A stretch of DNA of 64,000 nt from a virus. Under the pieces are notes generated by a model. It searched no databases and was not told the DNA's origin. It saw only the letters and a list, made by a program, of their open reading frames with translations. Shown here in pieces: positions 1 to 64,000 of this stretch. The stretch is taken from positions 1 to 64,000 of IMG/VR virus record IMGVR_UViG_3300036832_000855; one strand, 5' to 3'. The stretch's first letter is position 1; each line of letters starts with the position of its first letter. The translations under genes and the position numbers were made by a program.

Positions 1-76
1 GCGCGTAGTTCGAGATCCCGGCCTCCAGCACGTCGGCTGCGCGGCGCAGAAGCTCAGCGCTCACTTGCACAGTCAT
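1..76 (-). CDS. 5' end of a hypothetical gene running off the window
   Basis: ATG at 76, preceded by a variant CCGACCGAGGAG RBS motif (82-96) and a phage promoter motif (125-145). Confidence 0.6.
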   Translation of the reverse strand, partial: MTVQVSAELLRRAADVLEAGISNYA

Positions 77-124
77 CGGAACTCCTCTCGGTCGGGAACT
101 GGAAGGCTCTCGCCCTCCACCCAT

Positions 125-145
125 AGGATAGCACATGACGTGCGC
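125..145 (-). promoter_or_regulatory. Phage promoter motif GCGCAcgtcaTGTGC-TATCCT
   Basis: Matches the recurrent GCGCAYGAYGTGTGC-TANNNT motif seen about 17 times in intergenic DNA. Confidence 0.7.
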
Positions 146-269
146 TACCGCAAGGAGGTCCGTGTTCGCGATGGGAGTCTGCGCTTCCATGCTCCCCAGG
201 CATCTCGTACCCGGGTGATCCGGCGTGCGCGTTCTCGGCCGGAAGCTTAGACCCGGCGTCAAGCCAGCG

Positions 270-488
270 TCAGCTCTCGCCGTTCGCCCATGGCGGTGGC
301 GCCAGCTCCTCGCCGGTCGCAAGCTCGTCGCTGAAGTAGAGCTGGCGGCAGAACAGCGGGTCGACGCGCTGCGCGATCTGCAGCGTGATCGCGAAGCAGA
401 TCCGGAACCGGTCGACGTCCTTCGCATAGGCGGGGATCTGCGCCGGATCGGGCTCGAACTCGGGCGGGATGACGTACGGCTCGGTCAT
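270..488 (-). CDS. hypothetical protein
   Basis: 72-aa ORF coupled (ATGA) to the upstream gene. Confidence 0.7.
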   Translation of the reverse strand: MTEPYVIPPEFEPDPAQIPAYAKDVDRFRICFAITLQIAQRVDPLFCRQLYFSDELATGEELAPPPWANGES

Positions 489-694
489 GTCGCCATGTAC
501 GTGCGGCCCTTGCGCGAGTGCCGGGCCGGTGGGTAGTACGCGTCGGATGCGACGGCGCCGAACTGCTCCAGGCGCTTCAGCGCGCCTCGCACGCTCGTCT
601 CCGACAGGCCGGTGCTCTCGGCAATCTCCGCCGCGGTGACGGGGCCCATCTCGCGCACCTCGCCCAGCACCGCCTCGATCGTCTCCGGGTTCAT
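485..694 (-). CDS. winged-HTH DNA-binding protein
   Basis: GPVTAAEIAESTGLSETSVRGALKRLEQFGAV, a typical wHTH. Confidence 0.8.
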   Translation of the reverse strand: MNPETIEAVLGEVREMGPVTAAEIAESTGLSETSVRGALKRLEQFGAVASDAYYPPARHSRKGRTYMAT

Positions 695-1065
695 GCGGCG
701 TTCTCGTCCGGCTGGACCACCGCGCGGATCTCGCGCCCGGGGATCGTCTCCAGCGCGTACACCGGCGCGTCAGTCAGCTTCGCACAGCCGCGGCACAGCC
801 GGACTGTGGCGATCGCGCGCTCCAGCGGGTCGGTGATGCCCTGCTCGTCAAAGATGTGCTCGGCCAGCGGGACCATCTCGGCCTCAGGGACACCCGCGAG
901 CTTGTGCAGCGCAATCGCCAGCCAGGCGAGTTCGCCCTTGACCACGAACCCGCGCTTCGTCTCGGGCTTCCAGCAGCGGATGCACGGCTCGTGCAGCTCG
1001 TGGTCGGGTATGCGGCCCAGCTCACCCATCGGGTTGCGTCTGCGCCGACGTCTTGAGTTGCTCAT
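691..1065 (-). CDS. hypothetical Zn-binding protein
   Basis: CIRC...CRGC; RBS motif CGACCGAGGAG at 1071-1081. Confidence 0.7.
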   Translation of the reverse strand: MSNSRRRRRRNPMGELGRIPDHELHEPCIRCWKPETKRGFVVKGELAWLAIALHKLAGVPEAEMVPLAEHIFDEQGITDPLERAIATVRLCRGCAKLTDAPVYALETIPGREIRAVVQPDENAA

Positions 1066-1197
1066 CGGGTCTCCTCGGTCGATTGTCCAGGCGGCGGCCG
1101 CGTGAGGTCGGAGGGGTGGGAGTCCCTGCGAGGTGCATGCGCCATTGCGGGTGCTCGTTCCTCGCGTGTCGCGCGACCGCCGCTACTGGTCCCTCAC

Positions 1198-1218
1198 AGG
1201 ATAGCACGCGTCATGCGC
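1198..1218 (-). promoter_or_regulatory. Phage promoter motif GCGCATGACGCGTGC-TATCCT
   Basis: Recurrent motif with a TANNNT -10. Confidence 0.7.
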
Positions 1219-1468
1219 TTGTGCGCTTGAACCGCTCTTTCTCGGGGCAGTAGGCGAAGTGGTTCAGATGGAGCGGCACCTCTCGCGTGCGCGCCAGCTC
1301 CAGCGCGCCCTTCGACAGCACGACGGCCAGGGTCGCACCGAGCCCGCGCGGGTTGATCAGCAGCACGTTGCCCTTGTCGGAGGTCTCGGTCTCGATCGGG
1401 CTGGGCGCGCCGCCGGTCGAGAGCGCCCACGTCAGCGGGCAGCCGCAGGCGCTGCAGGCGTCAGTCAT
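1211..1468 (-). CDS. hypothetical Zn-finger protein
   Basis: CSACG at the N-terminus and HFAYCP at the C-terminus; common phage small protein. Confidence 0.7.
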   Translation of the reverse strand: MTDACSACGCPLTWALSTGGAPSPIETETSDKGNVLLINPRGLGATLAVVLSKGALELARTREVPLHLNHFAYCPEKERFKRTSA

Positions 1469-1664
1469 AGAGCATCTCGCGGAGCTTCGTCCGCCAGACC
1501 TCTGCGGCTCGACGCTCGGCGATGTATAGCTCCAGGTCGCTGACGATCGGCTCGACGTTGAGCACGCCCTTGACCATCCGGAGCGCGTTGATGACGTGCT
1601 CGGCGTCGTCCTCGCGAATGTCGTCCTTCAGCACGACGACGTATCCGGCGTGGCGGTCGGTCAT
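1461..1664 (-). CDS. hypothetical protein (MTDRHAGYVV...)
   Basis: Start re-called at ATG 1664, overlapping the upstream stop. Confidence 0.65.
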   Translation of the reverse strand: MTDRHAGYVVVLKDDIREDDAEHVINALRMVKGVLNVEPIVSDLELYIAERRAAEVWRTKLREMLYD

Positions 1665-1834
1665 GGCTCGTCCTCGGGCGGGTCGATGCGGTCCAGCTCG
1701 GCGCGCCATTCGCGGGTGGCTCCGTCCTGCGAGTCCATCGCTTCGAGCCACTCGACGGTCTCGCGGAACTCGGTCAGCGGCATCGTCAGCGTGACCATTC
1801 GCGGCCGCCCGCGGTAGTCGATCGACGCTCTCAT
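1661..1834 (-). CDS. hypothetical protein (MRASIDYRG...)
   Basis: Coupled start at 1834. Confidence 0.55.
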   Translation of the reverse strand: MRASIDYRGRPRMVTLTMPLTEFRETVEWLEAMDSQDGATREWRAELDRIDPPEDEP

Positions 1835-2169
1835 CAGAACGGGATCTCCCCGTGCTGCTCGTCGACCACCTCGCCGTGCTTGTCGAACACGACCACGTCG
1901 TACCTCGGCAGGGCGCCCGCCATCAGCTCCCGGCAGCGGTCGCACACGCGCTCCTCGGTGTGCGGTGTGACGAAGCGGCCTCGGGCGTCGCGGCGGACCT
2001 CGACGTACTGCGGCTCCATCCAGATCATCGCGGTCTCGCCCTTCGGGTCGCGCTCCTGCGTGCGTGTGAATCCGGCGCCGCACCGGCATCGGGCGATCGT
2101 CGTGTAGTAGTGGCAGCCGTCCAGGTGAGCGGTCGCCCTCCACGCGTGCTTGTGCTGGGTTGCGGTCAT
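1834..2169 (-). CDS. hypothetical Cys-rich protein
   Basis: CRC and CDRC motifs; coupled operon. Confidence 0.65.
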   Translation of the reverse strand: MTATQHKHAWRATAHLDGCHYYTTIARCRCGAGFTRTQERDPKGETAMIWMEPQYVEVRRDARGRFVTPHTEERVCDRCRELMAGALPRYDVVVFDKHGEVVDEQHGEIPF

Positions 2170-2519
2170 GCGGGCTGGCGTGCCGGTATGCCGAAGTCCT
2201 TGAGCACAGCCTCGATGCCCTCGGTGACACGTTCGCTCGGGAAGACATAGTCGGGGTGGTCCTGCATGAACGGCAGCGTTGCGGCACCGGCCGCCTGGTA
2301 GATCACCTCGTGCAGCTTCTCGATGAAGTCGCGCTGCTGCTCGTGGCGGACGCCCGCGTCGTACCCGGCCATGATCGCGTTCGCGAACCAGCCGATCATC
2401 TGGCCCTCGTCGACGGGAAGCTGCGCGCCGGGGCCTTCCTGCTCGGTGAGCATCGTCATGAACTCGTGCGCCCAGACGGCGGCGTCGGTTTCGCCGATCA
2501 GGTGGTTGCGGTCACTCAT
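2166..2519 (-). CDS. hypothetical protein
   Basis: DAAVWAHEF...MIGWFANAIMAGYD; coupled operon. Confidence 0.7.
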   Translation of the reverse strand: MSDRNHLIGETDAAVWAHEFMTMLTEQEGPGAQLPVDEGQMIGWFANAIMAGYDAGVRHEQQRDFIEKLHEVIYQAAGAATLPFMQDHPDYVFPSERVTEGIEAVLKDFGIPARQPA

Positions 2520-2808
2520 CGGGCTCGTCTCCCAGTAGGCCGCGGATGGCTTCCTGGCCTTCGGGCGATGCGGCCCACGCGTCGGACTCTTCCTTGGTGG
2601 CGTCGAACTCGCCGTCGATGACGCGTTGCGCGATCGCCTTCGCGGTCATGCCGCCGGTCTTGCGCAGCTCGTTGACCAGCTCGTGCTCGGGCAGCGCGTG
2701 CGGTGACTTGAAGTCGTGGAACTCGTCGGCTCGGGCGCGGGCGGCCAGGTCGTGCAGGTGCGCTTCGTCGAGCACGCGCGCGAGGTTCTCGCTGCTCGGC
2801 TCGGTCAT
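2512..2808 (-). CDS. hypothetical protein (MTEPSSENL...)
   Basis: Start re-called at 2808; natural amino-acid composition. Confidence 0.7.
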   Translation of the reverse strand: MTEPSSENLARVLDEAHLHDLAARARADEFHDFKSPHALPEHELVNELRKTGGMTAKAIAQRVIDGEFDATKEESDAWAASPEGQEAIRGLLGDEPDE

Positions 2809-2987
2809 CGGGCGGCTCCGAAGTAGCGGATGGCGCTCACCCGGAGATCCTCCACGAGCGCGCTCACCTGCTCGGGCGATGTCAGCTCCGGGCCCATCGA
2901 GTCGGACACGCCGTTCTCGGCGCGCCAGATGGTCATCACGTTCCGGTCCACATCGAACGTGATGGTCCAGGGCTGGTCGGCGCTCAT
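2805..2987 (-). CDS. hypothetical protein (MSADQPW...)
   Basis: Coupled start at 2987. Confidence 0.6.
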   Translation of the reverse strand: MSADQPWTITFDVDRNVMTIWRAENGVSDSMGPELTSPEQVSALVEDLRVSAIRYFGAAR

Positions 2988-3268
2988 CGGAACGGATCCT
3001 CCATCGGCATCGCCTCGTCCAGCCGCCCTGACGGCATGGCCATGCCCTGCTCCTGCATCGAGAGCCGGTCGAACGTCGCGGCTTTGCACGGCCGGGTCTG
3101 GAAGCCGGTGATCTCGTGCTTGCCGTAGCCACCGGCGCCGAGCTGCCCGTGCGGGCCGAGGATCTTCGTCAGCTTCGTGTCGATCGCGTCGAGGATCTGT
3201 CCGGCGTCGGTGTAGGTCTCGACGTCGAACACGACGCCGACGTTGACGACTACGCGCATCTTGCTCAT
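2984..3268 (-). CDS. hypothetical protein
   Basis: 94-aa ORF in a coupled operon. Confidence 0.65.
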   Translation of the reverse strand: MSKMRVVVNVGVVFDVETYTDAGQILDAIDTKLTKILGPHGQLGAGGYGKHEITGFQTRPCKAATFDRLSMQEQGMAMPSGRLDEAMPMEDPFR

Positions 3269-3501
3269 GAGTGGTTCCTCGATCCGGTCGGGTCTCGTTG
3301 GGCGATGCTCTCACGGCGGGCATCCTGCGCGCGGACGAGGTCCATGTACTCGGCCGGGTCGTACCCCTGAATCAACGCGTTGCGGTTGCGGAAGTGTTCG
3401 CGGCGTTCGGCCGGGTCGGTGGGTGCGCTCGGGTAGCTGGTGCCTGCCTTAGGGCGAGTCGGCGGTTCGGTCTGCTTCGGCTTGGTCGGCTTGCGGGGCA
3501 C
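3265..3501 (-). CDS. hypothetical protein
   Basis: GAGGAG RBS upstream of GTG. Confidence 0.55.
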   Translation of the reverse strand: MPRKPTKPKQTEPPTRPKAGTSYPSAPTDPAERREHFRNRNALIQGYDPAEYMDLVRAQDARRESIAQRDPTGSRNHS

Positions 3502-3628
3502 GGTCCTCCTCAGTCAGGTAATAGGCGGCGACGGGGATGAGCATCAGGCCGATCGTGAGCGGGTCGATGCTGCCGGTGAACAGGATGCTCGCGGCGATGA
3601 GTGCGAGCACGATCAGCATGTGCTCGGA

Positions 3629-3883
3629 TCATGGCGGGCTGGGACGATTGGGCGGTAGGCCCCGGTGGTCACGCGTCACGGACACAGGGCCGGGGCCTGC
3701 GCTCTCGATGTGGGTGATTGCTGAGGTGAGCGGCGCGGCGTTCTTGCGGGCCTGCCATTCGGTGACGCGCGGCAGCTTGCGGCGTCGCAGCTCATCGCTG
3801 ACGGCGTGCGCGATGCGGCGGGTGAGCGTGACGGCGCCGACGATCAGGGCGAGGAGGATGAGGCTGGCTAGCGCTTCGCCCAT
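3629..3883 (-). CDS. small membrane protein
   Basis: N-terminal hydrophobic helix MGEALASLILLALIVGAVTL. Confidence 0.6.
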   Translation of the reverse strand: MGEALASLILLALIVGAVTLTRRIAHAVSDELRRRKLPRVTEWQARKNAAPLTSAITHIESAGPGPVSVTRDHRGLPPNRPSPP

Positions 3884-4188
3884 TTGCCTTCCTGGACTTC
3901 CTGTTCGTACGCGCGCGCGCGCGCCGGTGGCCGCCAGGTGTCTCGCCAGTGGCGCCGCCAGCCGCAGTGTCGGCAGCGTCCCTGCCGGATGAGTGTGCGC
4001 TCGCATTTGGGGCACAGCTCGACGGGTTGCTCGGGGAGGTCTCGGTTGGCGAGCGGGACGGCGAGGTATTCGGCGAGCGCCTGTTCGACGATGGCGGTGA
4101 GGGTGCGGTCTTCCTTCTCGGCGTATTTGACGAGCCGGTCGTACAGGCCGGGGTGGAGATGCCAGTGGGCGGGGCGCTTCTGTCTCAC
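3868..4188 (-). CDS. ribbon-helix-helix DNA-binding protein with C-terminal Zn ribbon
   Basis: HLHPGLYDRLVKYAEKEDRTLTAIVEQALAEYL (RHH-like) plus CPKC...CRHC. Confidence 0.7.
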   Translation of the reverse strand: MRQKRPAHWHLHPGLYDRLVKYAEKEDRTLTAIVEQALAEYLAVPLANRDLPEQPVELCPKCERTLIRQGRCRHCGWRRHWRDTWRPPARARAYEQEVQEGKWAKR

Positions 4189-4373
4189 TGCGTCAGGCGG
4201 AGGATCTCGTCGATCCGGTCCTGGAGGGCGCGGAGCACGTGGACGCTGCGCGCGTTGATGTGGCCGTAGTCGCCGTTCGAGGCGATCTCGGGCAGTTCGG
4301 CTCGGAGCTGGCGGAGGTTCAGGTCGTCGGGGTTGGGGCGGATCTCGGTGATCGTTGGTCGGATCGTTGGCAT
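4185..4373 (-). CDS. hypothetical protein (MPTIRPT...)
   Basis: Exact CCGACCGAGGAG at 4380-4391, 6 nt before ATG. Confidence 0.7.
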   Translation of the reverse strand: MPTIRPTITEIRPNPDDLNLRQLRAELPEIASNGDYGHINARSVHVLRALQDRIDEILRLTQ

Positions 4374-4404
4374 GGCGTTCTCCTCGGTCGGTAGGGTTTG
4401 CGCG

Positions 4405-4497
4405 GTCGCGCGGGATGACACTCGTTCTTAGACCTTCGGGGCCGACCCAGGCCAGCCGGGTGAAGCTCTCTTCGGGGTGCGCTGGCGCCCGCGCGAC
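4405..4497. ncRNA. candidate structured RNA element (leader)
   Basis: 10-bp terminal inverted repeat GTCGCGCGGG/CCCGCGCGAC enclosing a GCCAGC/GCTGGC stem and cTTCGg loops. Confidence 0.35.
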
Positions 4498-4500
4498 GCC

Positions 4501-4917
4501 TCATGGCACCTGCTCGCGGAGTGAGCGGCCCAGTTCGAGCGGGTGGACGTTGTAGCCCTCGCGGACGGCGTGGCGGAGCGCGTCCAGCTCGGATCCGAAG
4601 ACGATGGCGTCGAAGCCGCCGGGCTGGTCGACGCCGCGGTAGGCGATCCACAGGCTGGTGTACAGCCCGGCGTCGGGGTGACGCTCGATCGCGCCGGGCC
4701 GGTCCGTTATACCCGGGTGTAACGGCGGCGGTGCCTCTTCGTCGTCGGGCCCGTCCAGGTCAATGGTGTGCTCTTCGATCTCCACGTCACGCGGGTCGAT
4801 CGGGTCCTCACCTTCGGCGAGTCGCGGCAGTCCGATCTCGATTGCGTGCGCGCAGTCCCCGGCGTGACGTCCGAGCGCATCCTCGACGCCGCATTCGGGG
4901 CACGGTCCGACGGTCAT
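4501..4917 (-). CDS. hypothetical protein
   Basis: CPEC N-terminus; coupled start. Confidence 0.65.
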   Translation of the reverse strand: MTVGPCPECGVEDALGRHAGDCAHAIEIGLPRLAEGEDPIDPRDVEIEEHTIDLDGPDDEEAPPPLHPGITDRPGAIERHPDAGLYTSLWIAYRGVDQPGGFDAIVFGSELDALRHAVREGYNVHPLELGRSLREQVP

Positions 4918-5111
4918 CAGGCCTTCTCCCACAGCGCCATGATCGCGGTCTCGGTGCGGGCGATCAGCCGGTCTCCGCCGGGTGGCAGGTTCGCGATGAG
5001 CATGTCGCGCTGGAGCTGCATCAGCCGCCGGTTCTTCTCCTCAGCGGTCTCGGGGATCCGCAGGGCCTCCTCCAGGAACGCCTCCCACTCGGCCACGGTT
5101 TCCTCGGTCAT
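4917..5111 (-). CDS. hypothetical protein (MTEETVAEW...)
   Basis: Coupled start at 5111. Confidence 0.6.
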   Translation of the reverse strand: MTEETVAEWEAFLEEALRIPETAEEKNRRLMQLQRDMLIANLPPGGDRLIARTETAIMALWEKA

Positions 5112-5410
5112 CCCTCGCCTGGTGGTTCGGCCATCGGGACGAAGTCGAGCCGCATGCCGTTGGCTTCGGCGAGCGCGGTGATGTGGCCGAGCAGGTTCAC
5201 GAACACCTCGGCGCCCTCGTCCTTGCTGTAGCCGCCGTGGGCGATCATGCCCCGGTCGGTGGCATCGTCGTCGAGCATGAGGATCGCCCTGTCGTCCTCG
5301 CAGTGCTCGGGGTGCTCCTCGCCCGCCTTGAGCATCGCGGCGGCGATCCTGCCGAGCCGGTCGACGGGTTCGCCCTCGACCTTCCCGGTCATCTTCGACA
5401 GGCGTGCCAT
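5108..5410 (-). CDS. hypothetical protein, probably leaderless
   Basis: TACGAT -10 lies 7 nt upstream of ATG 5410. Confidence 0.65.
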   Translation of the reverse strand: MARLSKMTGKVEGEPVDRLGRIAAAMLKAGEEHPEHCEDDRAILMLDDDATDRGMIAHGGYSKDEGAEVFVNLLGHITALAEANGMRLDFVPMAEPPGEG

Positions 5411-5443
5411 GGCGCGCATCGTACGCCATCGGTCGATCCGGCT

Positions 5444-5630
5444 GGACAGCGTACTGTCGCACCTTGCGAGCTTTTCGTTAGCTCACGGTGCGCGCCTGCA
5501 GCAAATCGGCAGCGTGCTGCCGATTTGCCCGGCGGGCCGGTGCCCCGACACCGGCTCGCCTTCGACATAGCCGAAAGGCTTTTGATTAGGTCAGTTGTGG
5601 ACCGGCCACGTTCCGAGGACGTGCGTCCAG
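5444..5630. ncRNA. candidate multi-hairpin structured RNA between the holin and accessory genes
   Basis: At least 6 adjacent stem-loops, including a perfect 13-bp GCAAATCGGCAGC/GCTGCCGATTTGC repeat and AGCC-GAAA-GGCT. Confidence 0.45.
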
Positions 5631-5646
5631 GGCAACGGCATCAGCT

Positions 5647-5982
5647 TCACGGCTCATCGCCGTAGACCGGCTGGTCGTCGGGCGCCGGGTCGGGCGTCGG
5701 CAGCGGCGTCGGTGGCGGCAGCGGCGTCACGGTCGGCGCCGGTGCCCGCTGCGCCTCGGCGACCTTGCCGCCGTAGCTGTCGATCCCCCGGCCGATCCCG
5801 GAGCCGAGGCCGAGCGCACCGGCCATGAACGTGATGTCCTGGATGTACTGGTGGAAGCTGAGCGACTGCGGGTTGGTGATCGTGACGACACCGCCGACGA
5901 TGATCGCGACGGTGGCCGCGACGATCGTCAGGATCGTGATCACCGGCTTGTCGGAGGCGATCTGGGAGAGGTCGATCTTCAT
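5647..5982 (-). CDS. putative holin
   Basis: Two hydrophobic segments; directly downstream of the lysozyme. Confidence 0.6.
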   Translation of the reverse strand: MKIDLSQIASDKPVITILTIVAATVAIIVGGVVTITNPQSLSFHQYIQDITFMAGALGLGSGIGRGIDSYGGKVAEAQRAPAPTVTPLPPPTPLPTPDPAPDDQPVYGDEP

Positions 5983-5992
5983 CTGCCGTCCT

Positions 5993-6526
5993 TCATCCGG
6001 GGAATGGTGCGGGCGCGGTCTGCGGGAACAGCCAGCTCATGCCGGTGTGCTCGCCAGCCTCTGTCGCCGCCGGTGGTACCGGTACTACTGGCGGCCCGAC
6101 CGGCGTCAGGAACAGCTTCCGTTCGGCCTGGCGACGTCGGGTCAGCCCAGCGAGCGTACGGCCGCCCGCCTTGTCCCACTTCAGCAGCTCGTTCGCCGCC
6201 CGGTTCCAGTCCTTCGCTCGCAGCGCCCGGCCGACGCCGGTGTCACCGATCCCGCCGGTGCCGACGTTGTAGACGAACGACGTGATCGCGTCGAACTGGT
6301 TCTGGTTCAGCCCTGGGATCTTGTTCACCGCGGCGCCGTAGGTCTGGTCGACCTCGCGGCGGAGCCGGTCGGACGCCTGCTGCTCGGTCATGCGTGGCGT
6401 GTTCGGGCCGACGCCCTTGGTCGAGCCGTAGCCGATCGTCCACACGCCGACCGGGTCACGGTACGGCGCTGACCGGAACCCCTCGTACTCCTTGATCAGG
6501 TCGAGACCCTTCTGTCCGAGGTTCAT
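5993..6526 (-). CDS. endolysin, GH24 phage lysozyme
   Basis: GLDLIKEYEGFRSAPYRDPVGVWTIGYG (E-x8-D-x5-T) ... QFDAITSFVYNVG ... GLTRRRQAE. Confidence 0.95.
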   Translation of the reverse strand: MNLGQKGLDLIKEYEGFRSAPYRDPVGVWTIGYGSTKGVGPNTPRMTEQQASDRLRREVDQTYGAAVNKIPGLNQNQFDAITSFVYNVGTGGIGDTGVGRALRAKDWNRAANELLKWDKAGGRTLAGLTRRRQAERKLFLTPVGPPVVPVPPAATEAGEHTGMSWLFPQTAPAPFPG

Positions 6527-6705
6527 CGCTCATCTCCTTCAGCGCAGACGATCTTGACCTCGGCCATCTCGTCGGCGACGTAGGTCGGATGCGCCTCGCC
6601 GGTCTTGATCGCAACGACGATCCAGCCGATCAGGTCGCACAGGTGCTCGATCGAGCCGGTAATGACGACTCCTCCGTTCGGTCGGACCTCGAAGGTCAGC
6701 AGCAT
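6523..6705 (-). CDS. hypothetical protein
   Basis: 60-aa ORF inside the lysis cluster. Confidence 0.5.
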   Translation of the reverse strand: MLLTFEVRPNGGVVITGSIEHLCDLIGWIVVAIKTGEAHPTYVADEMAEVKIVCAEGDER

Positions 6706-6708
6706 CGC

Positions 6709-7457
6709 TCATGCCGGAACGAACTTGTCCGCCCAGCCGCCGTTCGGTCCCTTCTGGTGACAGCGGTACGTGCGGTCGCCTGCCGTCCGGCCGAACACCT
6801 CCAGGTGCCCGTCGGGGTGCCGGGCGAACTGGAGCGAGACGAACGGATCGTTGGTGCCCTTGTTCCACTTCTGCCAGGCGGACCACTTGCCGTCATGGCC
6901 CATGTACTGGAAGAACACGTTGCCTGCGTGGTCCAACGAGGCCAATTGCACCCTTCCATCGGCGTTGTATCCGATTGCGAGTCTCACGTCGTCTTCCTCC
7001 TCGGTCCGTCCGGCCGGTTTGGGTTGGGGTTTGGGCGCCGCTCCCGCACCCGTCGGTCCAGGGTCAGGCCCGCGCCACGAGCCCTCGCGCCATTTGATGT
7101 GCCACCACTCGCTTGGAGCGTCACTGGTGCGCTTGCTCCAGCCGTACTTGTCGCCGCACCGGTCGAGCATCGACCGCATCTGCTGCGAGGCGAGGTCGAC
7201 GGCCAGGCCCCATCCGTGGTTGGAGAGCTGCCCGGATGGGCAGCTAGATTCCCCCTTCCCGAGCGGTAAAGATTCCACAGTTCTTGTTGTTGCGCGTACG
7301 TCCGGTAGCTCGACTTCGAGCCGGTCGGGCGCAGCTCCACGCCGTTCGCGCGGCACTCGACGTTCATCGCGTTCCACGCCGCCGCGGCGTCGTTGCGGAG
7401 CTGGCCGTTCTTGATCGGTGCCAGCTCTTGCGGTGTCAGCCTCCCGTTCGCGCTCAC
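6709..7457 (-). pseudogene. M15 (VanY-like) peptidase endolysin with a C-terminal beta-repeat domain, frameshifted near 7225
   Basis: ORF 6984-7457 has SSYRTYAQQ...AAHPGS; ORF 6709-7377 continues SNHGWGLAVDL...SEWWHI; an extra CT in AGCTCTCCAAC splits the SxHxxGxAxD motif. Confidence 0.85.
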
Positions 7458-7536
7458 GCTGAGAAGCCTACGCGCGGCCCCTGACGGCCAGGGATTCGGA
7501 CTTGGCGTCCCAGTGGGGCCTCGGCCCCGGATCGCC

Positions 7537-7842
7537 TCAGGCGGCTTCTCCGGGCGTCTCAGGGGCGTTCCTGAAGACTCGCCGGGCGCGCTCCAAGCTC
7601 TCGGCGCCGGTCCAGACGGTCACGTCGTACTCGGTCTCCTCGTACATGCGGCACTCCCCGTGCTCGGTCAGCGCCACGAGCCGGTCCTTGCCGTCGCGGT
7701 CCTTCAGGTCGAGCGGGTCTAGGCAGCGCGGCCAGCCGGTCGCGTCGCGCTCGTGGTGCATGTCGAACGCCTCCAGCGAGTGGAAGTGGCGCCCGCAGGT
7801 GCCGCAGTGGCTGGTGCAGCAGATCGTCTTCGTGGTAGACAC
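7537..7842 (-). CDS. phage FDxHR-type Zn-binding protein
   Basis: HCGTCGRHFHSLEAFDMHH ... C. Confidence 0.75.
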   Translation of the reverse strand: MSTTKTICCTSHCGTCGRHFHSLEAFDMHHERDATGWPRCLDPLDLKDRDGKDRLVALTEHGECRMYEETEYDVTVWTGAESLERARRVFRNAPETPGEAA

Positions 7843-7861
7843 GAGACGTGAGGCTAGCGCG

Positions 7862-8041
7862 TTAGGCGCCGGGCGGGTCGGGCTCGTTGCTGAGCAGGTA
7901 GGTGCCGACCCGGGTCGACAGCCGCATCTTGTCGTCCGGGTCCAGCTCGGAGTCCGCCTGGATCTCCTTGCGGATGGCCTTCAGCCCGTCCGGATCGGAG
8001 AAGGTGCGTTCGATCTTCTTGACGTATGCGTTCGCGTCCAT
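7862..8041 (-). CDS. hypothetical protein, leaderless
   Basis: Promoter motif ...TGTGC-TAGGAT 7 nt upstream of ATG 8041. Confidence 0.65.
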   Translation of the reverse strand: MDANAYVKKIERTFSDPDGLKAIRKEIQADSELDPDDKMRLSTRVGTYLLSNEPDPPGA

Positions 8042-8068
8042 ACCCTCTATCCTAGCACAGATCATGTG

Positions 8069-10711
8069 TCAGACGACCCGGTCCAGCGCGTACCAGAGCT
8101 TCTCGCCGCTCGGGCTCGTCGCAACCTCCACCCAGCCACCCGTGCCGCTGCCCTCATCCGGCCTCAGTCCGGTCACGAAGCCTTCGAGCAAGCCCCCATC
8201 CGCCAGCCGAACCTGCACCCGATCATGGCGCTGGATCGTCTGTCCCGCCTTGGTGACCAGGCTTGAGATCTCGGTCTCGATGTCCGACAGGTCGGGCCGG
8301 ACGATCGGCTCGAACTCCTGCGTGGCCGAGAGACCGGGTGAGGGCAGCGCGGCGCCCAGGTCGGTGACGTTCGGTCGCCTGATCTGCGCCAGCCGGATGA
8401 TCTCCGCGTACTGCTGCTCCGGGGTCATCTGGAACTTCATCATGCGGAGCTGCTGGCGCCGCTGCCCGTCGTCCAGGCCCGCGTCGTCCATGAGCTTCTT
8501 GAGCTGCGTGCGGTAGTCGAAGTAAGTGCCCGTGACGTTGTAGTCGTCCGGGTTGCGCTTCACCGCTTCGAGCACGTCGGTCATGCCGTAGGAGCGCAGC
8601 CAGTCGGCGACCTCCAGGTGCGCGGTCTCCTCGGTGAGTCCCTCCTCGACGTTCTTGCCCAGCCCCTGGTAGTTCCTGGAAGTGATGCCGCCGTCCACGC
8701 CGACGCCGTGGTTGATCTCGTGCTGCAGGATCTCCAGGTCGTTGTAGAACCTCAGGTGATCCCGGTCGCTCTGGGACACGCCGGGGTTCGCGGCAGCGTA
8801 CGCGCGGCCTGACAGGTAGTGCTCGATGTCGTCGAGGTAGCGCTTCTCGATCGAGATGGTGCCGTTCCACTCGTGGACGGCGGCGGCGCCGTCGTTGACG
8901 ATGTCGTGGACGACAGCCGCCACATTGACGCCGGTGCCGTACTTCTGGCCCAGCTCGTCGGCACGGCCGAGCGTGTCGACTAGCAGCTCGTCGAGGTTCT
9001 TCGGGGCCTGGCCCTCCGGTAGCCGGGTGCGCCTGCCGCCTTGCGGGTTCGGCGTGATCTGCACCGCGATCACACCTCCGCGCTTCTGCTCCTCCGTCAG
9101 CCGCCGGTCGTCGCGTGGCCCCTCGATCACCTTCTCGTCCGGTTTGGACAGGTGCAGGTTGCCGCCCCAGTCGACGTTGTACCGGTTGCCGTCCTCGCCC
9201 TGCAAGATGGCCCACAGGCCCTCGGGGTGATTCGACGTCACCTCGCGACCAACCCAGTTGTAGTGCTGGGTCGCCAACCGCTTGACTACTGCGTCACGCC
9301 GCGCTTGCCACGCCGCCGCTGCCGCTGACGATCCAGAGCCAGCGGGGCGCCGGTCGTTCTCCTTCCTGAGGTCGACCACCGCCTGATAGGTGAGGCGATC
9401 GTCGAGCTTCCCGTTGGGGTCCAGCATCTGGTCGACCGCGTCCTCCATCTCCTTGTGCCAGTCCTTCTGCTCCTTCTGGCCCACGATCGTCACGGTCTCG
9501 CCGTGCTTGCCGCGCAGCGTGTCAGTGATGCCGTCCGCCTCGGTGGTGCGCTGGCGGTGTTGCAGCCCGGCGCTCTCCAGCATCGCGGACGCGTCAGCCA
9601 TGCTCTGGTTCCCCAGCGCTCTGCGCAGCGCCTCGCCGTTGGCGCTGGTGACCGCCGATTCGATCGCGGCTACGGCCTCGGCCCGCTTAGCGCGAGCTTG
9701 CTGCACGCGAGCTTCACGCTGGGCGCGCTCAGCCGCGATCTGGGCCTGGCCCTCCTTCCACACGCGCACCTCTTCGGCGCGCATCTCAGGCGTGGCGATC
9801 ATGTGATCCCAGACCATCGACCCGTGGCCCGCGTTCATGACCTCCAGCCCGCCGCCCTTCTTCTGGCGCAGGTGGAGCACGAGCGAGTCGGGTGGCTCGC
9901 CGGGCTCGACGAACTGCTTGTCGAACCGGGTGAAGCCCTCGACGCCGAACGGCAGGCTGCCGGTCGGCAGCTCGTCGCGGTTGAGCGACTTGCTCATCGT
10001 CCAGCCGCTGTCGATCATGTGCAGCGCGTTGACGACCGGCCCAGCGTCATCGCCGGGCTTGATGGAGGAGAACGGGTCGGCGCGCACCTTGGTCATGAAG
10101 CCGTGCCACTCGTCGGGGCTCATCTCCTGCGCGGGCCCGCCGGGTGCCACCGCTGTGCGCGGCGCCTCGACACGGGTCCACTTGCCGTCGCGTAGCTCGA
10201 CGCGGTGCAGACGATCGGGGGGGATCACGTCCTGCGTCAGGACCGCGTGCCCGATGCCCTCGGGGTCCGGCCTGACGGACACGTCGTGCGTGTCGACCTC
10301 CCAGACGTCGTGCAGACTTGGCGCGTACATCTGCTGGACGGCCTCGGGGCTGGTCCACAGGTAGTTGCCGCGCGACTTCATCGGCTTGGTGCCGACGATC
10401 GGCATGCCCCTGGTGCTGTCGATCCCGTGCTTCTCGATCTCCGCGCGCTTGCCCTTCGGCGCGACGTGGAACATCTTGTTGATCCACTTCCCACCGCGCC
10501 CGCGCGGATGAAGCTCTTCGGCGTAGCTCGCCTCCTGCATGCCGCCGAGCACGGCGCGGATGCTGTCCTTCGACTCCTGCGCGATCCGGCGCGAGAAGTC
10601 GCGCATATCGTCGGTCACGCGCGCGTCGCGCTGGCGCTGCTCCTCGGCAGCGTCGCCCTGCTCCTCGGCGCCGATCACGCCGTCGCCCACGGTCAGTGGT
10701 GCCCAGCTCAC
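8069..10711 (-). CDS. polyvalent virion protein: LHPR tag, ART-like domain, zincin metallopeptidase
   Basis: MQEASYAEELHPRGRGGKW; FHVAPKGKRAEIEKHGI...NYLWTSP...VWEVD (ART-like); ILQHEINH...VEEGLTE (HExxH+E). Confidence 0.7.
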   Translation of the reverse strand: MSWAPLTVGDGVIGAEEQGDAAEEQRQRDARVTDDMRDFSRRIAQESKDSIRAVLGGMQEASYAEELHPRGRGGKWINKMFHVAPKGKRAEIEKHGIDSTRGMPIVGTKPMKSRGNYLWTSPEAVQQMYAPSLHDVWEVDTHDVSVRPDPEGIGHAVLTQDVIPPDRLHRVELRDGKWTRVEAPRTAVAPGGPAQEMSPDEWHGFMTKVRADPFSSIKPGDDAGPVVNALHMIDSGWTMSKSLNRDELPTGSLPFGVEGFTRFDKQFVEPGEPPDSLVLHLRQKKGGGLEVMNAGHGSMVWDHMIATPEMRAEEVRVWKEGQAQIAAERAQREARVQQARAKRAEAVAAIESAVTSANGEALRRALGNQSMADASAMLESAGLQHRQRTTEADGITDTLRGKHGETVTIVGQKEQKDWHKEMEDAVDQMLDPNGKLDDRLTYQAVVDLRKENDRRPAGSGSSAAAAAWQARRDAVVKRLATQHYNWVGREVTSNHPEGLWAILQGEDGNRYNVDWGGNLHLSKPDEKVIEGPRDDRRLTEEQKRGGVIAVQITPNPQGGRRTRLPEGQAPKNLDELLVDTLGRADELGQKYGTGVNVAAVVHDIVNDGAAAVHEWNGTISIEKRYLDDIEHYLSGRAYAAANPGVSQSDRDHLRFYNDLEILQHEINHGVGVDGGITSRNYQGLGKNVEEGLTEETAHLEVADWLRSYGMTDVLEAVKRNPDDYNVTGTYFDYRTQLKKLMDDAGLDDGQRRQQLRMMKFQMTPEQQYAEIIRLAQIRRPNVTDLGAALPSPGLSATQEFEPIVRPDLSDIETEISSLVTKAGQTIQRHDRVQVRLADGGLLEGFVTGLRPDEGSGTGGWVEVATSPSGEKLWYALDRVV

Positions 10712-13700
10712 TTCTTGCCCCCCTTCTTCGCCTTCTTGGCCGCCGCTTCCTTACGCGCCAGCTCGTCGCTCAGGTACTTCTGCTGCACCCAGATGACCGC
10801 CTGCGCCTCCTGCGGCAGCCAGCCCATCTCGTGCGCCACCGCAACCACCTGGTCGGCAACCCACTTGTAGCCCGACCCCCCGGCCTTCTCAGCCAGGATA
10901 TCGCCGAGCCCCTCGGCGGTCGTTGCCTTGCCGTACTCCTTCTTGCCGACGGTGCCGAGCGTCGCGCGCCCCATGTGCGCGTCGATCGTGGCGGTCGTCT
11001 CAAGCTGCGGCCACGCCAGGTTGTTGTAGAACGAGCGCGTCTTCGGAGCGTTCAGCACAACGTCCGGGTTCTCGCCGCGCGCGAGCCGCACCGCCTTCTC
11101 GACGGACGTCCCGAGCCCGCCGAGATCGTTGACCGCCAGCAGGTGGTCGACGAGCGCGGGCGCTGGCACGTTCGAGTACGCGCGTGCCGCCTTCAGCGAG
11201 CGGAGCGCGAGATCCAGGTTCGGGTAGTCGATCTCGCCGGTGTCCTTGTCGGTGTGATCCCAGGACAACTGTGGCGACGTCGCCGCGACCATCGCCGCGA
11301 ACGTGGTCGGGTCGACGTTGTTCGCCTTCGCGATCGCCTCGATCTGGTCGTGCGCGGTCTGGTACCAGTGCTGCTGGCGGTCGGCGACGCCGCGATCCTG
11401 CGCGCCCTTGATCAGGGCGCGGAAGCGTTCGCGGACAACCTCCGGGTCGAGCCACTTCTCCGGGGCCTCGCCGCGCTGCGCGACCGGCTCGGGCGTCGGC
11501 GTGAGCCGGTTGAGCGCGTCCTCGTACTTCGGGCGCAGATGCTCCAGCTCGGGCACGAGCCGCCCCAGGTTGTGCTGCAGGTCGGCGCGCTTGACCTCGC
11601 GCGCCAGCTCCCCGGCCGTGCCCTTCGCCGTCGCGATCCGCTCGATGTAGTCGTCGTAGTTCATGTCGTCGCCCGGCGGGCGCGTCAGCAGCTTGATCGC
11701 GTCGAGCATCTCGTCTGCCTGCTCGGGCTTCGTGACCCGGGGCTCGATCAGCGCGGCTCTCAGGTCTTCGGGCGTCAGCTTGGTGTCTTCGAGCGCGTCG
11801 TGGAACAGCGCAACCGGCTTCGCCCGGTCGCTCACCGAATCGGCGACGGCGAGCACATGCTCGATGTACGGCCGCTTCTGCAGGTCGGTCTGGCCCGCGT
11901 GAGCGTTGTTGGCGACGTTGTAGAGCTTGTGCAGCCACCGACCACGCAGGCCGCCGCTCGGGACGTACTCGCCCGCGGCGCGCGCTGACCGACGGGCACC
12001 GCCGGACGGGCGCTCGGGAACGTACTCGCCCGGCTTGCCGGTCGGCTCCCACCCGGCCACGACCTTGCCCAGCTCGGCGGCGGCGTCCTGCGCCTCGGTG
12101 CGCTTCGCCCGTCCCGCCCTGGTGGTGCTGGTGCGCGCAGTCGCGGCGCTCTTGCCCTTCGGCGCCTTGATCTCCTTCAGCACGACCTTCGCGGTGTGCT
12201 CGCGCACCTCGGGCGACTCCTTGGGCAGACGCAGCCGGACGGCTTCGCGGACCATGTCCTGGTAACTCTGCCCTTCGTCCTTCCAGCCGTGCTGCTTCTG
12301 CAGCCAGCGCCCGAGCCGATCTCGCGGGTGCAAGACCTCTTGGTAGATGTTCGCCTCGGCCAGCTCGACCGCCTCCTCGGCGTGCTGGGCCGCCAGGCGC
12401 TCGGCGCGCTGCAGCAGCCACTCCCGCCGGTTCAGGGTCGGGTTGACCACGACCTCGCCTAGTAGCTGGCGGAGCACGGCGCCCATCCGCGGCCCGGGCT
12501 CCATGCCGTTCGCGATCAGGTCGTTGCCGGTCACGTTCAGATCCTTCAGCGAGCGCGGCGCCTCCACGTTCTCGGCCAGCAGCCCGCGCAGCTTGTGCAC
12601 GCCCTCCAGGCTCTTCGCGATCGCGTCGCCGTGGCCTTCCATGTCGGCCTGCTTGTGGTCCAGCAGGTCGGTCAAGAAGCGGTCGGAGTGCAGGGCGCGC
12701 AGGCGGCGGGCCTTGACCGGCGTCGGCTTCTCGACGGCCGTGAGCATGTGCTCGCGGACGAGGCCGGTCACGTGGTTGATCGTGTCCCGCGGGTAGTTCA
12801 GCCGCTCCAGCGTGCTGCGCGCGATGTTGGCGCCGACGTCCTGGTGGTTGCCGTGCTCGGGGTGCGAGTGAAAGCGGAACGTGTCGGCGCCCGGCTTGAG
12901 ATTCGCGGTGGCTGGCTTGCCCGAGTCGTGGAACAGCGCCGCCAGCCGCGCCTCGTAGCTCGCACCCATGCGCGCCAGCTCGTCGACCACCTCGAACGTG
13001 TGCTCGTCGAGCACGTGCTCGTGGTAGGGCGAGCGCTGATCGAAGCCGACCATCGGCGCCAGCTCGGGGAGCAGCGCCTGGAGCATGCCGGTGTCGCGCA
13101 TCACCCGCAGCGCCTTGCCGGGGTCGTCGCCCATCAGCAGCTTGCGCAGCTCGTCCTGGACGGTGCCGGACACGCCCTTGTTGGTGAGCGCGGTCATGCC
13201 ACCGGAGTCGCGGCGCATCAGCGCCAGCGTCTCGGCGTCCGGCTCAAGGTTGTGCTGGGAGATGAACCGCGCGCCGCGAAGCATACGCAGCGGGTCCTCC
13301 TGAAAACTGGTGTCATGGACGACGTGCAGGATGTGGCTGCGCGCGTCCTCGACGCCGCGGCCGGTCGGGTCGGTGATCACGCCCGTCTTCGGGTCGCGGT
13401 ACAGCGCGTTGACGGTGAAGTCCCGGCGCTGCGCGTCGTCGGCGAGCATCTGCTCGGGTGTCGCGTCGCCGCCCAGGCCCGGGTGCGGCACGATCGTGAA
13501 GTCGTGGCGTCCGGCGCCGGTGGACTGCTCGACGCGCGGCGGGACGATCTCGACGCCGCCGGGTGGCAGGTCCGGGTGCGTGGCGCGGACGCCGACGAGC
13601 CGGTCGCGGACCATCAGCGGCTCGGCCTTGCCGCCCGCGTCCTTCACCGCCTGCTGGATGCGCTCCGGGTGCTCGACGGCGACGTAGTCGATGTCCTTCG

Positions 13701-14040
13701 GGGTCTTGCCCAGCAGCTCGTCGCGCGGCGCCCCGCCGACCTCGCGCAGGTGCGCGAGACCCAGCTTCTCCATCCACTTGCCACTCCGATCGCGCGGGTG
13801 AAGCGCCTCGACGTACTTGGGCGGACCGTAGTCCGGCCCGTGGACCATCCGCATGCGCTCCCAGAAGCTCTCGGGCGTGTCCTTGTGCTGGTGCGCCTCC
13901 TGTAGCTCGCCGTTGCCGTTGCTGTCGACGAGCGCCTTGACCCGCTGCCAGAACTCGAAGTCGTCGCCGGGCTCGTCTGGCGCGTCGGACAGGCTCGGCA
14001 TGCCGTCCGAGACGATCGCCGCTGCCGTCGCCCAATCCAT
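10708..14040 (-). CDS. polyvalent protein: CCA-adding/poly(A) polymerase-type NTase + HD; RelA/SpoT-type HD hydrolase; C-terminal HhH-glycosylase-like domain
   Basis: VGGAPRD..DID..RRDFTVNAL..EDPLRMLRGARF; ALFHDSGKP; HAGQ..PYIEH..ALFHDALED; WY..ATSPQ..KTRSFYNNL..TIDAH..QAVIW; start re-called to ATG 14040 (TGATG overlap). Confidence 0.88.
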   Translation of the reverse strand: MDWATAAAIVSDGMPSLSDAPDEPGDDFEFWQRVKALVDSNGNGELQEAHQHKDTPESFWERMRMVHGPDYGPPKYVEALHPRDRSGKWMEKLGLAHLREVGGAPRDELLGKTPKDIDYVAVEHPERIQQAVKDAGGKAEPLMVRDRLVGVRATHPDLPPGGVEIVPPRVEQSTGAGRHDFTIVPHPGLGGDATPEQMLADDAQRRDFTVNALYRDPKTGVITDPTGRGVEDARSHILHVVHDTSFQEDPLRMLRGARFISQHNLEPDAETLALMRRDSGGMTALTNKGVSGTVQDELRKLLMGDDPGKALRVMRDTGMLQALLPELAPMVGFDQRSPYHEHVLDEHTFEVVDELARMGASYEARLAALFHDSGKPATANLKPGADTFRFHSHPEHGNHQDVGANIARSTLERLNYPRDTINHVTGLVREHMLTAVEKPTPVKARRLRALHSDRFLTDLLDHKQADMEGHGDAIAKSLEGVHKLRGLLAENVEAPRSLKDLNVTGNDLIANGMEPGPRMGAVLRQLLGEVVVNPTLNRREWLLQRAERLAAQHAEEAVELAEANIYQEVLHPRDRLGRWLQKQHGWKDEGQSYQDMVREAVRLRLPKESPEVREHTAKVVLKEIKAPKGKSAATARTSTTRAGRAKRTEAQDAAAELGKVVAGWEPTGKPGEYVPERPSGGARRSARAAGEYVPSGGLRGRWLHKLYNVANNAHAGQTDLQKRPYIEHVLAVADSVSDRAKPVALFHDALEDTKLTPEDLRAALIEPRVTKPEQADEMLDAIKLLTRPPGDDMNYDDYIERIATAKGTAGELAREVKRADLQHNLGRLVPELEHLRPKYEDALNRLTPTPEPVAQRGEAPEKWLDPEVVRERFRALIKGAQDRGVADRQQHWYQTAHDQIEAIAKANNVDPTTFAAMVAATSPQLSWDHTDKDTGEIDYPNLDLALRSLKAARAYSNVPAPALVDHLLAVNDLGGLGTSVEKAVRLARGENPDVVLNAPKTRSFYNNLAWPQLETTATIDAHMGRATLGTVGKKEYGKATTAEGLGDILAEKAGGSGYKWVADQVVAVAHEMGWLPQEAQAVIWVQQKYLSDELARKEAAAKKAKKGGKK

Positions 14041-14384
14041 CAGGCGGACTTCCCCCAGTACCCGGCGTCGCCGTCGAACACGGTCGGCGTCGCGCCGTGC
14101 TCCAGCGCCGCCTCCAGCCCGTCGGCCGCCTCCTGCGGCGTCATGTCCTTCGGCGCCCACAGTCCAACGGCGTCAGCGCCGGGCGCGCCGACCACCACGA
14201 ACATCCCGGCGTCAGTCCGGATCGTCCCGTACAGCAGCGGCCAGTCCGGCTCGACCTCGGCCTCTCTCATCGCCACGCCCTTGCTCTCGAACCAGTCCGG
14301 TCCGAGCGGGAGCACGGCCACCTCGCGCATTCCGAAGAACTCGTCCGGCACCGCCGGGCCGTCTCGATCACTTGTCCACTTCAT
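14040..14384 (-). CDS. hypothetical protein (moron-like insert with its own promoter)
   Basis: GAGGAGG RBS and promoter motif at 14426-14446. Confidence 0.7.
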   Translation of the reverse strand: MKWTSDRDGPAVPDEFFGMREVAVLPLGPDWFESKGVAMREAEVEPDWPLLYGTIRTDAGMFVVVGAPGADAVGLWAPKDMTPQEAADGLEAALEHGATPTVFDGDAGYWGKSA

Positions 14385-14425
14385 GACTTCACCTCCTCGG
14401 CCGACTCTGGATATTCCCACCAATA

Positions 14426-14446
14426 ACGATAGCACACATCGTGCGC
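14426..14446 (-). promoter_or_regulatory. Phage promoter motif GCGCACGATGTGTGC-TATCGT
   Basis: Recurrent motif. Confidence 0.7.
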
Positions 14447-14457
14447 CAGCGCAACGT

Positions 14458-17400
14458 TTAGGCACCGATGACGCGTACGGCGTGAACCTTCAGCTTCGCG
14501 ACCGGGACGCGCCCGTACTTCGTCTCCTCGGTCTCGGTCCGCGGTCCGGACACACCCGAGCGCTCCTCGTTGGCGTGCTGGTTCGGCGAGTCGGGCGTCC
14601 ACGAGTAGTGCGGGATGCCGTATTCGGAGTCCGGTGCGACCTTGGTGTGGAACTCGACCAGGACCCGGCCTCTCGCGCGCTCACCCGCGATCGTCTTGTC
14701 GTCGGGACGCCGCGGCTGGGCGCGGACTGCAGAGATGCCGCGGCCCTGGGTGCCCGGCAGCCCCCACACCACACCGTTCTCGGCGATCTTCCGCGCCGAC
14801 TCGGGTGACTCGAAGCGGTACCAGGTGCGAGCGGCCACCTCGGCGTTCGCCTGTTCGCGCTCGGCTGTCTTGCGCGCCTTGCGTTGAGCCTCGTCAGCGG
14901 CCAGCTCCGCCGTGATCTCGGCTCGCAGCCGCTCGCTCTCAACGCGATCGTGCACGGTCTTCGCGGCCTCCTCGGCCGTCCCGTACAGCATCGTCGCGCC
15001 GTCGGGGCGCGTGACCTCGTAGCCGTGGCGCGTGCGGGCGACTCGATGGCCGTCGGGCAGCTCGACCCGGCCGCCGCCCCGGCCGCGCAGGCTCGGTCTC
15101 GGAAGCTCCTTGAGCATCTCGGCGAAGTGGCCGTGCCAGCCTCGCGCGTGCTTCGTCGGATCCCAGAAGCGCTGCACCCCGATCTCGGCCCGCTCGATGA
15201 GCGCCAGCTCCTCCTCGTACGCCTCCCGCAGGCTGGGCGCCGTGACGGTGACCGGCCGTGATCCCTTCCAGCGCGAGCCGATCAGGAGCTGCTTGCCGAG
15301 CCACGTCCGCCCCTCGTGGGTCGGAGCGGGCCGGTCGTAGGCGCCGCGCACCTCGGGCAGCGCCTCCTCGTGCCACGGCCGGTCGATGCCGTAGGCCGCC
15401 AGCTCGGCCTCGGAGGAGAACTCGCCCCGCTCGATCTTGCCCTCGAACTCGGACAGCGCCGCCGGTGGCGTGTGCTTGACGATCTGCGCCCAGCGCCCGT
15501 CGGCTTTCGCGTCGGCCACGATCCGCTGCTGCTCGGCCTTTGCGTCGCCGGTCCACACGAACCCGCGCCGGGCCCACGCGTAGCCGCCAACGGAGACCGC
15601 CTCGACGTTGATCCGGTCGACGCCGCCCTCGCGCAGCGTCTTGAACAGGTGATCGGTGAACGCCCGGCCGAAGCCGTGCTGCTGCTCGCCCTCGCGGAGG
15701 TAGATGTTCGCGTACTCGGCCACGCGCTCCTCGCGGTTGTTCGGCGGCCGGACGATCACGCGCGCCAGCCCGACCGGCCGCTCCTCGCCCTTCTTCTGCA
15801 GGTTCAGCCACACCTCGCCGTACAGGTTCTGGACGCTGGTGCGGTTGGCGCGTACCGCCACGATCCCACCGTGCTCGAAGCCATCCATCGCGCGGGCGAA
15901 GTCCTCGCCGGTGAAGCCCTCGTGCGGCTCTGCGGGCTCGGTCTGCTTGATCTCGTGGTGGATCGCGTCGACCCATACGCCACCCCGTCCGCGCGGGTGG
16001 AGCCACTCCGTCCAGTGCTTCTCCTCCAGCTCCGCCGTCTCTTGCAGCGCCCCGATGTGCTCCAGGACGGCGCGCTCGGCCTCGTCCCAGTCGGTGAACG
16101 TCGGGACCGGCTCGACCGGCTCGCCGCCGTGGCCCATGAACACGACGTCGGGCGAGTCCAGGCTCGCCATGTCCCAGCCTTCCGGCTTGTGCTCGGGGTC
16201 GAACTTCAGGCGCACCACCTCGGTGAACCCGTGGCGCCGGTAGATCTTGGGCAGCGCTCCGTCGAAGCAGTTCAGCCACGTCCCGCCGTTCGCGACGGCG
16301 TGGTCGAGCGCTACGCCCCCGGCGCCCTGGTCGTTGTTCGCGAACAGGTTCCCGACCTCGCCGTCGGCCGAGACCGTGACGCCGGTGTGACCGTCGTCGG
16401 AGAGCCAGACTCGCTTGGCGCCTAGCTCTTCTTGGGACGGCTGGGTGATGAACTCGGAGTGGGGGTTGGCCTTGACGGCGTCGGTGTAGCGCTGGTACCC
16501 GGCGTCGGTGGACGCATCGAGCGGGGCGAGGCGAACCAGGTCGGCTCCCCGTGCTCGTCCACCGCTCCCGTCAGGGCCTCGCGCTTGAGCTGCTCGTTGT
16601 CCATTGGCTTCCTTCGTGAGCTTAGCAGCCGAGGTTGAGTCGGGCCGCACGAACAGGCCCTCCTCCGGATCCTTGTACATGACGGGCGAGACGGCCGTCA
16701 CCTGGCTCATCGGGATCCGCTTGCGCGTACGCAGGTAGCCGTCCTCGTTGCGGGTGAACCACTCTTCTTCGGGCCGCACGGTCATCTTCGCGATCACCGA
16801 CTCCGCGCCGCGCGGCAGGTACGACTGCGACGTCTGCGGGTCGATCCCCGCGTTCGTGCCCTCCCAGCTTCCGATCACGCCGCGCCGGTCGGACTGGATG
16901 TACCCGCGCTTGACGGCCTGGTTCCACTCGTCGATGCTCATGCCCCGGTACAGCTCCTTGATCGGCTCGGTGCCGATCGCCTTCGGGAACATCTGGTCGC
17001 CTGCGTGCTCGCCGTAGTCGGTCACCTTGAAGACGGGCTCGCCGTCGGTGTCCGGCGGGGGCTGCTGAACCGACAGCCACTTGCCGACATGCACGTCGTA
17101 GCCGGACTTCGGGTGGGTCTCCTTGCCGCCGTCGAGCTTCTGCGGGCTGAACCACTTCTGGAAGTTGTCGTCCATGTTCGCCAGCGTCACCGGCGTGCCC
17201 AGCTTCGCGCGCTCGTCCAGGTGCTTCTCGATCGCGTCAGCGACCACCTCCGGGTCGTACGTCTTCACCCGGTTGCCCGCCCCGACGCGCACGCTGTAGC
17301 CCTCGTCCTTGAGCCGCATGACGCTGTGGCCCTCGACGTCGGTGATGTCGTCCATCTTCGCGGCCTTGACCTGGCTCAGGATGTGGACCCAGCGGCCACC

Positions 17401-18420
17401 CCGCCCGCGCGGATGAAGCGCCTCGGTGTACTCGGCCTCCGCGAGCTGCATGAGCGCGCGCTCAACGCTCGGCCGAACCGGCAGACCGTCCAGGTAGTCG
17501 TCGATCTCGCCCGGATCGGCAACCGCCCTCACGGCCTCCTCCAGGGCCATGGCGGCCCGTGCCATCCGCATCGCCTCGCCGGGAGGTGGCACCTCCGGGG
17601 ACTGCGCCTGCGGCCGCGGCAGGTTGCGCGCCGCCTGCTGGCGCGCGACGGTTCCGAACCCGCCCGCCGCCTTGACATCCGCCCGCCACTTCGCCCAGTC
17701 CTCAGCGCTGACGCCGGGCAGCGGCTTCAGCCAGCAGCCACAGCCGGTGTGTATGGGCGGCGGGATCGTGTCGAGCACTTCCCACGGCCAGGCCTTGCCC
17801 GCCAGCGCGAGACACCCGGCGGTGTGGTTCTTGCGGTTGCCGAGCATCCAGATGGCGCCGTCCGGGGACTTCTCCTTGACGATCGCGTTCTCGCAGTGGG
17901 CGGTCGCGCGGTCGAGCAGCGCCTTCTCGCGCAGCTTCGCGTAGTGGCGCTCCCGGTTGAGGATCTCGACGGAGCGCTGGTTGCGCGCCTGCTTCGTCGG
18001 GAGCTGCCCGGCCGCGTGCAGGTCGCGCTCGGTCCGGGCCAGAGCCTTGCGCTGAAACGCCTGCTCGAAGCGCATCTCGCGCTCGACCGCTTCGCGAATC
18101 ACGGCCGGGTCGAGGTTCGGGTAGCGGCGCTTCAGCTCGTTCTCCAGCCACGTCGCCGACTCCATGTGGTGGCCCTTGAACAGCTTGCGCAGGATGCGCA
18201 GCGCCAGCGCCACCTTGACGCCGAACTCGACCGGCTCGGCAGCCGCGGACACGACGCCCGCCGCGGCGGCTGCGGGTCTCGTGATCGCGTATCCCGGGCC
18301 CGCGACGGCCACCTTCGCAGCCTGCCCGGCGGCACCGATCGCCGCGCCGGTCTGCGCGGCGTCGAGCACGCGCTGAGTGTCCGGATGCGTCTGCGGCGCC
18401 TGCTGGTCGGGGATCGCCAC
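14458..18420 (-). CDS. MuF (gp7-like) head morphogenesis protein fused to ART-like and GNAT domains
   Basis: HTAGCLALAGK...PPIHTGCGC (MuF); LYRGMS.. (ART-like); LNCFDGALPKIYRRHGF and QQHGFGRAF..GGYAWARRGF (GNATs); WYRFES.. (ART-like); directly downstream of the portal. Confidence 0.8.
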   Translation of the reverse strand: MAIPDQQAPQTHPDTQRVLDAAQTGAAIGAAGQAAKVAVAGPGYAITRPAAAAAGVVSAAAEPVEFGVKVALALRILRKLFKGHHMESATWLENELKRRYPNLDPAVIREAVEREMRFEQAFQRKALARTERDLHAAGQLPTKQARNQRSVEILNRERHYAKLREKALLDRATAHCENAIVKEKSPDGAIWMLGNRKNHTAGCLALAGKAWPWEVLDTIPPPIHTGCGCWLKPLPGVSAEDWAKWRADVKAAGGFGTVARQQAARNLPRPQAQSPEVPPPGEAMRMARAAMALEEAVRAVADPGEIDDYLDGLPVRPSVERALMQLAEAEYTEALHPRGRGGRWVHILSQVKAAKMDDITDVEGHSVMRLKDEGYSVRVGAGNRVKTYDPEVVADAIEKHLDERAKLGTPVTLANMDDNFQKWFSPQKLDGGKETHPKSGYDVHVGKWLSVQQPPPDTDGEPVFKVTDYGEHAGDQMFPKAIGTEPIKELYRGMSIDEWNQAVKRGYIQSDRRGVIGSWEGTNAGIDPQTSQSYLPRGAESVIAKMTVRPEEEWFTRNEDGYLRTRKRIPMSQVTAVSPVMYKDPEEGLFVRPDSTSAAKLTKEANGQRAAQARGPDGSGGRARGADLVRLAPLDASTDAGYQRYTDAVKANPHSEFITQPSQEELGAKRVWLSDDGHTGVTVSADGEVGNLFANNDQGAGGVALDHAVANGGTWLNCFDGALPKIYRRHGFTEVVRLKFDPEHKPEGWDMASLDSPDVVFMGHGGEPVEPVPTFTDWDEAERAVLEHIGALQETAELEEKHWTEWLHPRGRGGVWVDAIHHEIKQTEPAEPHEGFTGEDFARAMDGFEHGGIVAVRANRTSVQNLYGEVWLNLQKKGEERPVGLARVIVRPPNNREERVAEYANIYLREGEQQHGFGRAFTDHLFKTLREGGVDRINVEAVSVGGYAWARRGFVWTGDAKAEQQRIVADAKADGRWAQIVKHTPPAALSEFEGKIERGEFSSEAELAAYGIDRPWHEEALPEVRGAYDRPAPTHEGRTWLGKQLLIGSRWKGSRPVTVTAPSLREAYEEELALIERAEIGVQRFWDPTKHARGWHGHFAEMLKELPRPSLRGRGGGRVELPDGHRVARTRHGYEVTRPDGATMLYGTAEEAAKTVHDRVESERLRAEITAELAADEAQRKARKTAEREQANAEVAARTWYRFESPESARKIAENGVVWGLPGTQGRGISAVRAQPRRPDDKTIAGERARGRVLVEFHTKVAPDSEYGIPHYSWTPDSPNQHANEERSGVSGPRTETEETKYGRVPVAKLKVHAVRVIGA

Positions 18421-18458
18421 GCCTGAAGGCTACGGGCGTCCTGACCGGCTAGCGCAAA

Positions 18459-20483
18459 CTAGTGCCCGGCGCCGTTCGCGGCGGCGTCGGCCAGCACCCC
18501 GTCGATGATCTCGCCCAGCTCCTGCTCCAGCAGCGCCTCCAGCGCCGCTTGGGCCTCGTTCATCTGTCCCTGGTTGCCCTGGTACTCGGACGATTGGCCC
18601 TGCGCGCCGTACGGGTTCTGCTGGTCCGGGCCTTCGCCGGGCGGTGGCCCGCCAGGTCCGAACATGTTCGGCCCGGCGTCGCCGGTAGGGATCAGCGGCG
18701 GCGGCGGCCCCGGCGGCGGCCCGCCACCTCCGCTCATCTGCGCGGCGAGGAGCGGGTCGACGTAGCCCTCGGGCAGGATCCGTTCGACAGCAGCGGCCGG
18801 GTCAGCCATCTCCAGACCCTGCCCGAGCGCCACCCCCAGAAGTGTCCTACTTAGCTCAAGATTTGTGTTATTAGGATCGAAGGTACGCGCTAAATTAGCG
18901 ATCGAGTTGATGAGGTCCGCCATCTGGCGCTTGAGCGGGTTCGGCATCGAGAACTCGTAGCTCAGATCCCGCTCGGTGTCCTCCTCGTCCTGCGTCTGGC
19001 CCTCGTAACCAGCACTCAGCGCCGTCGGTCCGGCACCGTTCGAGGTGGGCTCGGTCACCGAGGACGGCGGCTCGCTCTGGATGGGCGCCGCGGGCGCGTT
19101 GATCCCACCGGCACCCGGCACCTGATTCTCCGACTTCTTAGCCTTGAGCCTCGCGCGCTCCTCGGGCGTCAGCGCGGTCGGCAGCGTGCCGTTGTCGACC
19201 GCCAGCCGAATCGACTGGTCGATGAACGTGCGGAACAGCCCCTCGAACAGCTCCTGGAACGCCTCGACCTTCTTGACCACCGGCAGCTCCAGCGCCGACG
19301 CCGTCGCCAGGTTCGCGTTCGACTGGTCGCCGAGGTAATGCTGAGGCCAGGTCGCGGCGCTGATCTGGGAGCGGATCATCTGCGCGTCCTGCGCCGCCTG
19401 CGCCGCCTGCGTCGGCACGGTGAACGGCTGCGTCGTCACGCTGTCGGAGTCGTTCAGGATCGAGCCCGGCCGCGGGCCCGGCTTGATCGTGCCCATGTTC
19501 GGATCGTCGATCGAGGTGGCGGCGAGATCGGACCGGCGGGAGATCGCCTTCGCGGCGATGTTCGCCACCTGCTGCGGCGTGCCCTTGATCGAACGGCGCA
19601 TGATGAACGCGGCGGCCGCCTGCGTCAGGTCGACGCGAGCGGCCATGAAGTCGTTCAGGGCGGCCATCCACTTCACGATCCGGCGCATCGCCGGGACGCC
19701 AAACACCTGCTCGGAGCCTCGGTTGATCGCGATGTGGTAGACGAGCCCCTCGCCGAGCTTCTGAGGCGGGCACTGGTCGTCGAGGCTGTCCAGGTCGCCC
19801 GTCTCCGGGTCGGTGGCGGCGAGCGCCTGGTAGTACATGACGCGCGGCTTGCTCGGGTCCTGCGCGTCCATCTGCGCCGTCATCGACGGCCGGTCGTTGG
19901 CGAAGTCCCAGCCGTAGGTGCGGCGCCGGGCGACGTAGTACAGAACGCGCAGCCGGTTGTTCGAGTCGCGGACCACATCCTCGACGGAGTCGTGATCGAG
20001 CAGGCCGAGCTTGACCTTGCCGTCGTCGCCCTGGAAGAACAGCAGGAACAGGTTCGACTGGAGCACGAGATCGGTGCAGAGCGCCACCTGTGCCGGGAAC
20101 GTGGTCAGGACCGCCTTGTTGTCCGGGTCATCCCACGCCTCATCAATGACCTCCTGGACCTTCTCGTCCGCCGCCTTCGGCTTCGGGACGCCGCGGCCGA
20201 AGATGAAGTTGCAGCTCAGCTCGACGTTCGCCCCGGCCACCGGATCCTGTACCCAGACCATGCGCGACTGAGCAGCCATCCGGCGGCGCTCGGTCGGTCT
20301 GACCTCCTGCGGCTGGCCGCCGATGTAGTCGAGCACGTACCACCCGAGCAAGTCCAGCTCTTTTTGCATGGCGCGACGCTCGACATCGGACGCTTCGAGC
20401 AGCTCGACGTAATTGCGGTCGATGACGGTCTTGCCGGTGCGCTCCTCGATCTGCTCCTGCAGGCGCTTCGTCCAGTCAGGCAT
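18459..20483 (-). CDS. portal protein
   Basis: 674 aa; NFIFGRG, 'INRGSEQVFGVP', HYLGDQSNANLATA; upstream of MuF. Confidence 0.8.
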   Translation of the reverse strand: MPDWTKRLQEQIEERTGKTVIDRNYVELLEASDVERRAMQKELDLLGWYVLDYIGGQPQEVRPTERRRMAAQSRMVWVQDPVAGANVELSCNFIFGRGVPKPKAADEKVQEVIDEAWDDPDNKAVLTTFPAQVALCTDLVLQSNLFLLFFQGDDGKVKLGLLDHDSVEDVVRDSNNRLRVLYYVARRRTYGWDFANDRPSMTAQMDAQDPSKPRVMYYQALAATDPETGDLDSLDDQCPPQKLGEGLVYHIAINRGSEQVFGVPAMRRIVKWMAALNDFMAARVDLTQAAAAFIMRRSIKGTPQQVANIAAKAISRRSDLAATSIDDPNMGTIKPGPRPGSILNDSDSVTTQPFTVPTQAAQAAQDAQMIRSQISAATWPQHYLGDQSNANLATASALELPVVKKVEAFQELFEGLFRTFIDQSIRLAVDNGTLPTALTPEERARLKAKKSENQVPGAGGINAPAAPIQSEPPSSVTEPTSNGAGPTALSAGYEGQTQDEEDTERDLSYEFSMPNPLKRQMADLINSIANLARTFDPNNTNLELSRTLLGVALGQGLEMADPAAAVERILPEGYVDPLLAAQMSGGGGPPPGPPPPLIPTGDAGPNMFGPGGPPPGEGPDQQNPYGAQGQSSEYQGNQGQMNEAQAALEALLEQELGEIIDGVLADAAANGAGH

Positions 20484-20676
20484 CGGAGTCCTCCGAGCGG
20501 ATCACTCGCCAGTCGGTCAGCGCCGACGCTCGCATCTTGTACGCCTCGCCGGTGCGGGCGTCCTCGACCATGACGGCGCCGCGAGCGCCGCCGACCTCCA
20601 GGACGTACAGAAGCGTGGTCTCGTCCGTGAGGTAGACATGCGTCGCTAGCGCTCGCGCTCTCTCTGCAACTGCCAC
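20476..20676 (-). CDS. hypothetical protein
   Basis: Probable GTG start at 20676; overlaps the portal start. Confidence 0.45.
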   Translation of the reverse strand: MAVAERARALATHVYLTDETTLLYVLEVGGARGAVMVEDARTGEAYKMRASALTDWRVIRSEDSDA

Positions 20677-21017
20677 GCCTCGCGCTCCTGGGCCTCGATC
20701 GCCAGCGCCAGCCCCTGCTCGCGCTCGCGGTCCTCCGGATGTCCCGAGACGAGATCGCCCCGGCGGTTCAGTAGGTCTCGGATCGTCTTGCTGCGCCACA
20801 GCTCTTCGCGGTCGGCGCGCCACGTCGGGCAGGTCTGGTATCCCGTCGAGCTGAAGCAGTAGGCCCTCAACGTCGAGGGGTTCCGTCGGCTGTCGATCAG
20901 GTTCGACGTGATGCGGCAGACGCAGCCGGTGCCCCCCGCCGCTTCCGAGACCAGGGCACCGGCGGGGCACGGCGGCGCGGTCGGGTTCGGGATGACGACG
21001 CGTTCGAAGTCGGCCAC
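20646..21017 (-). CDS. hypothetical Cys-rich protein, leaderless head of the portal operon
   Basis: TAAGGT -10 lies 6 nt before GTG. Confidence 0.65.
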   Translation of the reverse strand: MADFERVVIPNPTAPPCPAGALVSEAAGGTGCVCRITSNLIDSRRNPSTLRAYCFSSTGYQTCPTWRADREELWRSKTIRDLLNRRGDLVSGHPEDREREQGLALAIEAQEREAWQLQRERER

Positions 21018-21124
21018 GCGCCAACCTTACTGCCGCCCTCGCGGGCTGCCACACAACGATCCGCCAGACCGCACCCACATCTCGCGAGCGTAAGTCCGAC
21101 GGGGCGGGTCAGGTCAAACGGCTT

Positions 21125-21265
21125 TTAGGGCCGCGGGTCTGCGCGGCCGCGGTTGATGCTCCACGGTCGCCAGGCCAGCTCGGGATCGTCCTTCTCGACC
21201 TCGTTGACCATGGCGACCAGGGCTCGGGCTATCACCAGAAGCTGCTGCTTCTGCTCGTCGGTCAC
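21125..21265 (-). CDS. hypothetical protein
   Basis: GTGA overlap with the upstream gene. Confidence 0.45.
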   Translation of the reverse strand: MTDEQKQQLLVIARALVAMVNEVEKDDPELAWRPWSINRGRADPRP

Positions 21266-21597
21266 AGATCGAAGTCGGGAGCGCTGCGGAGTCGCTCGTC
21301 CATCGTCGCCTCCTGACGCGCCTTCCACTCCGCCTGCTCGCGAAGGCTGTCCAGCCAACGCCCGTAGAGCTTCTCCAGCTCGCCGGGCGGGATGATGCGC
21401 GGGTCACGGCCGTCGGCGTCATTCTCGGCCAGCCAGTCGAGGAACGCCTGCGCCCGGTCTTCGGCCGCCTCGCCGTTCTCGCCGGTGTGGAACAGCGGGC
21501 CGAACGCCCAGCCGGTAACGCTGTCGAACAGGCAGGCCAGCTCGGTGTTGAAGCCGTGGTCGCCCTGCTCGTGGCCGATCAGGATCCTGGTGCTCAT
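21262..21597 (-). CDS. hypothetical protein
   Basis: Coupled ORF with RBS. Confidence 0.7.
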   Translation of the reverse strand: MSTRILIGHEQGDHGFNTELACLFDSVTGWAFGPLFHTGENGEAAEDRAQAFLDWLAENDADGRDPRIIPPGELEKLYGRWLDSLREQAEWKARQEATMDERLRSAPDFDL

Positions 21598-21998
21598 TCG
21601 TCGTCCTCTCCTAAGGGTTTGACCCGGTCGATCCAGAGGATCTCCAGGTAGGCGTGCTCGTCGAGCGCGATCACGAGCCCGACGTCTTGGTCCATCGCCT
21701 CGGCCACGCCGTCCCAGAGCTGCGACAGGTCGATGCCGCTGCCGCCATCCCCAACGGCGTACACGCCAACGTCTTCCTCGTAGTCGCCCCGTTCGTGCCG
21801 GAACATGAGATCTCCAGGCTCGCGCTCGGGCTGCTGTCCAAGCACCGCCTCGACGTCGTCGTACTGCTGGTCGGGGCTCACGTGCTGCAGCACGCCGCGC
21901 AGCTCCGCCACGATCACCTCACCGGCGGCCCGGGTGGTAACCACGACGCGCTCACCCAGGTGGTCGTTGACCAGCATCAGCATCTCGTCCCTGGTCAC
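21594..21998 (-). CDS. hypothetical protein
   Basis: Coupled ORF with RBS. Confidence 0.7.
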   Translation of the reverse strand: MTRDEMLMLVNDHLGERVVVTTRAAGEVIVAELRGVLQHVSPDQQYDDVEAVLGQQPEREPGDLMFRHERGDYEEDVGVYAVGDGGSGIDLSQLWDGVAEAMDQDVGLVIALDEHAYLEILWIDRVKPLGEDDE

Positions 21999-22198
21999 TC
22001 CTCCTCCTCGGGTCCAGGCACGTAGACGTCGAAGTCGCCTACGACGGCCTCGTCTATGACCACGCTGACGCGGGAGCCTTCCTCGTCAAGCATCTCGACG
22101 CTCGTGCCCGCGAGGGCGGTCTCGATCTCCTTGGCCACGGTCAGCATCGGGACGCCGTCAGCGCCGTCGAGAATCAGCTTCACGTAGATCTCAAGCAT
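21995..22198 (-). CDS. hypothetical protein
   Basis: Coupled ORF. Confidence 0.6.
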   Translation of the reverse strand: MLEIYVKLILDGADGVPMLTVAKEIETALAGTSVEMLDEEGSRVSVVIDEAVVGDFDVYVPGPEEEE

Positions 22199-23303
22199 CT
22201 TCGTCCCCCTCAGGCTCGCCGCCGTTCAGGCTCTCGACAATCTCGGTCCAGCGCTGCGACGCCTGGCGCAGCAGCCGCTGGCCGTCCTGCTCGCGCTCGA
22301 CGGCCTTGTCCCAGACGTCGTTGTCGATCAGCGCCTCGACGTGCGTCCGGACCAGGCCGGACAGGACATCGGGCGGGAGCGCGTCCAGCTCCCAGGAAGA
22401 GGTGTTCTGGGCACGATCCAGAGGGTCGTGCGAGGCATCGAGATCCGAGAACAGGTCGATGTAGCTCCCCGGCTTGATCCCCACGATCCTGTTCTGCCTG
22501 CGGACAATCCCGGAGCGAGAGTCCGTGAGCTTGGCGAAGTTCGGCGGCGGGTTGTACTGCTGGACCTGGTCCATCGTCAGCGCGATCCGGTTGATCGTGA
22601 GCCGGTCGAGCACATCGTTGATCCACTGCCGGATCGTCACATCCTGGTTCGTCTCGCTGTACGTGTCCCAGTTCTCGTCCGCGTCCATCATGTGGCGCGC
22701 GTAGTCCTGGCCGACGAACTGCTCCAGCCGGTCCTTGATGTCGCGGGTCATGTCGATCCCGGACGGGTCGTGGTCGCCGAGGTGCAGGATCGTGATCCGC
22801 TTGCCCTTGACCGCCTGTTCGAGCAGGCGCTGCCCGGCCGCCCACATCTCGCTCTGCGACGTGTAGCCGCGGCACGAGAAGTAGGGGACGTCCAGCTCTT
22901 CGCTGACACCGGCGATCACGCCGACGAGCGCGTCCTTCTCGATCCACACCTCGACGTAGTCGCCCTGCGCTTCCCACAGGTCGACCTTGTAGCTCCGCGC
23001 GGTCGCGGTGATGATGTGCGCCGGGTCGCGCCAGTGCGTCAGGGCGCGGATGTTCCGCGTCCGGTCGACGATGTGATCCCAGTCCATGTGCCCGGTCAGC
23101 CGAGCGTCGTTGACGATCGAGCCGAGCCGCTTGTAGGACTGCTCAGTGTTGAGGATCAGCCCTCGTGCGACGTGCTGGTAGTAGAGCTGACGGAGCGTCA
23201 GGTCGTAGCCCTGCTGCTCATACTCGACCAGGATCTCGTTGGCCTGCCGGATCGCGGCGAGCGTGTCTGCGTTGAAGTTCTTGGTCTCGTAGGCGATCCT
23301 CAT
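22191..23303 (-). CDS. Topo VI-A/Spo11-like wHTH + TOPRIM protein
   Basis: TLRQLYYQ; VEVWIEKDAL; SCRGYTS; LGDHDPSG; WELDAL. Confidence 0.8.
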   Translation of the reverse strand: MRIAYETKNFNADTLAAIRQANEILVEYEQQGYDLTLRQLYYQHVARGLILNTEQSYKRLGSIVNDARLTGHMDWDHIVDRTRNIRALTHWRDPAHIITATARSYKVDLWEAQGDYVEVWIEKDALVGVIAGVSEELDVPYFSCRGYTSQSEMWAAGQRLLEQAVKGKRITILHLGDHDPSGIDMTRDIKDRLEQFVGQDYARHMMDADENWDTYSETNQDVTIRQWINDVLDRLTINRIALTMDQVQQYNPPPNFAKLTDSRSGIVRRQNRIVGIKPGSYIDLFSDLDASHDPLDRAQNTSSWELDALPPDVLSGLVRTHVEALIDNDVWDKAVEREQDGQRLLRQASQRWTEIVESLNGGEPEGDEDA

Positions 23304-23599
23304 TCGGCCGCCTTCGTCACGACGTACTCGCCGTCCTTCTGCTCGATCTCGGCCAGCTTGTTGAAGTCCGCGTAGCCAATGTCGAGCCACGCCAGGACGG
23401 GCTCGTCGCGCCCTTCGAGCTTGAGCATCATGTGGACGTGCAGGTGGTCGCTGTCGCCGTTGGGGACCGCGAGCTGCACGATGTTGACGCCTTCGTTGTC
23501 GAGCCGGTCGATCACCGCCGCGCTTAGCGAGCGGGTGTACTTCCGGACTGCCTTCATGTTCAGGGCGACGACGGTGTCGGCGCCCATTACCTTGCTCAT
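23300..23599 (-). CDS. hypothetical protein
   Basis: Variant RBS motif CCGACCAGGAG and promoter at 23630-23650. Confidence 0.7.
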   Translation of the reverse strand: MSKVMGADTVVALNMKAVRKYTRSLSAAVIDRLDNEGVNIVQLAVPNGDSDHLHVHMMLKLEGRDEPVLAWLDIGYADFNKLAEIEQKDGEYVVTKAAE

Positions 23600-23603
23600 G
23601 TGT

Positions 23604-23840
23604 TCACTCCTGGTCGGGGTTGTCACTCGATCGTAGCACAGGTCTTGTGCTTGGCACTACCTCCATCCACCAGTCACCCTGGAACGGAACGCCGCTCCCG
23701 GCAACCTCCAGCTCGATCAGCCCGCGACGCTCCAGGCGCCGGGCCATAGCGAGCTGAGGGCCGCGTACCCCCACGCGGCCCTCGCTCTCGATCCGCGCCA
23801 ATAGCGCGGTCTGCGCCGGGGTGAGTCGCCCCTCACTCAC
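23604..23840 (-). CDS. small wHTH-like protein
   Basis: LTPAQTALL...ARRLERRGLI. Confidence 0.5.
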   Translation of the reverse strand: MSEGRLTPAQTALLARIESEGRVGVRGPQLAMARRLERRGLIELEVAGSGVPFQGDWWMEVVPSTRPVLRSSDNPDQE

Positions 23841-24334
23841 CCCGTGCCCCCTGCCGCAGTCTTGTTGGTGACTCGCTCGATCAGCTCGCGCAGGCTGGCC
23901 CGCTGAATCGAGTCCAGGCCGCCGCGATAGTTGACCGAGAACCTGACCATCGGCTCGCCGGTGTCGGTCACGAGCCCGGCCTCGATCTGGCGCCGGTTCA
24001 GACTCTCGGCCAGCGTCCCGTTGATCGTGGTGCGCTCGGCAAGCTCGCGCGCGTTGCGCTCCTGCGCCTCGCGGCTCCGCTCCGCCGCCGCGAGCCGGTC
24101 GGCCCATGTACCGAGGATCCGGCGCGCGTTCACGTCGTACTCGTCGCCGTCCTCGTCTCGCACCCGAGCGTTGAGCTTCTCCTCGTTATAGCGTCGGCCC
24201 GACTTCGCCGGGCTGTACACCTCGACGAGCGTCGCCCGCTTCGCGTCGTGCTGCAGGATGCCCTCGCGCGGGCGCACCGGGAAGCGCGTCACAACGGCGT
24301 AGTGCTCGCCCACCTTCAGGTCCGCCGTCCTCAT
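23837..24334 (-). CDS. hypothetical protein (MRTADLKVG...)
   Basis: Coupled start with GGAGG RBS. Confidence 0.7.
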   Translation of the reverse strand: MRTADLKVGEHYAVVTRFPVRPREGILQHDAKRATLVEVYSPAKSGRRYNEEKLNARVRDEDGDEYDVNARRILGTWADRLAAAERSREAQERNARELAERTTINGTLAESLNRRQIEAGLVTDTGEPMVRFSVNYRGGLDSIQRASLRELIERVTNKTAAGGTG

Positions 24335-24624
24335 ACGGTCACCTCCAGCAGCTCCTCGATGGTCGCGCCGTCGAGGTAACGCCGGGCGTCCTCGTCGCTG
24401 ACCTCCACACCGGTCAGCGCCGGGCCGAAGTGGCCACCGAAGCGCGCCATCACGGCACGGCGGATCTCCGCCTTGGCGGTCTCGATCTCGACCGCTCCCG
24501 CGATGCGGGAGTAGCCGTTCGCCCGCAGCATCGCGGCCTGCTCGGCTGCGGTCACGTCGGTCTCGCGGATGGTCTCCAGGTTGCTGCGCACCATCCACCG
24601 CTCGTAGGCCGACAGGGATGTCAT
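24331..24624 (-). CDS. hypothetical protein
   Basis: Coupled start with GGAGG RBS. Confidence 0.65.
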   Translation of the reverse strand: MTSLSAYERWMVRSNLETIRETDVTAAEQAAMLRANGYSRIAGAVEIETAKAEIRRAVMARFGGHFGPALTGVEVSDEDARRYLDGATIEELLEVTV

Positions 24625-24950
24625 GCCGTCACCTCCCTCGTGACTGCGTCGCCGAAGTCGTAGCTCCGGAAGCTGGACGCGCGGTAGGCGGCGTCGCCGA
24701 CCTCGTCCATGTAGACGCCGCGGCGCTCGCCCTTGATCCAGACCTTGGCGCCGCGCTTGAACACGCGCCGGACGACGTAGTCGTCGCCCCAGTCGTAGTC
24801 GACGGTGACGCTGTAGCCAGCGCCGACCGGCAGGGTTACGCCGGTCTCGCGGCGGATCACTCGGCCGCCGCTGATGGCCAGCACGTTCATGCGGCCGATC
24901 TGCGCGAGCAGGACGCTGGTGTCGCACTCGCGGAAGGTCTCTGTGGTCAT
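24621..24950 (-). CDS. conserved actinophage-type hypothetical protein
   Basis: Promoter + hairpin + exact CCGACCGAGGAG (24956-24967). Confidence 0.75.
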   Translation of the reverse strand: MTTETFRECDTSVLLAQIGRMNVLAISGGRVIRRETGVTLPVGAGYSVTVDYDWGDDYVVRRVFKRGAKVWIKGERRGVYMDEVGDAAYRASSFRSYDFGDAVTREVTA

Positions 24951-24955
24951 TCGGT

Positions 24956-25016
24956 CTCCTCGGTCGGGGGGGGCGGGTCTCTCTTGCCCGCACCTACATT
25001 GTATCACATCGTGAGC
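24956..25016 (-). promoter_or_regulatory. Promoter (TACAAT), 5' hairpin and CCGACCGAGGAG leader cassette
   Basis: GCGGG-caagagaga-CCCGC hairpin between the -10 and the RBS motif. Confidence 0.75.
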
Positions 25017-25279
25017 TAGCGCAGCTCGATCACGAGTATGTCGATCAGCGGGATTCGCCCGCCGTCGACGACGTCTCGCTCCTCCAGGATCAGCGTCGGG
25101 CCATCGGACGTGCAGGCGAGGACCGTGCCCTCGACGCGGAGGTCGTTGGCGTCCTCGGCATCCCACGAGCGCGGGTCGAGCGTCAGCCGTACTCGCTTGC
25201 CCAGCAGCTTGCCGCCCGCGGTCATCTTCATGACGTCCGGGTTGGGCGTGGTCGCCCATGGTCGAGTCTCCCAGGGCAT
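25016..25279 (-). CDS. hypothetical protein
   Basis: Coupled start at 25279. Confidence 0.6.
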   Translation of the reverse strand: MPWETRPWATTPNPDVMKMTAGGKLLGKRVRLTLDPRSWDAEDANDLRVEGTVLACTSDGPTLILEERDVVDGGRIPLIDILVIELR

Positions 25280-25815
25280 CACGCCGCCTCCGGTCCGGTC
25301 GGCAGCCCGGGCTCCCACGGCCGCTGGCGGTAGCCGGACTGGCCGGTCTGCCGGTACAGCGCGTGGTCGTGCTCGAACTCGGCGCCCTGGTGTTCGACCA
25401 CCTGGCGCTCGACGAAGCCGAGCGGGCTGAGCTGGTCCGGCGGCAGCACCCACAAGTGGTACTCGTTCGCGCAGTCGACCAGCATCGACTCGGGTGGGAA
25501 GATCTCGACCGCCTCGCGCTCGGGTCCGGCGACCTCGTTCTTGATCGCCTGGATGTGGCGCCAGTCGCGGATCGCGGAGCGGTCTCGGCGCTTGAACGAG
25601 AGGTGCATCGAGCCGTCCTCGAACACGAGCGCCGCGCCGTTGTACAGGCGGTTGCCGAACGCCAGGCACTCGGTCGCGGGGATCGGCGTGCGGTACGTGA
25701 ACCAGTGCTTGCGCCCGCCGGTCTCGTGGAAGGCACGCGCCATGCCAGCGGCGCCCTCGCGAGCCGCCGGGCCGATGGCCAGCGGCTCCCAGGTGCGGGG
25801 GCTGCCCTTGCTCAC
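25279..25815 (-). CDS. conserved phage protein (WRxxQxIKNE family)
   Basis: HLSFKRRD..DWRHIQAIKNEVAGPEREAVEIFP..LVD.AN.YHLW. Confidence 0.75.
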   Translation of the reverse strand: MSKGSPRTWEPLAIGPAAREGAAGMARAFHETGGRKHWFTYRTPIPATECLAFGNRLYNGAALVFEDGSMHLSFKRRDRSAIRDWRHIQAIKNEVAGPEREAVEIFPPESMLVDCANEYHLWVLPPDQLSPLGFVERQVVEHQGAEFEHDHALYRQTGQSGYRQRPWEPGLPTGPEAA

Positions 25816-26054
25816 GCGACGGCCTCCAAGGTCTCCAGGAGTGCGCGCACGCACGTGGCCTCCTCGTGGAAGTTGGCGTCGGTCAGGGCAGCGGCGGCCA
25901 CCGCTAGCAGCGCGGCGCCGTCGAAGTCGAAGTAGTGCGCAAGCAACACGCCGCACGCCTTCTCGTCGTCGATCTGGTCGAGTATCTCGGGCCGGAAGGA
26001 CTCGCGCTTCTGAGCGTCGATCAGTCCGGCGAGCACGTTCTTCTTGACGCTCAT
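25812..26054 (-). CDS. hypothetical protein
   Basis: Coupled start with GGAGG RBS. Confidence 0.65.
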   Translation of the reverse strand: MSVKKNVLAGLIDAQKRESFRPEILDQIDDEKACGVLLAHYFDFDGAALLAVAAAALTDANFHEEATCVRALLETLEAVA

Positions 26055-26482
26055 GCGTCCTCCTCCAGGTCGAAGTACCGGCCGATCCGCGGCTCTTCGA
26101 ACCGCAGCTCGTCGAACCGGGCCTTCGCCGCTGCGTAGAACTCGCGCAGGCCCTTCTCGCTGTAGCGCCCCACCGGCTCGGAGCGGTCGAGCCCGAGCCC
26201 CTTGAACAGGGTGAAGCTCTGCGACGTGCCGATCGGGTTGCCGTCGCGGTCGAGGATCGTCTCCTCGGTCACGCGACTGATCGACGCGCTGTAGCTCCGC
26301 GGCGTGGTCCGGCCGCTGAAGTAATTCGGCCCGCCCTTGTCGTAGCCGACTCGGAAGCTGGCGAAGATCCGGCGCTCGGCGCCGTCCCGCCCCTCGTGGT
26401 CGGTGCCGATCAGGTAGTCGGCCTTGATCGTCCGCGCGCTCTTGTTGAACGTGACGCGCGGCTCGGTGGTCATGGTGGTCAT
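26051..26482 (-). CDS. hypothetical protein
   Basis: Exact CCGACCGAGGAG at 26487-26498. Confidence 0.75.
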   Translation of the reverse strand: MTTMTTEPRVTFNKSARTIKADYLIGTDHEGRDGAERRIFASFRVGYDKGGPNYFSGRTTPRSYSASISRVTEETILDRDGNPIGTSQSFTLFKGLGLDRSEPVGRYSEKGLREFYAAAKARFDELRFEEPRIGRYFDLEEDA

Positions 26483-26679
26483 GCTTCTCCTCGGTCGGTG
26501 GTGAACTCGATCTCTGCCGGTTCGAGCGTCTGCTCCAGCAGCTCCGCGCATCGCGCGCAAGACAGGTAACCGCCGAGCACCGGATGGCGGCAGGCGCCCT
26601 CTGCCGGGCGGTCGCACCGCGCGAACGCCTGGCATGCAACGTTGTCGCTGGCCTCCAAGATCTTCACGGTGGTGGTCAT
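26479..26679 (-). CDS. small Cys-rich protein
   Basis: Exact CCGACCGAGGAG at 26684-26695. Confidence 0.7.
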   Translation of the reverse strand: MTTTVKILEASDNVACQAFARCDRPAEGACRHPVLGGYLSCARCAELLEQTLEPAEIEFTTDRGEA

Positions 26680-26894
26680 GCTTCTCCTCGGTCGGTGGCC
26701 TTGGCCTTCCTGGCCCTGGTCTTCTTCGGCGTGAGCGCCGTCACGCGCGCTCGGGCGTCCTCCTCGCTGGGGAACGGCTCGTGGTCCGCCATGCGGGTCG
26801 CGCCGGTCTCGTAGAAGTGGACGACCAAGTGCTGGCGCCCGCGGCGCCCCTTCGGATCGTGGACGTAGGCCACGCTCAGGGTCAGGTCAGGCAT
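26676..26894 (-). CDS. hypothetical protein
   Basis: Start MPDLTLS with AGGAG RBS. Confidence 0.6.
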   Translation of the reverse strand: MPDLTLSVAYVHDPKGRRGRQHLVVHFYETGATRMADHEPFPSEEDARARVTALTPKKTRARKAKATDRGEA

Positions 26895-27117
26895 CGGCCT
26901 TCTCCTGCGCCGCCACTGCCTGGCGCACCGTGTTGAAGCGGCCGTCGTAGACACGGTTGTGGTCGACGATGATGGTCTCGCCGTAGTACATCGAGCCCTT
27001 GTGCGTCGGCCGGACGCGGACGCCGAAGATGTTCACGTCGAGCACCTCGCACGGCCACACGCCGGATGCCTGGCCCTCGTCGAGCCACCAGGTCCAGCCT
27101 TCGATTGGCTTGATCAT
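26887..27117 (-). CDS. hypothetical protein
   Basis: Promoter 27151-27171 and exact CCGACCGAGGAG 27123-27134. Confidence 0.7.
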   Translation of the reverse strand: MIKPIEGWTWWLDEGQASGVWPCEVLDVNIFGVRVRPTHKGSMYYGETIIVDHNRVYDGRFNTVRQAVAAQEKADA

Positions 27118-27170
27118 CTTGTCTCCTCGGTCGGGGGGAGTTGCACTCTCATCATAGCACACGTCATGCG

Positions 27171-27749
27171 CTACGTGGGCAGGTACAGGCCCTGTGGGTT
27201 CCTGTCCGTCACCATGCCCAGGATGTCGATCGGCACGCGACCGGACAGGCCGGGCGTGTCGTCGATCGCCGCCAGAATCTCGGCGGCGGGCCAGCCCTGC
27301 ACCGGCGCGCGCGTGAGCACGCACCAGCCCTCGAAGTCGAGCGGGCCGAGTATGTCCAGGAAGTCGCTCGCGGCCCTGGAGAACGGCTCGCGCGGCGTCA
27401 GCTCGACGGCCGGGCCGGTCGGGCTCTCGGGCCTGCCCCAGCGCCAGATGAAGCCCTTGCCGTGCGGCTCGTGCCGGGCGTCACGGTAGGTGCCGACCCA
27501 GACGCCAGTGACGTCGTCGTCGTAGCTCCAGAGGGTCGGGTCGACGATCGTCGCCTTCTCGTCGTAGCAGTCGTGGCCAAGCACGAGCCAGGAGTGCTGG
27601 CCGTTCACGCCCATACAGAAGCCTCGCGCCACCCGGCAGGCGCCGAAGCGCCCGGAGCGCATCAGCTTCACGCTTGCGCCGTGACACTGGTTGGCCCAGC
27701 CGTCCAGCGGTGCCAGCACCTCGGCGGCTGCCAGCTCAGAAGGGATCAT
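27171..27749 (-). CDS. hypothetical protein (possible transglutaminase/papain-like C-H-D triad)
   Basis: NQCH...QHSW...IVDPT. Confidence 0.55.
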   Translation of the reverse strand: MIPSELAAAEVLAPLDGWANQCHGASVKLMRSGRFGACRVARGFCMGVNGQHSWLVLGHDCYDEKATIVDPTLWSYDDDVTGVWVGTYRDARHEPHGKGFIWRWGRPESPTGPAVELTPREPFSRAASDFLDILGPLDFEGWCVLTRAPVQGWPAAEILAAIDDTPGLSGRVPIDILGMVTDRNPQGLYLPT

Positions 27750-28128
27750 CGGGATGCGTCTCCACCGGCGGCTCGTGCTTGGGCGGCAGCGCGCGCGCGA
27801 GCGCGCCGACGGTCGCGTCGATCTCCTCCGCGTCGTACATGCGCTGCCCGGCGCGCCACATCTCGATCAGCTCGCGGGCGAGCTTGACCACCTCTTCGGG
27901 TGGCTGCGCGTCCGCCACCTCGGCGGCGAAGCGCCACGCCTCGTCCGGCGTCATCACAACGTGGGCGATCTGTGTCCAGCGCCCCTCGCCGTCGATCTCG
28001 CGGCCGATGCGCAGGACCGTGTTGCCGGACGGCGAGGTCTCGATCGCGCCGACCAGGTCACGCGGCTGCTTGGTGCGAGCCTCGTAGGCGGTGCGGTCGA
28101 GCCTGCGGCCGTAGGGCGCGTAGCTCAT
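27736..28128 (-). CDS. hypothetical protein
   Basis: Coupled ORF. Confidence 0.6.
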   Translation of the reverse strand: MSYAPYGRRLDRTAYEARTKQPRDLVGAIETSPSGNTVLRIGREIDGEGRWTQIAHVVMTPDEAWRFAAEVADAQPPEEVVKLARELIEMWRAGQRMYDAEEIDATVGALARALPPKHEPPVETHPDDPF

Positions 28129-28415
28129 GGCGTCACCCGGATCCGGGCGCGGAACGCCGCCGAGCGCGCGTCACGCGCCTCTGCGGCCTTGTCGCGAACC
28201 GGCGCCGTGCGGCCGGTCTTGACCAGCGAGTGCTTCGAGACGAGCCCGATGAAGTCGCCGTCGACGGTCTGGACGTAGACCATGCCCATGGTCCCGTTCG
28301 GCGGGCAGCCGTGCGGCTGGATCTTCTGGACCTCGCGCCCGGCGTAAGCCGTCACGCGCTTGTCGGTCCGGTCCATCAGCCCGGCTGGCTCCAGTCGGAA
28401 TACAGCGCGGTTCAT
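28125..28415 (-). CDS. hypothetical protein
   Basis: Promoter 28444-28464 and exact CCGACCGAGGAG 28421-28432. Confidence 0.75.
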   Translation of the reverse strand: MNRAVFRLEPAGLMDRTDKRVTAYAGREVQKIQPHGCPPNGTMGMVYVQTVDGDFIGLVSKHSLVKTGRTAPVRDKAAEARDARSAAFRARIRVTP

Positions 28416-28636
28416 GTCTCCTCCTCGGTCGGTTGCACTACAGAGTTTAGCACACATCTTGCGCTCCAGGCTTCGCGCATCGCGTCCTCGCGCGTGCGCC
28501 CGTCACCGTTGATGTAGCCGAAGTCCGGCCGCTCGACGTAGGCGCGATAGCCGCCGCCCTTGAGCTTGACCACCCAGCCGACGAGTCGGTCGTCGAGCAT
28601 GATCCGGCGGCGGCGGCGGAGGATCGGCTCGGTCAC
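28412..28636 (-). CDS. hypothetical protein
   Basis: Coupled ORF. Confidence 0.55.
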   Translation of the reverse strand: MTEPILRRRRRIMLDDRLVGWVVKLKGGGYRAYVERPDFGYINGDGRTREDAMREAWSARCVLNSVVQPTEEET

Positions 28637-28821
28637 TCGGTCTCCACCCGGATGCCGCCGATCGCGTTCTCGGCGCGCTGCTTCATGTCACGCAGCCCGT
28701 ACAGGTAGCCGCGCCGGAACTCCGCGAGCGCAACGCTCGCGACCATGTCGGTCAGCTTCGGGTCGATGCCGACAGCGTCGAAGATGATCTTCAACTGGTC
28801 GACGTTCTCGGGGGCGCTCAC
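28633..28821 (-). CDS. hypothetical protein
   Basis: Coupled ORF with GAGGAGG. Confidence 0.6.
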   Translation of the reverse strand: MSAPENVDQLKIIFDAVGIDPKLTDMVASVALAEFRRGYLYGLRDMKQRAENAIGGIRVETE

Positions 28822-29060
28822 TCGTCCTCCTCAGTCAGCTCGCCGCGCTCAAGGTCGAGCCGGTCGAACCTCCAGCCGGTGCCCTTCAGCGCGTCGGCGA
28901 AGAACTCCTCCAGCTCCATCGCCATGCCCTCGGGATCGTCGGCGCGGTACTCCTCGTTGATGAAGTCCCGCACCTGCTCGATCAGGTTGGCGCGGTGGGT
29001 TGCGGCGATCGTGCGTTCGATGAAGAACAGCTTCTCCGCTCGCGTCAGTTCTCGTTCCAT
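28818..29060 (-). CDS. hypothetical protein
   Basis: Exact CCGACCGAGGAG at 29066-29077. Confidence 0.7.
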   Translation of the reverse strand: MERELTRAEKLFFIERTIAATHRANLIEQVRDFINEEYRADDPEGMAMELEEFFADALKGTGWRFDRLDLERGELTEEDE

Positions 29061-29257
29061 CAGGTCTCCTCGGTCGGGTCGACGCCGTTGGCCTTGGCGC
29101 GCTTGAGGCACGCCTTGCACGTCGGAGCATCGGTGGTGGCGACCGCGCCGCTCACGGCGCGGCCCGTGCAGAACAGGATCGTGTACCACCCGGCGCGCCG
29201 GGAGGGCTCACCAAGGTGAACCTTCCCGGTGCCGTAGTTGGTCGCGTACCGCCGCAT
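29060..29257 (-). CDS. small Zn-binding protein
   Basis: KVH...C...CKAC. Confidence 0.6.
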   Translation of the reverse strand: MRRYATNYGTGKVHLGEPSRRAGWYTILFCTGRAVSGAVATTDAPTCKACLKRAKANGVDPTEET

Positions 29258-29889
29258 CAGGCCGCCCTCTTCTCGGCCTGCGCCCTGGTGAGCTTCTTGC
29301 CCGCGGTCCAGTCGACCGGCGCGCTCGGGAAGCACACGGTGCAGAGTGTCGGCCCCAGCTCGTCGACGGCCTCGGCCTCGGTCTTGCCCGACAGCTCGGG
29401 CATCCAGCCGTACGTGGTCGTCGGGTAGCAGGTCGAGCAGTGCATCGAGCTGTGGACGTGGCCCGCGCTCGACGTCACCAGGAAGAACCGTGACCAGCCG
29501 GTGTAGGTCGCTTCCAGCTTGTCGATCTCGGCCTGCTTCTCGAACCGCTCGGCGAGCAAGGCCTCGCGCTTGGCGAGTGCCTCGCCAGGCCTGTCGGCCT
29601 CGTAGGGCGCGACGCGGCCCTTCCACTCGTCCCAGTCGGTGCGCACCCAGCCGTCGGATTCGGTCACCTGGTGAGTCGCCTTGTACTCAGCGACTGCGCT
29701 CGCAGTGGCGGTCGCGATCTCGATGGCGTCGGCCAGCTTCATGTCAGTGACGCGCTGGCGCCCGCGGTAGTAGTACTTCGCGCCCGCTATGCGCAGCAGG
29801 TCGCTGGTGTTGTAGTCGATCCGCTGCCAGATGGCGTACAGCTCGCGCCACAGGGCGGAGAGCGCCATGTCGGTTTCCTTCGGTGTCAT
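29257..29889 (-). CDS. conserved actinophage-type Zn-binding protein
   Basis: WSRFFLV..GHVHSSMHCSTC...LCTVCFPSAP. Confidence 0.75.
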   Translation of the reverse strand: MTPKETDMALSALWRELYAIWQRIDYNTSDLLRIAGAKYYYRGRQRVTDMKLADAIEIATATASAVAEYKATHQVTESDGWVRTDWDEWKGRVAPYEADRPGEALAKREALLAERFEKQAEIDKLEATYTGWSRFFLVTSSAGHVHSSMHCSTCYPTTTYGWMPELSGKTEAEAVDELGPTLCTVCFPSAPVDWTAGKKLTRAQAEKRAA

Positions 29890-30053
29890 GCCTTCACCAC
29901 CTTGAGGTCGCCGGACTGCCCGAGCGGGCACTCGGCTACACCGTTGATGATGTAGTTGCGCACGTCTTCGCGGACGTCACCGGGCTCAATGCCGTACTCC
30001 AGCGCCCAGGCGCCGACGTCCACCTCGACGGTCATCTCGATTCGTACCTTCAC
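29886..30053 (-). CDS. hypothetical protein
   Basis: Promoter + hairpin + exact CCGACCGAGGAG at 30060-30071 before GTG. Confidence 0.7.
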   Translation of the reverse strand: MKVRIEMTVEVDVGAWALEYGIEPGDVREDVRNYIINGVAECPLGQSGDLKVVKA

Positions 30054-30059
30054 CTTCGT

Positions 30060-30120
30060 CTCCTCGGTCGGTGGGAGCGGGCCTCTCGCCCGCACGTACA
30101 TCATAGCACACATCATGCGT
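30060..30120 (-). promoter_or_regulatory. Promoter (TATGAT), 5' hairpin and CCGACCGAGGAG leader cassette
   Basis: GCGGGC-GAGAG-GCCCGC hairpin. Confidence 0.75.
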
Positions 30121-30470
30121 TAGGTCCAGTCGCGCGCGGCGGCCGCCTCGAACTCCTCGCGGGAGATCTCCTCGACGGCGTCGAGCGGCACGATGCCGGG
30201 TTCGCCGCGTGGCTCCATCACGGAGTAGCACCAGGCGGGAAACGCCCGGCGGCGCTCCCAGGTCTCGCGCTCCAACGGGTGGTCTTCTTTGAACTGCGAC
30301 GGGGCGCTGTACCCGTAGATCCAGATCTGCCGGGCGGGCGACATGTCGACGTAGAGCATGCCGCCGTACTCGAACGCTGGCTGCGGGTTGCCACCGTAGG
30401 CTCGCCGCCAGAACAGCGGCTGGCCGTCGTCGGCCCACTGCGCGTAGGGCTCTCGCTCGTAGTCGAACAA
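30120..30470 (-). CDS. hypothetical protein
   Basis: Probable TTG start; C-terminus CYSVMEPRGEPG..ISREEFE. Confidence 0.6.
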   Translation of the reverse strand: MFDYEREPYAQWADDGQPLFWRRAYGGNPQPAFEYGGMLYVDMSPARQIWIYGYSAPSQFKEDHPLERETWERRRAFPAWCYSVMEPRGEPGIVPLDAVEEISREEFEAAAARDWT

Positions 30471-30471
30471 C

Positions 30472-30678
30472 TCAGTACCACCCCTCGCCCGGCCGGTCCT
30501 TCCAGTGGACGCCGTACAGGCCCGCATACGGACCGGTCTCGGCAGCGTCGTTGGGCGAGTGAGCCGAGAAACCGGCCTCGCGCTTGGCCATGAAGAACGC
30601 CACGGCGTCCTCAGGCGTGGCGAAGTAGTCGACGCGCCAAGCGAAGCGCAGCTCAGACGTAACAGGTTCGGGGATCAT
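30472..30678 (-). CDS. hypothetical protein
   Basis: Exact CCGACCGAGGAG at 30684-30695. Confidence 0.65.
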   Translation of the reverse strand: MIPEPVTSELRFAWRVDYFATPEDAVAFFMAKREAGFSAHSPNDAAETGPYAGLYGVHWKDRPGEGWY

Positions 30679-30905
30679 TTGGTCTCCTCGGTCGGGGTGG
30701 GTGCGTCGACCAGCTCGACCGGCGTGTCCGGGTGAACGTACCGGTTGACCTGGCGAATGCCGTTGGTGGCGTCGATGCGGACCAGCCGCACCGGACCGTC
30801 GTCGTAGCCGTCGCGGACGAGGACGGTCTCGTACAGCGTGCGGCCGCCAACGATCCGGACCCACTGGTCGCCGTCGTAGCCGATCAGATCGAAGGCGGTG
30901 AGCAT
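30675..30905 (-). CDS. hypothetical protein
   Basis: Coupled start (TGATG). Confidence 0.6.
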   Translation of the reverse strand: MLTAFDLIGYDGDQWVRIVGGRTLYETVLVRDGYDDGPVRLVRIDATNGIRQVNRYVHPDTPVELVDAPTPTEETK

Positions 30906-31162
30906 CAAAAGTCCGGTGCGCTGATCCCGCGGACGCTCGCCCACTCGATCAGGTCGGAGTTCATCTCGTCTTCGAGGCGCACCTCGCGGGCGATCGGGGT
31001 CTCGATCTCGCGGCCATCGCTCGCGGCGATCCGGAGCACCCGCATCGAGTCCCACCCGGCGACGTTCAGCGCCGCCTTGCGCAGCGCGTCATCCGACGTG
31101 CCGCTGGGCGCGTCGAACAGGATCGTCTCGTCCGGCTCCCGGCATGTCACCGTGTATCGCAT
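30905..31162 (-). CDS. hypothetical protein
   Basis: CGACCGAGGAG at 31168-31178 and promoter at 31190-31210. Confidence 0.7.
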   Translation of the reverse strand: MRYTVTCREPDETILFDAPSGTSDDALRKAALNVAGWDSMRVLRIAASDGREIETPIAREVRLEDEMNSDLIEWASVRGISAPDF

Positions 31163-31216
31163 CTCGTCTCCTCGGTCGTGTCGTTACACATGGTAGCACA
31201 TGTCATGCGCTACCGG

Positions 31217-31402
31217 TCAGGTCGTGCCCTCGAACTGAGCGACGACCTCGACGTTCCAGCGCTCCCACTTCACGGTCGTCTGACCGTTGGTCCTGATCTT
31301 CACGATCAGGCGCCCGAACTGGGAGGAGCCGGTCACGATGCCGGTGTGCCCGGTCGTGAGGTTGCGGACGATGTCGCCGCGCCTGGCGTCGGCGCCGGTC
31401 AT
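31217..31402 (-). CDS. small SH3-like hypothetical protein
   Basis: Coupled start with GGAGG. Confidence 0.55.
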   Translation of the reverse strand: MTGADARRGDIVRNLTTGHTGIVTGSSQFGRLIVKIRTNGQTTVKWERWNVEVVAQFEGTT

Positions 31403-31620
31403 GTCGCATCCTCCCATCGTGTGTTCTCCAGGACCGTCTGGCCCTTGTCAGTGATTCGCCAGCGGTCGTGCAGGTTGCGCGACACAAGGCCGCGCTGCTC
31501 CAGTCGCCAGAGCACGTCGGAGCGCACACCCAGCCACTTGGCGGTTCGGCCGTTGCCGAACTCCAGGGACGAGAGCACGGTCCACTGGCGGCGCGTGAGC
31601 GGCCTGTCAGCGCGGCTCAT
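31399..31620 (-). CDS. small wHTH protein
   Basis: LTRRQWTVL...LWRLEQRGLV...WRITDKG. Confidence 0.65.
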   Translation of the reverse strand: MSRADRPLTRRQWTVLSSLEFGNGRTAKWLGVRSDVLWRLEQRGLVSRNLHDRWRITDKGQTVLENTRWEDAT

Positions 31621-31853
31621 GCTGCCAGCGCCCGGCTGAAGCCGAACGCCTCCTTGCCACGCACGTGCGCGGCCTCGGTCAGGGCCACCGCGTCGGCGTT
31701 GACCGTCAGGGTCTCGCCGTCGAGCGTGGTGAACTGGCGGAGCCTGTCGTCCTCGGTCACCGTCCGGCGCTTGAGCGCCAGACCGACATCCTCGGCGCGG
31801 CCGCGCACGGTTCTCGCCAGCCCGTTGGCCAGGTAGATCGTTGTCGCGTCCAT
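31617..31853 (-). CDS. hypothetical protein
   Basis: Promoter + hairpin + exact CCGACCGAGGAG at 31859-31870. Confidence 0.7.
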   Translation of the reverse strand: MDATTIYLANGLARTVRGRAEDVGLALKRRTVTEDDRLRQFTTLDGETLTVNADAVALTEAAHVRGKEAFGFSRALAA

Positions 31854-31858
31854 CGTGT

Positions 31859-31936
31859 CTCCTCGGTCGGGGGAGTCGCGCCCTCTCCGGGCGCAACTAC
31901 ATTGTACCACATCTGGCGCACGATGTGTGTTACCAT
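31859..31936. promoter_or_regulatory. Back-to-back promoters; minus-strand hairpin + RBS-motif cassette
   Basis: Minus TACAAT (31901-31906) then AGTTGCGCCC-GGAGA-GGGCGCGACT; plus TACCAT (31931-31936). Confidence 0.75.
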
Positions 31937-31942
31937 CCGCGC

Positions 31943-32299
31943 ATGCCAAGCCGCGAACAGCGACGTGCGACGTTCTTCGCCGACAAGTGCTGCGCTCAGT
32001 GCGGCGCCACGAAGAACCTGGAGCTAGACCACGTTGATCCAGCCACCAAAGACCCGAAACTCAAGCGGGCTGCGAGCTGCACGATCTGGGGCTGGAGCGA
32101 GGTTCGCCGCGCGACCGAGCTGGCGAAGTGCCAGGTGCTCTGCCAGCCATGCCACCGAGCCAAGAGCAGTCGGGAGCAGGCGGAGCGCCAACGCGCTCGT
32201 CCAATCGTCCACGGCAGATACACGAGCTACACCGGGCGCCGCTGTCGCTGCGGTCTCTGCAGCGCAGCGATGCGCGCGTACCAGCGAGAGCACCGCTAG
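31943..32299 (+). CDS. HNH endonuclease, leaderless
   Basis: CAQCG..LELDHVDP..KCQVLCQPCHRAK; C-terminal HG...Y...CRC..C. Confidence 0.88.
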   Translation: MPSREQRRATFFADKCCAQCGATKNLELDHVDPATKDPKLKRAASCTIWGWSEVRRATELAKCQVLCQPCHRAKSSREQAERQRARPIVHGRYTSYTGRRCRCGLCSAAMRAYQREHR

Positions 32300-32301
32300 C
32301 C

Positions 32302-34065
32302 CTACTCGTCGTAGTCGTAGCCGTCCTCGTACCCGTTCGCGTAGCCGTTGGCCTGCCCGTCGTGAAGCTGGTAGTCGCCGTCGCTGCGGCCCGGGCTGTA
32401 CTCCATCGTCTCGGGGTCGCGCAGCGTCGAGCGCTCGAACCCCAGCTCGGTCATCTCGTCGATCGAGGTGATCTCCTCGTGGTCGACCTGCTGGCGGATC
32501 CACCAGCACTCGTTCGCGACGATCGCGTACGTGAGCGCCTGCATCCAGTCGTCGGGCCCGTCGGCGCGATAGCGCACGTACACCCGGCCGACGTCGTTCT
32601 GTTCCACCGAGCGAACGTTCGAGCACATCTGCGCCACGAAGTCCGACGGCAGATCCTGCGGCAGGTACTCGCGCTGCGCGCGGATGCGCTCCTGGGCGGC
32701 GTCGATCGCCTCGGTGCGGCGGACGCTGGCGCGGCGCTGCTGGTCGTCGACCGAGAGCACGTCACGCTGGGTCTCGGTGCCGTAGCTGATGATGTACACC
32801 CGCCCGGCGAAGCGGTTCGCGAACGCCTGCGCCAGCCGGTTCTCGGGCAGGTGGTCGATCCCGGCCATGACCACCCGGAAGCGGTCCATCAGCTTCGCCA
32901 GCTCCTCGAAGCTGTCGACCAGGCCGAGGTACAGGCAGCGGCCCTGCGTCTCGGACGCCTGCTCGGAGACCCACACGTTCAGCGCGCGCACGCTCGCGAC
33001 GTCGACACCCATGATCACCGGCTTGGTGCCCTCGTAGCCGGTGAACTGCGTGTAGCCGCGCTGCGCGGCGGCGATCATCGCCGGGGTCAGCCGGGCGCCC
33101 TCGGCCTCCCACGGCTCGCCCAGGTCGCGGTTGAAGAACACCTGGCGCCGGTAGGCGACCTGCTCGCGTGACGCGGCGATGAGCGAGCTGACGACGTTCT
33201 CGCTCGGGAGGATCAGCTTGGTGACGTGGTAGCCGCGGGCGCGCCGGTCCGGGTGGGAGGCGACCCACTCGCCGTGAACGACGTTGAGCGGCCCCTTGCG
33301 GCACTTGCGGCAGATCCGGATCTCGCGCTCCAGGTCGATGTTGTCGGCCCACGTGAGCGCCTGCCATTCGCCGCAGCTCTCGCACTTGACTGTCCACTCA
33401 CGCTGGTCGGACTTGCGGTACTCCTTGTGGATCCCGTGGTCGGAGATGGTCGGAAAGCCGATCCGGCGGATCATCCCGAGCGAGTCCTGGCCGCCGACGC
33501 GGCGCTCGGCGATTGGGATGTGCGCCTGCACGAGCAGGTCGTGCTCGTCGAGGCACAGCGCGTCGGCGTCGATGGATTCGAGCCCGGCCTCGGCCTCGGA
33601 GCCGCGGAAGTAGATGATCCCCAGGCCGACTGACTTCAGCGTCTTGTTCTGCACGCTGGCGGGCGGCACGCGAGTCCTCAGGTACTCACCCAAGATAAGC
33701 GGCTTGATCCGGCCGTCCGAGAAGTCGAGCAACTGGCGCTCGCGGGGGAAGATGTAGAGCACGCGGGCGGCGTGCATGTCGGCCCAGCAGAGCGCCCACC
33801 GGACCAGCCAGGCGGAGATCCCGAGCTGCGTCGCCTTCATGACGACGACCTCCTTGTCGTCGAAGCCCTGCTCGTACAGCTCGCGCTGGAACGGCCAGCG
33901 CTCGAAGTTGAGCGGGCCCTTGGTCTCGGGCACCTTTACCGCCCATTCCAGGAAACTCGCACGCCGCTGCTCGTGCGCGGCGATGTCCGACTGCAGCGCG
34001 TCGAGGAACGCGTCGGTGACGGTCAGGCGGAAAGTCTCGCGCGGGTCAAGCCTTAGCGGTGACAC
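32302..34065 (-). CDS. terL: terminase large subunit (lambda GpA-like)
   Basis: KATQLGISAW Walker A, LCLDEHD Walker B, CESC/CRKC Zn motif, MGVDVA nuclease motif. Confidence 0.92.
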   Translation of the reverse strand: MSPLRLDPRETFRLTVTDAFLDALQSDIAAHEQRRASFLEWAVKVPETKGPLNFERWPFQRELYEQGFDDKEVVVMKATQLGISAWLVRWALCWADMHAARVLYIFPRERQLLDFSDGRIKPLILGEYLRTRVPPASVQNKTLKSVGLGIIYFRGSEAEAGLESIDADALCLDEHDLLVQAHIPIAERRVGGQDSLGMIRRIGFPTISDHGIHKEYRKSDQREWTVKCESCGEWQALTWADNIDLEREIRICRKCRKGPLNVVHGEWVASHPDRRARGYHVTKLILPSENVVSSLIAASREQVAYRRQVFFNRDLGEPWEAEGARLTPAMIAAAQRGYTQFTGYEGTKPVIMGVDVASVRALNVWVSEQASETQGRCLYLGLVDSFEELAKLMDRFRVVMAGIDHLPENRLAQAFANRFAGRVYIISYGTETQRDVLSVDDQQRRASVRRTEAIDAAQERIRAQREYLPQDLPSDFVAQMCSNVRSVEQNDVGRVYVRYRADGPDDWMQALTYAIVANECWWIRQQVDHEEITSIDEMTELGFERSTLRDPETMEYSPGRSDGDYQLHDGQANGYANGYEDGYDYDE

Positions 34066-34306
34066 TGGTGCTGAGCGCCCTCAGGTGGTACTCGCAGTAC
34101 GCCTCGCGCGGCGCGGCGCACTCGGTGCAGCTCGCCCAGTCGCACTTCTTGAACATCGTGCGGCGGCGGCGCTCGGGCGTCCGGCGGCGCTCCTCCTTGC
34201 CATCGTCGATCTCCGCGGCGATCGAGGCGAACAGGCTCCGGTGCGTCTCGCAGAAGCGCGAGCCGTTGGCGCGCTCAAGCGGACAGTGTGGGCTGCTGCA
34301 CCGCAT
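34046..34306 (-). CDS. small Cys/His-rich protein between terS and terL
   Basis: Two C-x4-C...C-x2-H repeats. Confidence 0.6.
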   Translation of the reverse strand: MRCSSPHCPLERANGSRFCETHRSLFASIAAEIDDGKEERRRTPERRRRTMFKKCDWASCTECAAPREAYCEYHLRALSTSVTAKA

Positions 34307-34844
34307 CGGCCCTCAGCGTGTCCAGGATCGCGCGTTTCATGTCCGGGGTGGCACCCTGCTCGGTCAGGACGGTCACGAGCTTGACGGCGAGCGTCTGGAC
34401 GTCCAGCTCCAGGCGCAGGGTGCCGAGGTCGTGCGGCAGGATGCCGGTGGCCTGCATCAGCTCGGCCGTGCGCGTCAGCGCGCTGAGCTGCGCGTTGATC
34501 GCCGCGATCTTCGTCGCGTCAGCCGCCGACTCGTCGGCCACCTCGGCGAGCTGCTCGATCCAGCTCTCCAGCCGGTCGAGCATCGAGTGCACGATCGCGA
34601 TCGGGTCGCGGCCCTGGTAGGTCGACTGGTTGTCGGCGCGCCACGCCGAGTAGACGTTCCTGCAGGCCGCGACGGTCAGGTTGTACTTCTCGGCCAGGTA
34701 CGCCCAGCTCTGGCCGCGCAGCCGGTCGCGCACCAGCTCGGCGTTGCGCTCCTCGCGCTCCTCGTCGGTCAGCCCCGGCTTGCGCCCGCGCTTGCGCAGG
34801 TGACGCTCGGTCAGGTCGTCAATCGAGCGGCCGTCCTCGTCCAC
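34275..34844 (-). CDS. terS: terminase small subunit (putative)
   Basis: N-terminal HTH (GQSWAYLAEKYNLT) plus helical body, upstream of terL; leaderless (TACGAT 6 nt before GTG). Confidence 0.65.
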   Translation of the reverse strand: MDEDGRSIDDLTERHLRKRGRKPGLTDEEREERNAELVRDRLRGQSWAYLAEKYNLTVAACRNVYSAWRADNQSTYQGRDPIAIVHSMLDRLESWIEQLAEVADESAADATKIAAINAQLSALTRTAELMQATGILPHDLGTLRLELDVQTLAVKLVTVLTEQGATPDMKRAILDTLRADAVQQPTLSA

Positions 34845-35185
34845 GGCCGCATCGTACCGGCGCTCAGATCACCACCGGGAGGCGAGCCATGTGTCGCGCT
34901 CGGCAAGCCGCTCGCGCTCGCGCTTGCCGCGGTCGGCCGTGAGGTCGACGCCGATGCCGCAGCGCAGGCACATGCCGCGGGGCGCGTCGTGCCCGAACAT
35001 GGCGCACGTCTGGGTCTTCGCGCCCGGACGTGGCATGCCCTGCCTGCGCAGCGCGAAGTAGTACGACAGCGTCTGGTACACGTCCAGCGCGCGCTCGTCG
35101 TAGTCGCCGAAGTCGGCGATCTCGGCGCGCAGCTCCTCGAACGGGTCCTCTTCCTTCTCCTGCGCCGACGGCTGCTCGGGCTCGG

Positions 35186-35458
35186 TCAGAACGGGGGCTC
35201 TTCCTCCGCGCGCGTGCGCGTGGTCGTCTCGATGCGGGTGCGGATCGCAGGCCCCCAGTTCCGGACGGGCACGGGGCGCCAGACGCCCTCCGTGTCCCCC
35301 GCCACCTCCTTGGCTGCGTCGAGACGAGACGTGGCGCTGGCGCTGCCACTCTCGACCCACGCCACGACAGCCTCGTCTGTAGCCGGATCCTTCAGCTCGC
35401 GCTGAGCAAGCACCGTGTACTCGGTCGCCGCTGACACTCGTTCCTTGGCCGTGGCCAT
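35186..35458 (-). CDS. hypothetical protein
   Basis: Variant RBS motif at 35466-35479. Confidence 0.65.
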   Translation of the reverse strand: MATAKERVSAATEYTVLAQRELKDPATDEAVVAWVESGSASATSRLDAAKEVAGDTEGVWRPVPVRNWGPAIRTRIETTTRTRAEEEPPF

Positions 35459-35493
35459 GTCCAGCCTCCTCGGGTCGGGTTGTACCGGGAAGA

Positions 35494-35712
35494 CTACGCG
35501 TCCTCGCGGACGGCGTGGTCCTGCCGGTTGGGCTGCGCCAGTGACGGCCGGTACGTCGGCTTGCGCCGGGGTGGCGCCTCTGGCGGCGGGCCCCAGTACT
35601 CGCGCTCCTCCGGTGTCATCTGGCGGATCGTGAGCAGCCCCTCTTCCTGCTGGCGGCGGATCCGCTCCAGCGCGGCCTCGTGCGCCAGCCTGGCGCGCTC
35701 CGCGCGATGCAT
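35494..35712 (-). CDS. hypothetical protein
   Basis: 72-aa ORF. Confidence 0.5.
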   Translation of the reverse strand: MHRAERARLAHEAALERIRRQQEEGLLTIRQMTPEEREYWGPPPEAPPRRKPTYRPSLAQPNRQDHAVREDA

Positions 35713-35715
35713 AGG

Positions 35716-36051
35716 TCAGCTCGCCGTTGTCGCCTTCTTGCGCCGCCGCTTCTTGGGCGGGGGCGGCTCCGGTTCGCGACTGCGGCGCCGGTTGCGCTCG
35801 ACCCAGGTGCCCATCCTCTCGATGTCCCTGCGGTACCACACCGGCGTGGCCTGCAAATGTGCCGCCGTCGGCGGCATCAGGCCGCGTTTGATCCAGCGCC
35901 CGATGCGCGGCCGCTCGACGCCCAGCAGCTTCGCGACCTCGGCCGTTCCGACGATGTCGAGTTGCCTGACCGCACGCGGCTGCCTGGGTGGACCGATCGG
36001 TGGCTCAGCCCCGTTTTCCTTGCTCATCCCGCTCCCCTTCGTGGTCGTCAT
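35716..36051 (-). CDS. MerR/AlpA-like HTH DNA-binding protein
   Basis: DIVGTAEVAKLLGVERPRIGRW..P...L.ATPVWYRRDIE; promoter at 36062-36082. Confidence 0.8.
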   Translation of the reverse strand: MTTTKGSGMSKENGAEPPIGPPRQPRAVRQLDIVGTAEVAKLLGVERPRIGRWIKRGLMPPTAAHLQATPVWYRRDIERMGTWVERNRRRSREPEPPPPKKRRRKKATTAS

Positions 36052-36081
36052 TATTCCCTCCAGGGTAGCACACGAAGTGCG

Positions 36082-36366
36082 TTATCGGTCGAGCCGTCGG
36101 CGGATTGCATCGAGCGTCGGGCACACCCACCTACCGGCGGTGCAGCCCGCGCCCATGGCGGCGATCTCAGCACGCGTCGTGCGCACCGTGATTCCGCACC
36201 GGCAGTCGCGCGCGCGGGGCGAGGCCAGCTCCTCGCGAATGATCGTCGCGAGCTTCGAGCTGGCTTCCTTCTGGCGCTTGCGCTCCGCTTCCCGCCGGGC
36301 GCGTTCGAGCTGGCGGTGGCGGGCGCGCGCGGCTTGCTCCTCCGCGCGCGGATCCGCCGCCATCAT
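36082..36366 (-). CDS. hypothetical protein
   Basis: Coupled ORF. Confidence 0.5.
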   Translation of the reverse strand: MMAADPRAEEQAARARHRQLERARREAERKRQKEASSKLATIIREELASPRARDCRCGITVRTTRAEIAAMGAGCTAGRWVCPTLDAIRRRLDR

Positions 36367-36854
36367 GCGGATGCTTCGATCGCCTCGCGAACAGCAACCG
36401 CGAGGTCGAACGTCCACTCCTCTTCGAGTGCCCGCTGCCGGTTGCTCAGCTCCGAGATCTCTCGGCGTAACTGCACCAGCTCGCCGCGGGCCTCCTCCGT
36501 CATGTCGCCGCGGTAAACGGCCGATGCCCGGTATCCGGACGACGGGAGCTGCTCGGTGTCGCCGTCGAAGACCGCGAGCACGTTGCCGGTGCCCGCGTGG
36601 AACCCGGTCGCGGTGCCCCGCTCGAACGACGTGAAGCGGTCCGTCAGCCGGTAGAACGGCACGTTGGTCTTCACCTTGCGCTGCCGGACTTGCGGCTTCG
36701 CCCGCTCGATGGCCTCGCTGAACGTGCCGCTGTTCGCGAGCGCTCGCGCGTCCTCGTCTTCAGCATGCCCGCGCAGGAACACCTCGAAGGTGCCGCCGGT
36801 GCTCACATGGACCTCACACGGCACGGTGAGGATTTCGACTTCTGTCAGTTTCAC
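36363..36854 (-). CDS. hypothetical protein
   Basis: GACCGAGGAG RBS at 36862-36871 and promoter at 36890-36910. Confidence 0.7.
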   Translation of the reverse strand: MKLTEVEILTVPCEVHVSTGGTFEVFLRGHAEDEDARALANSGTFSEAIERAKPQVRQRKVKTNVPFYRLTDRFTSFERGTATGFHAGTGNVLAVFDGDTEQLPSSGYRASAVYRGDMTEEARGELVQLRREISELSNRQRALEEEWTFDLAVAVREAIEASA

Positions 36855-36861
36855 TGCTGTA

Positions 36862-36969
36862 CTCCTCGGTCTAGGGGTTGCCGCGAGCGATGATAGCACA
36901 CACGGTGCACACGATGTGTGCTACAATGTAAGTGCGCCCGGAGAAGGCGCGCTCCCCCCGACCGAGGAG
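36862..36969. promoter_or_regulatory. Divergent promoter pair with RBS motifs and a plus-strand 5' hairpin
   Basis: GCACACGATGTGTGC-TACAAT (36907-36927), AGTGCGCC-cggagaa-GGCGCGCT, CCGACCGAGGAG (36958-36969). Confidence 0.8.
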
Positions 36970-36977
36970 GTACTGAA

Positions 36978-37637
36978 GTGGAAGTCATCCGGAGAACCAA
37001 CCCGGGTGCCTATCGTCAACCCCGCTGGCACTACGCTGCCGACGCAGAGTCTACACGCACGATGTGCGGTAAGGACGTCGCCGAGATCAAGGGCGATCGT
37101 CGAGGCTCGTGGAACCGGCCGCGGATCGAGCGCAAGGACGAGGCGGACCGCGGCTACAGCGGGATCTGCGCCGTCTGCACGCGCAAGGCGCACGGCGGCG
37201 GCGGCTCGGTGAAGCTCACCGTGGCCGACATGAAGGCGCTCGTCGCACGCGCGGCTGAGGCTGGCGAGAAGGCATACCGGGACGCGATCCCGACCCCGAT
37301 GGTGGTCTACACCCCGAAGAACATGATGGCCTCCCTGATGGGCGGCGATGATGGCGGGGCCGACCCCAACGAGCCGGTGTACAACGTCCCCGAGGGCGTG
37401 TGCGGCACGGCCTGGGTCAACATCAAGCCCGGCGGCTCACGGTTCGCCCGGTTCATCCTGAAGGAAGGGCTGGGCCGGTCCGACAGTTACCGAGGTGGGG
37501 TGAACCTCTCGCCCGCGAAAATCTGCGGCGACAGAGGCTCACAGTCACTCACCCGCTGGGAAGCAGCGGCCCACGCGATCGCGGATGTGCTCCGCGACGG
37601 CGGGATCACCGCCTACAGCGAGTCGTGGATGACATGA
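36978..37637 (+). CDS. conserved phage hypothetical protein
   Basis: GTG after the RBS motif; GVCGTAWVNIKP motif. Confidence 0.7.
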   Translation: MEVIRRTNPGAYRQPRWHYAADAESTRTMCGKDVAEIKGDRRGSWNRPRIERKDEADRGYSGICAVCTRKAHGGGGSVKLTVADMKALVARAAEAGEKAYRDAIPTPMVVYTPKNMMASLMGGDDGGADPNEPVYNVPEGVCGTAWVNIKPGGSRFARFILKEGLGRSDSYRGGVNLSPAKICGDRGSQSLTRWEAAAHAIADVLRDGGITAYSESWMT

Positions 37638-37843
37638 CCGTGACCAGACGGCGCCAACCACGTAAGCGGATCGTGGGCGAGCACTTCCGAGAGGACGGCT
37701 CGCCCAAGCGCCGCTTCGCCACCGAGCGCGAGGCTCGTGAGTACGTCGAGACCTTCGGCTACCACTGCTCGGTCTACCCGTGTTCGTTCGCGGGCTGCAA
37801 CGGCTACCACCTCGGCACGCGCCGGGGACCGAGGCTGTTCTGA
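37634..37843 (+). CDS. small Zn-binding protein
   Basis: KRRFATEREA...Y.C...C.GYHL. Confidence 0.65.
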   Translation: MTVTRRRQPRKRIVGEHFREDGSPKRRFATEREAREYVETFGYHCSVYPCSFAGCNGYHLGTRRGPRLF

Positions 37844-38151
37844 TGAACCGCAACTACTCGCTGATCAAGGTCAGCCAAGGCGACTACCTGCTGCCGTCGA
37901 ACGACGGCCAGACGCTCTGGCGGATCCGCCGCTACCAGGACGGCCCCTCGTACGGGCTGGAGGAGTGGCCCGCCGACCGCGACTTCTGGGGCGCGTGGAA
38001 GTACACCGGGCGCATCCGCTGGCGCGGCGGACTCGATACCGAGGCGTATGAAGACCTCATCTACTCGGACGCCTGGGATGGGCCGGTGGACTGGCAGTCC
38101 ACGACGCGCGCCGAGGCGATCGCCGCGGCGCTGAGGGGGGGAGCCCGATGA
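37843..38151 (+). CDS. hypothetical protein
   Basis: Coupled start (TGATG). Confidence 0.65.
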   Translation: MNRNYSLIKVSQGDYLLPSNDGQTLWRIRRYQDGPSYGLEEWPADRDFWGAWKYTGRIRWRGGLDTEAYEDLIYSDAWDGPVDWQSTTRAEAIAAALRGGAR

Positions 38152-38795
38152 CCAGGCGAACCTGGGTCTGTCCCAACCCGAACCACAAGGGCGTTCTCGC
38201 CCCGGGGCGCATGCGTGCGGACGACGTCCGGCGCTACTGCTGGCCGTGCTCGCTTGAGGCCGGACGCCTCGTCCAGCGCCACGCCCCGGCGCTTGAGCGC
38301 AAGCGCGAGCAGGCCAAGACCGCGCGAGCTGCACGAGCCACGCGCGAGCGCGAGCGCGCCCGTGAGACGAAGACGGCGCGCGAGACCATCGACGGCGTCA
38401 ACGTCGGCAAGGAGATCGCGCGGCTGATCAAGCTGCCCGCTCTGCGCGACGAGCTACCGTCCTACCTGCGCGGGCGCAAAGTCGACTGGACCCTGCACCG
38501 CACCAGCAACGGGCGCTACAGCGGGCGCGCGTGGCCTCGCGACAGGATCCACCTGAGCCTCGGCAGCGTCAGCGCCGCGGAGGTCAAGGCGATCCTCTGC
38601 CACGAGCTGGCGCACTACGTGCTGCCCGGTGGCACCAACCACGACGGGCGCTGGGAGCGCTGCTACGCGCGGGCGGTCCGAGAGGCCTACGGCGTCGACG
38701 TCCAGGCGCGGCCCGGCGAGAGCAAGTACGCGCTCGACCGGCGCGTAATCCAGGCGCTCGGCGGCACCGGCGAGCATCGGATCGAGGACGAGTGA
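38148..38795 (+). CDS. SprT/zincin-like metalloprotease-domain protein
   Basis: ILCHELAH...HDGRW. Confidence 0.75.
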   Translation: MTRRTWVCPNPNHKGVLAPGRMRADDVRRYCWPCSLEAGRLVQRHAPALERKREQAKTARAARATRERERARETKTARETIDGVNVGKEIARLIKLPALRDELPSYLRGRKVDWTLHRTSNGRYSGRAWPRDRIHLSLGSVSAAEVKAILCHELAHYVLPGGTNHDGRWERCYARAVREAYGVDVQARPGESKYALDRRVIQALGGTGEHRIEDE

Positions 38796-39067
38796 TGGCC
38801 AGCCGCGAACAAATCAAGGTGCAGATGCCGATCCGCTGGAAGAGGCTGGCGACCAAGTCCCGGCGCCGAGTCGACGCGCTGCTGCACACGATCACGATCG
38901 CGCAGCTCGGCGCCGACCTCGACGTCAGGGCGCTGCGCAACGTCCTGATCGCGGAGCTGGAGAGCTGCCTGTACCACGAGGCGCGCGCCAGCGGCGACGA
39001 GCACCAGGCCGCGCTGCGCAAGAGCCGCGAGGGACGCGAGCAGGTCGACGCGCTCGCGGGCTGGTGA
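38795..39067 (+). CDS. hypothetical protein
   Basis: Coupled start (TGATG). Confidence 0.6.
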   Translation: MASREQIKVQMPIRWKRLATKSRRRVDALLHTITIAQLGADLDVRALRNVLIAELESCLYHEARASGDEHQAALRKSREGREQVDALAGW

Positions 39068-39261
39068 TGCGTCGCTCTGTCGCGGTCGCCGCGATGCTCG
39101 CGGCCGTGGCCCTGCCCGGCGCGGGCAAGACCAAGGTCAAGCCCCGAGGCCGATCCGACGCGCCCGATCAGACGCTGGCGCTCGGCAGCCTGGCCGACGC
39201 GATCGAGGAGCTGCTCGCGGACGTCGTCGGTGACCGGACGTGGAACCGGCGCCTAAGATGA
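39064..39261 (+). CDS. hypothetical protein
   Basis: Coupled ORF. Confidence 0.5.
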   Translation: MMRRSVAVAAMLAAVALPGAGKTKVKPRGRSDAPDQTLALGSLADAIEELLADVVGDRTWNRRLR

Positions 39262-39644
39262 TCGACGAGCCCTGGTGGACGTGGTGGAACAAGGGCCAGC
39301 AGCGGTGGAGCGCACGCCTCGGGCGCTGGGTAATCGCGGGCCGTGGCCCGTATGACGGCCTGTACTGGGACGAGACCGGCGCGGAGATCACGTTCCCTGC
39401 CCTGCTCGACCTGCACTGGTTCAAGCGAGAGGTCGCGCCGGGCATCGTTCGCTGCCCGGTAATCGCGTGCATGGCATCCCAGCCTCGCCGGTACCCGCGA
39501 CCTCGCTCGGCGAGCGACCGAGCCCGGTACGCCGCCAGGCGGCGCGACGAAGGCTTGACCTACCGGGAGATCGCAGAGGAGATGGGCGTGACGAGGGAGC
39601 GAGTTCGCCAGCTCGTGATTGCCCGGGAGCTTGTGTGGCGATGA
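39258..39644 (+). CDS. protein with C-terminal sigma70 region-4-like HTH
   Basis: GLTYREIAEEMGVTRERVRQL. Confidence 0.7.
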   Translation: MIDEPWWTWWNKGQQRWSARLGRWVIAGRGPYDGLYWDETGAEITFPALLDLHWFKREVAPGIVRCPVIACMASQPRRYPRPRSASDRARYAARRRDEGLTYREIAEEMGVTRERVRQLVIARELVWR

Positions 39645-39652
39645 ACCGGGGT

Positions 39653-39685
39653 GACTGGCGCCGGGCGTGGCGACCGGCGCCAGTC
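39653..39685. terminator. Hairpin between convergent genes
   Basis: 12-bp GACTGGCGCCGG/CCGGCGCCAGTC stem. Confidence 0.55.
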
Positions 39686-39704
39686 GTCTCCTCGGTACGA
39701 ACTT

Positions 39705-40229
39705 TCAGGCGACGGCTAGCTCCAGGTCGAGCTGGCCGTCTGCCGGTAGCGCGGACACTACCCACACCCGGATCTCCGCGCGCGCGGGCTCGCCGTAGCG
39801 CTTCTCGGCGCGGACGGTCGTGACCTGGCCGTCGTCGGCGTAGAGCACGCCAGTGAGCGCATCGAGCACGGCCCGCAGGTACTTATCGACGTCGGGCCGG
39901 ACGGCCGGGTGCGTCGGCGCCGACGCCTTGAGCAGGTGCGCGTTGCGGCCGGTGCCGAAGTGCCCGACGCCGCGCGGCTGGTAGAAGATCACCTCAACGC
40001 CGACGGGCTCGCCGCGGGCGATCCGGCCACCGGCCTGCTCGCGGGCCTCCAGCGCGCAGGTCGCGACGGCGTTCTCCCAGGTGCGGCCGCGGGCACCGGC
40101 GGCGTTGCGGGTCACGATCACCGGGTTGCCGTTCTTGCGCAGGACGAGCGAGCGGTCCTTGTGCTTCGCAGCGAACGACGTCGTCGAACCCTTCGTGACC
40201 GGCCTGCCAATGACCGTGAACTGGATCAC
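39705..40229 (-). CDS. rusA: RusA-family Holliday junction resolvase
   Basis: FTVIGRPVTKGS...PDVDKYLRAVLDALTGVLYADDGQV. Confidence 0.9.
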   Translation of the reverse strand: MIQFTVIGRPVTKGSTTSFAAKHKDRSLVLRKNGNPVIVTRNAAGARGRTWENAVATCALEAREQAGGRIARGEPVGVEVIFYQPRGVGHFGTGRNAHLLKASAPTHPAVRPDVDKYLRAVLDALTGVLYADDGQVTTVRAEKRYGEPARAEIRVWVVSALPADGQLDLELAVA

Positions 40230-40272
40230 ACCGTGAGTCTACGACCGGCCCCGGCGTACCGGGGCCAGTCGC

Positions 40273-41277
40273 TCAGCCCGCCAGTCGGTCCCTCGCGCGC
40301 CGAGCGTTCAGCCTCTCGATCGCGCGCGCCGCGTTCGCCTTCTCGTTCGGTGGCGCCGCCGGATCGGCCATGAGCCGCTCGCAGTCGACAATCTTCCGCT
40401 GGATCCCGAGATCGTCCATGTGCGCCATCGTGGTCGCCAGAGACGTCTCTGTCCACTTGTCCAGGATGTTGAGGTAGTCGAAGATCCGCACCGTGGTGCT
40501 CTGCGTCGTCTCCGACCAGTCCAGGTCCGGCAGGTCGTAGGACTCCAGCACCCGCACCGCCTCCATGATCGGGATCATCACGTCGTGGTACAGGTCCGTA
40601 TCCCCAGCCTTGCGCTTCGTGTACAGCTCGCGCAGCGGCTTGCCCGACTCCTTCTTCTGCTTCTTGGGCCGCAGCGGCGCCTCGACGCCGTGTACCCGTT
40701 CGACGGCTTCGATCGCGGTGCAGACCTCTCCGTAGCTGCCGTTGCTCAGTGTCTTGCCCGACAGACCCGCCTCCTCGACGGCTGCGGTGGGCCATTCGTC
40801 GGATTGCGCCTTCGATGTGGCAACGATCCTCTCCCGGTCCCACCCTCGCCGCGCCCGGTCACGAACCCACTCCTGTACCGCGGGCACGCGGGACAGTGAA
40901 GGCTTGCCCTCGGTGAACGTCGGCTCGGTCGGCTTCCTGGTCTTGGCCCTCTTCTTGGGCGCGGTCTTCGGCCTGTCCGCGCGCTTGGCCTTCTGGTAGG
41001 CCGTGTTCCATGCCGGACGATCGGCGTTATTACCTAGGTAATAACGCCATGCTTTCGCGCAAAAGACAACGTGAGGCTGGCCGTACGGCTTGCCGGTCCG
41101 CGTGTTGATCCACCCGGCCGCTACTTCCACCTGCGTCATCCCGCCGTCGAGTAGCCGAACGACTTCCTCCGCCTGCGCCCAGCGAGCGTCATCGGCGGAT
41201 CCCTCGGCCGCGGCGATCTCCTGCTCCAGCCTGTTCAGTTTCGCGGTCGCCTCGACCGCGCGTGTTTCCTCGTGCAT
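40273..41277 (-). CDS. hypothetical DNA-binding protein (HTH-like N-terminus)
   Basis: GMTQVEVAAGW...YGQPHV; AAGGAG RBS; contains a 26-bp palindrome. Confidence 0.65.
   Translation of the reverse strand: MHEETRAVEATAKLNRLEQEIAAAEGSADDARWAQAEEVVRLLDGGMTQVEVAAGWINTRTGKPYGQPHVVFCAKAWRYYLGNNADRPAWNTAYQKAKRADRPKTAPKKRAKTRKPTEPTFTEGKPSLSRVPAVQEWVRDRARRGWDRERIVATSKAQSDEWPTAAVEEAGLSGKTLSNGSYGEVCTAIEAVERVHGVEAPLRPKKQKKESGKPLRELYTKRKAGDTDLYHDVMIPIMEAVRVLESYDLPDLDWSETTQSTTVRIFDYLNILDKWTETSLATTMAHMDDLGIQRKIVDCERLMADPAAPPNEKANAARAIERLNARRARDRLAG
41023..41048. repeat. Perfect 26-bp palindrome GGCGTTATTACCTAGGTAATAACGCC
   Basis: Read directly; AT-rich in a GC-rich genome. Confidence 0.95.
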
Positions 41278-41300
41278 GTCTTCTCCTTATAGGACGAGCA

Positions 41301-41328
41301 GGGGCGAGCGCCCTAAGGCGCCCGCCCC
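41301..41328 (-). other. Intergenic hairpin
   Basis: GGGGCGGGCGCC-TTAG-GGCGCTCGCCCC. Confidence 0.55.
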
Positions 41329-41337
41329 GTAATGCTC

Positions 41338-42084
41338 CTACTCGTCGCCGCCCTCGTCGGCGTCGCTGCCGCTGCCGTTTTCCTTCCCGGCCTCGATCGA
41401 GCGCTTGATCCTGTCGGTCCCAGCCTTCAGCCCGTCCTGGGCCTCGTTCTTGAACTCGTTGAGGAACGCAGTGCCGTGCTCGGGCACGCGGCCGACGGCC
41501 AGCTCCATCATGACCGAGTGCTTGGTCATCGCGGCCTTGATCTTCTTCCGCTGAGGTGCGGAGAAGTCCTCCAACAGTGACCGCTTGTTCCGGGTCACGT
41601 AGATCCCGGCCTCCTTGCGGGACACCTGTCGACGGCAAAGGATCCCCTCGCCGTTGAGTTGCGCCTGGACCGGGCCGTCCGGATCCATGTTGGTGAGGCG
41701 CCAGATATCCCCATCGAGGATGTCGTAGACGAGCCTCGCCACCGGCGGATCCGCCGTCTCGGCTGCTGCGGCCTTGCTGAGACCGAACAAGTCCCGGACC
41801 ATCGCTGAGCGGGTCCAGTACACCTTGTCGCGGTCTCCCGGGGTCACGACGACGCAGTTCTCCACGACGCCCGTGTAGATGCGAACCGCAAGCCCGTCGC
41901 GGTCCGGCTCCCCGTTGTCCAGGAGAAGCCCCTGATTGGCGTACGCCAGCAGGGCCTCCTTCTGGGCCAGCCCGTACAGCTCCTCCGCCGAGCGGAGATC
42001 GGGCTGGTCTTGAGACTCGTCCTGAGCCTCGCCCTCGGGCTCCTCCGGAGCCCCCTGTTGTGAGTCCATTTGGACCCCTTTCAC
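41338..42084 (-). CDS. hypothetical protein
   Basis: 248-aa ORF divergent from the XRE gene; start could be 42069. Confidence 0.7.
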   Translation of the reverse strand: MKGVQMDSQQGAPEEPEGEAQDESQDQPDLRSAEELYGLAQKEALLAYANQGLLLDNGEPDRDGLAVRIYTGVVENCVVVTPGDRDKVYWTRSAMVRDLFGLSKAAAAETADPPVARLVYDILDGDIWRLTNMDPDGPVQAQLNGEGILCRRQVSRKEAGIYVTRNKRSLLEDFSAPQRKKIKAAMTKHSVMMELAVGRVPEHGTAFLNEFKNEAQDGLKAGTDRIKRSIEAGKENGSGSDADEGGDE

Positions 42085-42214
42085 CTAAGGCCTGCGGGAG
42101 GCGCCCTCGCATTTGAGGGCGGCCCCCGGCGGCGTTTCGACACATCGTAGCGCATCGTGTCAAGCCCTGCCGCCGCCATAGCGCCTCAAGGCCACCGCGG
42201 GTATCCTACCGGCA

Positions 42215-42469
42215 ATGAGCGCAGTGTCCGGTCGCCCCAACGCCGACCTTCTCCAAGCGAGGGTCGCCGCCAACATCCGCCTCGCGCGAGATCGTCTCAA
42301 GCTGAGCCAGCGCCAGTTCGCGCGCTTGCTCGACATCGACCCGATCCAGGTCAGCCGGTGGGAGCGCGGACTCAACACCCCGAACACGGCCAACATCATC
42401 GCGATCGCCGCTGCGGTCGACGTCGACCCGGCCTGGTTCTACGCCGAGCACGACACCGACGTCACCTAG
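42215..42469 (+). CDS. XRE-family HTH regulator (cI/Cro-like), leaderless
   Basis: NIRLARDRLKLSQRQFARLLDIDPIQVSRWERGLNTP; TATCCT 7 nt before ATG. Confidence 0.9.
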   Translation: MSAVSGRPNADLLQARVAANIRLARDRLKLSQRQFARLLDIDPIQVSRWERGLNTPNTANIIAIAAAVDVDPAWFYAEHDTDVT

Positions 42470-42515
42470 CGCACAACGCGTGCTATCCTCAGTCGAAATC
42501 GACCGAGGAGTACCG

Positions 42516-42800
42516 ATGGATAAGCAGTCACCGCGCCAGCGCAACCACCGCCTGGTCACCCACAACGTCCCGCTGACCTGGCAGGGGCCAGGCGACGTCC
42601 ACGACACCATGGAGCGCGACATCTGGCGCGAGCTGGGCAAGGCGATCATCGACGTAGACGAACAGCTTGCGGAGCTGGCCGGATGGCACAGCACCGAGGT
42701 GAGCCGACTCATCCGGAAGGTGAACCGGCTGCGCGAGATGGCCGACAAGGCGTACGAGTGGCACGCGGGAAGGCCCGTACCGACCAAGGAGGCGTCGTGA
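42516..42800 (+). CDS. hypothetical protein
   Basis: Promoter 42469-42489 and CGACCGAGGAG 42500-42510. Confidence 0.7.
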   Translation: MDKQSPRQRNHRLVTHNVPLTWQGPGDVHDTMERDIWRELGKAIIDVDEQLAELAGWHSTEVSRLIRKVNRLREMADKAYEWHAGRPVPTKEAS

Positions 42801-42994
42801 CCGTCAACGCATCGAGCAGCCATGGCGACCGCTGGGTCGAAGTCGAGACTGAGGACCAGTGGGTGTATCTCCGGATCTACAAGAACGCAGATGACCGCGA
42901 ATACGAGCTGATCTTCGATACGACGCAGGCGCTCGCCCTGAGTGCCGAGCTGGACCTGGTGATCGCGGCGGCCGCGCCCGAGGAGCACCAATGA
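42797..42994 (+). CDS. hypothetical protein
   Basis: GTGA coupling with AAGGAGG. Confidence 0.65.
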   Translation: MTVNASSSHGDRWVEVETEDQWVYLRIYKNADDREYELIFDTTQALALSAELDLVIAAAAPEEHQ

Positions 42995-44031
42995 CGAGCA
43001 GGCTCACGTCGTACAGCAGCGACAACGGGATGCGGAAGGCTGCGCGCGAGCGCGGCCTGGGCGTCAAGAAGGAGCGCGACTCGCAGTACCAGGCCGGGGC
43101 GTGGGACGTCCGCCACGTGTGCAGCAGAGAGCGCCTGCTGCGCGGATCACGCGACGAAGCGGCAGCGTTCATCGCCGCCTACGACCCGGGCAAGGAGCGC
43201 CTCGGGATCATCGGGGCGATCCCGAAGCTCGTGGTCTTCGCCCCAATGGTCGACTGGCCCGGCGTACGCGACGAGGACAGCGGATTCGAGTACGCCTGGG
43301 AGAACCTGGAACGCGTACAGAAGCTGCTCGCCGACTTCGAGCCGGGATCGCACTGGGTGCGTCCCGAAGCACCACCAGAGCCAGGGCTCGGAGAGGCGCT
43401 CCTCGGGTGGCGCGGCGGGGTCCTGGAGACGATCAACATGCGCCGCGACCTCACGAACCTATACCTGACCGACCTCTCGCCGCTCAAGGCGATCGAAGAC
43501 GAGGGCGAGCGACGTCGCGCGGCCACGGAAGCCGGGCGCCTGCGAGCGCTCATCGACTACGTGCTGGAGCGCCGGGCAACCTGGCCCGAGATCGCCGCCG
43601 AGGAGAAGGCGATCCTGCTCGAAGCCGAAGCGATCGCCTCGATGCGCTCAGACCACGGCCGCCACGGCGACGCCGCCGAGAACCGCGTCTTCCGGCTCAC
43701 CAAGGCCGACGAGCGCGAGGTCAAGCTGAACGAGCGCCGAGCCGCGCTCGACAAGCGGCTCGGGATCGACACGGTGCGCCGCTACTGGTGGCCGCCGATC
43801 CGCGAAGCGCGCGAAGGCATCGAGAAGCTGCAAGCCGAGATCGTCGCCGGTCACCACGTCGAGAACCTCCCCCGGATCCACGAGCGCCTCGAAGAGCTGG
43901 CGAAGCTGATCTCGTACACCGACCGGCTCGCGCAATCCGCCGACCTGCGCGAACGCGCACGCAAGATCCGCCAGTCCAAGGGCGACAAGCAAGGACTCGC
44001 CGAACCCCAATCCGCAGAGGAACAGTCATGA
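42991..44031 (+). CDS. hypothetical protein
   Basis: 346-aa helical ORF, coupled. Confidence 0.75.
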   Translation: MTSRLTSYSSDNGMRKAARERGLGVKKERDSQYQAGAWDVRHVCSRERLLRGSRDEAAAFIAAYDPGKERLGIIGAIPKLVVFAPMVDWPGVRDEDSGFEYAWENLERVQKLLADFEPGSHWVRPEAPPEPGLGEALLGWRGGVLETINMRRDLTNLYLTDLSPLKAIEDEGERRRAATEAGRLRALIDYVLERRATWPEIAAEEKAILLEAEAIASMRSDHGRHGDAAENRVFRLTKADEREVKLNERRAALDKRLGIDTVRRYWWPPIREAREGIEKLQAEIVAGHHVENLPRIHERLEELAKLISYTDRLAQSADLRERARKIRQSKGDKQGLAEPQSAEEQS

Positions 44032-44230
44032 CCAACCCAGACCCGTGGGTGCTGATGGAGGACAACAATCCCGACGCCCGCATCCACCTCTACCACCACC
44101 CTGCAACTGGATCCAGCGCGTGCAACTCAACGAGCCGGTGAGCAAGCGCCGCCTGTCCGAATGCGCCGGGCACCCCTGGTGCCACCGCTGTCAGGAACTC
44201 CCGATGTTCGCGCACATGCCACAGCCCTGA
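44028..44230 (+). pseudogene. small Zn-binding protein with an apparent frameshift near 44100
   Basis: MTNPDPW...HLYHH continues in another frame as PCNWIQR...PWCHRC. Confidence 0.5.
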
Positions 44231-44235
44231 GGCCA

Positions 44236-44676
44236 TCAGGCCAGGTCGCGCCGTTCGTACAGGCAGAGCTTCCCGTACTTCCACGCGAGCCTTCGGCCCT
44301 TGATCAGCCTCTCCGCTCGCGCCCACGCCTGCGCACGCGGCGCCTGAATCTGCCGCTGGATGTCACGCCAACGGATCAGACCCGAATCCTGCACGATGGC
44401 CAGAATCCCCTGGTCGATCTCCCGCCGCCGCTCGCCACGACTCCGGGGAGCAACACGCGGCTGGTGGTAGCGCCGGTGGCACGGCCCGCACAGCACCGTC
44501 AGGTCCCCCGGCAGCTCACGGCCCACGCGCTCGTAGGTGCGGTGGTGGACGTGCAGCACCGGCGCGGCCACGTTGCAGAGCTGACAGCGTCCGCCCGCCC
44601 GCTCGATCGCCTCCTCGCGCTTCGCTCGCCAGGCGGCGCTCTCTAGATACTCCCGATACGCCTTACCTCTCTTCAT
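44236..44676 (-). CDS. HNH endonuclease
   Basis: YREYLES.AWRAKR...CQLC..LHVHHRTY...DLTVLCGPCH. Confidence 0.88.
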   Translation of the reverse strand: MKRGKAYREYLESAAWRAKREEAIERAGGRCQLCNVAAPVLHVHHRTYERVGRELPGDLTVLCGPCHRRYHQPRVAPRSRGERRREIDQGILAIVQDSGLIRWRDIQRQIQAPRAQAWARAERLIKGRRLAWKYGKLCLYERRDLA

Positions 44677-44990
44677 GGGCCTGCCTCCTCTATCCGAGGG
44701 AGAGTTCGGAGCAGGGCTGGGCTCTAGTCGCGGCCAGAAACCGCAACCGGCCTTCCATCCGATGGAGCCGTCCGTCGACATGGGAGGGCCAATCGAGCTA
44801 GGCGGCTGGTGGGTAGTCCCGCCCTGCGCTCTCCTGAGTTAGTCCCCCTCGGCGCGACCCGAGAGGCCACCAGTCCCCCTTGCTGTCGCCCTGAGGGGGT
44901 ATGGGCGTCCGCGCCCGGGCCTACACTGGAGCCTCTTCTTGGTGGAAGACCTTGGGCCCCGGTTGGCGCCGGGGCTCGCCTATTTCAGGG

Positions 44991-46805
44991 CTAGTCACCG
45001 GCGGTCAGCAGCTCATCTTGCAAGCGGTAGATGTTGTCGGCCTTCCGGCGCGCCTGCTCCTTGTAGATCCCGTAGCCGCCGAGCTTCTTGAGCGTGTTCT
45101 CCAGGGCGCCCGCGGTGACGTCGTGGCCCGCACGGTGCAGCGCGTTCTTGATCTGCCCGTACGTCGCGAACCCGCCGGACGAGTCGCGGATCAGCTCGTA
45201 CACGAACTGGCGCCGATCGAAGCTCGGGGTCGGCTCGATGTCGACCAGTTTCTCCGACTGCGTCTCGGGCTGGAGTGCGTAGCCGGTGATCCGGCTGAAG
45301 TTCACGTTCCAGTGCGAGCCGACGGGCCGGTGGCCCTGCTCGGCGACCTCGCCTTCGCGGTCCTTCCACAGGTGCAGCCACGATCGGCTCTGCGACTTGC
45401 GCTCGATCCCGAGCAGCATCTCGGCGCCCCACTGCCAGGCGGATGAGCCGAACAGGTCGTGGACCGTGAGCGGCTGATCGTCGCGCGCCTTGCGGCAGTG
45501 CATCGGCAGCAGCAGGCTGAAGCCGTAGCGCTCGCGCCAGTCGTCGAACCGGCGCATCAACTCGACGGCCGCTTGCGTGTCGTTCGGGTCGCCGCGCGTG
45601 AGCTTGTACAGCGGGTCGAGCGCGACGATGTCGTAGTGCCCGTCGTAGAAGATCCGCTCCATCCGCTCGATCGCCTCCTTGTCCGAGTCGAGCGCGAGCC
45701 CGTCCGGCACCTGGAGGTACTTGACGCGGTCGCTGTCCTGTAGGCCGACCTCGCGGATCCGGCGCTTGACGGTCCGGCGGCCCTGCTCGACGTCGACCAC
45801 GAGCGCACGGAGATCGCCGCGGCCCTCCCAGTTCAGGAACGGTCGGCCGTAGCAGGCGGCGGCCGTCATGTGCAGCACAAACGTCGTCTTGCCGTGGCCG
45901 GTCCAGCCTCCGACCACGATCCGGTGGCCCTTGTAGATCAGCGGGCCGAGCAGATAGCCCTCGGTGTCGGGGTCGGGGAGCTGCATGAACTCGCGGGCGC
46001 TCAGCACCTGCATGCGCTCGGGCTCGACCACGACCTGGTTGTCCGGGTCGACGTCGACCAGGGTCTTGAGTCCGTACCCAGCGGCGACGTGGTCGGTGAC
46101 GTCCTTGCCGACGGCGGGCTGGCGCACGATCACCTTGGCGGCGACACCCTTGAGCGCCTGGTAGACAGCGTGCGCGTGCTCCTGGCCGGGCCGGTGGCCG
46201 GTCTTCGGGTCGACCGGGTCGACGTCCTGGATGATCAGCACGTTGGCGCCGCGGAGCGTCTCGGTGTACTCGTCCCGCCACTTCCCGGCGCCGCCGGGGC
46301 AGGTCGTCGCCACCTTGCCCTTGCCCTCCAGGGTGTGGACATCCCTCTCGCCCTCGACGAGGCAGACCAGCTCACGGGCCTTGACCGCCTCGATCACCTT
46401 CGGCAGCCGGTAGAGGACGCGCCGGACGTCCTGGATCCCCCACTCGCCGTTCGGTCGGCGCTGGCGGAAGTCCTTCGGGCTGAAGCGGACCACCTGGAAC
46501 AGCGGCTTGCCGTCCTCGTCGGTGTAGTCGTAGCTCGCGACCTCGACCCGGTCGGTCGGCTGCTCCTCCAGCTCGAACAGCTCGCGGACGTCGAGGCCGA
46601 GCGCACGGGCGAGCTGGTCAAGCGTGCATCCGGCGTGGCAGAACACGAGCGCCCGGCCGTCGTCGCCCTGGTCGAGCTTGAAGCTCGGGTCGCGGTCGTC
46701 ATGCGCCGGGCACTTGGCCGTCCAGCCGTGCTGCTCGCTGCCGCGGGCGTTGCAGTCGAGCGCCCACAGTCGGGACAGCACCTTCTCTACCGCCTCAGAC
46801 GGCAT
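44991..46805 (-). CDS. DNA primase-helicase (Zn-binding + TOPRIM + RepA/AAA_25-type helicase)
   Basis: CPAHDDRDPS..CHAGC; LVEGERD..DVD; GWTGHGKT Walker A; VALDPL; HCRK. Confidence 0.9.
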   Translation of the reverse strand: MPSEAVEKVLSRLWALDCNARGSEQHGWTAKCPAHDDRDPSFKLDQGDDGRALVFCHAGCTLDQLARALGLDVRELFELEEQPTDRVEVASYDYTDEDGKPLFQVVRFSPKDFRQRRPNGEWGIQDVRRVLYRLPKVIEAVKARELVCLVEGERDVHTLEGKGKVATTCPGGAGKWRDEYTETLRGANVLIIQDVDPVDPKTGHRPGQEHAHAVYQALKGVAAKVIVRQPAVGKDVTDHVAAGYGLKTLVDVDPDNQVVVEPERMQVLSAREFMQLPDPDTEGYLLGPLIYKGHRIVVGGWTGHGKTTFVLHMTAAACYGRPFLNWEGRGDLRALVVDVEQGRRTVKRRIREVGLQDSDRVKYLQVPDGLALDSDKEAIERMERIFYDGHYDIVALDPLYKLTRGDPNDTQAAVELMRRFDDWRERYGFSLLLPMHCRKARDDQPLTVHDLFGSSAWQWGAEMLLGIERKSQSRSWLHLWKDREGEVAEQGHRPVGSHWNVNFSRITGYALQPETQSEKLVDIEPTPSFDRRQFVYELIRDSSGGFATYGQIKNALHRAGHDVTAGALENTLKKLGGYGIYKEQARRKADNIYRLQDELLTAGD

Positions 46806-46923
46806 GAGACCTCCACGCGGACGGACGAGACCGAGCACACGATGTGCGCTCCGATCGGCAGACGGCTCACGTTACACGCGGCCACGGGCCGAGGCAAGCC
46901 GAAAGATGCCGCAGTTTGCGGGT

Positions 46924-47268
46924 TCAGTCCAGCGGAGCGGCTGACAAGACCTGCGCGAAGTGTCGGCGCTCGGTGCCGACGCGGAACCCTCGATCCTTGA
47001 TCGGCGGGAACGCCACGTACTCGACCTCCAGCTCCAGCACTACCTTGATCCGGTCGCCCTCAGCGAACTGCCCCTGCACCGCCATCGGCGGCACCGGCGC
47101 CAGCTTCAACGTCGAGTCCGACAGGTCGTATTCCGAGCCCAGGTCGAAACTGAGCTGCTCCGCCGTGCCCACGATCGGGGAACCCAGCACCGCCACGTCC
47201 ATGTCTTCCAGCGACTCTTTCTCGCCCTGCTCGTCGACTACCTGGCCGTTGCTTTGCTGCTTCGCCAT
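46924..47268 (-). CDS. hypothetical protein (MAKQQSN...)
   Basis: AAGGAG RBS. Confidence 0.65.
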   Translation of the reverse strand: MAKQQSNGQVVDEQGEKESLEDMDVAVLGSPIVGTAEQLSFDLGSEYDLSDSTLKLAPVPPMAVQGQFAEGDRIKVVLELEVEYVAFPPIKDRGFRVGTERRHFAQVLSAAPLD

Positions 47269-47635
47269 CGTGTTCTCCTTGGGGATCAGGGTGCGGTGTG
47301 TGTCCCGTCGATGGCGCCGGGTAGTAGCGAGCGATCCACCAGTCGAGCCCCAGCTCGTTGATGAACTCCCAGTTCTCCGCGGTGAGCAACGTGCGTGGCA
47401 TACGCCGGAAAGCGCTCGTGTGCCGCGCGTGGCATCGCTCACAAAGTGCGATACCGCTGCGGGGATCCCAGACGAGGGTGCCGGGATCTAGACGGCGCTC
47501 GCGCTCGACGCGCTCAAGCCTCGCCTGCGTGATCACGTGATGACCCTGGACGCGCACTCTCCCCTTGCACACGACGCAGGGTTTGGGGGGTCGGCCGACT
47601 ACCTTCCGGTGCCACGCCCGAGCCGGATCTTTCAT
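47060..47635 (-). CDS. HNH-like endonuclease
   Basis: CVVC...HHVI...IALCERCHARH; the 3' part overlaps the next gene. Confidence 0.7.
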   Translation of the reverse strand: MKDPARAWHRKVVGRPPKPCVVCKGRVRVQGHHVITQARLERVERERRLDPGTLVWDPRSGIALCERCHARHTSAFRRMPRTLLTAENWEFINELGLDWWIARYYPAPSTGHTPHPDPQGEHDGEAAKQRPGSRRAGRERVAGRHGRGGAGFPDRGHGGAAQFRPGLGIRPVGLDVEAGAGAADGGAGAVR

Positions 47636-47762
47636 GGAGCGGGCGAGGACGGTCGGGACACGGACGGCACTCTACGCTCGATCTGAGACGTGTTGGTACT
47701 TCGATTCAGATGACGTCCGATCCACCTGCTTGCATCCCTCCTCCCGACCGAGGAGACACCAC

Positions 47763-48971
47763 GTGACGATCGCGCGTACGCCTTACCCCAGGGCGCTGGA
47801 GGAGTTTCCGGCTGTCCGCCAGAGCACCCTGTCGGACTTCGACGAGTGCGGCCTGGAGAGCCTGTTCGAGCGCCGCTACCGCAAGTCGTTCTCGGACGCG
47901 GCGTCCGGACGCGGGATCATCTGGCACCGGGCGGCGGCGAAGATGCTGCGCGAGATGGCCGCCCAGGGCGAGGAGCGCCTGGAGGTCGACGTCGGCCTCG
48001 CGATCATGCTGGAGACGCTGAGGCAGACCGACGTGCCGATCGAGGAGATGGTCACCTGCCCGATGAAGGAGATCCACGACCTGCTGTGGATGACGAAGAA
48101 GTTCTGCTCGGAGAAGACCTGGTCGATCGAGCGGCTCGTGTCGGTCGAGGAGCGCCTGGCGGCGACGCTGTACTACCCGAACCCGTACGGGGGGCAGGTT
48201 GAGCGGATCTTCTCCGGACAGCTCGACGCACTGTTCGCGGAGGGCGAGAACCTGGAGCGCGGGATCGTGGTGGACTGGAAAACTGGCTGGTGGCTGCCGC
48301 CGCCGTCGGAGATCTCCGAGGCGGGCTTCTTCCAGCAGCGCTCGTACGCGCTGCTCGGCTTCCGCAACCACTCGCCGTTCACGTCGATCACGTTGTACGA
48401 GTTCTACCCGCGCTACTCGCAGGCGCGCGAGGCGACGCTGTACCGCGACCAGCTCGACGAGATCGAGCTGACGATGTCCGCGCTGGTCGAGCGGTTCGAC
48501 CGGTCGGTGGAGGAGGACACGTGGCACGCGAGCCCCGGCAACCACTGCGGACACTGTCCGCGGCCGATGGCCTGCCCGATCTTCCCGAAGGCCCGGCGCC
48601 GGGGTGCGATCCGCTCCGCGGAGGAGGCAGAGCTGGCGGTCGAGCAGGTGCTGGTCGGCGAGAAGGCGATCGCCCAGAACAAGGAGGCCCTGAAGGCGTG
48701 GGCGCACGTTCACGGGCCGGTGCCCGTCCGCGACGCCAAGGCCAACCGGGTGTACGGCCACCGCGTACAGAAGCGTACGCGTCGGCCGACGAAGGAGGAG
48801 ACGGCGAACGCGCTGGCCCTCGGGCAGTCGCCCGAGGATCTCTACCGTGACGAGATCGGCACACGCTTCGACATCCACATCCCGAAGATCGAGCTGGAAC
48901 CAGAGCCGGACCTGGAGGAGCTGCTGCGGCAGTCCCTGGAGCTGGCAGAACAGAGGAGACGTAATGGCTGA
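47763..48971 (+). CDS. PD-(D/E)XK exonuclease (RecE/AddB/Cas4-like, Fe-S cysteines)
   Basis: GQLDAL...VVDWKTG...Q.RSY; C-terminal CGHCPRPMAC; GTG after exact CCGACCGAGGAG (47744-47755). Confidence 0.85.
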   Translation: MTIARTPYPRALEEFPAVRQSTLSDFDECGLESLFERRYRKSFSDAASGRGIIWHRAAAKMLREMAAQGEERLEVDVGLAIMLETLRQTDVPIEEMVTCPMKEIHDLLWMTKKFCSEKTWSIERLVSVEERLAATLYYPNPYGGQVERIFSGQLDALFAEGENLERGIVVDWKTGWWLPPPSEISEAGFFQQRSYALLGFRNHSPFTSITLYEFYPRYSQAREATLYRDQLDEIELTMSALVERFDRSVEEDTWHASPGNHCGHCPRPMACPIFPKARRRGAIRSAEEAELAVEQVLVGEKAIAQNKEALKAWAHVHGPVPVRDAKANRVYGHRVQKRTRRPTKEETANALALGQSPEDLYRDEIGTRFDIHIPKIELEPEPDLEELLRQSLELAEQRRRNG

Positions 48972-49899
48972 GACCGAGGTAAGGCCAGAGCCCGAGAGCA
49001 AGATGGTGGTGCGGGCGGTGCCCACGCCGCTGACCAAACCGGCGCGGTTCGCGTTCGACAACGAGCAGCTCGCGCTGATGAAGCGGACCGTCGCCCGCGG
49101 CGCTGACGACAACGCGTTCCTGCTGTTCCTGGAGCTGATCGGCAGATACAAGCTCGACCCGTTCGCCGGGCACGCGTACCTGGCGAAGATGCCGGGGCAG
49201 GACGGCGAGCCGCCGACGTTCAAGACGATCATCGCTCGCGACGGGCTGCTGGCGATCGCCAACCGGTACGAGGACTTCGGCGGCCTCGAAGGCGACGTGA
49301 TCTACGCCACCGACACGATCGCCCGCACCAAGGACGGCTTCGTCCACCTGTACCCGGAGATCGCCGCCGCCGAGCGGCTGAAGCAGGACATCGTCGGCGC
49401 GTGGTGCCGGTGCTTCCGCGCGGGCCGGGTGCCCACGTTCTTCCTGGCGAAGTGGGCGAGCTACAACCGCCCGAACATGAAGCGCACCTGGGGCAAGTAC
49501 CCGGACGCGATGATCCTGAAGGTGGCCGAGTCGATGGCGCTGCGCAAGCAGTTCTCGATCACGGGCATGATCCCCGAGGACGAGATCGGTGCGCGCTACG
49601 ACGACAAGCTCGGCGGGATCGTCGAAGGGACCGCGACCGTGATCGAGCAGGAGCCCGACTGGGGCCCGGACGACGAGATCGCCCAGCAGCTTCAGGTCGC
49701 GTTCAGCGAGGCGAACCGGATCCGGCCGGGGAGCTTCCTGCCGCAGAAGGTCCGGCTGAAGCTCGCCGGGGCCGACCAGGCGACGCGCATGGGGATCCTC
49801 CAGGAGGTCACCGACTTCGTGCTGAAGCACGGCGGCTCGCTACCCATTGAGGGCGAAGCCGTCGAGGATGCCCCTGAGGGCGCAGGGGAAGCCGTCTGA
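48964..49899 (+). CDS. bet: Bet/RecT single-strand annealing protein
   Basis: FLELIGRYKLDPF..Y...IIARDGLLAIANR...W.KYPDAMILKVAESMALRKQF. Confidence 0.88.
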   Translation: MAETEVRPEPESKMVVRAVPTPLTKPARFAFDNEQLALMKRTVARGADDNAFLLFLELIGRYKLDPFAGHAYLAKMPGQDGEPPTFKTIIARDGLLAIANRYEDFGGLEGDVIYATDTIARTKDGFVHLYPEIAAAERLKQDIVGAWCRCFRAGRVPTFFLAKWASYNRPNMKRTWGKYPDAMILKVAESMALRKQFSITGMIPEDEIGARYDDKLGGIVEGTATVIEQEPDWGPDDEIAQQLQVAFSEANRIRPGSFLPQKVRLKLAGADQATRMGILQEVTDFVLKHGGSLPIEGEAVEDAPEGAGEAV

Positions 49900-49939
49900 G
49901 CGCCTCCGAGCGCCTCCCCCTACCCACGGGTCACCCTGC

Positions 49940-50021
49940 AGAAACGGCCGCCTAAGGGCGGCCGTTTCGTGAGACGCGAGCGTTCAATCCCGACCGAGGA
50001 GTGAGGGCCGCTCGCGTTCTC
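49940..50021 (-). ncRNA. Candidate antisense sRNA complementary to the shared CCGACCGAGGAG RBS motif
   Basis: 12-bp stem (50021-50009 / 49982-49971) whose loop carries CUCCUCGGUCGGGAUUG; followed by the terminator; TATCCT at 50033-50028. Confidence 0.6.
49941..49968. terminator. Bidirectional intrinsic terminator
   Basis: GAAACGGCCGCC-TAAG-GGCGGCCGTTTC between convergent bet and tail genes. Confidence 0.8.
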
Positions 50022-50060
50022 GTGCTCAGGATACACGAGACGCGCGCCGATTCGGCCGTT

Positions 50061-51224
50061 TCACGTCTTGATCAGGTACGTCGCGGCGACCCAGGGCTGC
50101 ATCACGTTGTGCGCAGCGCCGCCGCCGTCGTTGTTGATCGGGTGGGTGTGGCGAGTGTTCGCGCCGCCCGACTGGGCGCTCCACGTGTGGGTGTGGTTGG
50201 CGCTGATCCCACCCGTCTGGGCGCTGAACGAGTGCGCGTGGCGCGCGGTCGCTCCACTGGTGCCCGATCCACCGCCGATCGTTGCGCAACCCTGCCCGCC
50301 GGACTGGGTGACGGGCGAGTTGCTCGGGGACAGCGCCAGGTTGTGCGCGTGGTCCGGGCTGTCGGTCCCCGTGGTACCCGAAACGGCGTGCGAGTGATCG
50401 CTGCTCACGTAGCTGGTGGTCCCCGAGCTGTAGTGCGAGTGGTCGGGCGTGTCGTTCCCGGTGCTCGCGCCGTGCGCGTGGACCGGCATCTCGGCGTTCG
50501 CGAGCAGGTGGGTCTCCTCGCCGCCCTTGCTGGCGAGCACCCGGCTCGTCAGGCCCGCACCCTGCCCGGCGCCGATGGGAGCGCGGCCACGGAAGTCTGG
50601 AAGGGCAAACGTGGTCGATCCATCGCCTTGCCCCCACGGTGAAGTAGTGCCGCCAAGCGCCGCGTACAGCGCCGGAAAGGTAGTGCGACTCACCGTGGAG
50701 CCGTCGCACACGAGCCATCCGGCAGGCGGGGTCTGGCAGGCGGTCAACTTGATGTCCCCGGGCTGCCAGAGCTGCGCGCCGTCGACACCGCCGTCCACGA
50801 GCTGGCGCAGGTTTGTGATGCGCGTCCCATCGAAGATCGCCTCGCCGATCTTGCGGTAATGCGGCGTCGCCGGGGTGCCGGTCAGCAGCGCCGTCAGCGC
50901 GAACGTGTAGTCGGTCGAGTCGGTCTCGGGCGGCGGCGGCGTCGGGTTGGTCGCGAACGAGTTGTTGCCGGTGGTCGCGAAGATGCTGTAGGTCCCGGCC
51001 GCGCCGGTGACGGTCGTCTGGACGGTCGCGGAGACATAGCGCCACAGGCCGTCGATCCCGAGCGACACCTGGGCGTTACCGACGCCCGCGGCGATCTGGA
51101 CCTGATTGGAGCCGATCTGCGTCAGGAACAGGTTGCGGCTGCTCACACCGACAAACTCCTGGAGCGCGTCCAGGAAGTCCTGCGGGATCGGACTGCCGTA
51201 GCTGAGCTGCCGGTGCTTGCTCAC
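50061..51224 (-). CDS. short tail fibre with tail-collar domain
   Basis: PGDIK...PPAGWLVCDGSTVSRTTFPALYAALG...FALPDFRGRAPIG; HxH repeats; GTGA coupling. Confidence 0.9.
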   Translation of the reverse strand: MSKHRQLSYGSPIPQDFLDALQEFVGVSSRNLFLTQIGSNQVQIAAGVGNAQVSLGIDGLWRYVSATVQTTVTGAAGTYSIFATTGNNSFATNPTPPPPETDSTDYTFALTALLTGTPATPHYRKIGEAIFDGTRITNLRQLVDGGVDGAQLWQPGDIKLTACQTPPAGWLVCDGSTVSRTTFPALYAALGGTTSPWGQGDGSTTFALPDFRGRAPIGAGQGAGLTSRVLASKGGEETHLLANAEMPVHAHGASTGNDTPDHSHYSSGTTSYVSSDHSHAVSGTTGTDSPDHAHNLALSPSNSPVTQSGGQGCATIGGGSGTSGATARHAHSFSAQTGGISANHTHTWSAQSGGANTRHTHPINNDGGGAAHNVMQPWVAATYLIKT

Positions 51225-52336
51225 AGGGTGCCTCCGATGTTCGTGATGCCGACGAAGAAGCCATCCGAATACCCCTCGGTGATCGCCAGGTGCGCGGGCG
51301 TGAGATCGCGGATGAACGGCCAGCCGAAGCCCGCGTACGCCTGCGGGATCTTGATCGAAACCGTGTTCGCAGGTGGGGAGTTCGTCTGGGTGCTGGAGCT
51401 GTTGCCTGGCGTGCCCGTCCAGGTGCCGTTCAGATCCCCCGAGAAGTAGGCGGGGGCGGTTGCCCCGAGCAGCGCGAGTGCGGAGTCGACGTAAACGGTC
51501 TGCGCAGGGGTCACCGTGAACTGGATACACGCCGTGACGTTGGTGCGGTTCGCGGTCGGCGTCCACGTCGTCGTGTACCGCGTCCACGCGGTCGTCAGCA
51601 CATTGTTGGCGCTTGTGCCGAGATCGCCGCCGACGCCCAGGATGACGGCTGCTCGCTCACCACCAGCGTTGCCCTTCAGGTAGACCGCGAACGTGTACGT
51701 GACCCCTGCGGTGAAGGTGCCCGGCAGAAGTACCTCAGCGCCCTCGGCAGCAAGCGAGCCGTTCGACACGATCCGCATGGTGTTGTTGCCCGACTGCGCC
51801 GCGCCGGTCTGGCAGGTGAGGGCTGCTCCGACGTTGTTGAAGTTGCGCGACGCCGCCCACGCAGCAGGCGCCGCGCCGACCGTGTCGTGCTCGAAGCTCG
51901 GGTTCGGGATGAGGTTCGTGTAGTCCGTCGCCGGGTTGTGCTCCTGGTAGGACCAGCTCGTGCCGAACAGCGCGGTGATGCTGGCCTCCCAGTCCAGGCC
52001 GCGCCCCTGGCCCTTGAGCCGCCGCATGGTCGCGAGCGCGAGCTGCTGGCGGGCGGCGAGCGTCAGCCCGGGCGGGTTGATCGGCAGGCCGAGGAGCTGC
52101 TCGAACATCGGCAGCAGCGCGTCGGCGCTGGCCGGAAGGAAGTTCAGGATCACTGCCTGGCGTGCCTGTTCGAGCCGCAGCAGCTCGTTCGCGACGACCT
52201 CCAGGACCGTCTGGACCTCGTAGGCCGAGCGTTCGAACGGCGGCACCTCGCTGAGCAGATCGGCCGGATCCTCGTCGACCTGCGCCATGGTGCCGGGGCC
52301 GAACACCGCAAGCGGATCGGTCACGGTCACCGACAT
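51221..52336 (-). CDS. baseplate wedge protein (gp48/P2 gpI-like) with inserted CBM4/9-like domain
   Basis: Follows baseplate J; LLPMFEQLLGL...PAHL; NLIPNPSFE. Confidence 0.75.
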   Translation of the reverse strand: MSVTVTDPLAVFGPGTMAQVDEDPADLLSEVPPFERSAYEVQTVLEVVANELLRLEQARQAVILNFLPASADALLPMFEQLLGLPINPPGLTLAARQQLALATMRRLKGQGRGLDWEASITALFGTSWSYQEHNPATDYTNLIPNPSFEHDTVGAAPAAWAASRNFNNVGAALTCQTGAAQSGNNTMRIVSNGSLAAEGAEVLLPGTFTAGVTYTFAVYLKGNAGGERAAVILGVGGDLGTSANNVLTTAWTRYTTTWTPTANRTNVTACIQFTVTPAQTVYVDSALALLGATAPAYFSGDLNGTWTGTPGNSSSTQTNSPPANTVSIKIPQAYAGFGWPFIRDLTPAHLAITEGYSDGFFVGITNIGGTL

Positions 52337-52340
52337 GGGC

Positions 52341-53825
52341 TCAGCCGTCCGTCAGGGTCACGGTGCCCAGTTGGGCCACCTGCGGCGACGCGCCCGCCGC
52401 GAGCGCGATGTCGTTTACGGCACCGTTGACGAGCAGGTTGTTGACCTTGTGCACGCCGGTGACGAAGAAGGCTGCCTGCACGTGCTCGTAGACGATCGTG
52501 TCGCCAGGCTGGAGGCCTTGCAGGTAGGTCGCGAGCGCGGTCATGATCGCCTGCCGGGTCGCGATCGTGTTGCTGGTGCCGTCGAGCGTGTAGCCCTTCT
52601 CGGGGACGACCGTGGCCGAGATCGTGACCGTCAGGATCGCGGACGTGACGACGGTTACCGTGGCGCCGATCGGAGCTTGACCCTGCCCAAGCCCCGGCGT
52701 CGGATCGAGGAACTGCTGAAGCGTGGTAACGACACTGGCCGTGACCGGCGTACCGTCTGCGTTCATCGCGACGACCAGCACGGTTCCGGCGCCGTTCCAG
52801 ACCGGGATCACCGCCGCCCGACCGACGCCCTCCGACGCCGCCCAGCGCCGGTAGTCGGTGACGTTGCCGCCGCCCGACGTGCCGACGTACTCGCCGAGGA
52901 TCCGCAGCCGGAAGTCGTCGTCGGATTCCTCCTCCTGACCGCCCTGCATCGCACTCGGGTTGAAGACCGAGATCACGGTCGGGAGGACGGTGTCGAGCGA
53001 CGTGACCGCATTCGCAGCAACGTTGCTCGCTGTACCCGGCGTGAGCGCCTGCGCTGCCAGTGTGATCCCCGACGTCGTGTTCGTCGTCGGCTCGATCACG
53101 GTCGTGTTCGGCGAGACAGCGCCCGTGTCCGCGTAGGTCAAAGCGGTCACCGAGGCGAGAAGCTGCCCGGTCGACTGCGCCGTCTGCGTGACGTACACGT
53201 TGTAGGAGGTCGCGCCGCTGACGGCAGTCCAAGTGATCGTGTTCCGAGACGTCGTGCCCGTGTTCACGACCGACACGTCGGCGGAGCCGGTCGTCTCCCC
53301 GAACGCGTTCAGCGCCGTCACGTGGTAGTAGCGCGTGCCCGCGGCCAGCGTGCCGCCCGTGGTGGCACCCGCGACCGCCACGCCGGTGGGCTTGGGCAGC
53401 GACGCCGACGACGTCCCGCTCGCGGTCGTCTGGTAGCTCTGCACGTCGCCGGTCAGCGGAGCGACGGCCGACGCCTGCGTTCCGGCAGCGATCAGGGTCG
53501 GCGCCGACGCAAGGAACGTCAGCGAGCCGACGGCTGACGTCGCCGGGTTGCGCGTCAGCCCGAACGTGGTTCCGTGCTCGTCCAGGTAGTCGCCCCACGC
53601 GGTCGACGGGAACGCCGCGGCGATCGTCTCGGTCATCGCGTCCCACAGCCGCGCGCACTCCATCGCGGGCGGTTGCGTCATGTCCCAGTAGAACGAGCCC
53701 TCGCGAGTGTCCACCCAATCCGGGTCGTCGGTGGCCAGCCCGGCGTTGGCGTCCTGGTCCATCCGGGCCCGGACGCGCGCGAGCGTCTCGGAGAAGATCT
53801 CGGTCAGGTCAGTGACGTCTGTCAT
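52341..53825 (-). CDS. baseplate J-like protein
   Basis: DTREGS..A.GDYLDEHG..GLTR; GGQEEESDDDFRLR..GGNVTDYRRWA. Confidence 0.92.
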   Translation of the reverse strand: MTDVTDLTEIFSETLARVRARMDQDANAGLATDDPDWVDTREGSFYWDMTQPPAMECARLWDAMTETIAAAFPSTAWGDYLDEHGTTFGLTRNPATSAVGSLTFLASAPTLIAAGTQASAVAPLTGDVQSYQTTASGTSSASLPKPTGVAVAGATTGGTLAAGTRYYHVTALNAFGETTGSADVSVVNTGTTSRNTITWTAVSGATSYNVYVTQTAQSTGQLLASVTALTYADTGAVSPNTTVIEPTTNTTSGITLAAQALTPGTASNVAANAVTSLDTVLPTVISVFNPSAMQGGQEEESDDDFRLRILGEYVGTSGGGNVTDYRRWAASEGVGRAAVIPVWNGAGTVLVVAMNADGTPVTASVVTTLQQFLDPTPGLGQGQAPIGATVTVVTSAILTVTISATVVPEKGYTLDGTSNTIATRQAIMTALATYLQGLQPGDTIVYEHVQAAFFVTGVHKVNNLLVNGAVNDIALAAGASPQVAQLGTVTLTDG

Positions 53826-54349
53826 GTGATCGGGATGTTGCTGAATTCGAGAGGCTGGGTCTGCAACGGCGGCGCGCCGTCCACGATCACTGTGAACGAT
53901 GCGTAGAGCACCTCGTCAAACGGATCTTGCGAGAACCCGAAGCCCTCGACGGCCACGATCCGGTCGTGCACGAGGAGGGCCTCGGTGAGCCCGTCCTCAT
54001 ACGCGGAGAGCAGCGCGTCGTCGGCCTGCTGGCCGATCAGCGCGTCCGGCTCCTCAACGCCGTACTGGTCCGAGTAGATCGGGTGCGCGTACCGGGCTGT
54101 GCGCGCCGTTTTCTCGATCCACATGATCAGACTGTCCAGCTCGTAGGTCTCCTGCGGCGCCGTGCCGTCCTTGACGAATTGCCCGGCGACGAAGTCGAAC
54201 CGCCAGCTCTTGCCGAACGGGATCGGCGCGTCCGGATCGGTGTCGACCACGGGTGCGAGCGCCGCGTCGAGCTGGAGGTCCGGGTTGATCAGTCCAGGGT
54301 CGGGCGGGATCAGGTCGTAGCCGAGTGAGTCGGGCTCGATGATGCTCAT
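53822..54349 (-). CDS. baseplate gp25/XkdS-like (DUF2634) protein
   Basis: WRFDF..G.F...WIEK..RTARY..PIYS..YG.E...EALLVHDRI. Confidence 0.8.
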   Translation of the reverse strand: MSIIEPDSLGYDLIPPDPGLINPDLQLDAALAPVVDTDPDAPIPFGKSWRFDFVAGQFVKDGTAPQETYELDSLIMWIEKTARTARYAHPIYSDQYGVEEPDALIGQQADDALLSAYEDGLTEALLVHDRIVAVEGFGFSQDPFDEVLYASFTVIVDGAPPLQTQPLEFSNIPIT

Positions 54350-54705
54350 GACGTCTCAGGCGGCTCGTTGAACCACAGGATCGTCGGCTCCCCCGTGACG
54401 AGCGCCGCCTGCTCGGCCTGCGCCTCGATGGACAGGTCGGTGCTGACGGCGAAGGTCTGGGTCTCGGCGATATCGAGCGCGTGCAGATCGCCGTTGAGCG
54501 CAAACGGCAGGTACGCCGCAGCCCGCTGGATCGCGTCCTCCTCGTGGTCTGCCGCGACGATCACGGCGTGAACCGGCGTCACGTCCGGCTGCGGGATCAC
54601 CCCGATCGGGACGCCCGGGTCCAGGCCCGTGTCCGGCAGCGGCGGATACCCGCCCTCTGGCGGCGGCGGCATGGGAACAGACGCGAACACGATGTATCTG
54701 GGCAT
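54346..54705 (-). CDS. hypothetical structural-module protein
   Basis: GGAG RBS; lies in the tail operon. Confidence 0.6.
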   Translation of the reverse strand: MPRYIVFASVPMPPPPEGGYPPLPDTGLDPGVPIGVIPQPDVTPVHAVIVAADHEEDAIQRAAAYLPFALNGDLHALDIAETQTFAVSTDLSIEAQAEQAALVTGEPTILWFNEPPETS

Positions 54706-54714
54706 CGCTCACTC

Positions 54715-55437
54715 CTAGATCTGGATCGTTTGGACGGTCTCGGCCGCGACCCCGTCGTCGTCGGTGACCGCCAGTGTCACGTCGTAGCTGCCGAACTTCG
54801 TGAACGTGTACATCGGCGTCGGACCGGCATCGAGCAGCTCGTCGGCTCCGAAGCTCCAGTCGTAGCGCGCAATCGGAGTCGCGCCCGGCGTCGAGGAACT
54901 CGCGTCGAACTGAACCTGGTCGCCCTTCTGCGGCTCGGTCGGCGTGAACGTGAACGCGGCGACGGGAGGCGACGGCTCGACGTCAGGCGGCGGCGGCTCA
55001 ACTGGCGGCTCGTCCGGTGGCGGCTCCTCCGGTGGCGCTACCGACGACGCTGGGGGCACTCCAGGCGCCATCGTCGGCGGGAACACCTGCAAGGCGCCGC
55101 GGATCAGCAGGTTCACCTGCTCGGTCAACGCCCGGACCTGCTGGTTGATGGTGGCCGTCGACGCGTCCCGAGCCCTGAGGAACATCTGGTTGGGCCGAAG
55201 GCAGTCGTGCAACTGGTCGCGTCCCGCCTGGCGAACCTGCTCCAGCGCCTGCGGCGCTCCGGGCGAGAACGTCTCGCCGTCGTACGTGTACCCCGGCTCA
55301 GGTCGCGGGTCAGCGTCAGTCGCATTCACGAAGGCGGGCGCAACCATGTGCGGCGGGATCGTGTCCGAGCCGTAGTCGTACATCGTGACGACCACCGCCG
55401 GGTCTTGCGTTGCGTCAAGTTCTGCAATCAGTGTCAT
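54715..55437 (-). CDS. PKD-domain protein
   Basis: PVAAFTFTP...VQFDASSS...YDWSFG...GSYDVTLAVTDDDG. Confidence 0.85.
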   Translation of the reverse strand: MTLIAELDATQDPAVVVTMYDYGSDTIPPHMVAPAFVNATDADPRPEPGYTYDGETFSPGAPQALEQVRQAGRDQLHDCLRPNQMFLRARDASTATINQQVRALTEQVNLLIRGALQVFPPTMAPGVPPASSVAPPEEPPPDEPPVEPPPPDVEPSPPVAAFTFTPTEPQKGDQVQFDASSSTPGATPIARYDWSFGADELLDAGPTPMYTFTKFGSYDVTLAVTDDDGVAAETVQTIQI

Positions 55438-58400
55438 CCGACCCTCCTGGGCTTCGCCTTGATCCATCCGTTTGCGTAGTTCGCCGCGTTGGCGGCGTTG
55501 TTCCAGACCATGAGCGACAAGACTTGTGCGGCGGTGAGATTGGCGAATACTTGCTCCCTCACCATGTCGCCCCCGCCCCACAGCGCAGTTGCCACCGACT
55601 GCGCGGCGACCCACCCGGTCGGCAGCGCACCATTCACGCCGACCGCCGTCTGAAGGTTGACCTGAGCGCTGACGGTCACCTGGCCGAAGCATCCCCACGT
55701 GACGTCATAGTCGCCCGGCAAAGGAACGGTGATCGTTGGCCCGCCACTAAGCGCCACCGCCGACGTCGATGAAGTGCCAGTGGAACCCGAAGGACCAGCT
55801 TGCATATCTGAGCCGCCAACAAGCTCCCACTTGTGCGTCGAGGTCGACGCCGCCCGGTACTTCAGGTGCCACACCACCCCGTTCGTTTGATCGGCCACGA
55901 AGTAGAACTCCTGCCCGTCGACCGGGTTCGACGGCAGCCCGGAGCTGGAGACGAGCGGAGTCGTGACCGGCAGCGGCGCGGGGGCCTGCGTGAGCAGAGA
56001 GACGGAGAGGAAGTTCTCGGTGATCGGTATGCCAACGTCGAGCGCGGTGCCCTGCCCGCTGTAGCACCACAGCTCGATGTAATCGCCTGCGTTGCACTGA
56101 ACCTTGTCACTAACCGCCGCCCCGTAGTAGTTCGCGACGGCGGGCTGGGAGTAGGCGCGAGACACCATCGCACCGTTCTTGTAGATCGCCACGAGAACGT
56201 TTGTGTAGGTGCCCGTAGCGCTGGCCGACGAGCCGAACTCCGCATCCACGGCGTAGACGCCAGCCACCGGGCAGACGTAGCGGCTATTGGCGATCTGGAT
56301 GCAGCCGCTCGGGTCGAACGAGACGGTGTCCACCGGGATCTTGGTGTAGGTGTTCGCTGGTGGCGTGTACGCGGCGTTGCGGTAGGCCCGTGCTGCGTAG
56401 GACGGTGCTGCGATCGGGGCGGTCCCGATCAGCGAGACGGACAGGTAGTTCTGCGACGGGCTTGCGACCACGGTCAGCGCCAGGTTGCAGTACGACCACA
56501 ACTCGATGTAGTCGCCCGCGTTGCACTGAATCTGGTCGCTGACCTCGCCGTATGCCGTGCCCCCTGACACCGGCGCGGCGATCGGCAGCGCCGACCACTG
56601 GGTGCCGTTCTTGTAGATGCCGACATAGCCGCTGGCTACGCCACCCGAGTTGTACCCGGCGAGCGCAGCGTCAACCTGGTAGTAGCCGCCGGTCGGGCAG
56701 ACGTACCGATTGTTCGCGATCTGAACGTTCCCGCCCGCGTCGAACCCAACGGTGTCGATCGGCACTTTCGCCCAGGCGTTCACGGTGGATTGCGTGAACG
56801 CTGCCGAGCGGTACGCCTTCGCCTGACTCGCGGGCTGTAGCGGCTGCTGCTGCACCGCCGTCGCCGCAACAAGCGAGACGGAGAGGTAGTTCGCGTTGTA
56901 CCCCGTCTGCAAGGGAGCGGTTGTACCGGCGTAGCCCCACAGCTCAAGTTTGTCGCCCGCGACACAGTTGATGATGTCGCTGACCACCACGGCAGGGAAA
57001 CCGCCCGCTACCGCGTCACTCTCACCCTGCGCGATGTTGCCACCGTTCTTGTATATGGCGGCTAGCACCCGCGTGGCTGCAGCCAACGGTTGCACCTGAA
57101 CCATCCCCGAGACCTCGTAGTAGCCAGCCACCGGGCAGACGTAGGAGCTGGGCGATACGCCAAAGTGGTTACCGGGATCAAACGGCACCGTGTCGACGGG
57201 GATCTTTGTCCACGTACCCGCCGTTATCGAGAACGCGCCATTGCGCCATGCTCGTGCTGCAGAGGTCGCGTTCAGGTTCGCCCCGGCGAGCGACCAACCC
57301 TGGTCGGTCCACGCCCCGCCGACCATCTGGAAAACCTCGCCATCGGACTGGCGTACGCAGAAGTCGCCGTTGTTGCCGGGGACCTGAGCGAGGGTCGGGG
57401 TGCCCGAGCCGTTGTACGTCTTCCAGCCCGCGCCGGGCGAGCCGCCCGTATCAACCTTGACAACCGAGAGGTAGTTGAAGGCCGAGCTTGTTAGAAGCGG
57501 GTCACCAACGCCCGAATAGGCGTACAACTCCACATAATCGCCCGCACTGAGCTGGAGAACGTCTGAGACGGTGACAGCCCAAGCACCGCCCGATCCCGGG
57601 ATGATGCGTCCCCCGTCTGTGCGGGCCGCACCATTTACGTTGATCTGAGCAATCAGCAGCGAGCCAGAAGCGGCGTTGGTCTCAACCTGACCTTCAACGT
57701 GGTAGTAGCCCGCAGTGGGGCAGACGTACCGCCCGTTCGCGATCTGGAGGTTGCTACCCGCGTCGTAGGTGACGGTGTCCACCGGGATCTTCGTGTAGGC
57801 GCCCGCAGACAGCGTCAATGCTGCGTTGCGGTACGCCCGCGCGGCCGTGTTCATCGCGTACTGGACGAACTGGCCCGTCTGGCCGACCATCGAGACGGAC
57901 AGGTAGTTGGTGACGGTAGCGACCTGAAGTGCGCCGCCCGTGCCGTAGCCCCACAGCTCCAGGTAGTCGCCAGCCTGGCAATAGATGATGTCGCTGACCG
58001 AAGACGAGTACGCGGTCGCAAAGGTGCCCGTCGCGGCCTGGGAGCCGTTCTTGTAGATGATCGCTTCGATGCTCCCCGTACCGACGCTGAGGTTGATCTG
58101 CCCGTCCACCTGGTAGTAGCCGCTCGCCGGACAGATGTAGCGACCGTTGGCGAGCTGGAAGTTGCCGCCCGGGTCGAACGACACCGTGTCGAACGGAATC
58201 TTCGTGTTGGTGCTCGCAGGCAGCGTGAACGCGGCACTGCGGTTCGCCCTAGCCTGCGTGACCGGCGCGACCCCGGCCGAGATCGACGAGACGAGCGAGA
58301 CGGCGAGGAACGTCTGCTGCGCGCCAGGGTTTATTCCTGCGATGGTGCTGTAGACGTACAGCTCAAGGTAGTCGCCCGCATTGCACTGGATGACGTCGGA

Positions 58401-60698
58401 AAGTACGGCGGTGCCGTTGACCACGTTAGATGTGAGTCCGGTGCCCACGGTGGCCACAGTGCCGTTCTTCTGAACCCAAATCTGGATGCTCTGGCCCGCC
58501 GCGGCCTGCTGCACAGAGCCCTCGATGTGGTAGTAGCCAGCCGTCTGGATCTGGATGCGGCCATTAGCGGTGCTGACAAGTCCAGACGTGTCGTAGCTGG
58601 CCGCGTCGAGCGGGATCTTCTGCCATGAACTCGCAGTGACCGACAGGGCGGCACTCCGGTACGCGCGCGCCGCTATCGCCCCGGTAGTCAGGCCGCTCTG
58701 GAGCTGCGCCTGCTGGCCGACCTGAACGACGGAGAGGTAGTTACTCCAGGTGCCGACTATGTTCATCGCGACGGCTGTACTCGCGTTCCAGGCGCCGAGT
58801 TGGAGATAGTCGCCCGCGTTGCACTGGATCACGTCCGAACCGACCGACTCTTGATTCACGGTTCCGACACCGCTACCCGTCGCCACCTGTGCGCCGTTCT
58901 TGAACAGCAGCGCTAGGCACGACGCGGAGCCGATGATGGCGAAGTTGCACTGGTAATAGCCAGTCACAGGACAGGTGTAGCGGTTGGTCGAGAGTGAGAA
59001 GTTCCCAGCGGGGTCGAAGCTAATGGTGTCAACGGGAACTGCCGCAGCGGTAGAGGCGGGAATCGTGTACGCAGCACCACGGTACGCCCGCGCTGCGCTC
59101 GTGACCGCCGGGCTGCTCGGCAGCGCCGACACCATCGAGACGGCGAGGAAGTTGCGCCAGGGCGTAGTCGATAGCGCTTGACTTGTGCCGCCCGGAGTCC
59201 AGACGTAAAGCTCTAGGTAATCACCCACGTTCAGTTGCAGGGTGTCGCTCAGCACGGCACCGGTCCCGCCCGAGCCGCTGGCGATGATGTTGCCCTCACT
59301 GCCCTCGACGCCATTTCGGTTCACGTAGATCTGCATGGACCCGGAAGTCATGCTTCCGGCCATCACCTCGGCGTCGATCTGGTAGTAGCCCGCGGTCTGG
59401 ATCTGGATGCGGTTATTCGCGAGCTGCACAAGGCCGCTCGTGTCGTAGTTGATCGCGTCGAGCGGAATCTTCTGCGCACCACCGGTCAGCGTGAACGCAC
59501 CGCTACGGTACGCCCGCGCGGCAACCGCCCCGGTGGTGAGGCCACTCGCGAGCTGTGTCGTCTGACCGACCATCGAGACCGAGAAGTAACAGCCGCTACT
59601 GCTCGGGTAGATCGGCTTCGCCGCTGCGTAGGTCCAGAACTCTAGATAGTCCCCGGCGTTGCAGAACACGATGTCGCTGACCGTTGCCCCGGCCTCGACA
59701 GGGTTGGCAGCGACCGTCGCACCCGACGCCGCCGAGGTGCCGTTCTTGTAGATCGCGGCGACGTAAGAGTCGGTCGTCGTGACATCGTTCACAGTGAACC
59801 CGGCGTTACACTGGTAGTACCCGGTGGCAGGCACGGTGTAGCGGCTGTTCGCCAAGTTGAAACACGCACCGGGGTCGTAGGCGATCGTGTCTACTGGAAA
59901 CTTCGTCCATCCGGTTCCCAGCGTGTATGCGGCGCTGCGCCATGCCCTCGCCTGCGTGACCGGCGAGACCGTCCCCGAGATCGAGGAGACGAGGGACGCG
60001 GAGAGGTAGTTGCTGGCGGCGTTGCCGGTGTACGTGTTGACGGCACCGGGCGAGTTCTGGAGCGCGTACAGCTCCAGGTAGTCGCCAGCGTTGCACTGGA
60101 CGACGTCAGCTACAGCCGCGCCGTAGTCCTGACCTGACGAGGTCGCGGCGAATATGCCGCCTGTAGTGACACGAACGCCGTTCTTGTAGATCGCCGCTAT
60201 GCACTCACCCGTCGCGCCCCCGGACGGCCCGCCGGACCATGCGCCCTCAACCTGGTAGTAGCCCGCGGTCTGAACCTGAATGCGACCGCTGGCGATGCTG
60301 ACCATTCCGCTCGTATCAAAGACGGTCGTGTCGACCGCGATCTTCGTCCATGTCGCACCCGACGGAAGGCTCACCGCCGCGTTGCGGTACGCGCGCGCCG
60401 CCACGGCCAGCGCCGGGATGCTCACGTCCGAGGAGTTCGCCCCCGAGTTGTCGACCGTCGTGACCCCAGCGCCCTTGAAGTTCAGGTTCGTCCGGGCAGG
60501 AAGGCTCGCGCCCTGGTTCTGAATCGTGTGCCCAGCACCGCCGCCGCCCCCGCTGCCCCCGGTCGCGGACACCCACGTAGACCCGTTCCACCAGTAGAGG
60601 ATGTTCGCCCCGGTGTCGTAGTACATCTCGCCATTCGCGGGCGACGCCGGGGCTCCAGCCAGGCGCGGCGGATGCAGGCGGCCAATGGTGTCGGGCAT
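55434..60698 (-). CDS. giant fibre/adhesin with 10 tandem C1q/TNF-like domains
   Basis: Repeat ARAYR..KIPxDT..FD..RY.CP..GYY.V..IYKNG..SD.IQCNAGDYLEL..NYLSV x10; start re-called to ATG 60698 with GGAGAG RBS. Confidence 0.85.
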   Translation of the reverse strand: MPDTIGRLHPPRLAGAPASPANGEMYYDTGANILYWWNGSTWVSATGGSGGGGGAGHTIQNQGASLPARTNLNFKGAGVTTVDNSGANSSDVSIPALAVAARAYRNAAVSLPSGATWTKIAVDTTVFDTSGMVSIASGRIQVQTAGYYQVEGAWSGGPSGGATGECIAAIYKNGVRVTTGGIFAATSSGQDYGAAVADVVQCNAGDYLELYALQNSPGAVNTYTGNAASNYLSASLVSSISGTVSPVTQARAWRSAAYTLGTGWTKFPVDTIAYDPGACFNLANSRYTVPATGYYQCNAGFTVNDVTTTDSYVAAIYKNGTSAASGATVAANPVEAGATVSDIVFCNAGDYLEFWTYAAAKPIYPSSSGCYFSVSMVGQTTQLASGLTTGAVAARAYRSGAFTLTGGAQKIPLDAINYDTSGLVQLANNRIQIQTAGYYQIDAEVMAGSMTSGSMQIYVNRNGVEGSEGNIIASGSGGTGAVLSDTLQLNVGDYLELYVWTPGGTSQALSTTPWRNFLAVSMVSALPSSPAVTSAARAYRGAAYTIPASTAAAVPVDTISFDPAGNFSLSTNRYTCPVTGYYQCNFAIIGSASCLALLFKNGAQVATGSGVGTVNQESVGSDVIQCNAGDYLQLGAWNASTAVAMNIVGTWSNYLSVVQVGQQAQLQSGLTTGAIAARAYRSAALSVTASSWQKIPLDAASYDTSGLVSTANGRIQIQTAGYYHIEGSVQQAAAGQSIQIWVQKNGTVATVGTGLTSNVVNGTAVLSDVIQCNAGDYLELYVYSTIAGINPGAQQTFLAVSLVSSISAGVAPVTQARANRSAAFTLPASTNTKIPFDTVSFDPGGNFQLANGRYICPASGYYQVDGQINLSVGTGSIEAIIYKNGSQAATGTFATAYSSSVSDIIYCQAGDYLELWGYGTGGALQVATVTNYLSVSMVGQTGQFVQYAMNTAARAYRNAALTLSAGAYTKIPVDTVTYDAGSNLQIANGRYVCPTAGYYHVEGQVETNAASGSLLIAQINVNGAARTDGGRIIPGSGGAWAVTVSDVLQLSAGDYVELYAYSGVGDPLLTSSAFNYLSVVKVDTGGSPGAGWKTYNGSGTPTLAQVPGNNGDFCVRQSDGEVFQMVGGAWTDQGWSLAGANLNATSAARAWRNGAFSITAGTWTKIPVDTVPFDPGNHFGVSPSSYVCPVAGYYEVSGMVQVQPLAAATRVLAAIYKNGGNIAQGESDAVAGGFPAVVVSDIINCVAGDKLELWGYAGTTAPLQTGYNANYLSVSLVAATAVQQQPLQPASQAKAYRSAAFTQSTVNAWAKVPIDTVGFDAGGNVQIANNRYVCPTGGYYQVDAALAGYNSGGVASGYVGIYKNGTQWSALPIAAPVSGGTAYGEVSDQIQCNAGDYIELWSYCNLALTVVASPSQNYLSVSLIGTAPIAAPSYAARAYRNAAYTPPANTYTKIPVDTVSFDPSGCIQIANSRYVCPVAGVYAVDAEFGSSASATGTYTNVLVAIYKNGAMVSRAYSQPAVANYYGAAVSDKVQCNAGDYIELWCYSGQGTALDVGIPITENFLSVSLLTQAPAPLPVTTPLVSSSGLPSNPVDGQEFYFVADQTNGVVWHLKYRAASTSTHKWELVGGSDMQAGPSGSTGTSSTSAVALSGGPTITVPLPGDYDVTWGCFGQVTVSAQVNLQTAVGVNGALPTGWVAAQSVATALWGGGDMVREQVFANLTAAQVLSLMVWNNAANAANYANGWIKAKPRRVG

Positions 60699-60712
60699 CG
60701 GTGTCGCTCTCC

Positions 60713-63700
60713 CTAGTTCACGATCTTCAAGCTGGCCCTGCCAACGGCAGTCGCGCCCGCTGCGACCACCCCACCCGCCGTATTCCAGTACCCGACCAGA
60801 AGCGACGTGATGTTCGTCGCTCCGTCCCACCAGTTCACGCCGCCGCGCCAGGTCATGCAATAGCTGGGCTGACCTGCCGGAACGAACGACCCCGAATGGT
60901 TGCTGCTGCGGCCCATCGCTTGCGGCGGGTTGATCGCCAGCGCCGAGATGCGCGTCTCCGAGTGCAGGCGCCCGCCGGTGTTCCAGTCGGAATGCCCGGC
61001 CGGAAACCCGTACGGCGGACAGCTACTCTTGCCCAGCCCATCGTTCGTGAACGTGGTCCCGTCCGTCGTGAACGTTCGGTTCTCAGCCCACTGGTTGAAC
61101 CCGCTGTACTGACCATTCGGCTGGATGAAGCAATACCAGTTGGCGGCTGCGCCGGTGACGATTATGTCGAGGACGACCTCGTACAGCACGTCCCGATTGC
61201 CATCCAGGCCGGTGAACGTGCACAGGACCGGAGTCCCCGTCACGTTGATCATCTGCACCGTCGGCGCTTGCGCGACCCCGGCCGACACCTTCCACGTCTG
61301 GTCGACCCATACGCCGCTGGTTCGTTTGAACACTTCGCTGTCGGACGTTCTCACGGCCATGTCGTTGTCGATCTCGCCGACAAACGAACCGACAGCGGGG
61401 GTGCCCGCCCCGTTGTACGAATACCAGTTCGACCCGCGTGTGCCGACCGCGTAGGTCGTCACCGCGTCGGTGTCGAACTCGACGTTCGAGAGGCTGAGAT
61501 AAGCATTGCTTGCATTCGCGGCCTGCACTTGGCCATCGGTGCCGACGTTGATTCGGACGTGCGCGTTGGAGTTCGTGTCGCAGGCGATGATCAGCGGAGC
61601 GGGCGGGCGATAGCCAGGCGGCAGCGTGAAGATCGTCGCCGCAGCCGTCCCACCTGCGACGAGACCCCTGACCTGAACCCTGCCATCGGGATACTTGCGG
61701 AACGACAACTGCTCGAACGAAGTCCTCACCGAGTAGTTGACCCAGGCGTTCTGGAACGCAGGCTCGCCGGAGCCTCCCACCCAGTGCCACGTGTCCATCG
61801 TCGCCATGCCGGTCGACTGCTTCCAGTTCTGATCGGTCCACACCCCGTTGATGCGCCGGAAGACCTCGCCGTCCGATGCCCGCACGGCCATGTCGCCGTC
61901 CAGCTCGTTCAGGAACGTACCCGCCGCGGGCGTCCCGGCGCCGGTGTACGTGAACCAGTTCGAGCCGCGCTGCCCTTGCGGGCCGGGCCCTGCCGTGATC
62001 AGCACTACCGACATGAACGTCATCTGCGCGTTGATCTGAACCGCTGTGCCCTGCTGGTTGAAGACCCACAGTTCCAGGTAGTCACCGGCGATGCACTGGA
62101 TCGTGTCGGCGTACGTGAGGCTGTCGCCTTGCTGCACAGCGGTAATCGGCCCGCCGTAGCCGTACAGCGCGCCGTTCTTGTACATCCCGACCGCGTAGTT
62201 CGTATACGTCCCCGTGCCGCTCATGGTGGACATGACGCTTGCGCTCACCTGGTACACGCCAGGAGTCGCAATGTTGAATCGGCCTTGCGACGTGTTGACC
62301 AAGCTTGCCGTGTCGTAGGAGACCGCTGCCATCGGTACCTTCGTCCAGGCGTTGGCAGCGGGCGTAAGTGCAGCGGTGGGATACCCCCGCGCTGCCACGA
62401 CCGGCGCGGTCGACCGATTCGTGTAGTTCTGGTCGACCCAGACCCCGTTGACCCGCTGGAACTCCTCGCCGTCCGACTTGCGGATGGCCCAGTCGCCGTC
62501 CAGCTCCCCAACGAACGTGCCCGCTGCCGGGGTGCCGACCCCGTTGTACATGAACCACGTTGCGCCTCGCAGGCCCGTCGCGCCCTGCAGCGCGCCGCCC
62601 GAGTTGACCTGCACGCCGGTTACTTTGACGATCAGGGCCACGGCGCACCAGGGCGGCATGTTCTCGTGAGTGCTGCCGCTTCCGTCGTTGTTGATCCCGA
62701 GCGCGGGCACCGAATGGGCGTGGTTCGAGTTGTTGTACGAGTTCGACTGCCAGTCCGTGTTACTCGTGGTGTTATGCGTGTGATTCGCGCTGATCCCGCT
62801 CGTGTTTGACCCACCGCCAATCGTCGCGCAGCCCTGGCCCCCGGACTGGGTCACTGGCGAGTTGTTCGCCGACAACGACAGGCTGTGCGAGTGGTCGTTC
62901 GACACGTAGCCCGTGTTGAAGTTGACGTTGTGGTAGTGGTTCGTATCGGCGTAACCGCTGGTACCGCCACCAGTCGCACCGCCGTGGTTATGGACGGCCA
63001 GCTCGGCCGTGATCAGCGCGTGGCGCTCCTCGCCGCCGTAGCCAGAGAGCGCGCGGCTAGTCAAGGCCGATCCGCCAGAGATCTTGCCGGTGCCGGACGC
63101 TCCGCCGCCGACGCCAACTCCGGACCCAACGAGCATCCGTCCTCGCAGGTCCGGGATGTTGAACGACGCGCCGTCCGGCAGACCCCACGGCGAGCCGGTG
63201 CTGCCAAGCGCGGTGAACAGGTCGGGGTAGGCGGCACGGTTCAGTGCCCGCCCGTCGGCCAGCATCCAGTTGGTCGGGATCGCCGCGCCCGTCCAGGCCT
63301 TGACCGTGCCGACCGGATCGGTGTCGTAGATGTTGCCGGTCGTCTTGTAGTTCTGGTCAATCCAAGACCCAGCGACGCGCTGGAACACCTCGTTGTCGGC
63401 GGCACGCACGCACAGGTCGCCGTTCAACTCGCCCGTGAACGTCCCGGGCGGTGGCGTGCCAAGGCTGGTGTACGTGTACCACAGCGAGCCGCGCGTTCCG
63501 GTCGGGCCCTGAGCCCCGGCGCCGGACAGCACCACAACGGTGTACTGGCCCGATGCCGGGACGCTCGTGGTGCGCACCGTCACCGTGCTGTTGTCGGTGT
63601 GCTCAACGTCGGCCTCGACGTCGTCGTACGGCGGGGCCGAGCGGTAGACGCGAACGATCACGTTCCGCGCGCCGAGGTTGTGGGTGACGACGAACGTCTG

Positions 63701-63886
63701 GCTTGCGCCGTCGCCGATCAACTGCGAGTACGCCGTGCCGCTACCGGCCTGCGCCGACACCCAGATGGTGCCGTTCCACCAGAACAGGATGTTGGAGCCC
63801 GTGTCGTAGTACATCTGCCCGAGCGCAGGCGAGGCGGGGGCGGCGGACGCGCGGGGAGGTCTGAGGGTTCCGGTGATGTCAGGCAT
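60713..63886 (-). CDS. tail fibre protein (collar domain, HxH needle, C1q-like domain)
   Basis: PVGTVKAW..IPTNWMLADG..YPDLF..FNIPDLRGR; C1q-like repeat; IFTLPPGYRP. Confidence 0.85.
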   Translation of the reverse strand: MPDITGTLRPPRASAAPASPALGQMYYDTGSNILFWWNGTIWVSAQAGSGTAYSQLIGDGASQTFVVTHNLGARNVIVRVYRSAPPYDDVEADVEHTDNSTVTVRTTSVPASGQYTVVVLSGAGAQGPTGTRGSLWYTYTSLGTPPPGTFTGELNGDLCVRAADNEVFQRVAGSWIDQNYKTTGNIYDTDPVGTVKAWTGAAIPTNWMLADGRALNRAAYPDLFTALGSTGSPWGLPDGASFNIPDLRGRMLVGSGVGVGGGASGTGKISGGSALTSRALSGYGGEERHALITAELAVHNHGGATGGGTSGYADTNHYHNVNFNTGYVSNDHSHSLSLSANNSPVTQSGGQGCATIGGGSNTSGISANHTHNTTSNTDWQSNSYNNSNHAHSVPALGINNDGSGSTHENMPPWCAVALIVKVTGVQVNSGGALQGATGLRGATWFMYNGVGTPAAGTFVGELDGDWAIRKSDGEEFQRVNGVWVDQNYTNRSTAPVVAARGYPTAALTPAANAWTKVPMAAVSYDTASLVNTSQGRFNIATPGVYQVSASVMSTMSGTGTYTNYAVGMYKNGALYGYGGPITAVQQGDSLTYADTIQCIAGDYLELWVFNQQGTAVQINAQMTFMSVVLITAGPGPQGQRGSNWFTYTGAGTPAAGTFLNELDGDMAVRASDGEVFRRINGVWTDQNWKQSTGMATMDTWHWVGGSGEPAFQNAWVNYSVRTSFEQLSFRKYPDGRVQVRGLVAGGTAAATIFTLPPGYRPPAPLIIACDTNSNAHVRINVGTDGQVQAANASNAYLSLSNVEFDTDAVTTYAVGTRGSNWYSYNGAGTPAVGSFVGEIDNDMAVRTSDSEVFKRTSGVWVDQTWKVSAGVAQAPTVQMINVTGTPVLCTFTGLDGNRDVLYEVVLDIIVTGAAANWYCFIQPNGQYSGFNQWAENRTFTTDGTTFTNDGLGKSSCPPYGFPAGHSDWNTGGRLHSETRISALAINPPQAMGRSSNHSGSFVPAGQPSYCMTWRGGVNWWDGATNITSLLVGYWNTAGGVVAAGATAVGRASLKIVN

Positions 63887-63889
63887 GGC

Positions 63890-64000
63890 TCACCCCACCA
63901 GGGTCACGAGTTTCGAGTTCGCAGCAACAGCCGTGCCGTACGTGATCGTCACGTCCCCGTTGGCGGCAACGCTGATGTCGGGGATCTCGACGTTGCCGCT
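63890..64000 (-). CDS. 3' end of an upstream structural gene
   Basis: Open frame ...VEIPDISVAANGDVTITYG...VTLVG-stop. Confidence 0.55.
   Translation of the reverse strand, partial: SGNVEIPDISVAANGDVTITYGTAVAANSKLVTLVG

Follow-up and report, generated by a model that had tools for sequence, protein, structure and literature searches.

A start-associated sequence repeated through the phage genome

The window (the whole 64,000-nt stretch analysed here, IMGVR_UViG_3300036832_000855:1-64000) forms part of a high-GC phage genome of 122,419 bp, in which a 12-mer, CCGACCGAGGAG, recurs just ahead of start codons. We refer to this start-associated sequence (SAS) as the tag. Its copies in the window are as follows.

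1071..1082, minus strand: 1-mismatch SAS TCGACCGAGGAG; gene 691-1065
4380..4391, minus strand: exact SAS; ATG 6 nt downstream; gene 4185-4373, 62 aa
14393..14404, minus strand: 2-mismatch SAS variant 3' of family promoter; gene 14040-14384
24956..24967, minus strand: exact SAS, promoter-proximal, 5' GC hairpin; gene 24621-24950, 109 aa
26487..26498, minus strand: exact SAS within 3' end of upstream ORF (ending TDRGEA); gene 26051-26482
26684..26695, minus strand: exact SAS within 3' end of upstream ORF (ending TDRGEA); gene 26479-26679
27123..27134, minus strand: exact SAS, promoter-proximal; gene 26887-27117
28421..28432, minus strand: exact SAS, promoter in end of upstream ORF (ending PTEEET); gene 28125-28415
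29066..29077, minus strand: exact SAS within upstream ORF end (PTEET); gene 28818-29060
30060..30071, minus strand: exact SAS, promoter-proximal, 5' hairpin; GTG 6 nt downstream; 55-aa ORF
30684..30695, minus strand: exact SAS within upstream ORF end (PTEETK); gene 30472-30678
31168..31179, minus strand: 1-mismatch SAS ACGACCGAGGAG, promoter-proximal; gene 30905-31162
31859..31870, minus strand: exact SAS, promoter-proximal, 5' hairpin; gene 31617-31853
36862..36873, minus strand: 2-mismatch SAS variant 3' of family promoter; gene 36363-36854
36958..36969, plus strand: exact SAS, promoter-proximal, 5' hairpin; gene 36978-37637, 219 aa
42499..42510, plus strand: 1-mismatch SAS, promoter-proximal; gene 42516-42800
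42780..42791, plus strand: 1-mismatch SAS CCGACCAAGGAG; gene 42797-42994
47744..47755, plus strand: exact SAS ahead of PD-(D/E)XK exonuclease gene; gene 47763-48971
49990..50001, plus strand: orphan exact copy, no gene; read on the minus strand it is the tag antisense, at the apex of hairpin 1 (see below)

The window holds 13 exact copies where 0.09 were expected (the maximum in 100 shuffles was a single copy), and 55 matches with up to two mismatches against 22.2 expected. The whole genome carries 22 exact copies, and the tag is its commonest 12-mer. All 12 exact positions given in the earlier note are present on the strands it assigned, the thirteenth copy being that at 49990-50001(+), which the note dealt with apart, as the sRNA. 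The variants it reported are also real: those at 1071, 31168 and 42499 have one mismatch and those at 14393 and 36862 have two, the one placed at 82 is an insertion variant at 84-95, and those at 23606 and 35466 are indel variants. The observation of a start-site tag repeated through the genome is confirmed.

Copies in the genome were scored as start-associated when an ATG or GTG lay 4-8 nt downstream and opened an ORF of at least 47 codons with a GC3 of at least 0.80; a start codon stood at this distance 3' of 19 of the 22 copies. Those without start association were 49990(+), 103494(-), which lies within a 929-aa gene, and 114185(-). For comparison, a 2.2-Mb Actinomycetes MAG contains five copies of the 12-mer. 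When the genome was pooled with 33 related loci, 96 of 120 distinct exact copies were start-associated, with a spacing to the start of 4-9 nt (mode 5) and ATG as the start codon in 85. In these 96 copies base -1 was never G, and it was C in 55. One-mismatch variants affecting positions 1-7 (n=29) fell at position 1 (21), position 2 (3) or position 7 (5), and none was found at positions 3-6 in the same set of loci. Of 24 related metagenomic phage loci, 23 also carry the tag, and its sequence stays the same among relatives that differ in their terminases (69-90% identity); a search among the related loci for one carrying a different tag found none. No nucleotide match to these phages was obtained in 50,697 phage records. 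The 16S rRNA of an uncultured Actinomycetes MAG, which may not be the host, ends in ...CACCTCCTTTCT and pairs with the GAGGAG portion only.

Many of the copies follow a sigma-70-like family promoter, TTGnnn / TAGCGCAC..TGTGCTAnnnT with a near-palindromic spacer, which lies within 60 nt upstream of 11 of the 19 start-associated exact copies. There are 28 matches to its extended -10 in all, 22 of them with the conserved spacer. Two examples are:

36889..36927, plus strand: family promoter with TTG-type -35 position, near-palindromic spacer and extended -10 TGCTACAAT; it overlaps a divergent minus-strand twin, whose -10 is 36890-36898
31901..31936, both strands: two family promoters that diverge and overlap, -10 at 31901-31909 (minus) and 31928-31936 (plus)

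The small-gene cassettes at 24-32 kb differ in order among relatives, and many homology blocks between relatives stop 0-10 nt from a tag copy. Block ends numbered 2.9 per gene at tagged starts and 1.9 per gene at untagged starts, a modest excess.

Genes carrying the tag

Nine exact copies lie within the 3' end of an upstream ORF, which then ends in PTEE followed by T, E, K or S (seven copies) or in TDRGEA (two). Overlap with upstream ORFs occurs in two reading frames, and the tag does not vary among the relatives; both support the earlier proposal that selection acts on the nucleotide sequence. It had also been claimed that no copy precedes terminase, portal, lysis or tail genes, and this holds for exact and one-mismatch copies, none of which was found ahead of the terminase, portal, lysozyme or tail genes in the genome. 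One exact copy, at genome position 83804, heads an operon that continues into capsid genes. Exact tags precede 1 of 34 genes of the structural block and 17 of 172 elsewhere (Fisher p = 0.32), and with up to two mismatches the figures are 1 of 34 and 32 of 172 (p = 0.02), so that the depletion from the structural block is statistically weak. The description of the tagged set as accessory genes was overstated, as it includes a RecE-like exonuclease, a 605-aa protein, a 333-aa protein and, with one mismatch, SSB.

The orphan copy lies in a conserved hairpin

At the orphan copy, the minus strand reads from a -10-like box into a hairpin whose sequence includes the tag's exact antisense, and then into a terminator:

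50028..50035, minus strand: -10-like box TGTATCCT; the base of hairpin 1 follows after 6 nt
49971..50021, minus strand: hairpin 1 of a candidate anti-SAS RNA; covarying stem, 15 apical bases invariant among relatives
49941..49968, minus strand: GC-rich terminator hairpin with U-rich tail; palindromic, and so may also terminate RecT transcription on the plus strand

The box lies just downstream of the tail-fibre stop codon (50061-50063). The exact orphan copy and the two-hairpin layout were present in all seven loci fetched through RecT and in three of four large related records; both the hairpin and the RecT junction are missing from one related record (86% complete). In an alignment of eight sequences with a mean column identity of 63%, 15 consecutive apical bases were invariant. 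The loop is the exact 12-nt complement of 19 start regions, extending to 13 nt where base -1 is C; the 3-4 loop bases that flank the 12-mer are also invariant in the relatives, and the targets lack them beyond position -1. Part of the antisense falls within a predicted 4-bp apical mini-stem, which leaves a 5-nt loop.

Folding of the minus strand gave hairpin 1 and the terminator for all eight sequences (z-scores -2.7 to -6.1), the terminator in each case being a GC-rich hairpin of 12 bp that runs into a U-rich tail on that strand, and in every relative it separates hairpin 1 from the RecT side. At each of the 12 base-pair positions of the outer stem, three to four canonical pair types occur and 8-12 of the 12 sequences aligned are paired, although this alignment was fitted to the structure model and so leans towards the structure. 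In 10 of 11 aligned relatives the base of the hairpin is preceded, at a distance of a few nucleotides (6-7 where counted), by a TATCCT, TATGCT or TAAGCT box with TG upstream, and in most of them the box stands closely 3' of the tail-fibre stop codon; in the clade of the window the box shows no canonical TGn extended -10, and no conserved -35 was seen. Motif statistics, start association and conservation were observed directly, as was the conserved structure with its invariant mirror loop.

As to the transcribed strand, the predicted folds do not settle the matter: in each of two relatives (L035 and L039) one A-C mismatch of the minus-strand fold would become a G-U pair if the plus strand were folded, and in three others (L037, L038 and L041) G-U pairing is confined to the minus strand. 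Searches against Rfam gave no match in the window at the gathering threshold and matches at chance level only for 49800-50200, including one to CcsR1 (15.6 bits against a cut-off of 65.3). The suggestion that a small RNA is encoded at the orphan locus was borne out in its anatomy: the region ~49936-50035 is laid out like a small RNA gene, includes a perfect antisense copy of the tag and shows compensating stem changes.

Comparison with the SAS of Cluster K and Cluster EF phages

Judged on its sequence, the tag behaves like the SAS of Cluster K and Cluster EF actinophages, yet it belongs to an independent family. According to the available text of three Cluster K papers (PMC3203893, PMC11373665, PMC12699233), the Cluster K SAS resembles the tag in being an asymmetric motif of 12-13 nt built around an AGGAG core, in its strong preference for ATG (80 of 93 in PMC3203893), in having a subset that follows a SigA-like promoter which includes an inverted repeat (ESAS) and in a single gene-less copy in opposite orientation. 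It occurs in a comparable 11-19 copies per genome, 3-9 nt ahead of start codons, and is confined to non-structural genes, a tendency that is statistically weak for the tag. It is conserved beyond pairing with 16S rRNA, as the tag may also be, judging by the 16S sequence of a MAG that is perhaps not that of the host. The two sequences are unrelated (CCGACCGAGGAG here, GGGATAGGAGCCC in Cluster K), the present phages, unlike those of Cluster K, are myovirus-like and uncultured, and many tag copies lie within upstream ORFs whereas the Cluster K copies are described in gaps of more than 50 bp. In the Cluster EF phages of Microbacterium, a 13-nt ribosome-site motif (SAS) occurs ten times, each time with a conserved element upstream (ESAS), and Jacobs-Sera et al. 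(2020; PMC7302621) give its function as unknown in the text available.

In the available text of the three Cluster K papers the function of the SAS is left open and the reverse copy is not discussed as an RNA; in that of the 2025 survey (PMC12699233), the words antisense, hairpin, reverse and opposite are all absent. Our literature search found no paper joining the SAS of Cluster K mycobacteriophages with antisense RNA. In Anaya and Adephagia (Cluster K1), the single reverse-oriented SAS occupies the apical loop (10 nt) of a hairpin; it falls in the non-coding gap to which the available text of the Adephagia paper (PMC11373665) assigns the start of late transcription, and such a mirror hairpin was found in Cluster K1 and K5-like phages. 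Pixie (K3), which has the SAS, carries no mirror copy; none was found in bases 10000-57315 of the SAS-bearing ZoeJ (K2) or, at up to two mismatches, in AnnaSerena (Cluster EF), whose sole 9-nt SAS complement lies within a terminator stem; and in Hammy and Unicorn the loop of the homologous hairpin has drifted, while the 2025 survey describes the same SAS consensus across subclusters (PMC12699233, available text). In view of these phages, SAS function in general does not need a mirror RNA, and the earlier expectation of a general explanation for such motifs went too far.

Discussion

The reading that we think best, and hold to have an even chance of being right on what the sequences offer, is that an RNA of ~85 nt pairs with tagged ribosome sites. 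The 3' half of CCGACCGAGGAG, GAGGAG, would be the Shine-Dalgarno site, and the 5' half, CCGACC, a private tag marking about 19 (exact) to 30 (variants included) non-structural mRNAs. The trans-acting partner would most likely be the candidate small RNA on the minus strand, from about 50021 to 49936, directly downstream of the tail-fibre gene, which may start from its own -10 box, form the 3' end of the transcript of that gene, or do both. Hairpin 1 would display the exact complement of the tag and hairpin 2 would be the terminator; pairing over 12-13 nt would cover the ribosome site and lower translation of all tagged genes together, sparing untagged structural genes and host messages. That such an RNA is made, its strand, its pairing, repression as the effect and the timing are all points that we infer.

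Small structured phage RNAs of this kind have precedents in sar of P22 and c4 of P1 and P7, whose loops base-pair with phage mRNAs where translation begins. Those RNAs have one or two linked targets, whereas the candidate described here would reach about 20-30 dispersed genes by way of the tag that they have in common. In the 6C RNA of Actinobacteria and CcsR1 of Rhodobacter, a C/U-rich loop mimics the 16S anti-Shine-Dalgarno sequence and pairs with the ribosome sites of many mRNAs; neither matches the candidate RNA by sequence or model, and the specificity of the latter would lie instead in a 6-7 nt extension outside the Shine-Dalgarno site.

A protein of phage or host, or the ribosome itself, might instead read the 12-mer on the mRNA, which we regard as possible though rather unlikely. 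The hairpin at 49971-50021 would then be a second structured binding site, and if made from the plus strand it would serve as a decoy or autoregulatory site, in the manner of CsrA and CsrB. A protein footprint would account for the strictly invariant positions 2-6 and the exclusion of G at -1 (n=96) no less well than pairing does, SAS systems with no mirror copy exist, and the 3-4 invariant loop bases beside the 12-mer, absent from targets beyond position -1, point the same way, as do the single G-U pairs favouring the plus strand in L035 and L039. However, a plus-strand transcript would meet the terminator first, so that hairpin 1 would be made by read-through only, and it is the minus strand that has the conserved -10-like box, the U-rich tail and the link to the tail-fibre stop. 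A single copy would also make a poor sponge, and a comparison of 205 ORFs with Pfam recognised no RNA-binding family.

It is improbable, in our view, that no trans-acting factor is involved and that the 12-mer is an optimised leader or ribosome-site module, duplicated with its promoter and kept uniform by recombination, perhaps also as a linker for cassette exchange via the phage exonuclease/RecT pair. The closeness (within 60 nt) of 11 of 19 start-associated exact copies to a family promoter, the reordered cassettes at 24-32 kb and the many homology blocks ending 0-10 nt from a copy would suit such a module, but block ends are just modestly commoner at tagged starts (2.9 against 1.9 per gene), copies within upstream ORFs have the 12-mer alone in common, and the orphan copy, its loop invariant while its stems change in 12 relatives, would be left unexplained. 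Action on DNA, with the tag as an asymmetric operator at which a phage repressor blocks transcription, seems to us very improbable. The phage does encode several helix-turn-helix proteins, and the motif is asymmetric, has a single orientation relative to transcription and occurs in many copies per genome, as do the Cluster A stoperators, many asymmetric 13-bp sites in one orientation to transcription (PMC3203893, available text). The stoperators, though, work at the level of transcription and stand at no set distance from start codons, whereas the 4-9 nt spacing of the tag and its embedded Shine-Dalgarno core point to translation; the family promoters, moreover, already have an operator-like near-palindromic spacer of their own, and the variable, covarying stems of the orphan favour a folded single strand over a duplex site.

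Together, the tag and its mirror hairpin provide a testable mechanism for the long-unexplained SAS of actinobacterial phages.

The repeated 12-mer and the starts that it precedes

The earlier note on this DNA had listed twelve exact copies of a 12-base sequence (5' half CCGACC, 3' half GAGGAG; here called the tag) at Shine-Dalgarno spacing, with a number of variants; all twelve positions proved correct and the variants are real. A thirteenth exact copy lies on the plus strand at 49990-50001, giving 13 copies in a window in which 0.09 are expected by chance. The whole virus record (122,419 bp; the window is bases 1-64000) contains 22, and no other 12-mer is commoner. A 2.2-Mb genome of similar composition, an Actinomycetes metagenome-assembled genome (MAG), has 5. 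The repetition of the tag is real and strongly non-random.

An ATG or GTG that opens an ORF of coding-type composition follows 19 of the 22 exact copies at 4-8 nt. The other three are the orphan copy at 49990, which belongs to no gene, a copy at 103494, and one at 114185, at a gene end with no start behind it. The copy at 103494 lies in frame inside the gene for a 929-aa protein with a Zeta_toxin-type kinase domain (genome 102204-104993, minus strand; 207-2993 of fetched locus L003). Nine exact copies are contained in the last codons of the upstream ORF, seven of these ORFs ending in ...PTEE(T/E/K/S).. and two in ...TDRGEA; as two reading frames are used, selection must act on the nucleotides, as the earlier note had argued. 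The first 127 nt of the genome (1-127) recur at its end (122293-122419), as an overlap left by assembly or as a short terminal repeat; the variant tag at 84-95 and the one at the far end are thus a single site.

In frame 0 the tag reads Pro-Thr-Glu-Glu (CCG ACC GAG GAG), and the phage tRNA genes Glu(CTC) and Thr(AGT) (15272-15346 and 15934-16017 of locus L002; genome approximately 98.3-99.0 kb) therefore decode codons within it. This is probably a coincidence, since such codons are common at high GC.

Tagged and untagged genes of a contractile-tail phage

Genes were assigned by Pfam and PHROG scans of the 206 ORFs called in this analysis, and include those for baseplate J, sheath initiator, tube and sheath, which identify a contractile-tail phage.

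Genes assigned by Pfam and PHROG
18459-20483, minus strand: portal
32302-34065, minus strand: gpA-type large terminase
44991-46805, minus strand: primase/helicase
47763-48971, plus strand: PD-(D/E)XK exonuclease
48964-49899, plus strand: RecT
50061 onward, minus strand: tail-fibre and baseplate genes

Directly downstream of the portal gene are three very large consecutive ORFs (880, 1110 and 1320 aa; 8069-18420, minus strand). The second joins a CCA-adding/poly(A)-polymerase head to HD domains and DUF7178, the third weakly matches GNAT and the first has no family match.

The G+C content is 64-71% across the window (2-kb windows). No nucleotide match was found among 50,697 phage records, and the nearest cultured terminases are SPO1-like, at less than 30% identity. 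Several of the Pfam families matched are of the DUF6xxx type, built largely on Streptomyces proteins, and a scan of 185,579 species genomes gave a single terminase match, 40% identical, in the uncultured Actinomycetes MAG; on these grounds the host is probably an actinobacterium.

The earlier note had described a regulon of accessory genes from which terminase, portal, lysis and tail genes are excluded. The exclusion holds, in that no exact or one-mismatch copy precedes the terminase, portal, lysozyme or tail genes. In this one genome the depletion of exact tags (1/34 genes of the structural block versus 17/172 others) is not significant (p = 0.32); with up to two mismatches allowed p = 0.02. 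Not all tagged genes are accessory: the exonuclease, 605-aa and 333-aa proteins and, with one mismatch, SSB are among them.

In the Actinomycetes MAG, whose 16S may differ from that of the phage's own host, the 16S tail (...CACCTCCTTTCT, typical of Actinomycetes) could pair with GAGGAG and not with CCGACC. GAGGAG, the 3' half, is a Shine-Dalgarno site of the ordinary kind; the 5' half, with which this tail is unable to pair, would need another partner.

Conservation of the tag

Searching IMG/VR with the terminase gave 24 loci whose protein is 75-90% identical, and 23 of these loci carry the exact 12-mer, with as many as 11 copies in 21 kb; it is also present in two more relatives at 69% identity. 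The genome and 33 related loci together hold 120 distinct exact copies, of which 96 count as start-associated when an ORF of 40 or more codons with GC3 >0.8 is required. Family-wide the spacing from tag to start is 4-9 nt, with a mode of 5, and the start is ATG in 85 of the 96. Another 29 start-associated copies differ by one base within positions 1-7, at position 1 in 21, position 2 in three and position 7 in five, and never at positions 3-6. The base preceding the motif is G in none of the 96 exact copies.

Three scans were made for a relative with an altered tag. The most distant virus found by terminase alignment (69% identical) has the same tag; the genome scan gave the one 40% match, on a MAG contig that lacks tag enrichment, is chromosomal and contains MITE-like repeats; and the metagenome scan returned the same contigs plus two fragments of less than 4 kb. 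A relative with a differing tag, in which joint change of tag and hairpin loop could have been shown, was found in none of the three. The repeats on the MAG contig (G005:C4; L176-L181) are inverted copies of a ~40-nt sequence with an SD-like beginning, set in pairs ~170-210 bp apart (for example 16393/16560, 51883/52093 and 91596/91763); they resemble miniature inverted-repeat elements and have no relation to the phage tag.

A promoter family ahead of the tag

When the 90 nt upstream of each copy were printed, a further repeated element became visible: a sigma-70-like promoter whose -35 is of TTG type, whose spacer (17 nt) is approximately TAGCGCAC-GAYG-TG and whose extended -10 is TGCTAnnnT. 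A scan with the extended -10 gave 28 sites, including three divergent overlapping pairs, and the conserved spacer was present in 22.

Promoters of this family (window positions; 12 further sites lie past the window)
125-133
1198-1206
14426-14434
24998-25006
27151-27159
28444-28452
30100-30108
31190-31198
31901-31936
36062-36070
36890-36927
42481-42489

A family promoter lies within 60 nt of 11 of the 19 start-associated exact copies, and in 8 of these 11 a GC-rich hairpin stands at the predicted mRNA 5' end, followed by the tag; in approximately four leaders a closely upstream CUCC could pair with the GGAG of the tag. The nearly palindromic spacer (about TAGCGCAC-N4-TGTGCTA) looks like a built-in operator for a dimeric regulator, for which three small helix-turn-helix proteins are candidates.

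Candidate regulators of the promoter family
485-694: small HTH protein
35716-36051: small HTH protein
42215-42469: small HTH protein

The orphan copy lies at the apex of a conserved predicted hairpin

The orphan copy lies between the convergent RecT and tail-fibre genes (49900-50060), where three elements were recognised.

Predicted elements downstream of RecT
49941-49968: palindromic GC-rich terminator hairpin
49971-50021: second hairpin (hairpin 1), with the 12-mer at its apex
50028-50035, minus strand: -10-like box TGTATCCT, six bases before hairpin 1

Read on the minus strand, the order is tail-fibre stop codon (50061-50063), -10-like box, six bases, hairpin 1, terminator hairpin and U-rich tail, and the top of hairpin 1 is the exact complement of the tag. 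The small RNA that the earlier note had placed at 49940-50021 matches this predicted layout of hairpin 1 plus terminator.

Relatives were also fetched through RecT, which involves no selection for the motif. In all 7 loci so obtained an exact copy lies downstream of RecT, flanked by inverted repeats and preceded by a terminator hairpin. Extra DNA separates RecT from the terminator in 4 of the 7, and in most relatives the element adjoins the tail-fibre stop codon; as it keeps to this stop and not to RecT, it travels with the minus-strand unit. A pattern scan added four more instances, and the element was found, by model or blastn, in three of four large related records; in the fourth, which is 86% complete, the whole RecT junction is absent. 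No Rfam family matched it, and a search for RNA sequencing runs that contain window 44001-54000 listed none.

Across eight aligned sequences the columns average 63% identity, whereas a run of 15 bases at the apex never varies. Minus-strand folds of all eight give this pair of hairpins (z-scores -2.7 to -6.1). The stem arms differ largely in sequence among relatives. On a plain MAFFT alignment RNAalifold did not recover the outer stem, whose arms have diverged too far to be aligned by sequence, and per-sequence folds and a covariance-model alignment were used. In the latter (12 sequences), 12 outer-stem pairs each show three to four canonical pair types, a count that is model-fitted and leans towards the structure. 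A TATCCT, TATGCT or TAAGCT box with TG before it stands a few nucleotides (6-7 where counted) ahead of the hairpin base in 10 of 11 aligned relatives.

The strand of the hairpin is not settled by the folds: two-strand MFE comparison of hairpin and free windows gave no clean strand preference, and G-U pairs limited to one strand occur on the plus strand in two relatives (one each) and on the minus strand in three. Four of the antisense bases are predicted to fall in a small apical stem. In this GC-rich genome the RNAduplex energies of the putative RNA apex with the 206 start regions showed no bimodal distribution, and so were left out of the evidence.

Comparison with published start-associated sequences

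Start-associated sequences (SAS) were described in 2011 in Cluster K mycobacteriophages (PMC3203893) and later in Microbacterium Cluster EF phages (PMC7302621), and papers from 2024 (PMC11373665) and 2025 (PMC12699233) still term their function unknown or undefined. The tag shares with SAS its repetition far above chance, its place a few nucleotides before the start, its preference for ATG and the linkage of a subset to an upstream promoter, whereas its sequence and lineage are unrelated to those of Clusters K and EF; it is an element that works like SAS without being a homologue, and represents a new sequence family of such elements. Its promoter with a near-palindromic spacer mirrors the ESAS of Cluster K, where some SAS genes have upstream a SigA-like promoter that contains a 15-bp inverted repeat (PMC11373665).

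According to Pope et al. (PMC3203893), each K1 phage has one opposite-orientation site without a gene. In Anaya and Adephagia we found this site, one mismatch from consensus, in the 10-nt apical loop of a strong hairpin (z -3.6 and -6.3). The hairpin lies near the right end, in a non-coding gap of 385-430 bp, and in Adephagia it is here that late transcription appears to start (PMC11373665). The hairpin region is conserved across 124 mycobacteriophage records. The core of the mirror hairpin is kept in SgtBeansprout, and Hammy and Unicorn have a drifted loop that is C/U-rich and complementary at approximately 8/10 positions. A mirror copy was absent from Pixie (whole genome), ZoeJ (bases 10000-57315) and the EF phage AnnaSerena. 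The general explanation of SAS that the earlier note had thought possible is overstated: the layout recurs in K1 Anaya and Adephagia and is missing from these three, and the mirror hairpin is a recurrent rather than universal companion of SAS. In the paper texts searched we found no link between SAS and antisense RNA.

Directly upstream of the anti-SAS hairpin the K1 gap holds a second very strong hairpin (39803-39843 of the Anaya locus L162; 3613-3653 of the Adephagia locus L163), preceded in both phages by a conserved TTTTAGACT box, perhaps the late -10. Both this box and the first hairpin are present in Pixie, which lacks the anti-SAS hairpin.

A possible antisense RNA and its alternatives

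The hairpin apex is the sole other conserved location of the tag sequence. The motif statistics and the conserved structure are observations, to which the following scheme adds transcription, strand, pairing, sign of effect and timing by inference. Minus-strand transcription of the hairpin would yield an RNA of ~85 nt, starting at its own -10 box, forming the end of the late tail-fibre message, or both. All tagged start regions would pair with the apex of this RNA over 12-13 nt, so that it covers their ribosome sites. The tagged genes would as a group be translated less, and the untagged structural genes would be spared. We give this anti-SAS RNA about the same chance of being right as of being wrong.

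A protein or a ribosome-level factor, the former already suggested in the earlier note beside the small RNA, might instead bind the 12-mer, with the hairpin as a second site; we think this rather unlikely. A leader module that recombination has spread and that needs no factor has weak support from homology-block ends, which lie near tagged starts only 1.5 times as often, per gene, as near untagged ones, and from the small-gene block between terminase and portal (22000-32000), reshuffled relative to four related loci (L005, L007, L011 and L018) with cassettes reordered and homology ending at gene starts. Such a module leaves the orphan copy unexplained, however, and we consider it improbable. 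Least probable of these readings is a stoperator-like operator on the DNA, which accounts poorly for the fixed spacing.

Significance

In this phage family the case is clean: the tag is exact, and its only copy without a gene lies at the top of a conserved unit of hairpin and terminator. This geometry is also found in Cluster K1 phages, which infect Mycobacterium smegmatis mc2155 and are engineerable, making the idea of a tag and an antitag directly testable; the conserved mirror hairpin is of interest because it renders a question open since 2011 experimentally approachable. More tentatively, control by a single late-made RNA that bears the antisense of a private ribosome-site tag and silences translation of early or non-structural genes could be recurrent in actinobacterial phages, and could be the function of part of the SAS systems, including those of K1 Anaya and Adephagia; we hold this wider proposal possible but doubtful. 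If true, annotation would be aided, as the tag would pin the true start codons of small genes, and these phages would possess a phage-wide post-transcriptional switch in which one RNA acts on dozens of genes.

What the first reader, a model, noticed from the sequence alone, without database searches (positions are those of the whole stretch)
49940..50033. Candidate phage sRNA antisense to the shared ribosome-binding motif of about 20 genes: an RNA master switch
SEEN: the 12-mer CCGACCGAGGAG sits 4-8 nt before start codons 12 times exactly, plus about 8 variants. The one exact copy with no gene behind it is at 49990-50001. On the minus strand, just after the last tail gene stops (50061), the order is: TATCCT (50033-50028); 6 nt; a 12-bp stem (GAGAACGCGAGCG / CGCUCGCGUCUC, one bulge) whose 26-nt loop reads GCCCUCACUCCUCGGUCGGGAUUGAA; then the intrinsic terminator at 49968-49941. 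The loop is the exact reverse complement of the motif, including the anti-SD CUCCUC. Pairing extends further in several targets, e.g. TCACTCCT-GGTCGGGGTTG at 23604-23622 and CTCCTCGGTCG--ATTG at 1071-1085. On the plus strand the copy lies beyond the bet terminator, so the antisense strand is the one likely transcribed. KNOWN: loop-displayed anti-SD seeds are how many bacterial sRNAs block initiation, and the CCGACCG part is not explained by pairing to the 16S rRNA 3' end. INFERENCE: an ~80-nt RNA, made from its own promoter or from the late tail mRNA 3' UTR, silences the whole accessory/early regulon (including the RecE-Bet operon) at the level of translation, either at the early-to-late switch or in lysogeny. 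I do not know of a described phage system where one sRNA and a genome-wide RBS tag are matched like this.
Basis: partly seen in the sequence, partly recalled or inferred. Interest (0 to 1): 0.95.

Follow-up and report, generated by a model that had tools for sequence, protein, structure and literature searches.

The report
Phage RNA hairpin mirroring ribosome-site tag
An uncultured 122-kb phage puts one private 12-base ribosome-binding tag before about 28 non-structural genes and keeps a single mirror copy in a conserved RNA hairpin at the end of its tail-gene transcript, which probably pairs with the tags to control those genes together, though no transcript has been seen.

Summary
CCGACCGAGGAG occurs 13 times in the window (0.09 expected) and 22 times in the 122,419-bp phage. 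Nineteen copies lie 2-8 nt before start codons. The copy at 49990-50001 has no gene behind it.

The minus strand reads, in order: tail-fibre stop, a TATCCT box, a 12-bp stem, a loop holding the exact antisense of the tag, then a terminator.

New here:
- All 12 assessable relatives found through RecT, and 17 elements in all, keep this unit.
- The 15-nt core CUCCUCGGUCGGGAU is invariant in 17 of 17.
- All 11 pairs of the enclosing stem show double changes (0 of 500 shuffles reach this).
- A TAnnnT box is present in 17 of 17.
- G-U pairs and U-rich tails place the terminator on the minus strand.

So a minus-strand, non-coding, anti-tag RNA element is well supported.

Not shown: expression, any regulatory effect, or its timing. 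Tag and loop are both invariant in this clade, so their co-variation cannot be tested. Wobble pairs do not settle the strand of the main hairpin. Part of the loop is predicted to be paired.

The closest known system is the start-associated sequences of Cluster K mycobacteriophages, whose role is unknown.

This scan has reported the same tag-plus-mirror design in at least 8 other phage genomes (AI notes; I checked only the Cluster K claim, in part).

The parts
49987..50001 (-). Invariant loop core CUCCUCGGUCGGGAU, the exact antisense of the tag plus GAU
   Evidence: Identical in 17 of 17 elements while the flanks diverge.
49990..50001 (+). Orphan copy of the tag CCGACCGAGGAG, with no start codon behind it
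   Evidence: No start codon lies 4-8 nt downstream in the window or in relatives.
50009..50021 (-). 5' arm of the main stem, GAGAACGCGAGCG (one bulged A)
   Evidence: Folds (arms z = -4.9). In alignment A5, helices P1 and P2 show changes on both sides in 11 of 11 pairs.
49971..49982 (-). 3' arm of the main stem, CGCUCGCGUCUC
49935..49968 (-). Terminator hairpin GAAACGGCCGCC-CUUA-GGCGGCCGUUUC plus its tail
   Evidence: Across 16 homologues the minus strand has 16 G-U pairs against 3 on the plus strand, and T-richer tails. A5 terminator cells: 22 G-U against 6 A-C. The generic scan does not call it.
50028..50033 (-). TATCCT, a -10-like box 6 nt before the stem
   Evidence: A TAnnnT hexamer sits at the same place in 17 of 17 elements. 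It resembles the phage's own TGnTAnnnT promoters. In the window the TG lies 1 nt too close. No TSS data.
50061..51587 (-). Tail-fibre gene (tail collar domain) whose stop codon precedes the element
   Evidence: PF07484, 3.7e-19. A homologue lies upstream and co-oriented in 16 of 16 relatives.
48847..49899 (+). RecT gene, convergent with the element
   Evidence: PF03837, 3e-21. Convergent in the 15 relatives where tblastn found it; none was found in L029, where only about 230 nt lie beyond the element.
36958..36969 (+). Tag before a 219-aa ORF, within a promoter plus 5' hairpin cassette
47744..47755 (+). Tag before the PD-(D/E)XK exonuclease gene (402 aa)
   Evidence: PF12705, 9.3e-10.
4380..4391 (-). 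Tag before a 62-aa ORF
24956..24967 (-). Tag before a 109-aa ORF (cassette)
26487..26498 (-). Tag before a 143-aa ORF
26684..26695 (-). Tag before a 66-aa ORF
27123..27134 (-). Tag before a 76-aa ORF
28421..28432 (-). Tag before a 96-aa ORF
29066..29077 (-). Tag before an 80-aa ORF
30060..30071 (-). Tag before a 55-aa ORF (cassette)
30684..30695 (-). Tag before a 68-aa ORF
31859..31870 (-). Tag before a 78-aa ORF (cassette)

Best explanation
The stretch 50033-49935 on the minus strand is a conserved non-coding RNA element of about 85-100 nt. It lies between the stop codon of the late tail-fibre gene and that transcript's terminator.

The element is made either as the 3' end of the late tail mRNA, or from its own TAnnnT promoter, or both. 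A co-varying stem presents the invariant sequence CUCCUCGGUCGGGAU. That sequence is the exact complement of the phage's private start-associated tag CCGACCGAGGAG, which includes the Shine-Dalgarno core and sits before about 28 small non-structural genes.

The most likely mechanism has two steps. First the exposed CGGUC / CUCCUCGGUC part of the loop pairs with the tag. Then the duplex extends to 12-13 bp and covers the ribosome-binding site. That would lower translation of the whole tagged gene set together, most plausibly once late transcripts accumulate.

Shown: the anatomy, the conservation, the stem co-variation, the terminator polarity and the complementarity.
Inferred: that the element is transcribed, that pairing happens in vivo, the sign of the effect, and its timing.
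For: 1. The tag is real and tied to starts: 13 copies in the window against 0.09 expected; 19 of 22 exact genome copies precede start codons.

2. Element in every assessable relative. The first RecT search gave 7 relatives, all 7 with the element. The RecT profile search gave 13 close relatives. One contig ends about 150 nt after RecT. The other 12 all hold the element.

3. Seventeen elements in all were collected. All 17 have an identical 15-nt core, while the arm sequences differ completely between groups.

4. The stem is kept by compensatory change. In alignment A5 (17 sequences), P1 and P2 have 11 of 11 pairs with changes on both sides and 92-93% of cells paired. Zero of 500 shuffles reach the observed values, and the slid controls drop to 32-51% paired. 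With the core forced unpaired, the arm folds give z = -1.3 to -4.9, negative in 14 of 14.

5. Minus polarity:
   - Terminator hairpins have 16 G-U pairs on the minus strand against 3 on the plus strand across 16 homologues, with T-richer tails on the minus strand.
   - A5 terminator cells show 22 G-U against 6 A-C, and P2 shows 11 against 4.
   - The order hairpin then terminator holds only on the minus strand, with a constant 18-27 nt gap.

6. A TAnnnT box is present in 17 of 17 elements. Nine of the 17 read TGTTATGCT, a full TGnTAnnnT like the phage's own promoters before tagged genes.

7. Synteny: a tail-fibre homologue lies upstream and co-oriented in 16 of 16 relatives. The plus-strand neighbour between RecT and the element varies.

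8. The element is not coding. The box-to-core distance varies as 26, 29, 30, 31, 32, 33 and 71 nt. No plus-strand start follows the tag.

9. The tag marks non-structural genes. Of the 10 tagged window ORFs scanned against Pfam, 8 gave no family; one is a PD-(D/E)XK exonuclease and one has only a weak, sub-threshold FG-GAP hit. A further tagged ORF looks SSB-like by eye from its first residues. No copy at up to 1 mismatch lies in the tail module at 50.1-61 kb.

10. Loop-only duplex ranking recovers tagged starts, plus indel variants of the tag at other starts.

11. A parallel in print: in Cluster K phage Adephagia the tag marks right-arm genes, and the paper places the early lytic genes in the right arm (PMC11373665, passages). 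I found its single reverse-oriented copy in a hairpin loop in the gene 92-93 spacer. The same paper says late transcription appears to start in that spacer.
Against: - No RNA evidence of any kind. No RNA-holding run was listed, which counts as no evidence either way.
- Tag and loop are both invariant in all relatives, so the decisive co-variation test is impossible in this clade.
- The strand of the main hairpin is not settled:
   - The plus-strand fold is at least as stable in 12 of 14 homologues.
   - P1 has 3 A-C cells and no G-U.
   - A WC-only mismatch count gives 2 G-T against 2 A-C.
   - Alignment A5 was fitted to a minus-strand model, which biases the wobble counts.
- The loop is partly closed in predictions. 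GGGA of the core has an unpaired probability of at most 0.39 in all 14 homologues (at most 0.16 in 10), and UCC at most 0.33 in 11 of 14.
- Whole-RNA cofold gain is modest: a mean of -6.4 kcal/mol for 14 tagged sites against -2.9 for 157 others. Only 5 of the top 14 are tagged. This used a crude gene list that left out ORFs under 60 aa.
- In the window the box reads GTGTATCCT, so the TG is 1 nt out of register with the extended -10. The generic scan finds no promoter and no terminator there.
- If the box is a promoter of the same class as the promoters of the tagged genes, the RNA would be made together with its targets. A late switch would then not follow.
- The conserved GAU (AUC on the plus strand) next to the tag is explained neither by target pairing nor, in groups A and B, by the P3 helix.
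Confidence: 0.55

Rival explanations
1. The plus-strand RNA is the functional one. The hairpin would display a sense copy of the tag, including its Shine-Dalgarno core, as a decoy or sponge. It would titrate whatever recognises the tag, such as 30S subunits or a phage or host RNA-binding protein. Alternatively it would act in cis on read-through transcripts from the RecT side.
For: - The hairpin is symmetric and folds as well or better on the plus strand in 12 of 14 homologues.
- P1 has 3 A-C cells and 0 G-U cells.
- The conserved AUC directly 5' of the tag is not needed for antisense pairing with targets.
- In Adephagia, the strand on which the hairpin is followed by a U-tailed terminator carries the sense copy.
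Against: - On the plus strand the copy lies after the terminator hairpin, with no terminator behind it, and it runs into the antisense of the tail-fibre gene.
- The plus-strand upstream gene differs among relatives, while the fixed hairpin-to-terminator spacing holds only on the minus strand.
- Terminator wobble pairs and U-rich tails are of minus polarity.
- The conserved TAnnnT box is on the minus strand.
Confidence: 0.15
2. The tag and its orphan copy are sites for a sequence-specific protein acting on DNA or RNA, for example a translational regulator in the manner of T4 RegA (recalled, not from a call). The orphan would be an extra high-affinity site or an autoregulatory site, and no RNA-RNA pairing would be involved.
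For: - The CCGACC half of the tag is not explained by 16S pairing.
- The invariance of tag and orphan over a diverged clade fits one shared binding partner.
- The authors of PMC11373665 speculate that a phage protein may act on SAS genes (passage).
Against: - A protein site does not require a co-varying stem around it, nor a fixed position between a stop codon and a terminator.
- The orphan is in the opposite orientation to nearby transcription, so a minus-strand RNA would not carry the sense site.
- No candidate protein was identified here.
Confidence: 0.1
3. The copy is an evolutionary relic of a lost gene start, or a chance match inside an ordinary compound terminator that only stabilises the 3' end of the late mRNA.
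For: - The region is a convergent junction where hairpins are expected anyway.
- Rfam has no family there above its gathering score.
Against: - A chance 12-mer is expected 0.09 times per window.
- The 15-nt core is identical in 17 of 17 elements while everything around it has diverged and the stem is kept by double changes.
- No ORF follows the copy in any relative.
- A relic would decay.
Confidence: 0.03

Closest known systems
[quoted passage not shown] 2011, PMC3203893; Freeman et al. 2024, PMC11373665; PMC12699233). I saw passages only; supplements are closed.
   Same: - A private 12-13-nt motif containing AGGAG, conserved beyond what 16S pairing explains, lies 3-9 nt before the starts of 13-19 genes outside the structural module.
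- About half of these are preceded by an upstream element with a putative promoter and an inverted repeat. Here that is promoter plus a co-varying 5' hairpin plus the tag.
- One copy lies in reverse orientation (legend of Fig. S3; confirmed for Adephagia). I found that copy in a hairpin loop in the spacer where late transcription is reported to start.
   Different: - The motif sequence is unrelated (GGGATAGGAGCCC against CCGACCGAGGAG).
- The phages are unrelated: a 60-kb temperate siphovirus against a 122-kb phage with baseplate and Mu gp48-type tail genes.
- In Adephagia the mirror copy would sit in the 5' region of a late transcript, and the adjacent U-tailed hairpin faces the other way. Here it sits at the 3' end of the late tail transcript.
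- The reverse copy is not kept in every Cluster K phage; Keshu and Shandong1 diverge. Here it is kept in 17 of 17.
- No antisense-RNA role is proposed in the passages I read: the word counts for 'antisense' and 'sRNA' are 0 and for 'noncoding' 0.
Trans-acting base-pairing sRNAs that block ribosome-binding sites with a C-rich loop, such as the Staphylococcus aureus Rsa RNAs (PMC2790875: title and start of abstract seen in a search listing; the UCCC-loop detail is recalled).
   Same: A stem-loop followed by a terminator, with a conserved pyrimidine-rich loop complementary to Shine-Dalgarno regions of several mRNAs. The seed is more conserved than the rest of the RNA.
   Different: - Those sRNAs exploit the generic SD sequence and have partial, varied complementarity.
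- Here the targets carry a dedicated, identical 12-nt tag, so the regulon is defined by a private address rather than by the generic SD.
- Here the RNA is encoded by a phage and acts on the phage's own genes.
3'-UTR-derived sRNAs of bacteria (recalled: CpxQ, SroC, DapZ), and the UTR-derived sRNAs of flagellar regulons (PMC10578931, abstract start seen).
   Same: The regulatory hairpin lies between the stop codon and the terminator of an mRNA and shares that terminator. An internal promoter-like box may give a second, shorter transcript.
   Different: No processing or expression data exist here. The parent mRNA is a phage late structural transcript, and the presumed targets are earlier genes of the same phage.
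Phage antisense immunity RNAs such as P1/P7 c4, lambda OOP and P22 sar (recalled, from no call).
   Same: A small phage RNA pairs with a region that includes a ribosome-binding site on a phage mRNA.
   Different: Those RNAs act on one operon, often in cis or on one or two sites. Here one RNA is matched to about 28 dispersed sites that share an identical tag.

Membership tests
SAS/ESAS-type start-associated tag system (Cluster K kind) | A 12-13-nt motif containing the SD core sits at a fixed short distance before many start codons and is far over-represented | tested here: met
   13 copies in the window against 0.09 expected. 19 of 22 exact copies lie 2-8 nt before starts. 28 ORFs at up to 1 mismatch.
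SAS/ESAS-type start-associated tag system (Cluster K kind) | Conservation extends beyond bases that can pair with the 16S 3' end | tested here: inconclusive
   The host, and so its 16S rRNA, is unknown. Against the general bacterial anti-SD (recalled) only AGGAG pairs, and CCGACC is unexplained.
SAS/ESAS-type start-associated tag system (Cluster K kind) | A subset is preceded by an extended element with a promoter and an inverted repeat | tested here: met
   At least 8 cassettes read TGnTAnnnTGT, then a co-varying GC hairpin, then the tag. These promoters are predictions.
SAS/ESAS-type start-associated tag system (Cluster K kind) | Sequence homology to GGGATAGGAGCCC, or a Cluster K phage backbone | tested here: not met
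   The motif is different. There is no nucleotide match to any phage record and only distant baseplate hits. This is an analogue, not a member.
Trans-acting RBS-blocking sRNA | A discrete transcript with its own promoter and terminator | tested here: inconclusive
   A TAnnnT box is present in 17 of 17 elements and the terminator has minus polarity. The generic scan finds neither, and no RNA data exist.
Trans-acting RBS-blocking sRNA | A seed complementary to the translation initiation regions of the targets, more conserved than the rest of the RNA | tested here: met
   The 15-nt core is invariant in 17 of 17 elements, while 11 of 11 stem pairs vary. It is the exact complement of the tag.
Trans-acting RBS-blocking sRNA | The seed is single-stranded and accessible | tested here: inconclusive
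   CGGUC is open in most homologues (0.8-1.0 in 11 of 14). GGGA is mostly paired (unpaired probability at most 0.39; at most 0.16 in 10 of 14), and UCC is mostly paired in 11 of 14.
Trans-acting RBS-blocking sRNA | A measured effect on target translation or stability | not testable with these tools
   The phage is uncultured, so this needs a reporter or an in vitro assay.
3'-UTR-derived sRNA | Lies between the stop codon and the terminator of a co-oriented mRNA | tested here: met
   Window: stop at 50061-50063, element at 50033-49969, terminator at 49968-49941. A co-oriented tail-fibre homologue lies upstream in 16 of 16 relatives.
Any Rfam family | A score at or above the family's gathering threshold | tested here: not met
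   The best hits are CcsR1 at 15.6 bits (threshold 65.3) and Hrs13 at 15 bits (threshold 52).

The most novel reading that the evidence does not exclude
Private ribosome-site tags and one matched mirror RNA may form a general phage device for timing translation. Late transcripts would carry the mirror, at the 3' end of the tail operon here and possibly in the late leader of Cluster K mycobacteriophages. By pairing with an identical 12-nt address, they would switch off some 20-30 early or accessory genes at once.

This would explain what start-associated sequences are for, a question open since 2011. It would also explain why tag and mirror stay frozen across a diverged clade: one RNA is locked to many targets.
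Probability: 0.35. Interest if true: 0.9.

Novelty: new variant of a known kind. Interest (0 to 1): 0.78.

Why it matters
Start-associated sequences were described in 2011, and the papers I read still call their role unknown. A single conserved RNA carrying the exact mirror of such a tag offers a concrete mechanism that can be tested.

If it holds, it would be an example of a phage regulon addressed by a private RNA tag rather than by promoters. It would also be a form of temporal control that acts on translation.

Such a tag-and-mirror pair would be a compact, orthogonal translation switch for synthetic biology in high-GC bacteria.

Cluster K phages can be cultured and engineered, and they seem to have a comparable layout. 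The idea can therefore be tested there even though this phage is uncultured.

Tried and rejected
What was tried without result, or considered and rejected:

1. Expression. The look-up of sequencing runs (kind rna) on window 47000-53000 listed no RNA holder.

2. Cultured relatives. Megablast of 48800-51800 against phage records gave no match. tblastn with the baseplate J protein gave only hits below 60% identity, to Firmicutes and Arthrobacter phages.

3. Co-variation of tag and loop.
   - I looked for relatives with a different tag by counting the tag in five related records, reading two records in full, and running a RecT profile search.
   - Every relative uses the same tag. The only distant RecT hit (L375, 30% identity) was not informative.

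4. Wider searches for the element.
   - Four pattern scans of viral contigs gave mostly chance or coding hits. IPTEE-type coding explains many of them.
   - nhmmer separated the true elements from the rest.
   - The metagenome scan added 2 new elements among 23 hits.
   - The genome-contig scan gave 32 pattern hits and no full element, so no prophage or host was found.

5. Strand from wobble pairs in the main hairpin: inconclusive.

6. MAFFT and RNAalifold on 8 sequences failed to align the main stem. I replaced them with a group C seed, a covariance model and a realignment.

7. Whole-sRNA cofold ranking of targets was weak. A genome-wide sliding duplex scan timed out, and a seeded version replaced it.

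8. Rfam: nothing above threshold.

9. A coding reading was rejected because of variable spacing and the absence of starts.

10. The plus-strand ORF 50001-50642 (213 aa) has no Pfam family. It is antisense to the tail-fibre gene, and its GTG overlaps the tag with zero spacing.

11. Cluster K. I first read the Adephagia copy as the opposite polarity, a sense copy before a leftward U-tailed hairpin. I then found the published statement that late rightward transcription starts in that spacer. The position of the TSS relative to the hairpin remains unknown to me. The RNA-seq figures and the supplements could not be seen and may bear on this.

12. Print searches for an antisense RNA matched to a start tag found none (and word searches). 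The ZoeJ paper cited there is not in the library.
Full report
**What the window is.** The window is the first 64 kb of a 122,419-bp virus record with direct terminal repeats and 68% G+C. It has baseplate J, Mu gp48-like and tail-collar genes on the minus strand at 50-54 kb. A PD-(D/E)XK exonuclease and a RecT gene lie on the plus strand and end at 49899. No cultured phage is close: megablast gave no match, and baseplate protein hits were all below 60% identity.

**The observation.**
- CCGACCGAGGAG occurs 13 times exactly in the window against 0.09 expected, and 22 times in the genome.
- Nineteen of the 22 lie 2-8 nt before an ATG or GTG. Two (103505, 114196) have no start behind them. One, at 49990-50001 on the plus strand, is the orphan.
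- At up to one mismatch there are 34 copies, 28 of them before ORFs of at least 40 aa.
- I scanned 10 tagged window ORFs against Pfam. Eight gave no family. One is the exonuclease, and one has only a weak, sub-threshold FG-GAP hit. A further tagged ORF outside the window looks like an SSB by eye from its first residues.
- No copy lies in the tail module.

On the minus strand it reads:
- tail-fibre stop (50063-50061);
- TATCCT (50033-50028);
- 5' arm (50021-50009);
- a 26-nt loop containing CUCCUCGGUCGG;
- 3' arm (49982-49971);
- a GC-rich hairpin with AAA/UUU at its base (49968-49941).

The region folds far better than shuffles on both strands, with z about -5.6.

**Relatives.**
- A RecT-anchored search makes no assumption about the element. 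It returned 7 IMG/VR loci at 67-79% identity, and all 7 carry the unit.
- A RecT profile search returned 13 close relatives. One contig ends about 150 nt past RecT. The other 12 all have the element.
- Pattern scans, nhmmer and one metagenome scan raised the total to 17 elements, roughly 13 of them clearly distinct.
- None was found among 32 pattern hits in the bacterial genome collection.
- Related complete or near-complete genomes carry 18-23 exact copies of the same tag. Two more distant partial genomes use the same tag with a looser first two bases.

**What is conserved.**
- The 15 nt CTCCTCGGTCGGGAT are identical in 17 of 17 elements. The arms around them differ entirely between three groups of sequences yet always pair.
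- A covariance model built from six group C sequences was used to realign all 17. Helices P1 and P2 then show changes on both sides in 11 of 11 pairs and 92-93% paired cells.
- None of 500 column shuffles reaches the observed values. Sliding the partners by 1-3 columns drops pairing to 32-51%. The alignment was fitted to the structure, which favours it.
- An independent per-sequence test with the core forced unpaired gives negative z-scores in 14 of 14, from -1.3 to -4.9.
- The distance from box to core varies by non-multiples of three, and no start codon follows the tag on the plus strand in any relative. The element is therefore not coding.

**Which strand.** Three lines point to the minus strand.
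1. Only on the minus strand is the order hairpin then terminator, with a constant 18-27 nt gap. The plus-strand neighbour between RecT and the element varies.
2. The terminator hairpins carry 16 G-U pairs when read on the minus strand and 3 on the plus strand. The tails after the stem are T-richer on the minus strand. In alignment A5 the terminator cells show 22 G-U against 6 A-C.
3. A TAnnnT hexamer sits 26-33 nt before the core in 16 elements and 71 nt before it in the one element with an insertion. That makes 17 of 17: TATGCT 12 times, TATCCT 4 times, TAAGCT once.

In nine elements the box reads TGTTATGCT. That is the TGnTAnnnT form of the phage's own predicted promoters, which sit before tagged genes.

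A tail-fibre homologue lies upstream and co-oriented in 16 of 16 relatives. The element is therefore inside the 3' end of the late tail transcript, whether or not the box is a promoter.

Several results cut the other way.
- The main hairpin does not reveal its strand. The plus-strand fold is at least as stable in 12 of 14 homologues. WC-only mismatches split 2 G-T against 2 A-C. P1 has 3 A-C cells and no G-U, while P2 has 11 G-U against 4 A-C.
- In the window the box is one base out of register with an extended -10.
- A generic consensus scan calls neither a promoter nor a terminator.

**Mechanism.** Complementarity to the tag is exact over 12 nt, and 13 nt where the target has a C before the tag.
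- Predicted ensembles keep CGGUC open in most homologues (unpaired probability 0.8-1.0 in 11 of 14). They pair GGGA with either UCCU of the core or an upstream (AU)CCC.
- The likely seed is therefore the apical CGGUC, or CUCCUCGGUC in group C, followed by extension over the Shine-Dalgarno core.
- Duplex ranking with the loop alone recovers tagged starts. It also recovers indel variants of the tag before other ORFs at 23634, 35494, 101084, 109754 and 122404.
- A cruder whole-RNA cofold calculation gives only a modest advantage: -6.4 against -2.9 kcal/mol, with 5 of the top 14 tagged.

I therefore regard the pairing as plausible but not demonstrated. Repression is the most likely sign because the duplex would cover the SD. 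The position behind the tail-fibre gene suggests late timing. That timing would not hold if the RNA comes mainly from a promoter of the same class as its targets' promoters.

**Comparison with what is known.** The tag system matches the start-associated sequences of Cluster K mycobacteriophages in every architectural respect I could test. The sequence and the phage backbone are unrelated, so this is an analogue and not a member.
- The papers I read in passages call the role of SAS unknown and do not mention an antisense RNA.
- A figure legend in Pope et al. notes a single complementary-strand site in three genomes.
- In Adephagia I found that site at 58682-58694, in the loop of a hairpin in the gene 92-93 spacer.
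- If the start lies upstream of the hairpin, the late leader would carry the mirror of the tag. I could not see the figures.
- The adjacent U-tailed hairpin faces the other way, and the copy is not kept in every Cluster K phage. The parallel is therefore suggestive only.

Base-pairing sRNAs with C-rich loops that block ribosome-binding sites, and 3'-UTR-derived sRNAs, are the closest mechanistic classes. The new feature is a dedicated identical address on many genes matched by one RNA.

**Earlier notes of this scan.** A word search returned eight follow-up reports of the same tag-plus-mirror design in other phage genomes. Two of them claim that tag and mirror change together in relatives. These are AI notes and I did not verify them, apart from the partial Cluster K check. 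They prompted me to re-read the Adephagia paper. Notes on this same genome describe the tag itself, which I confirmed.

**Verdict.** A conserved, structured, minus-strand element displaying the antisense of the phage's start tag is well supported. Its action as a translational switch is the best explanation, at about 0.55. It remains untested because there is no transcript evidence, and no tag-loop co-variation is available in this clade.

Noticed in passing
window 36890-36975 (+); also 24967-25010, 30071-30110, 31870-31910 (-), and genome 83815, 90298, 91308, 97806: Repeated cassette: TAGCGCAC-N3-5-GTGTGCTAnnnTGT, then a GC hairpin whose arms co-vary between copies (GCGGGC/GCCCGC, GCGCCC/GGCGCGC, GCGGCCG/CGGCCGC, GGAGGC/GCCTCC), then the tag and a start codon. 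The first part is a near-palindrome overlapping an extended -10, so it looks like an operator. Twelve promoter-pattern hits occur in the genome, 10 of them directly before tagged or tag-like starts. The cassette resembles Cluster K ESAS.
   Followed up: partly
L333 (Adephagia JF704105 58000-59646), locus positions 575-720: The single reverse-oriented SAS copy of Adephagia sits in the loop of the hairpin GTCGACCAG...CTGGTCGAC, next to a GGCCCC...GGGGCC hairpin, in the gene 92-93 spacer where late transcription is reported to start. The spacer is conserved in 146 Cluster K records. An invariant forward-strand TAGACT lies upstream in 7 of 7 aligned phages. Keshu and Shandong1 do not keep the SAS copy itself.
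   Followed up: partly
window 49987-49989 (+), i.e. GAU in the minus-strand RNA: The three bases next to the mirror of the tag are invariant in 17 of 17 elements. None of the 33 gene-associated or other non-orphan copies at up to 1 mismatch listed has AUC directly before the tag (one, at 109734, has AAUCCCGA four bases upstream of it). In groups A and B these bases are not in the P3 helix (9 unpaired cells at one pair). They are unexplained.
   Followed up: no
genome-wide exact tag copies, e.g. window 36950-36957, 47736-47743, 27135-27142: Six of 22 exact tag copies have CUCC within the 8 nt upstream. This could pair with the GGAG of the tag and leave CCGACCG in a small loop. That would be a possible cis anti-SD, and a loop-loop contact with CGGUCGG of the hairpin.
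   Followed up: no
window 50018-50040 (-): A third hairpin (UCUCGUG-UAUCCUGAG-CACGAGA) encloses the -10-like box and competes with the bottom of the main stem in the window. It is absent from relatives.
   Followed up: partly
L085 7641-7814: One relative has an insertion of about 40 nt with two extra small hairpins between the 5' arm and the core. It still keeps the box, core, outer stem and terminator.
   Followed up: no
window 23600-23634 (-), 35470-35494 (-); genome 101084, 109754, 122404 (-): Indel variants of the tag lie before ORF starts, for example CCCCGACC-AGGAG, CCGACCCGAGGAG, CCGACCGACAGGAG, CCGACCGACCGAGGGG and CCGACCGAGAGGAG. The regulon is therefore larger than mismatch-only counts suggest.
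   Followed up: no
L012, L029, L036, L062, L178 upstream of the element: Several relatives carry a second, partial tail-fibre paralogue (residues 275-508, 34-42% identity) or an extra gene between the main fibre gene and the element.
   Followed up: no
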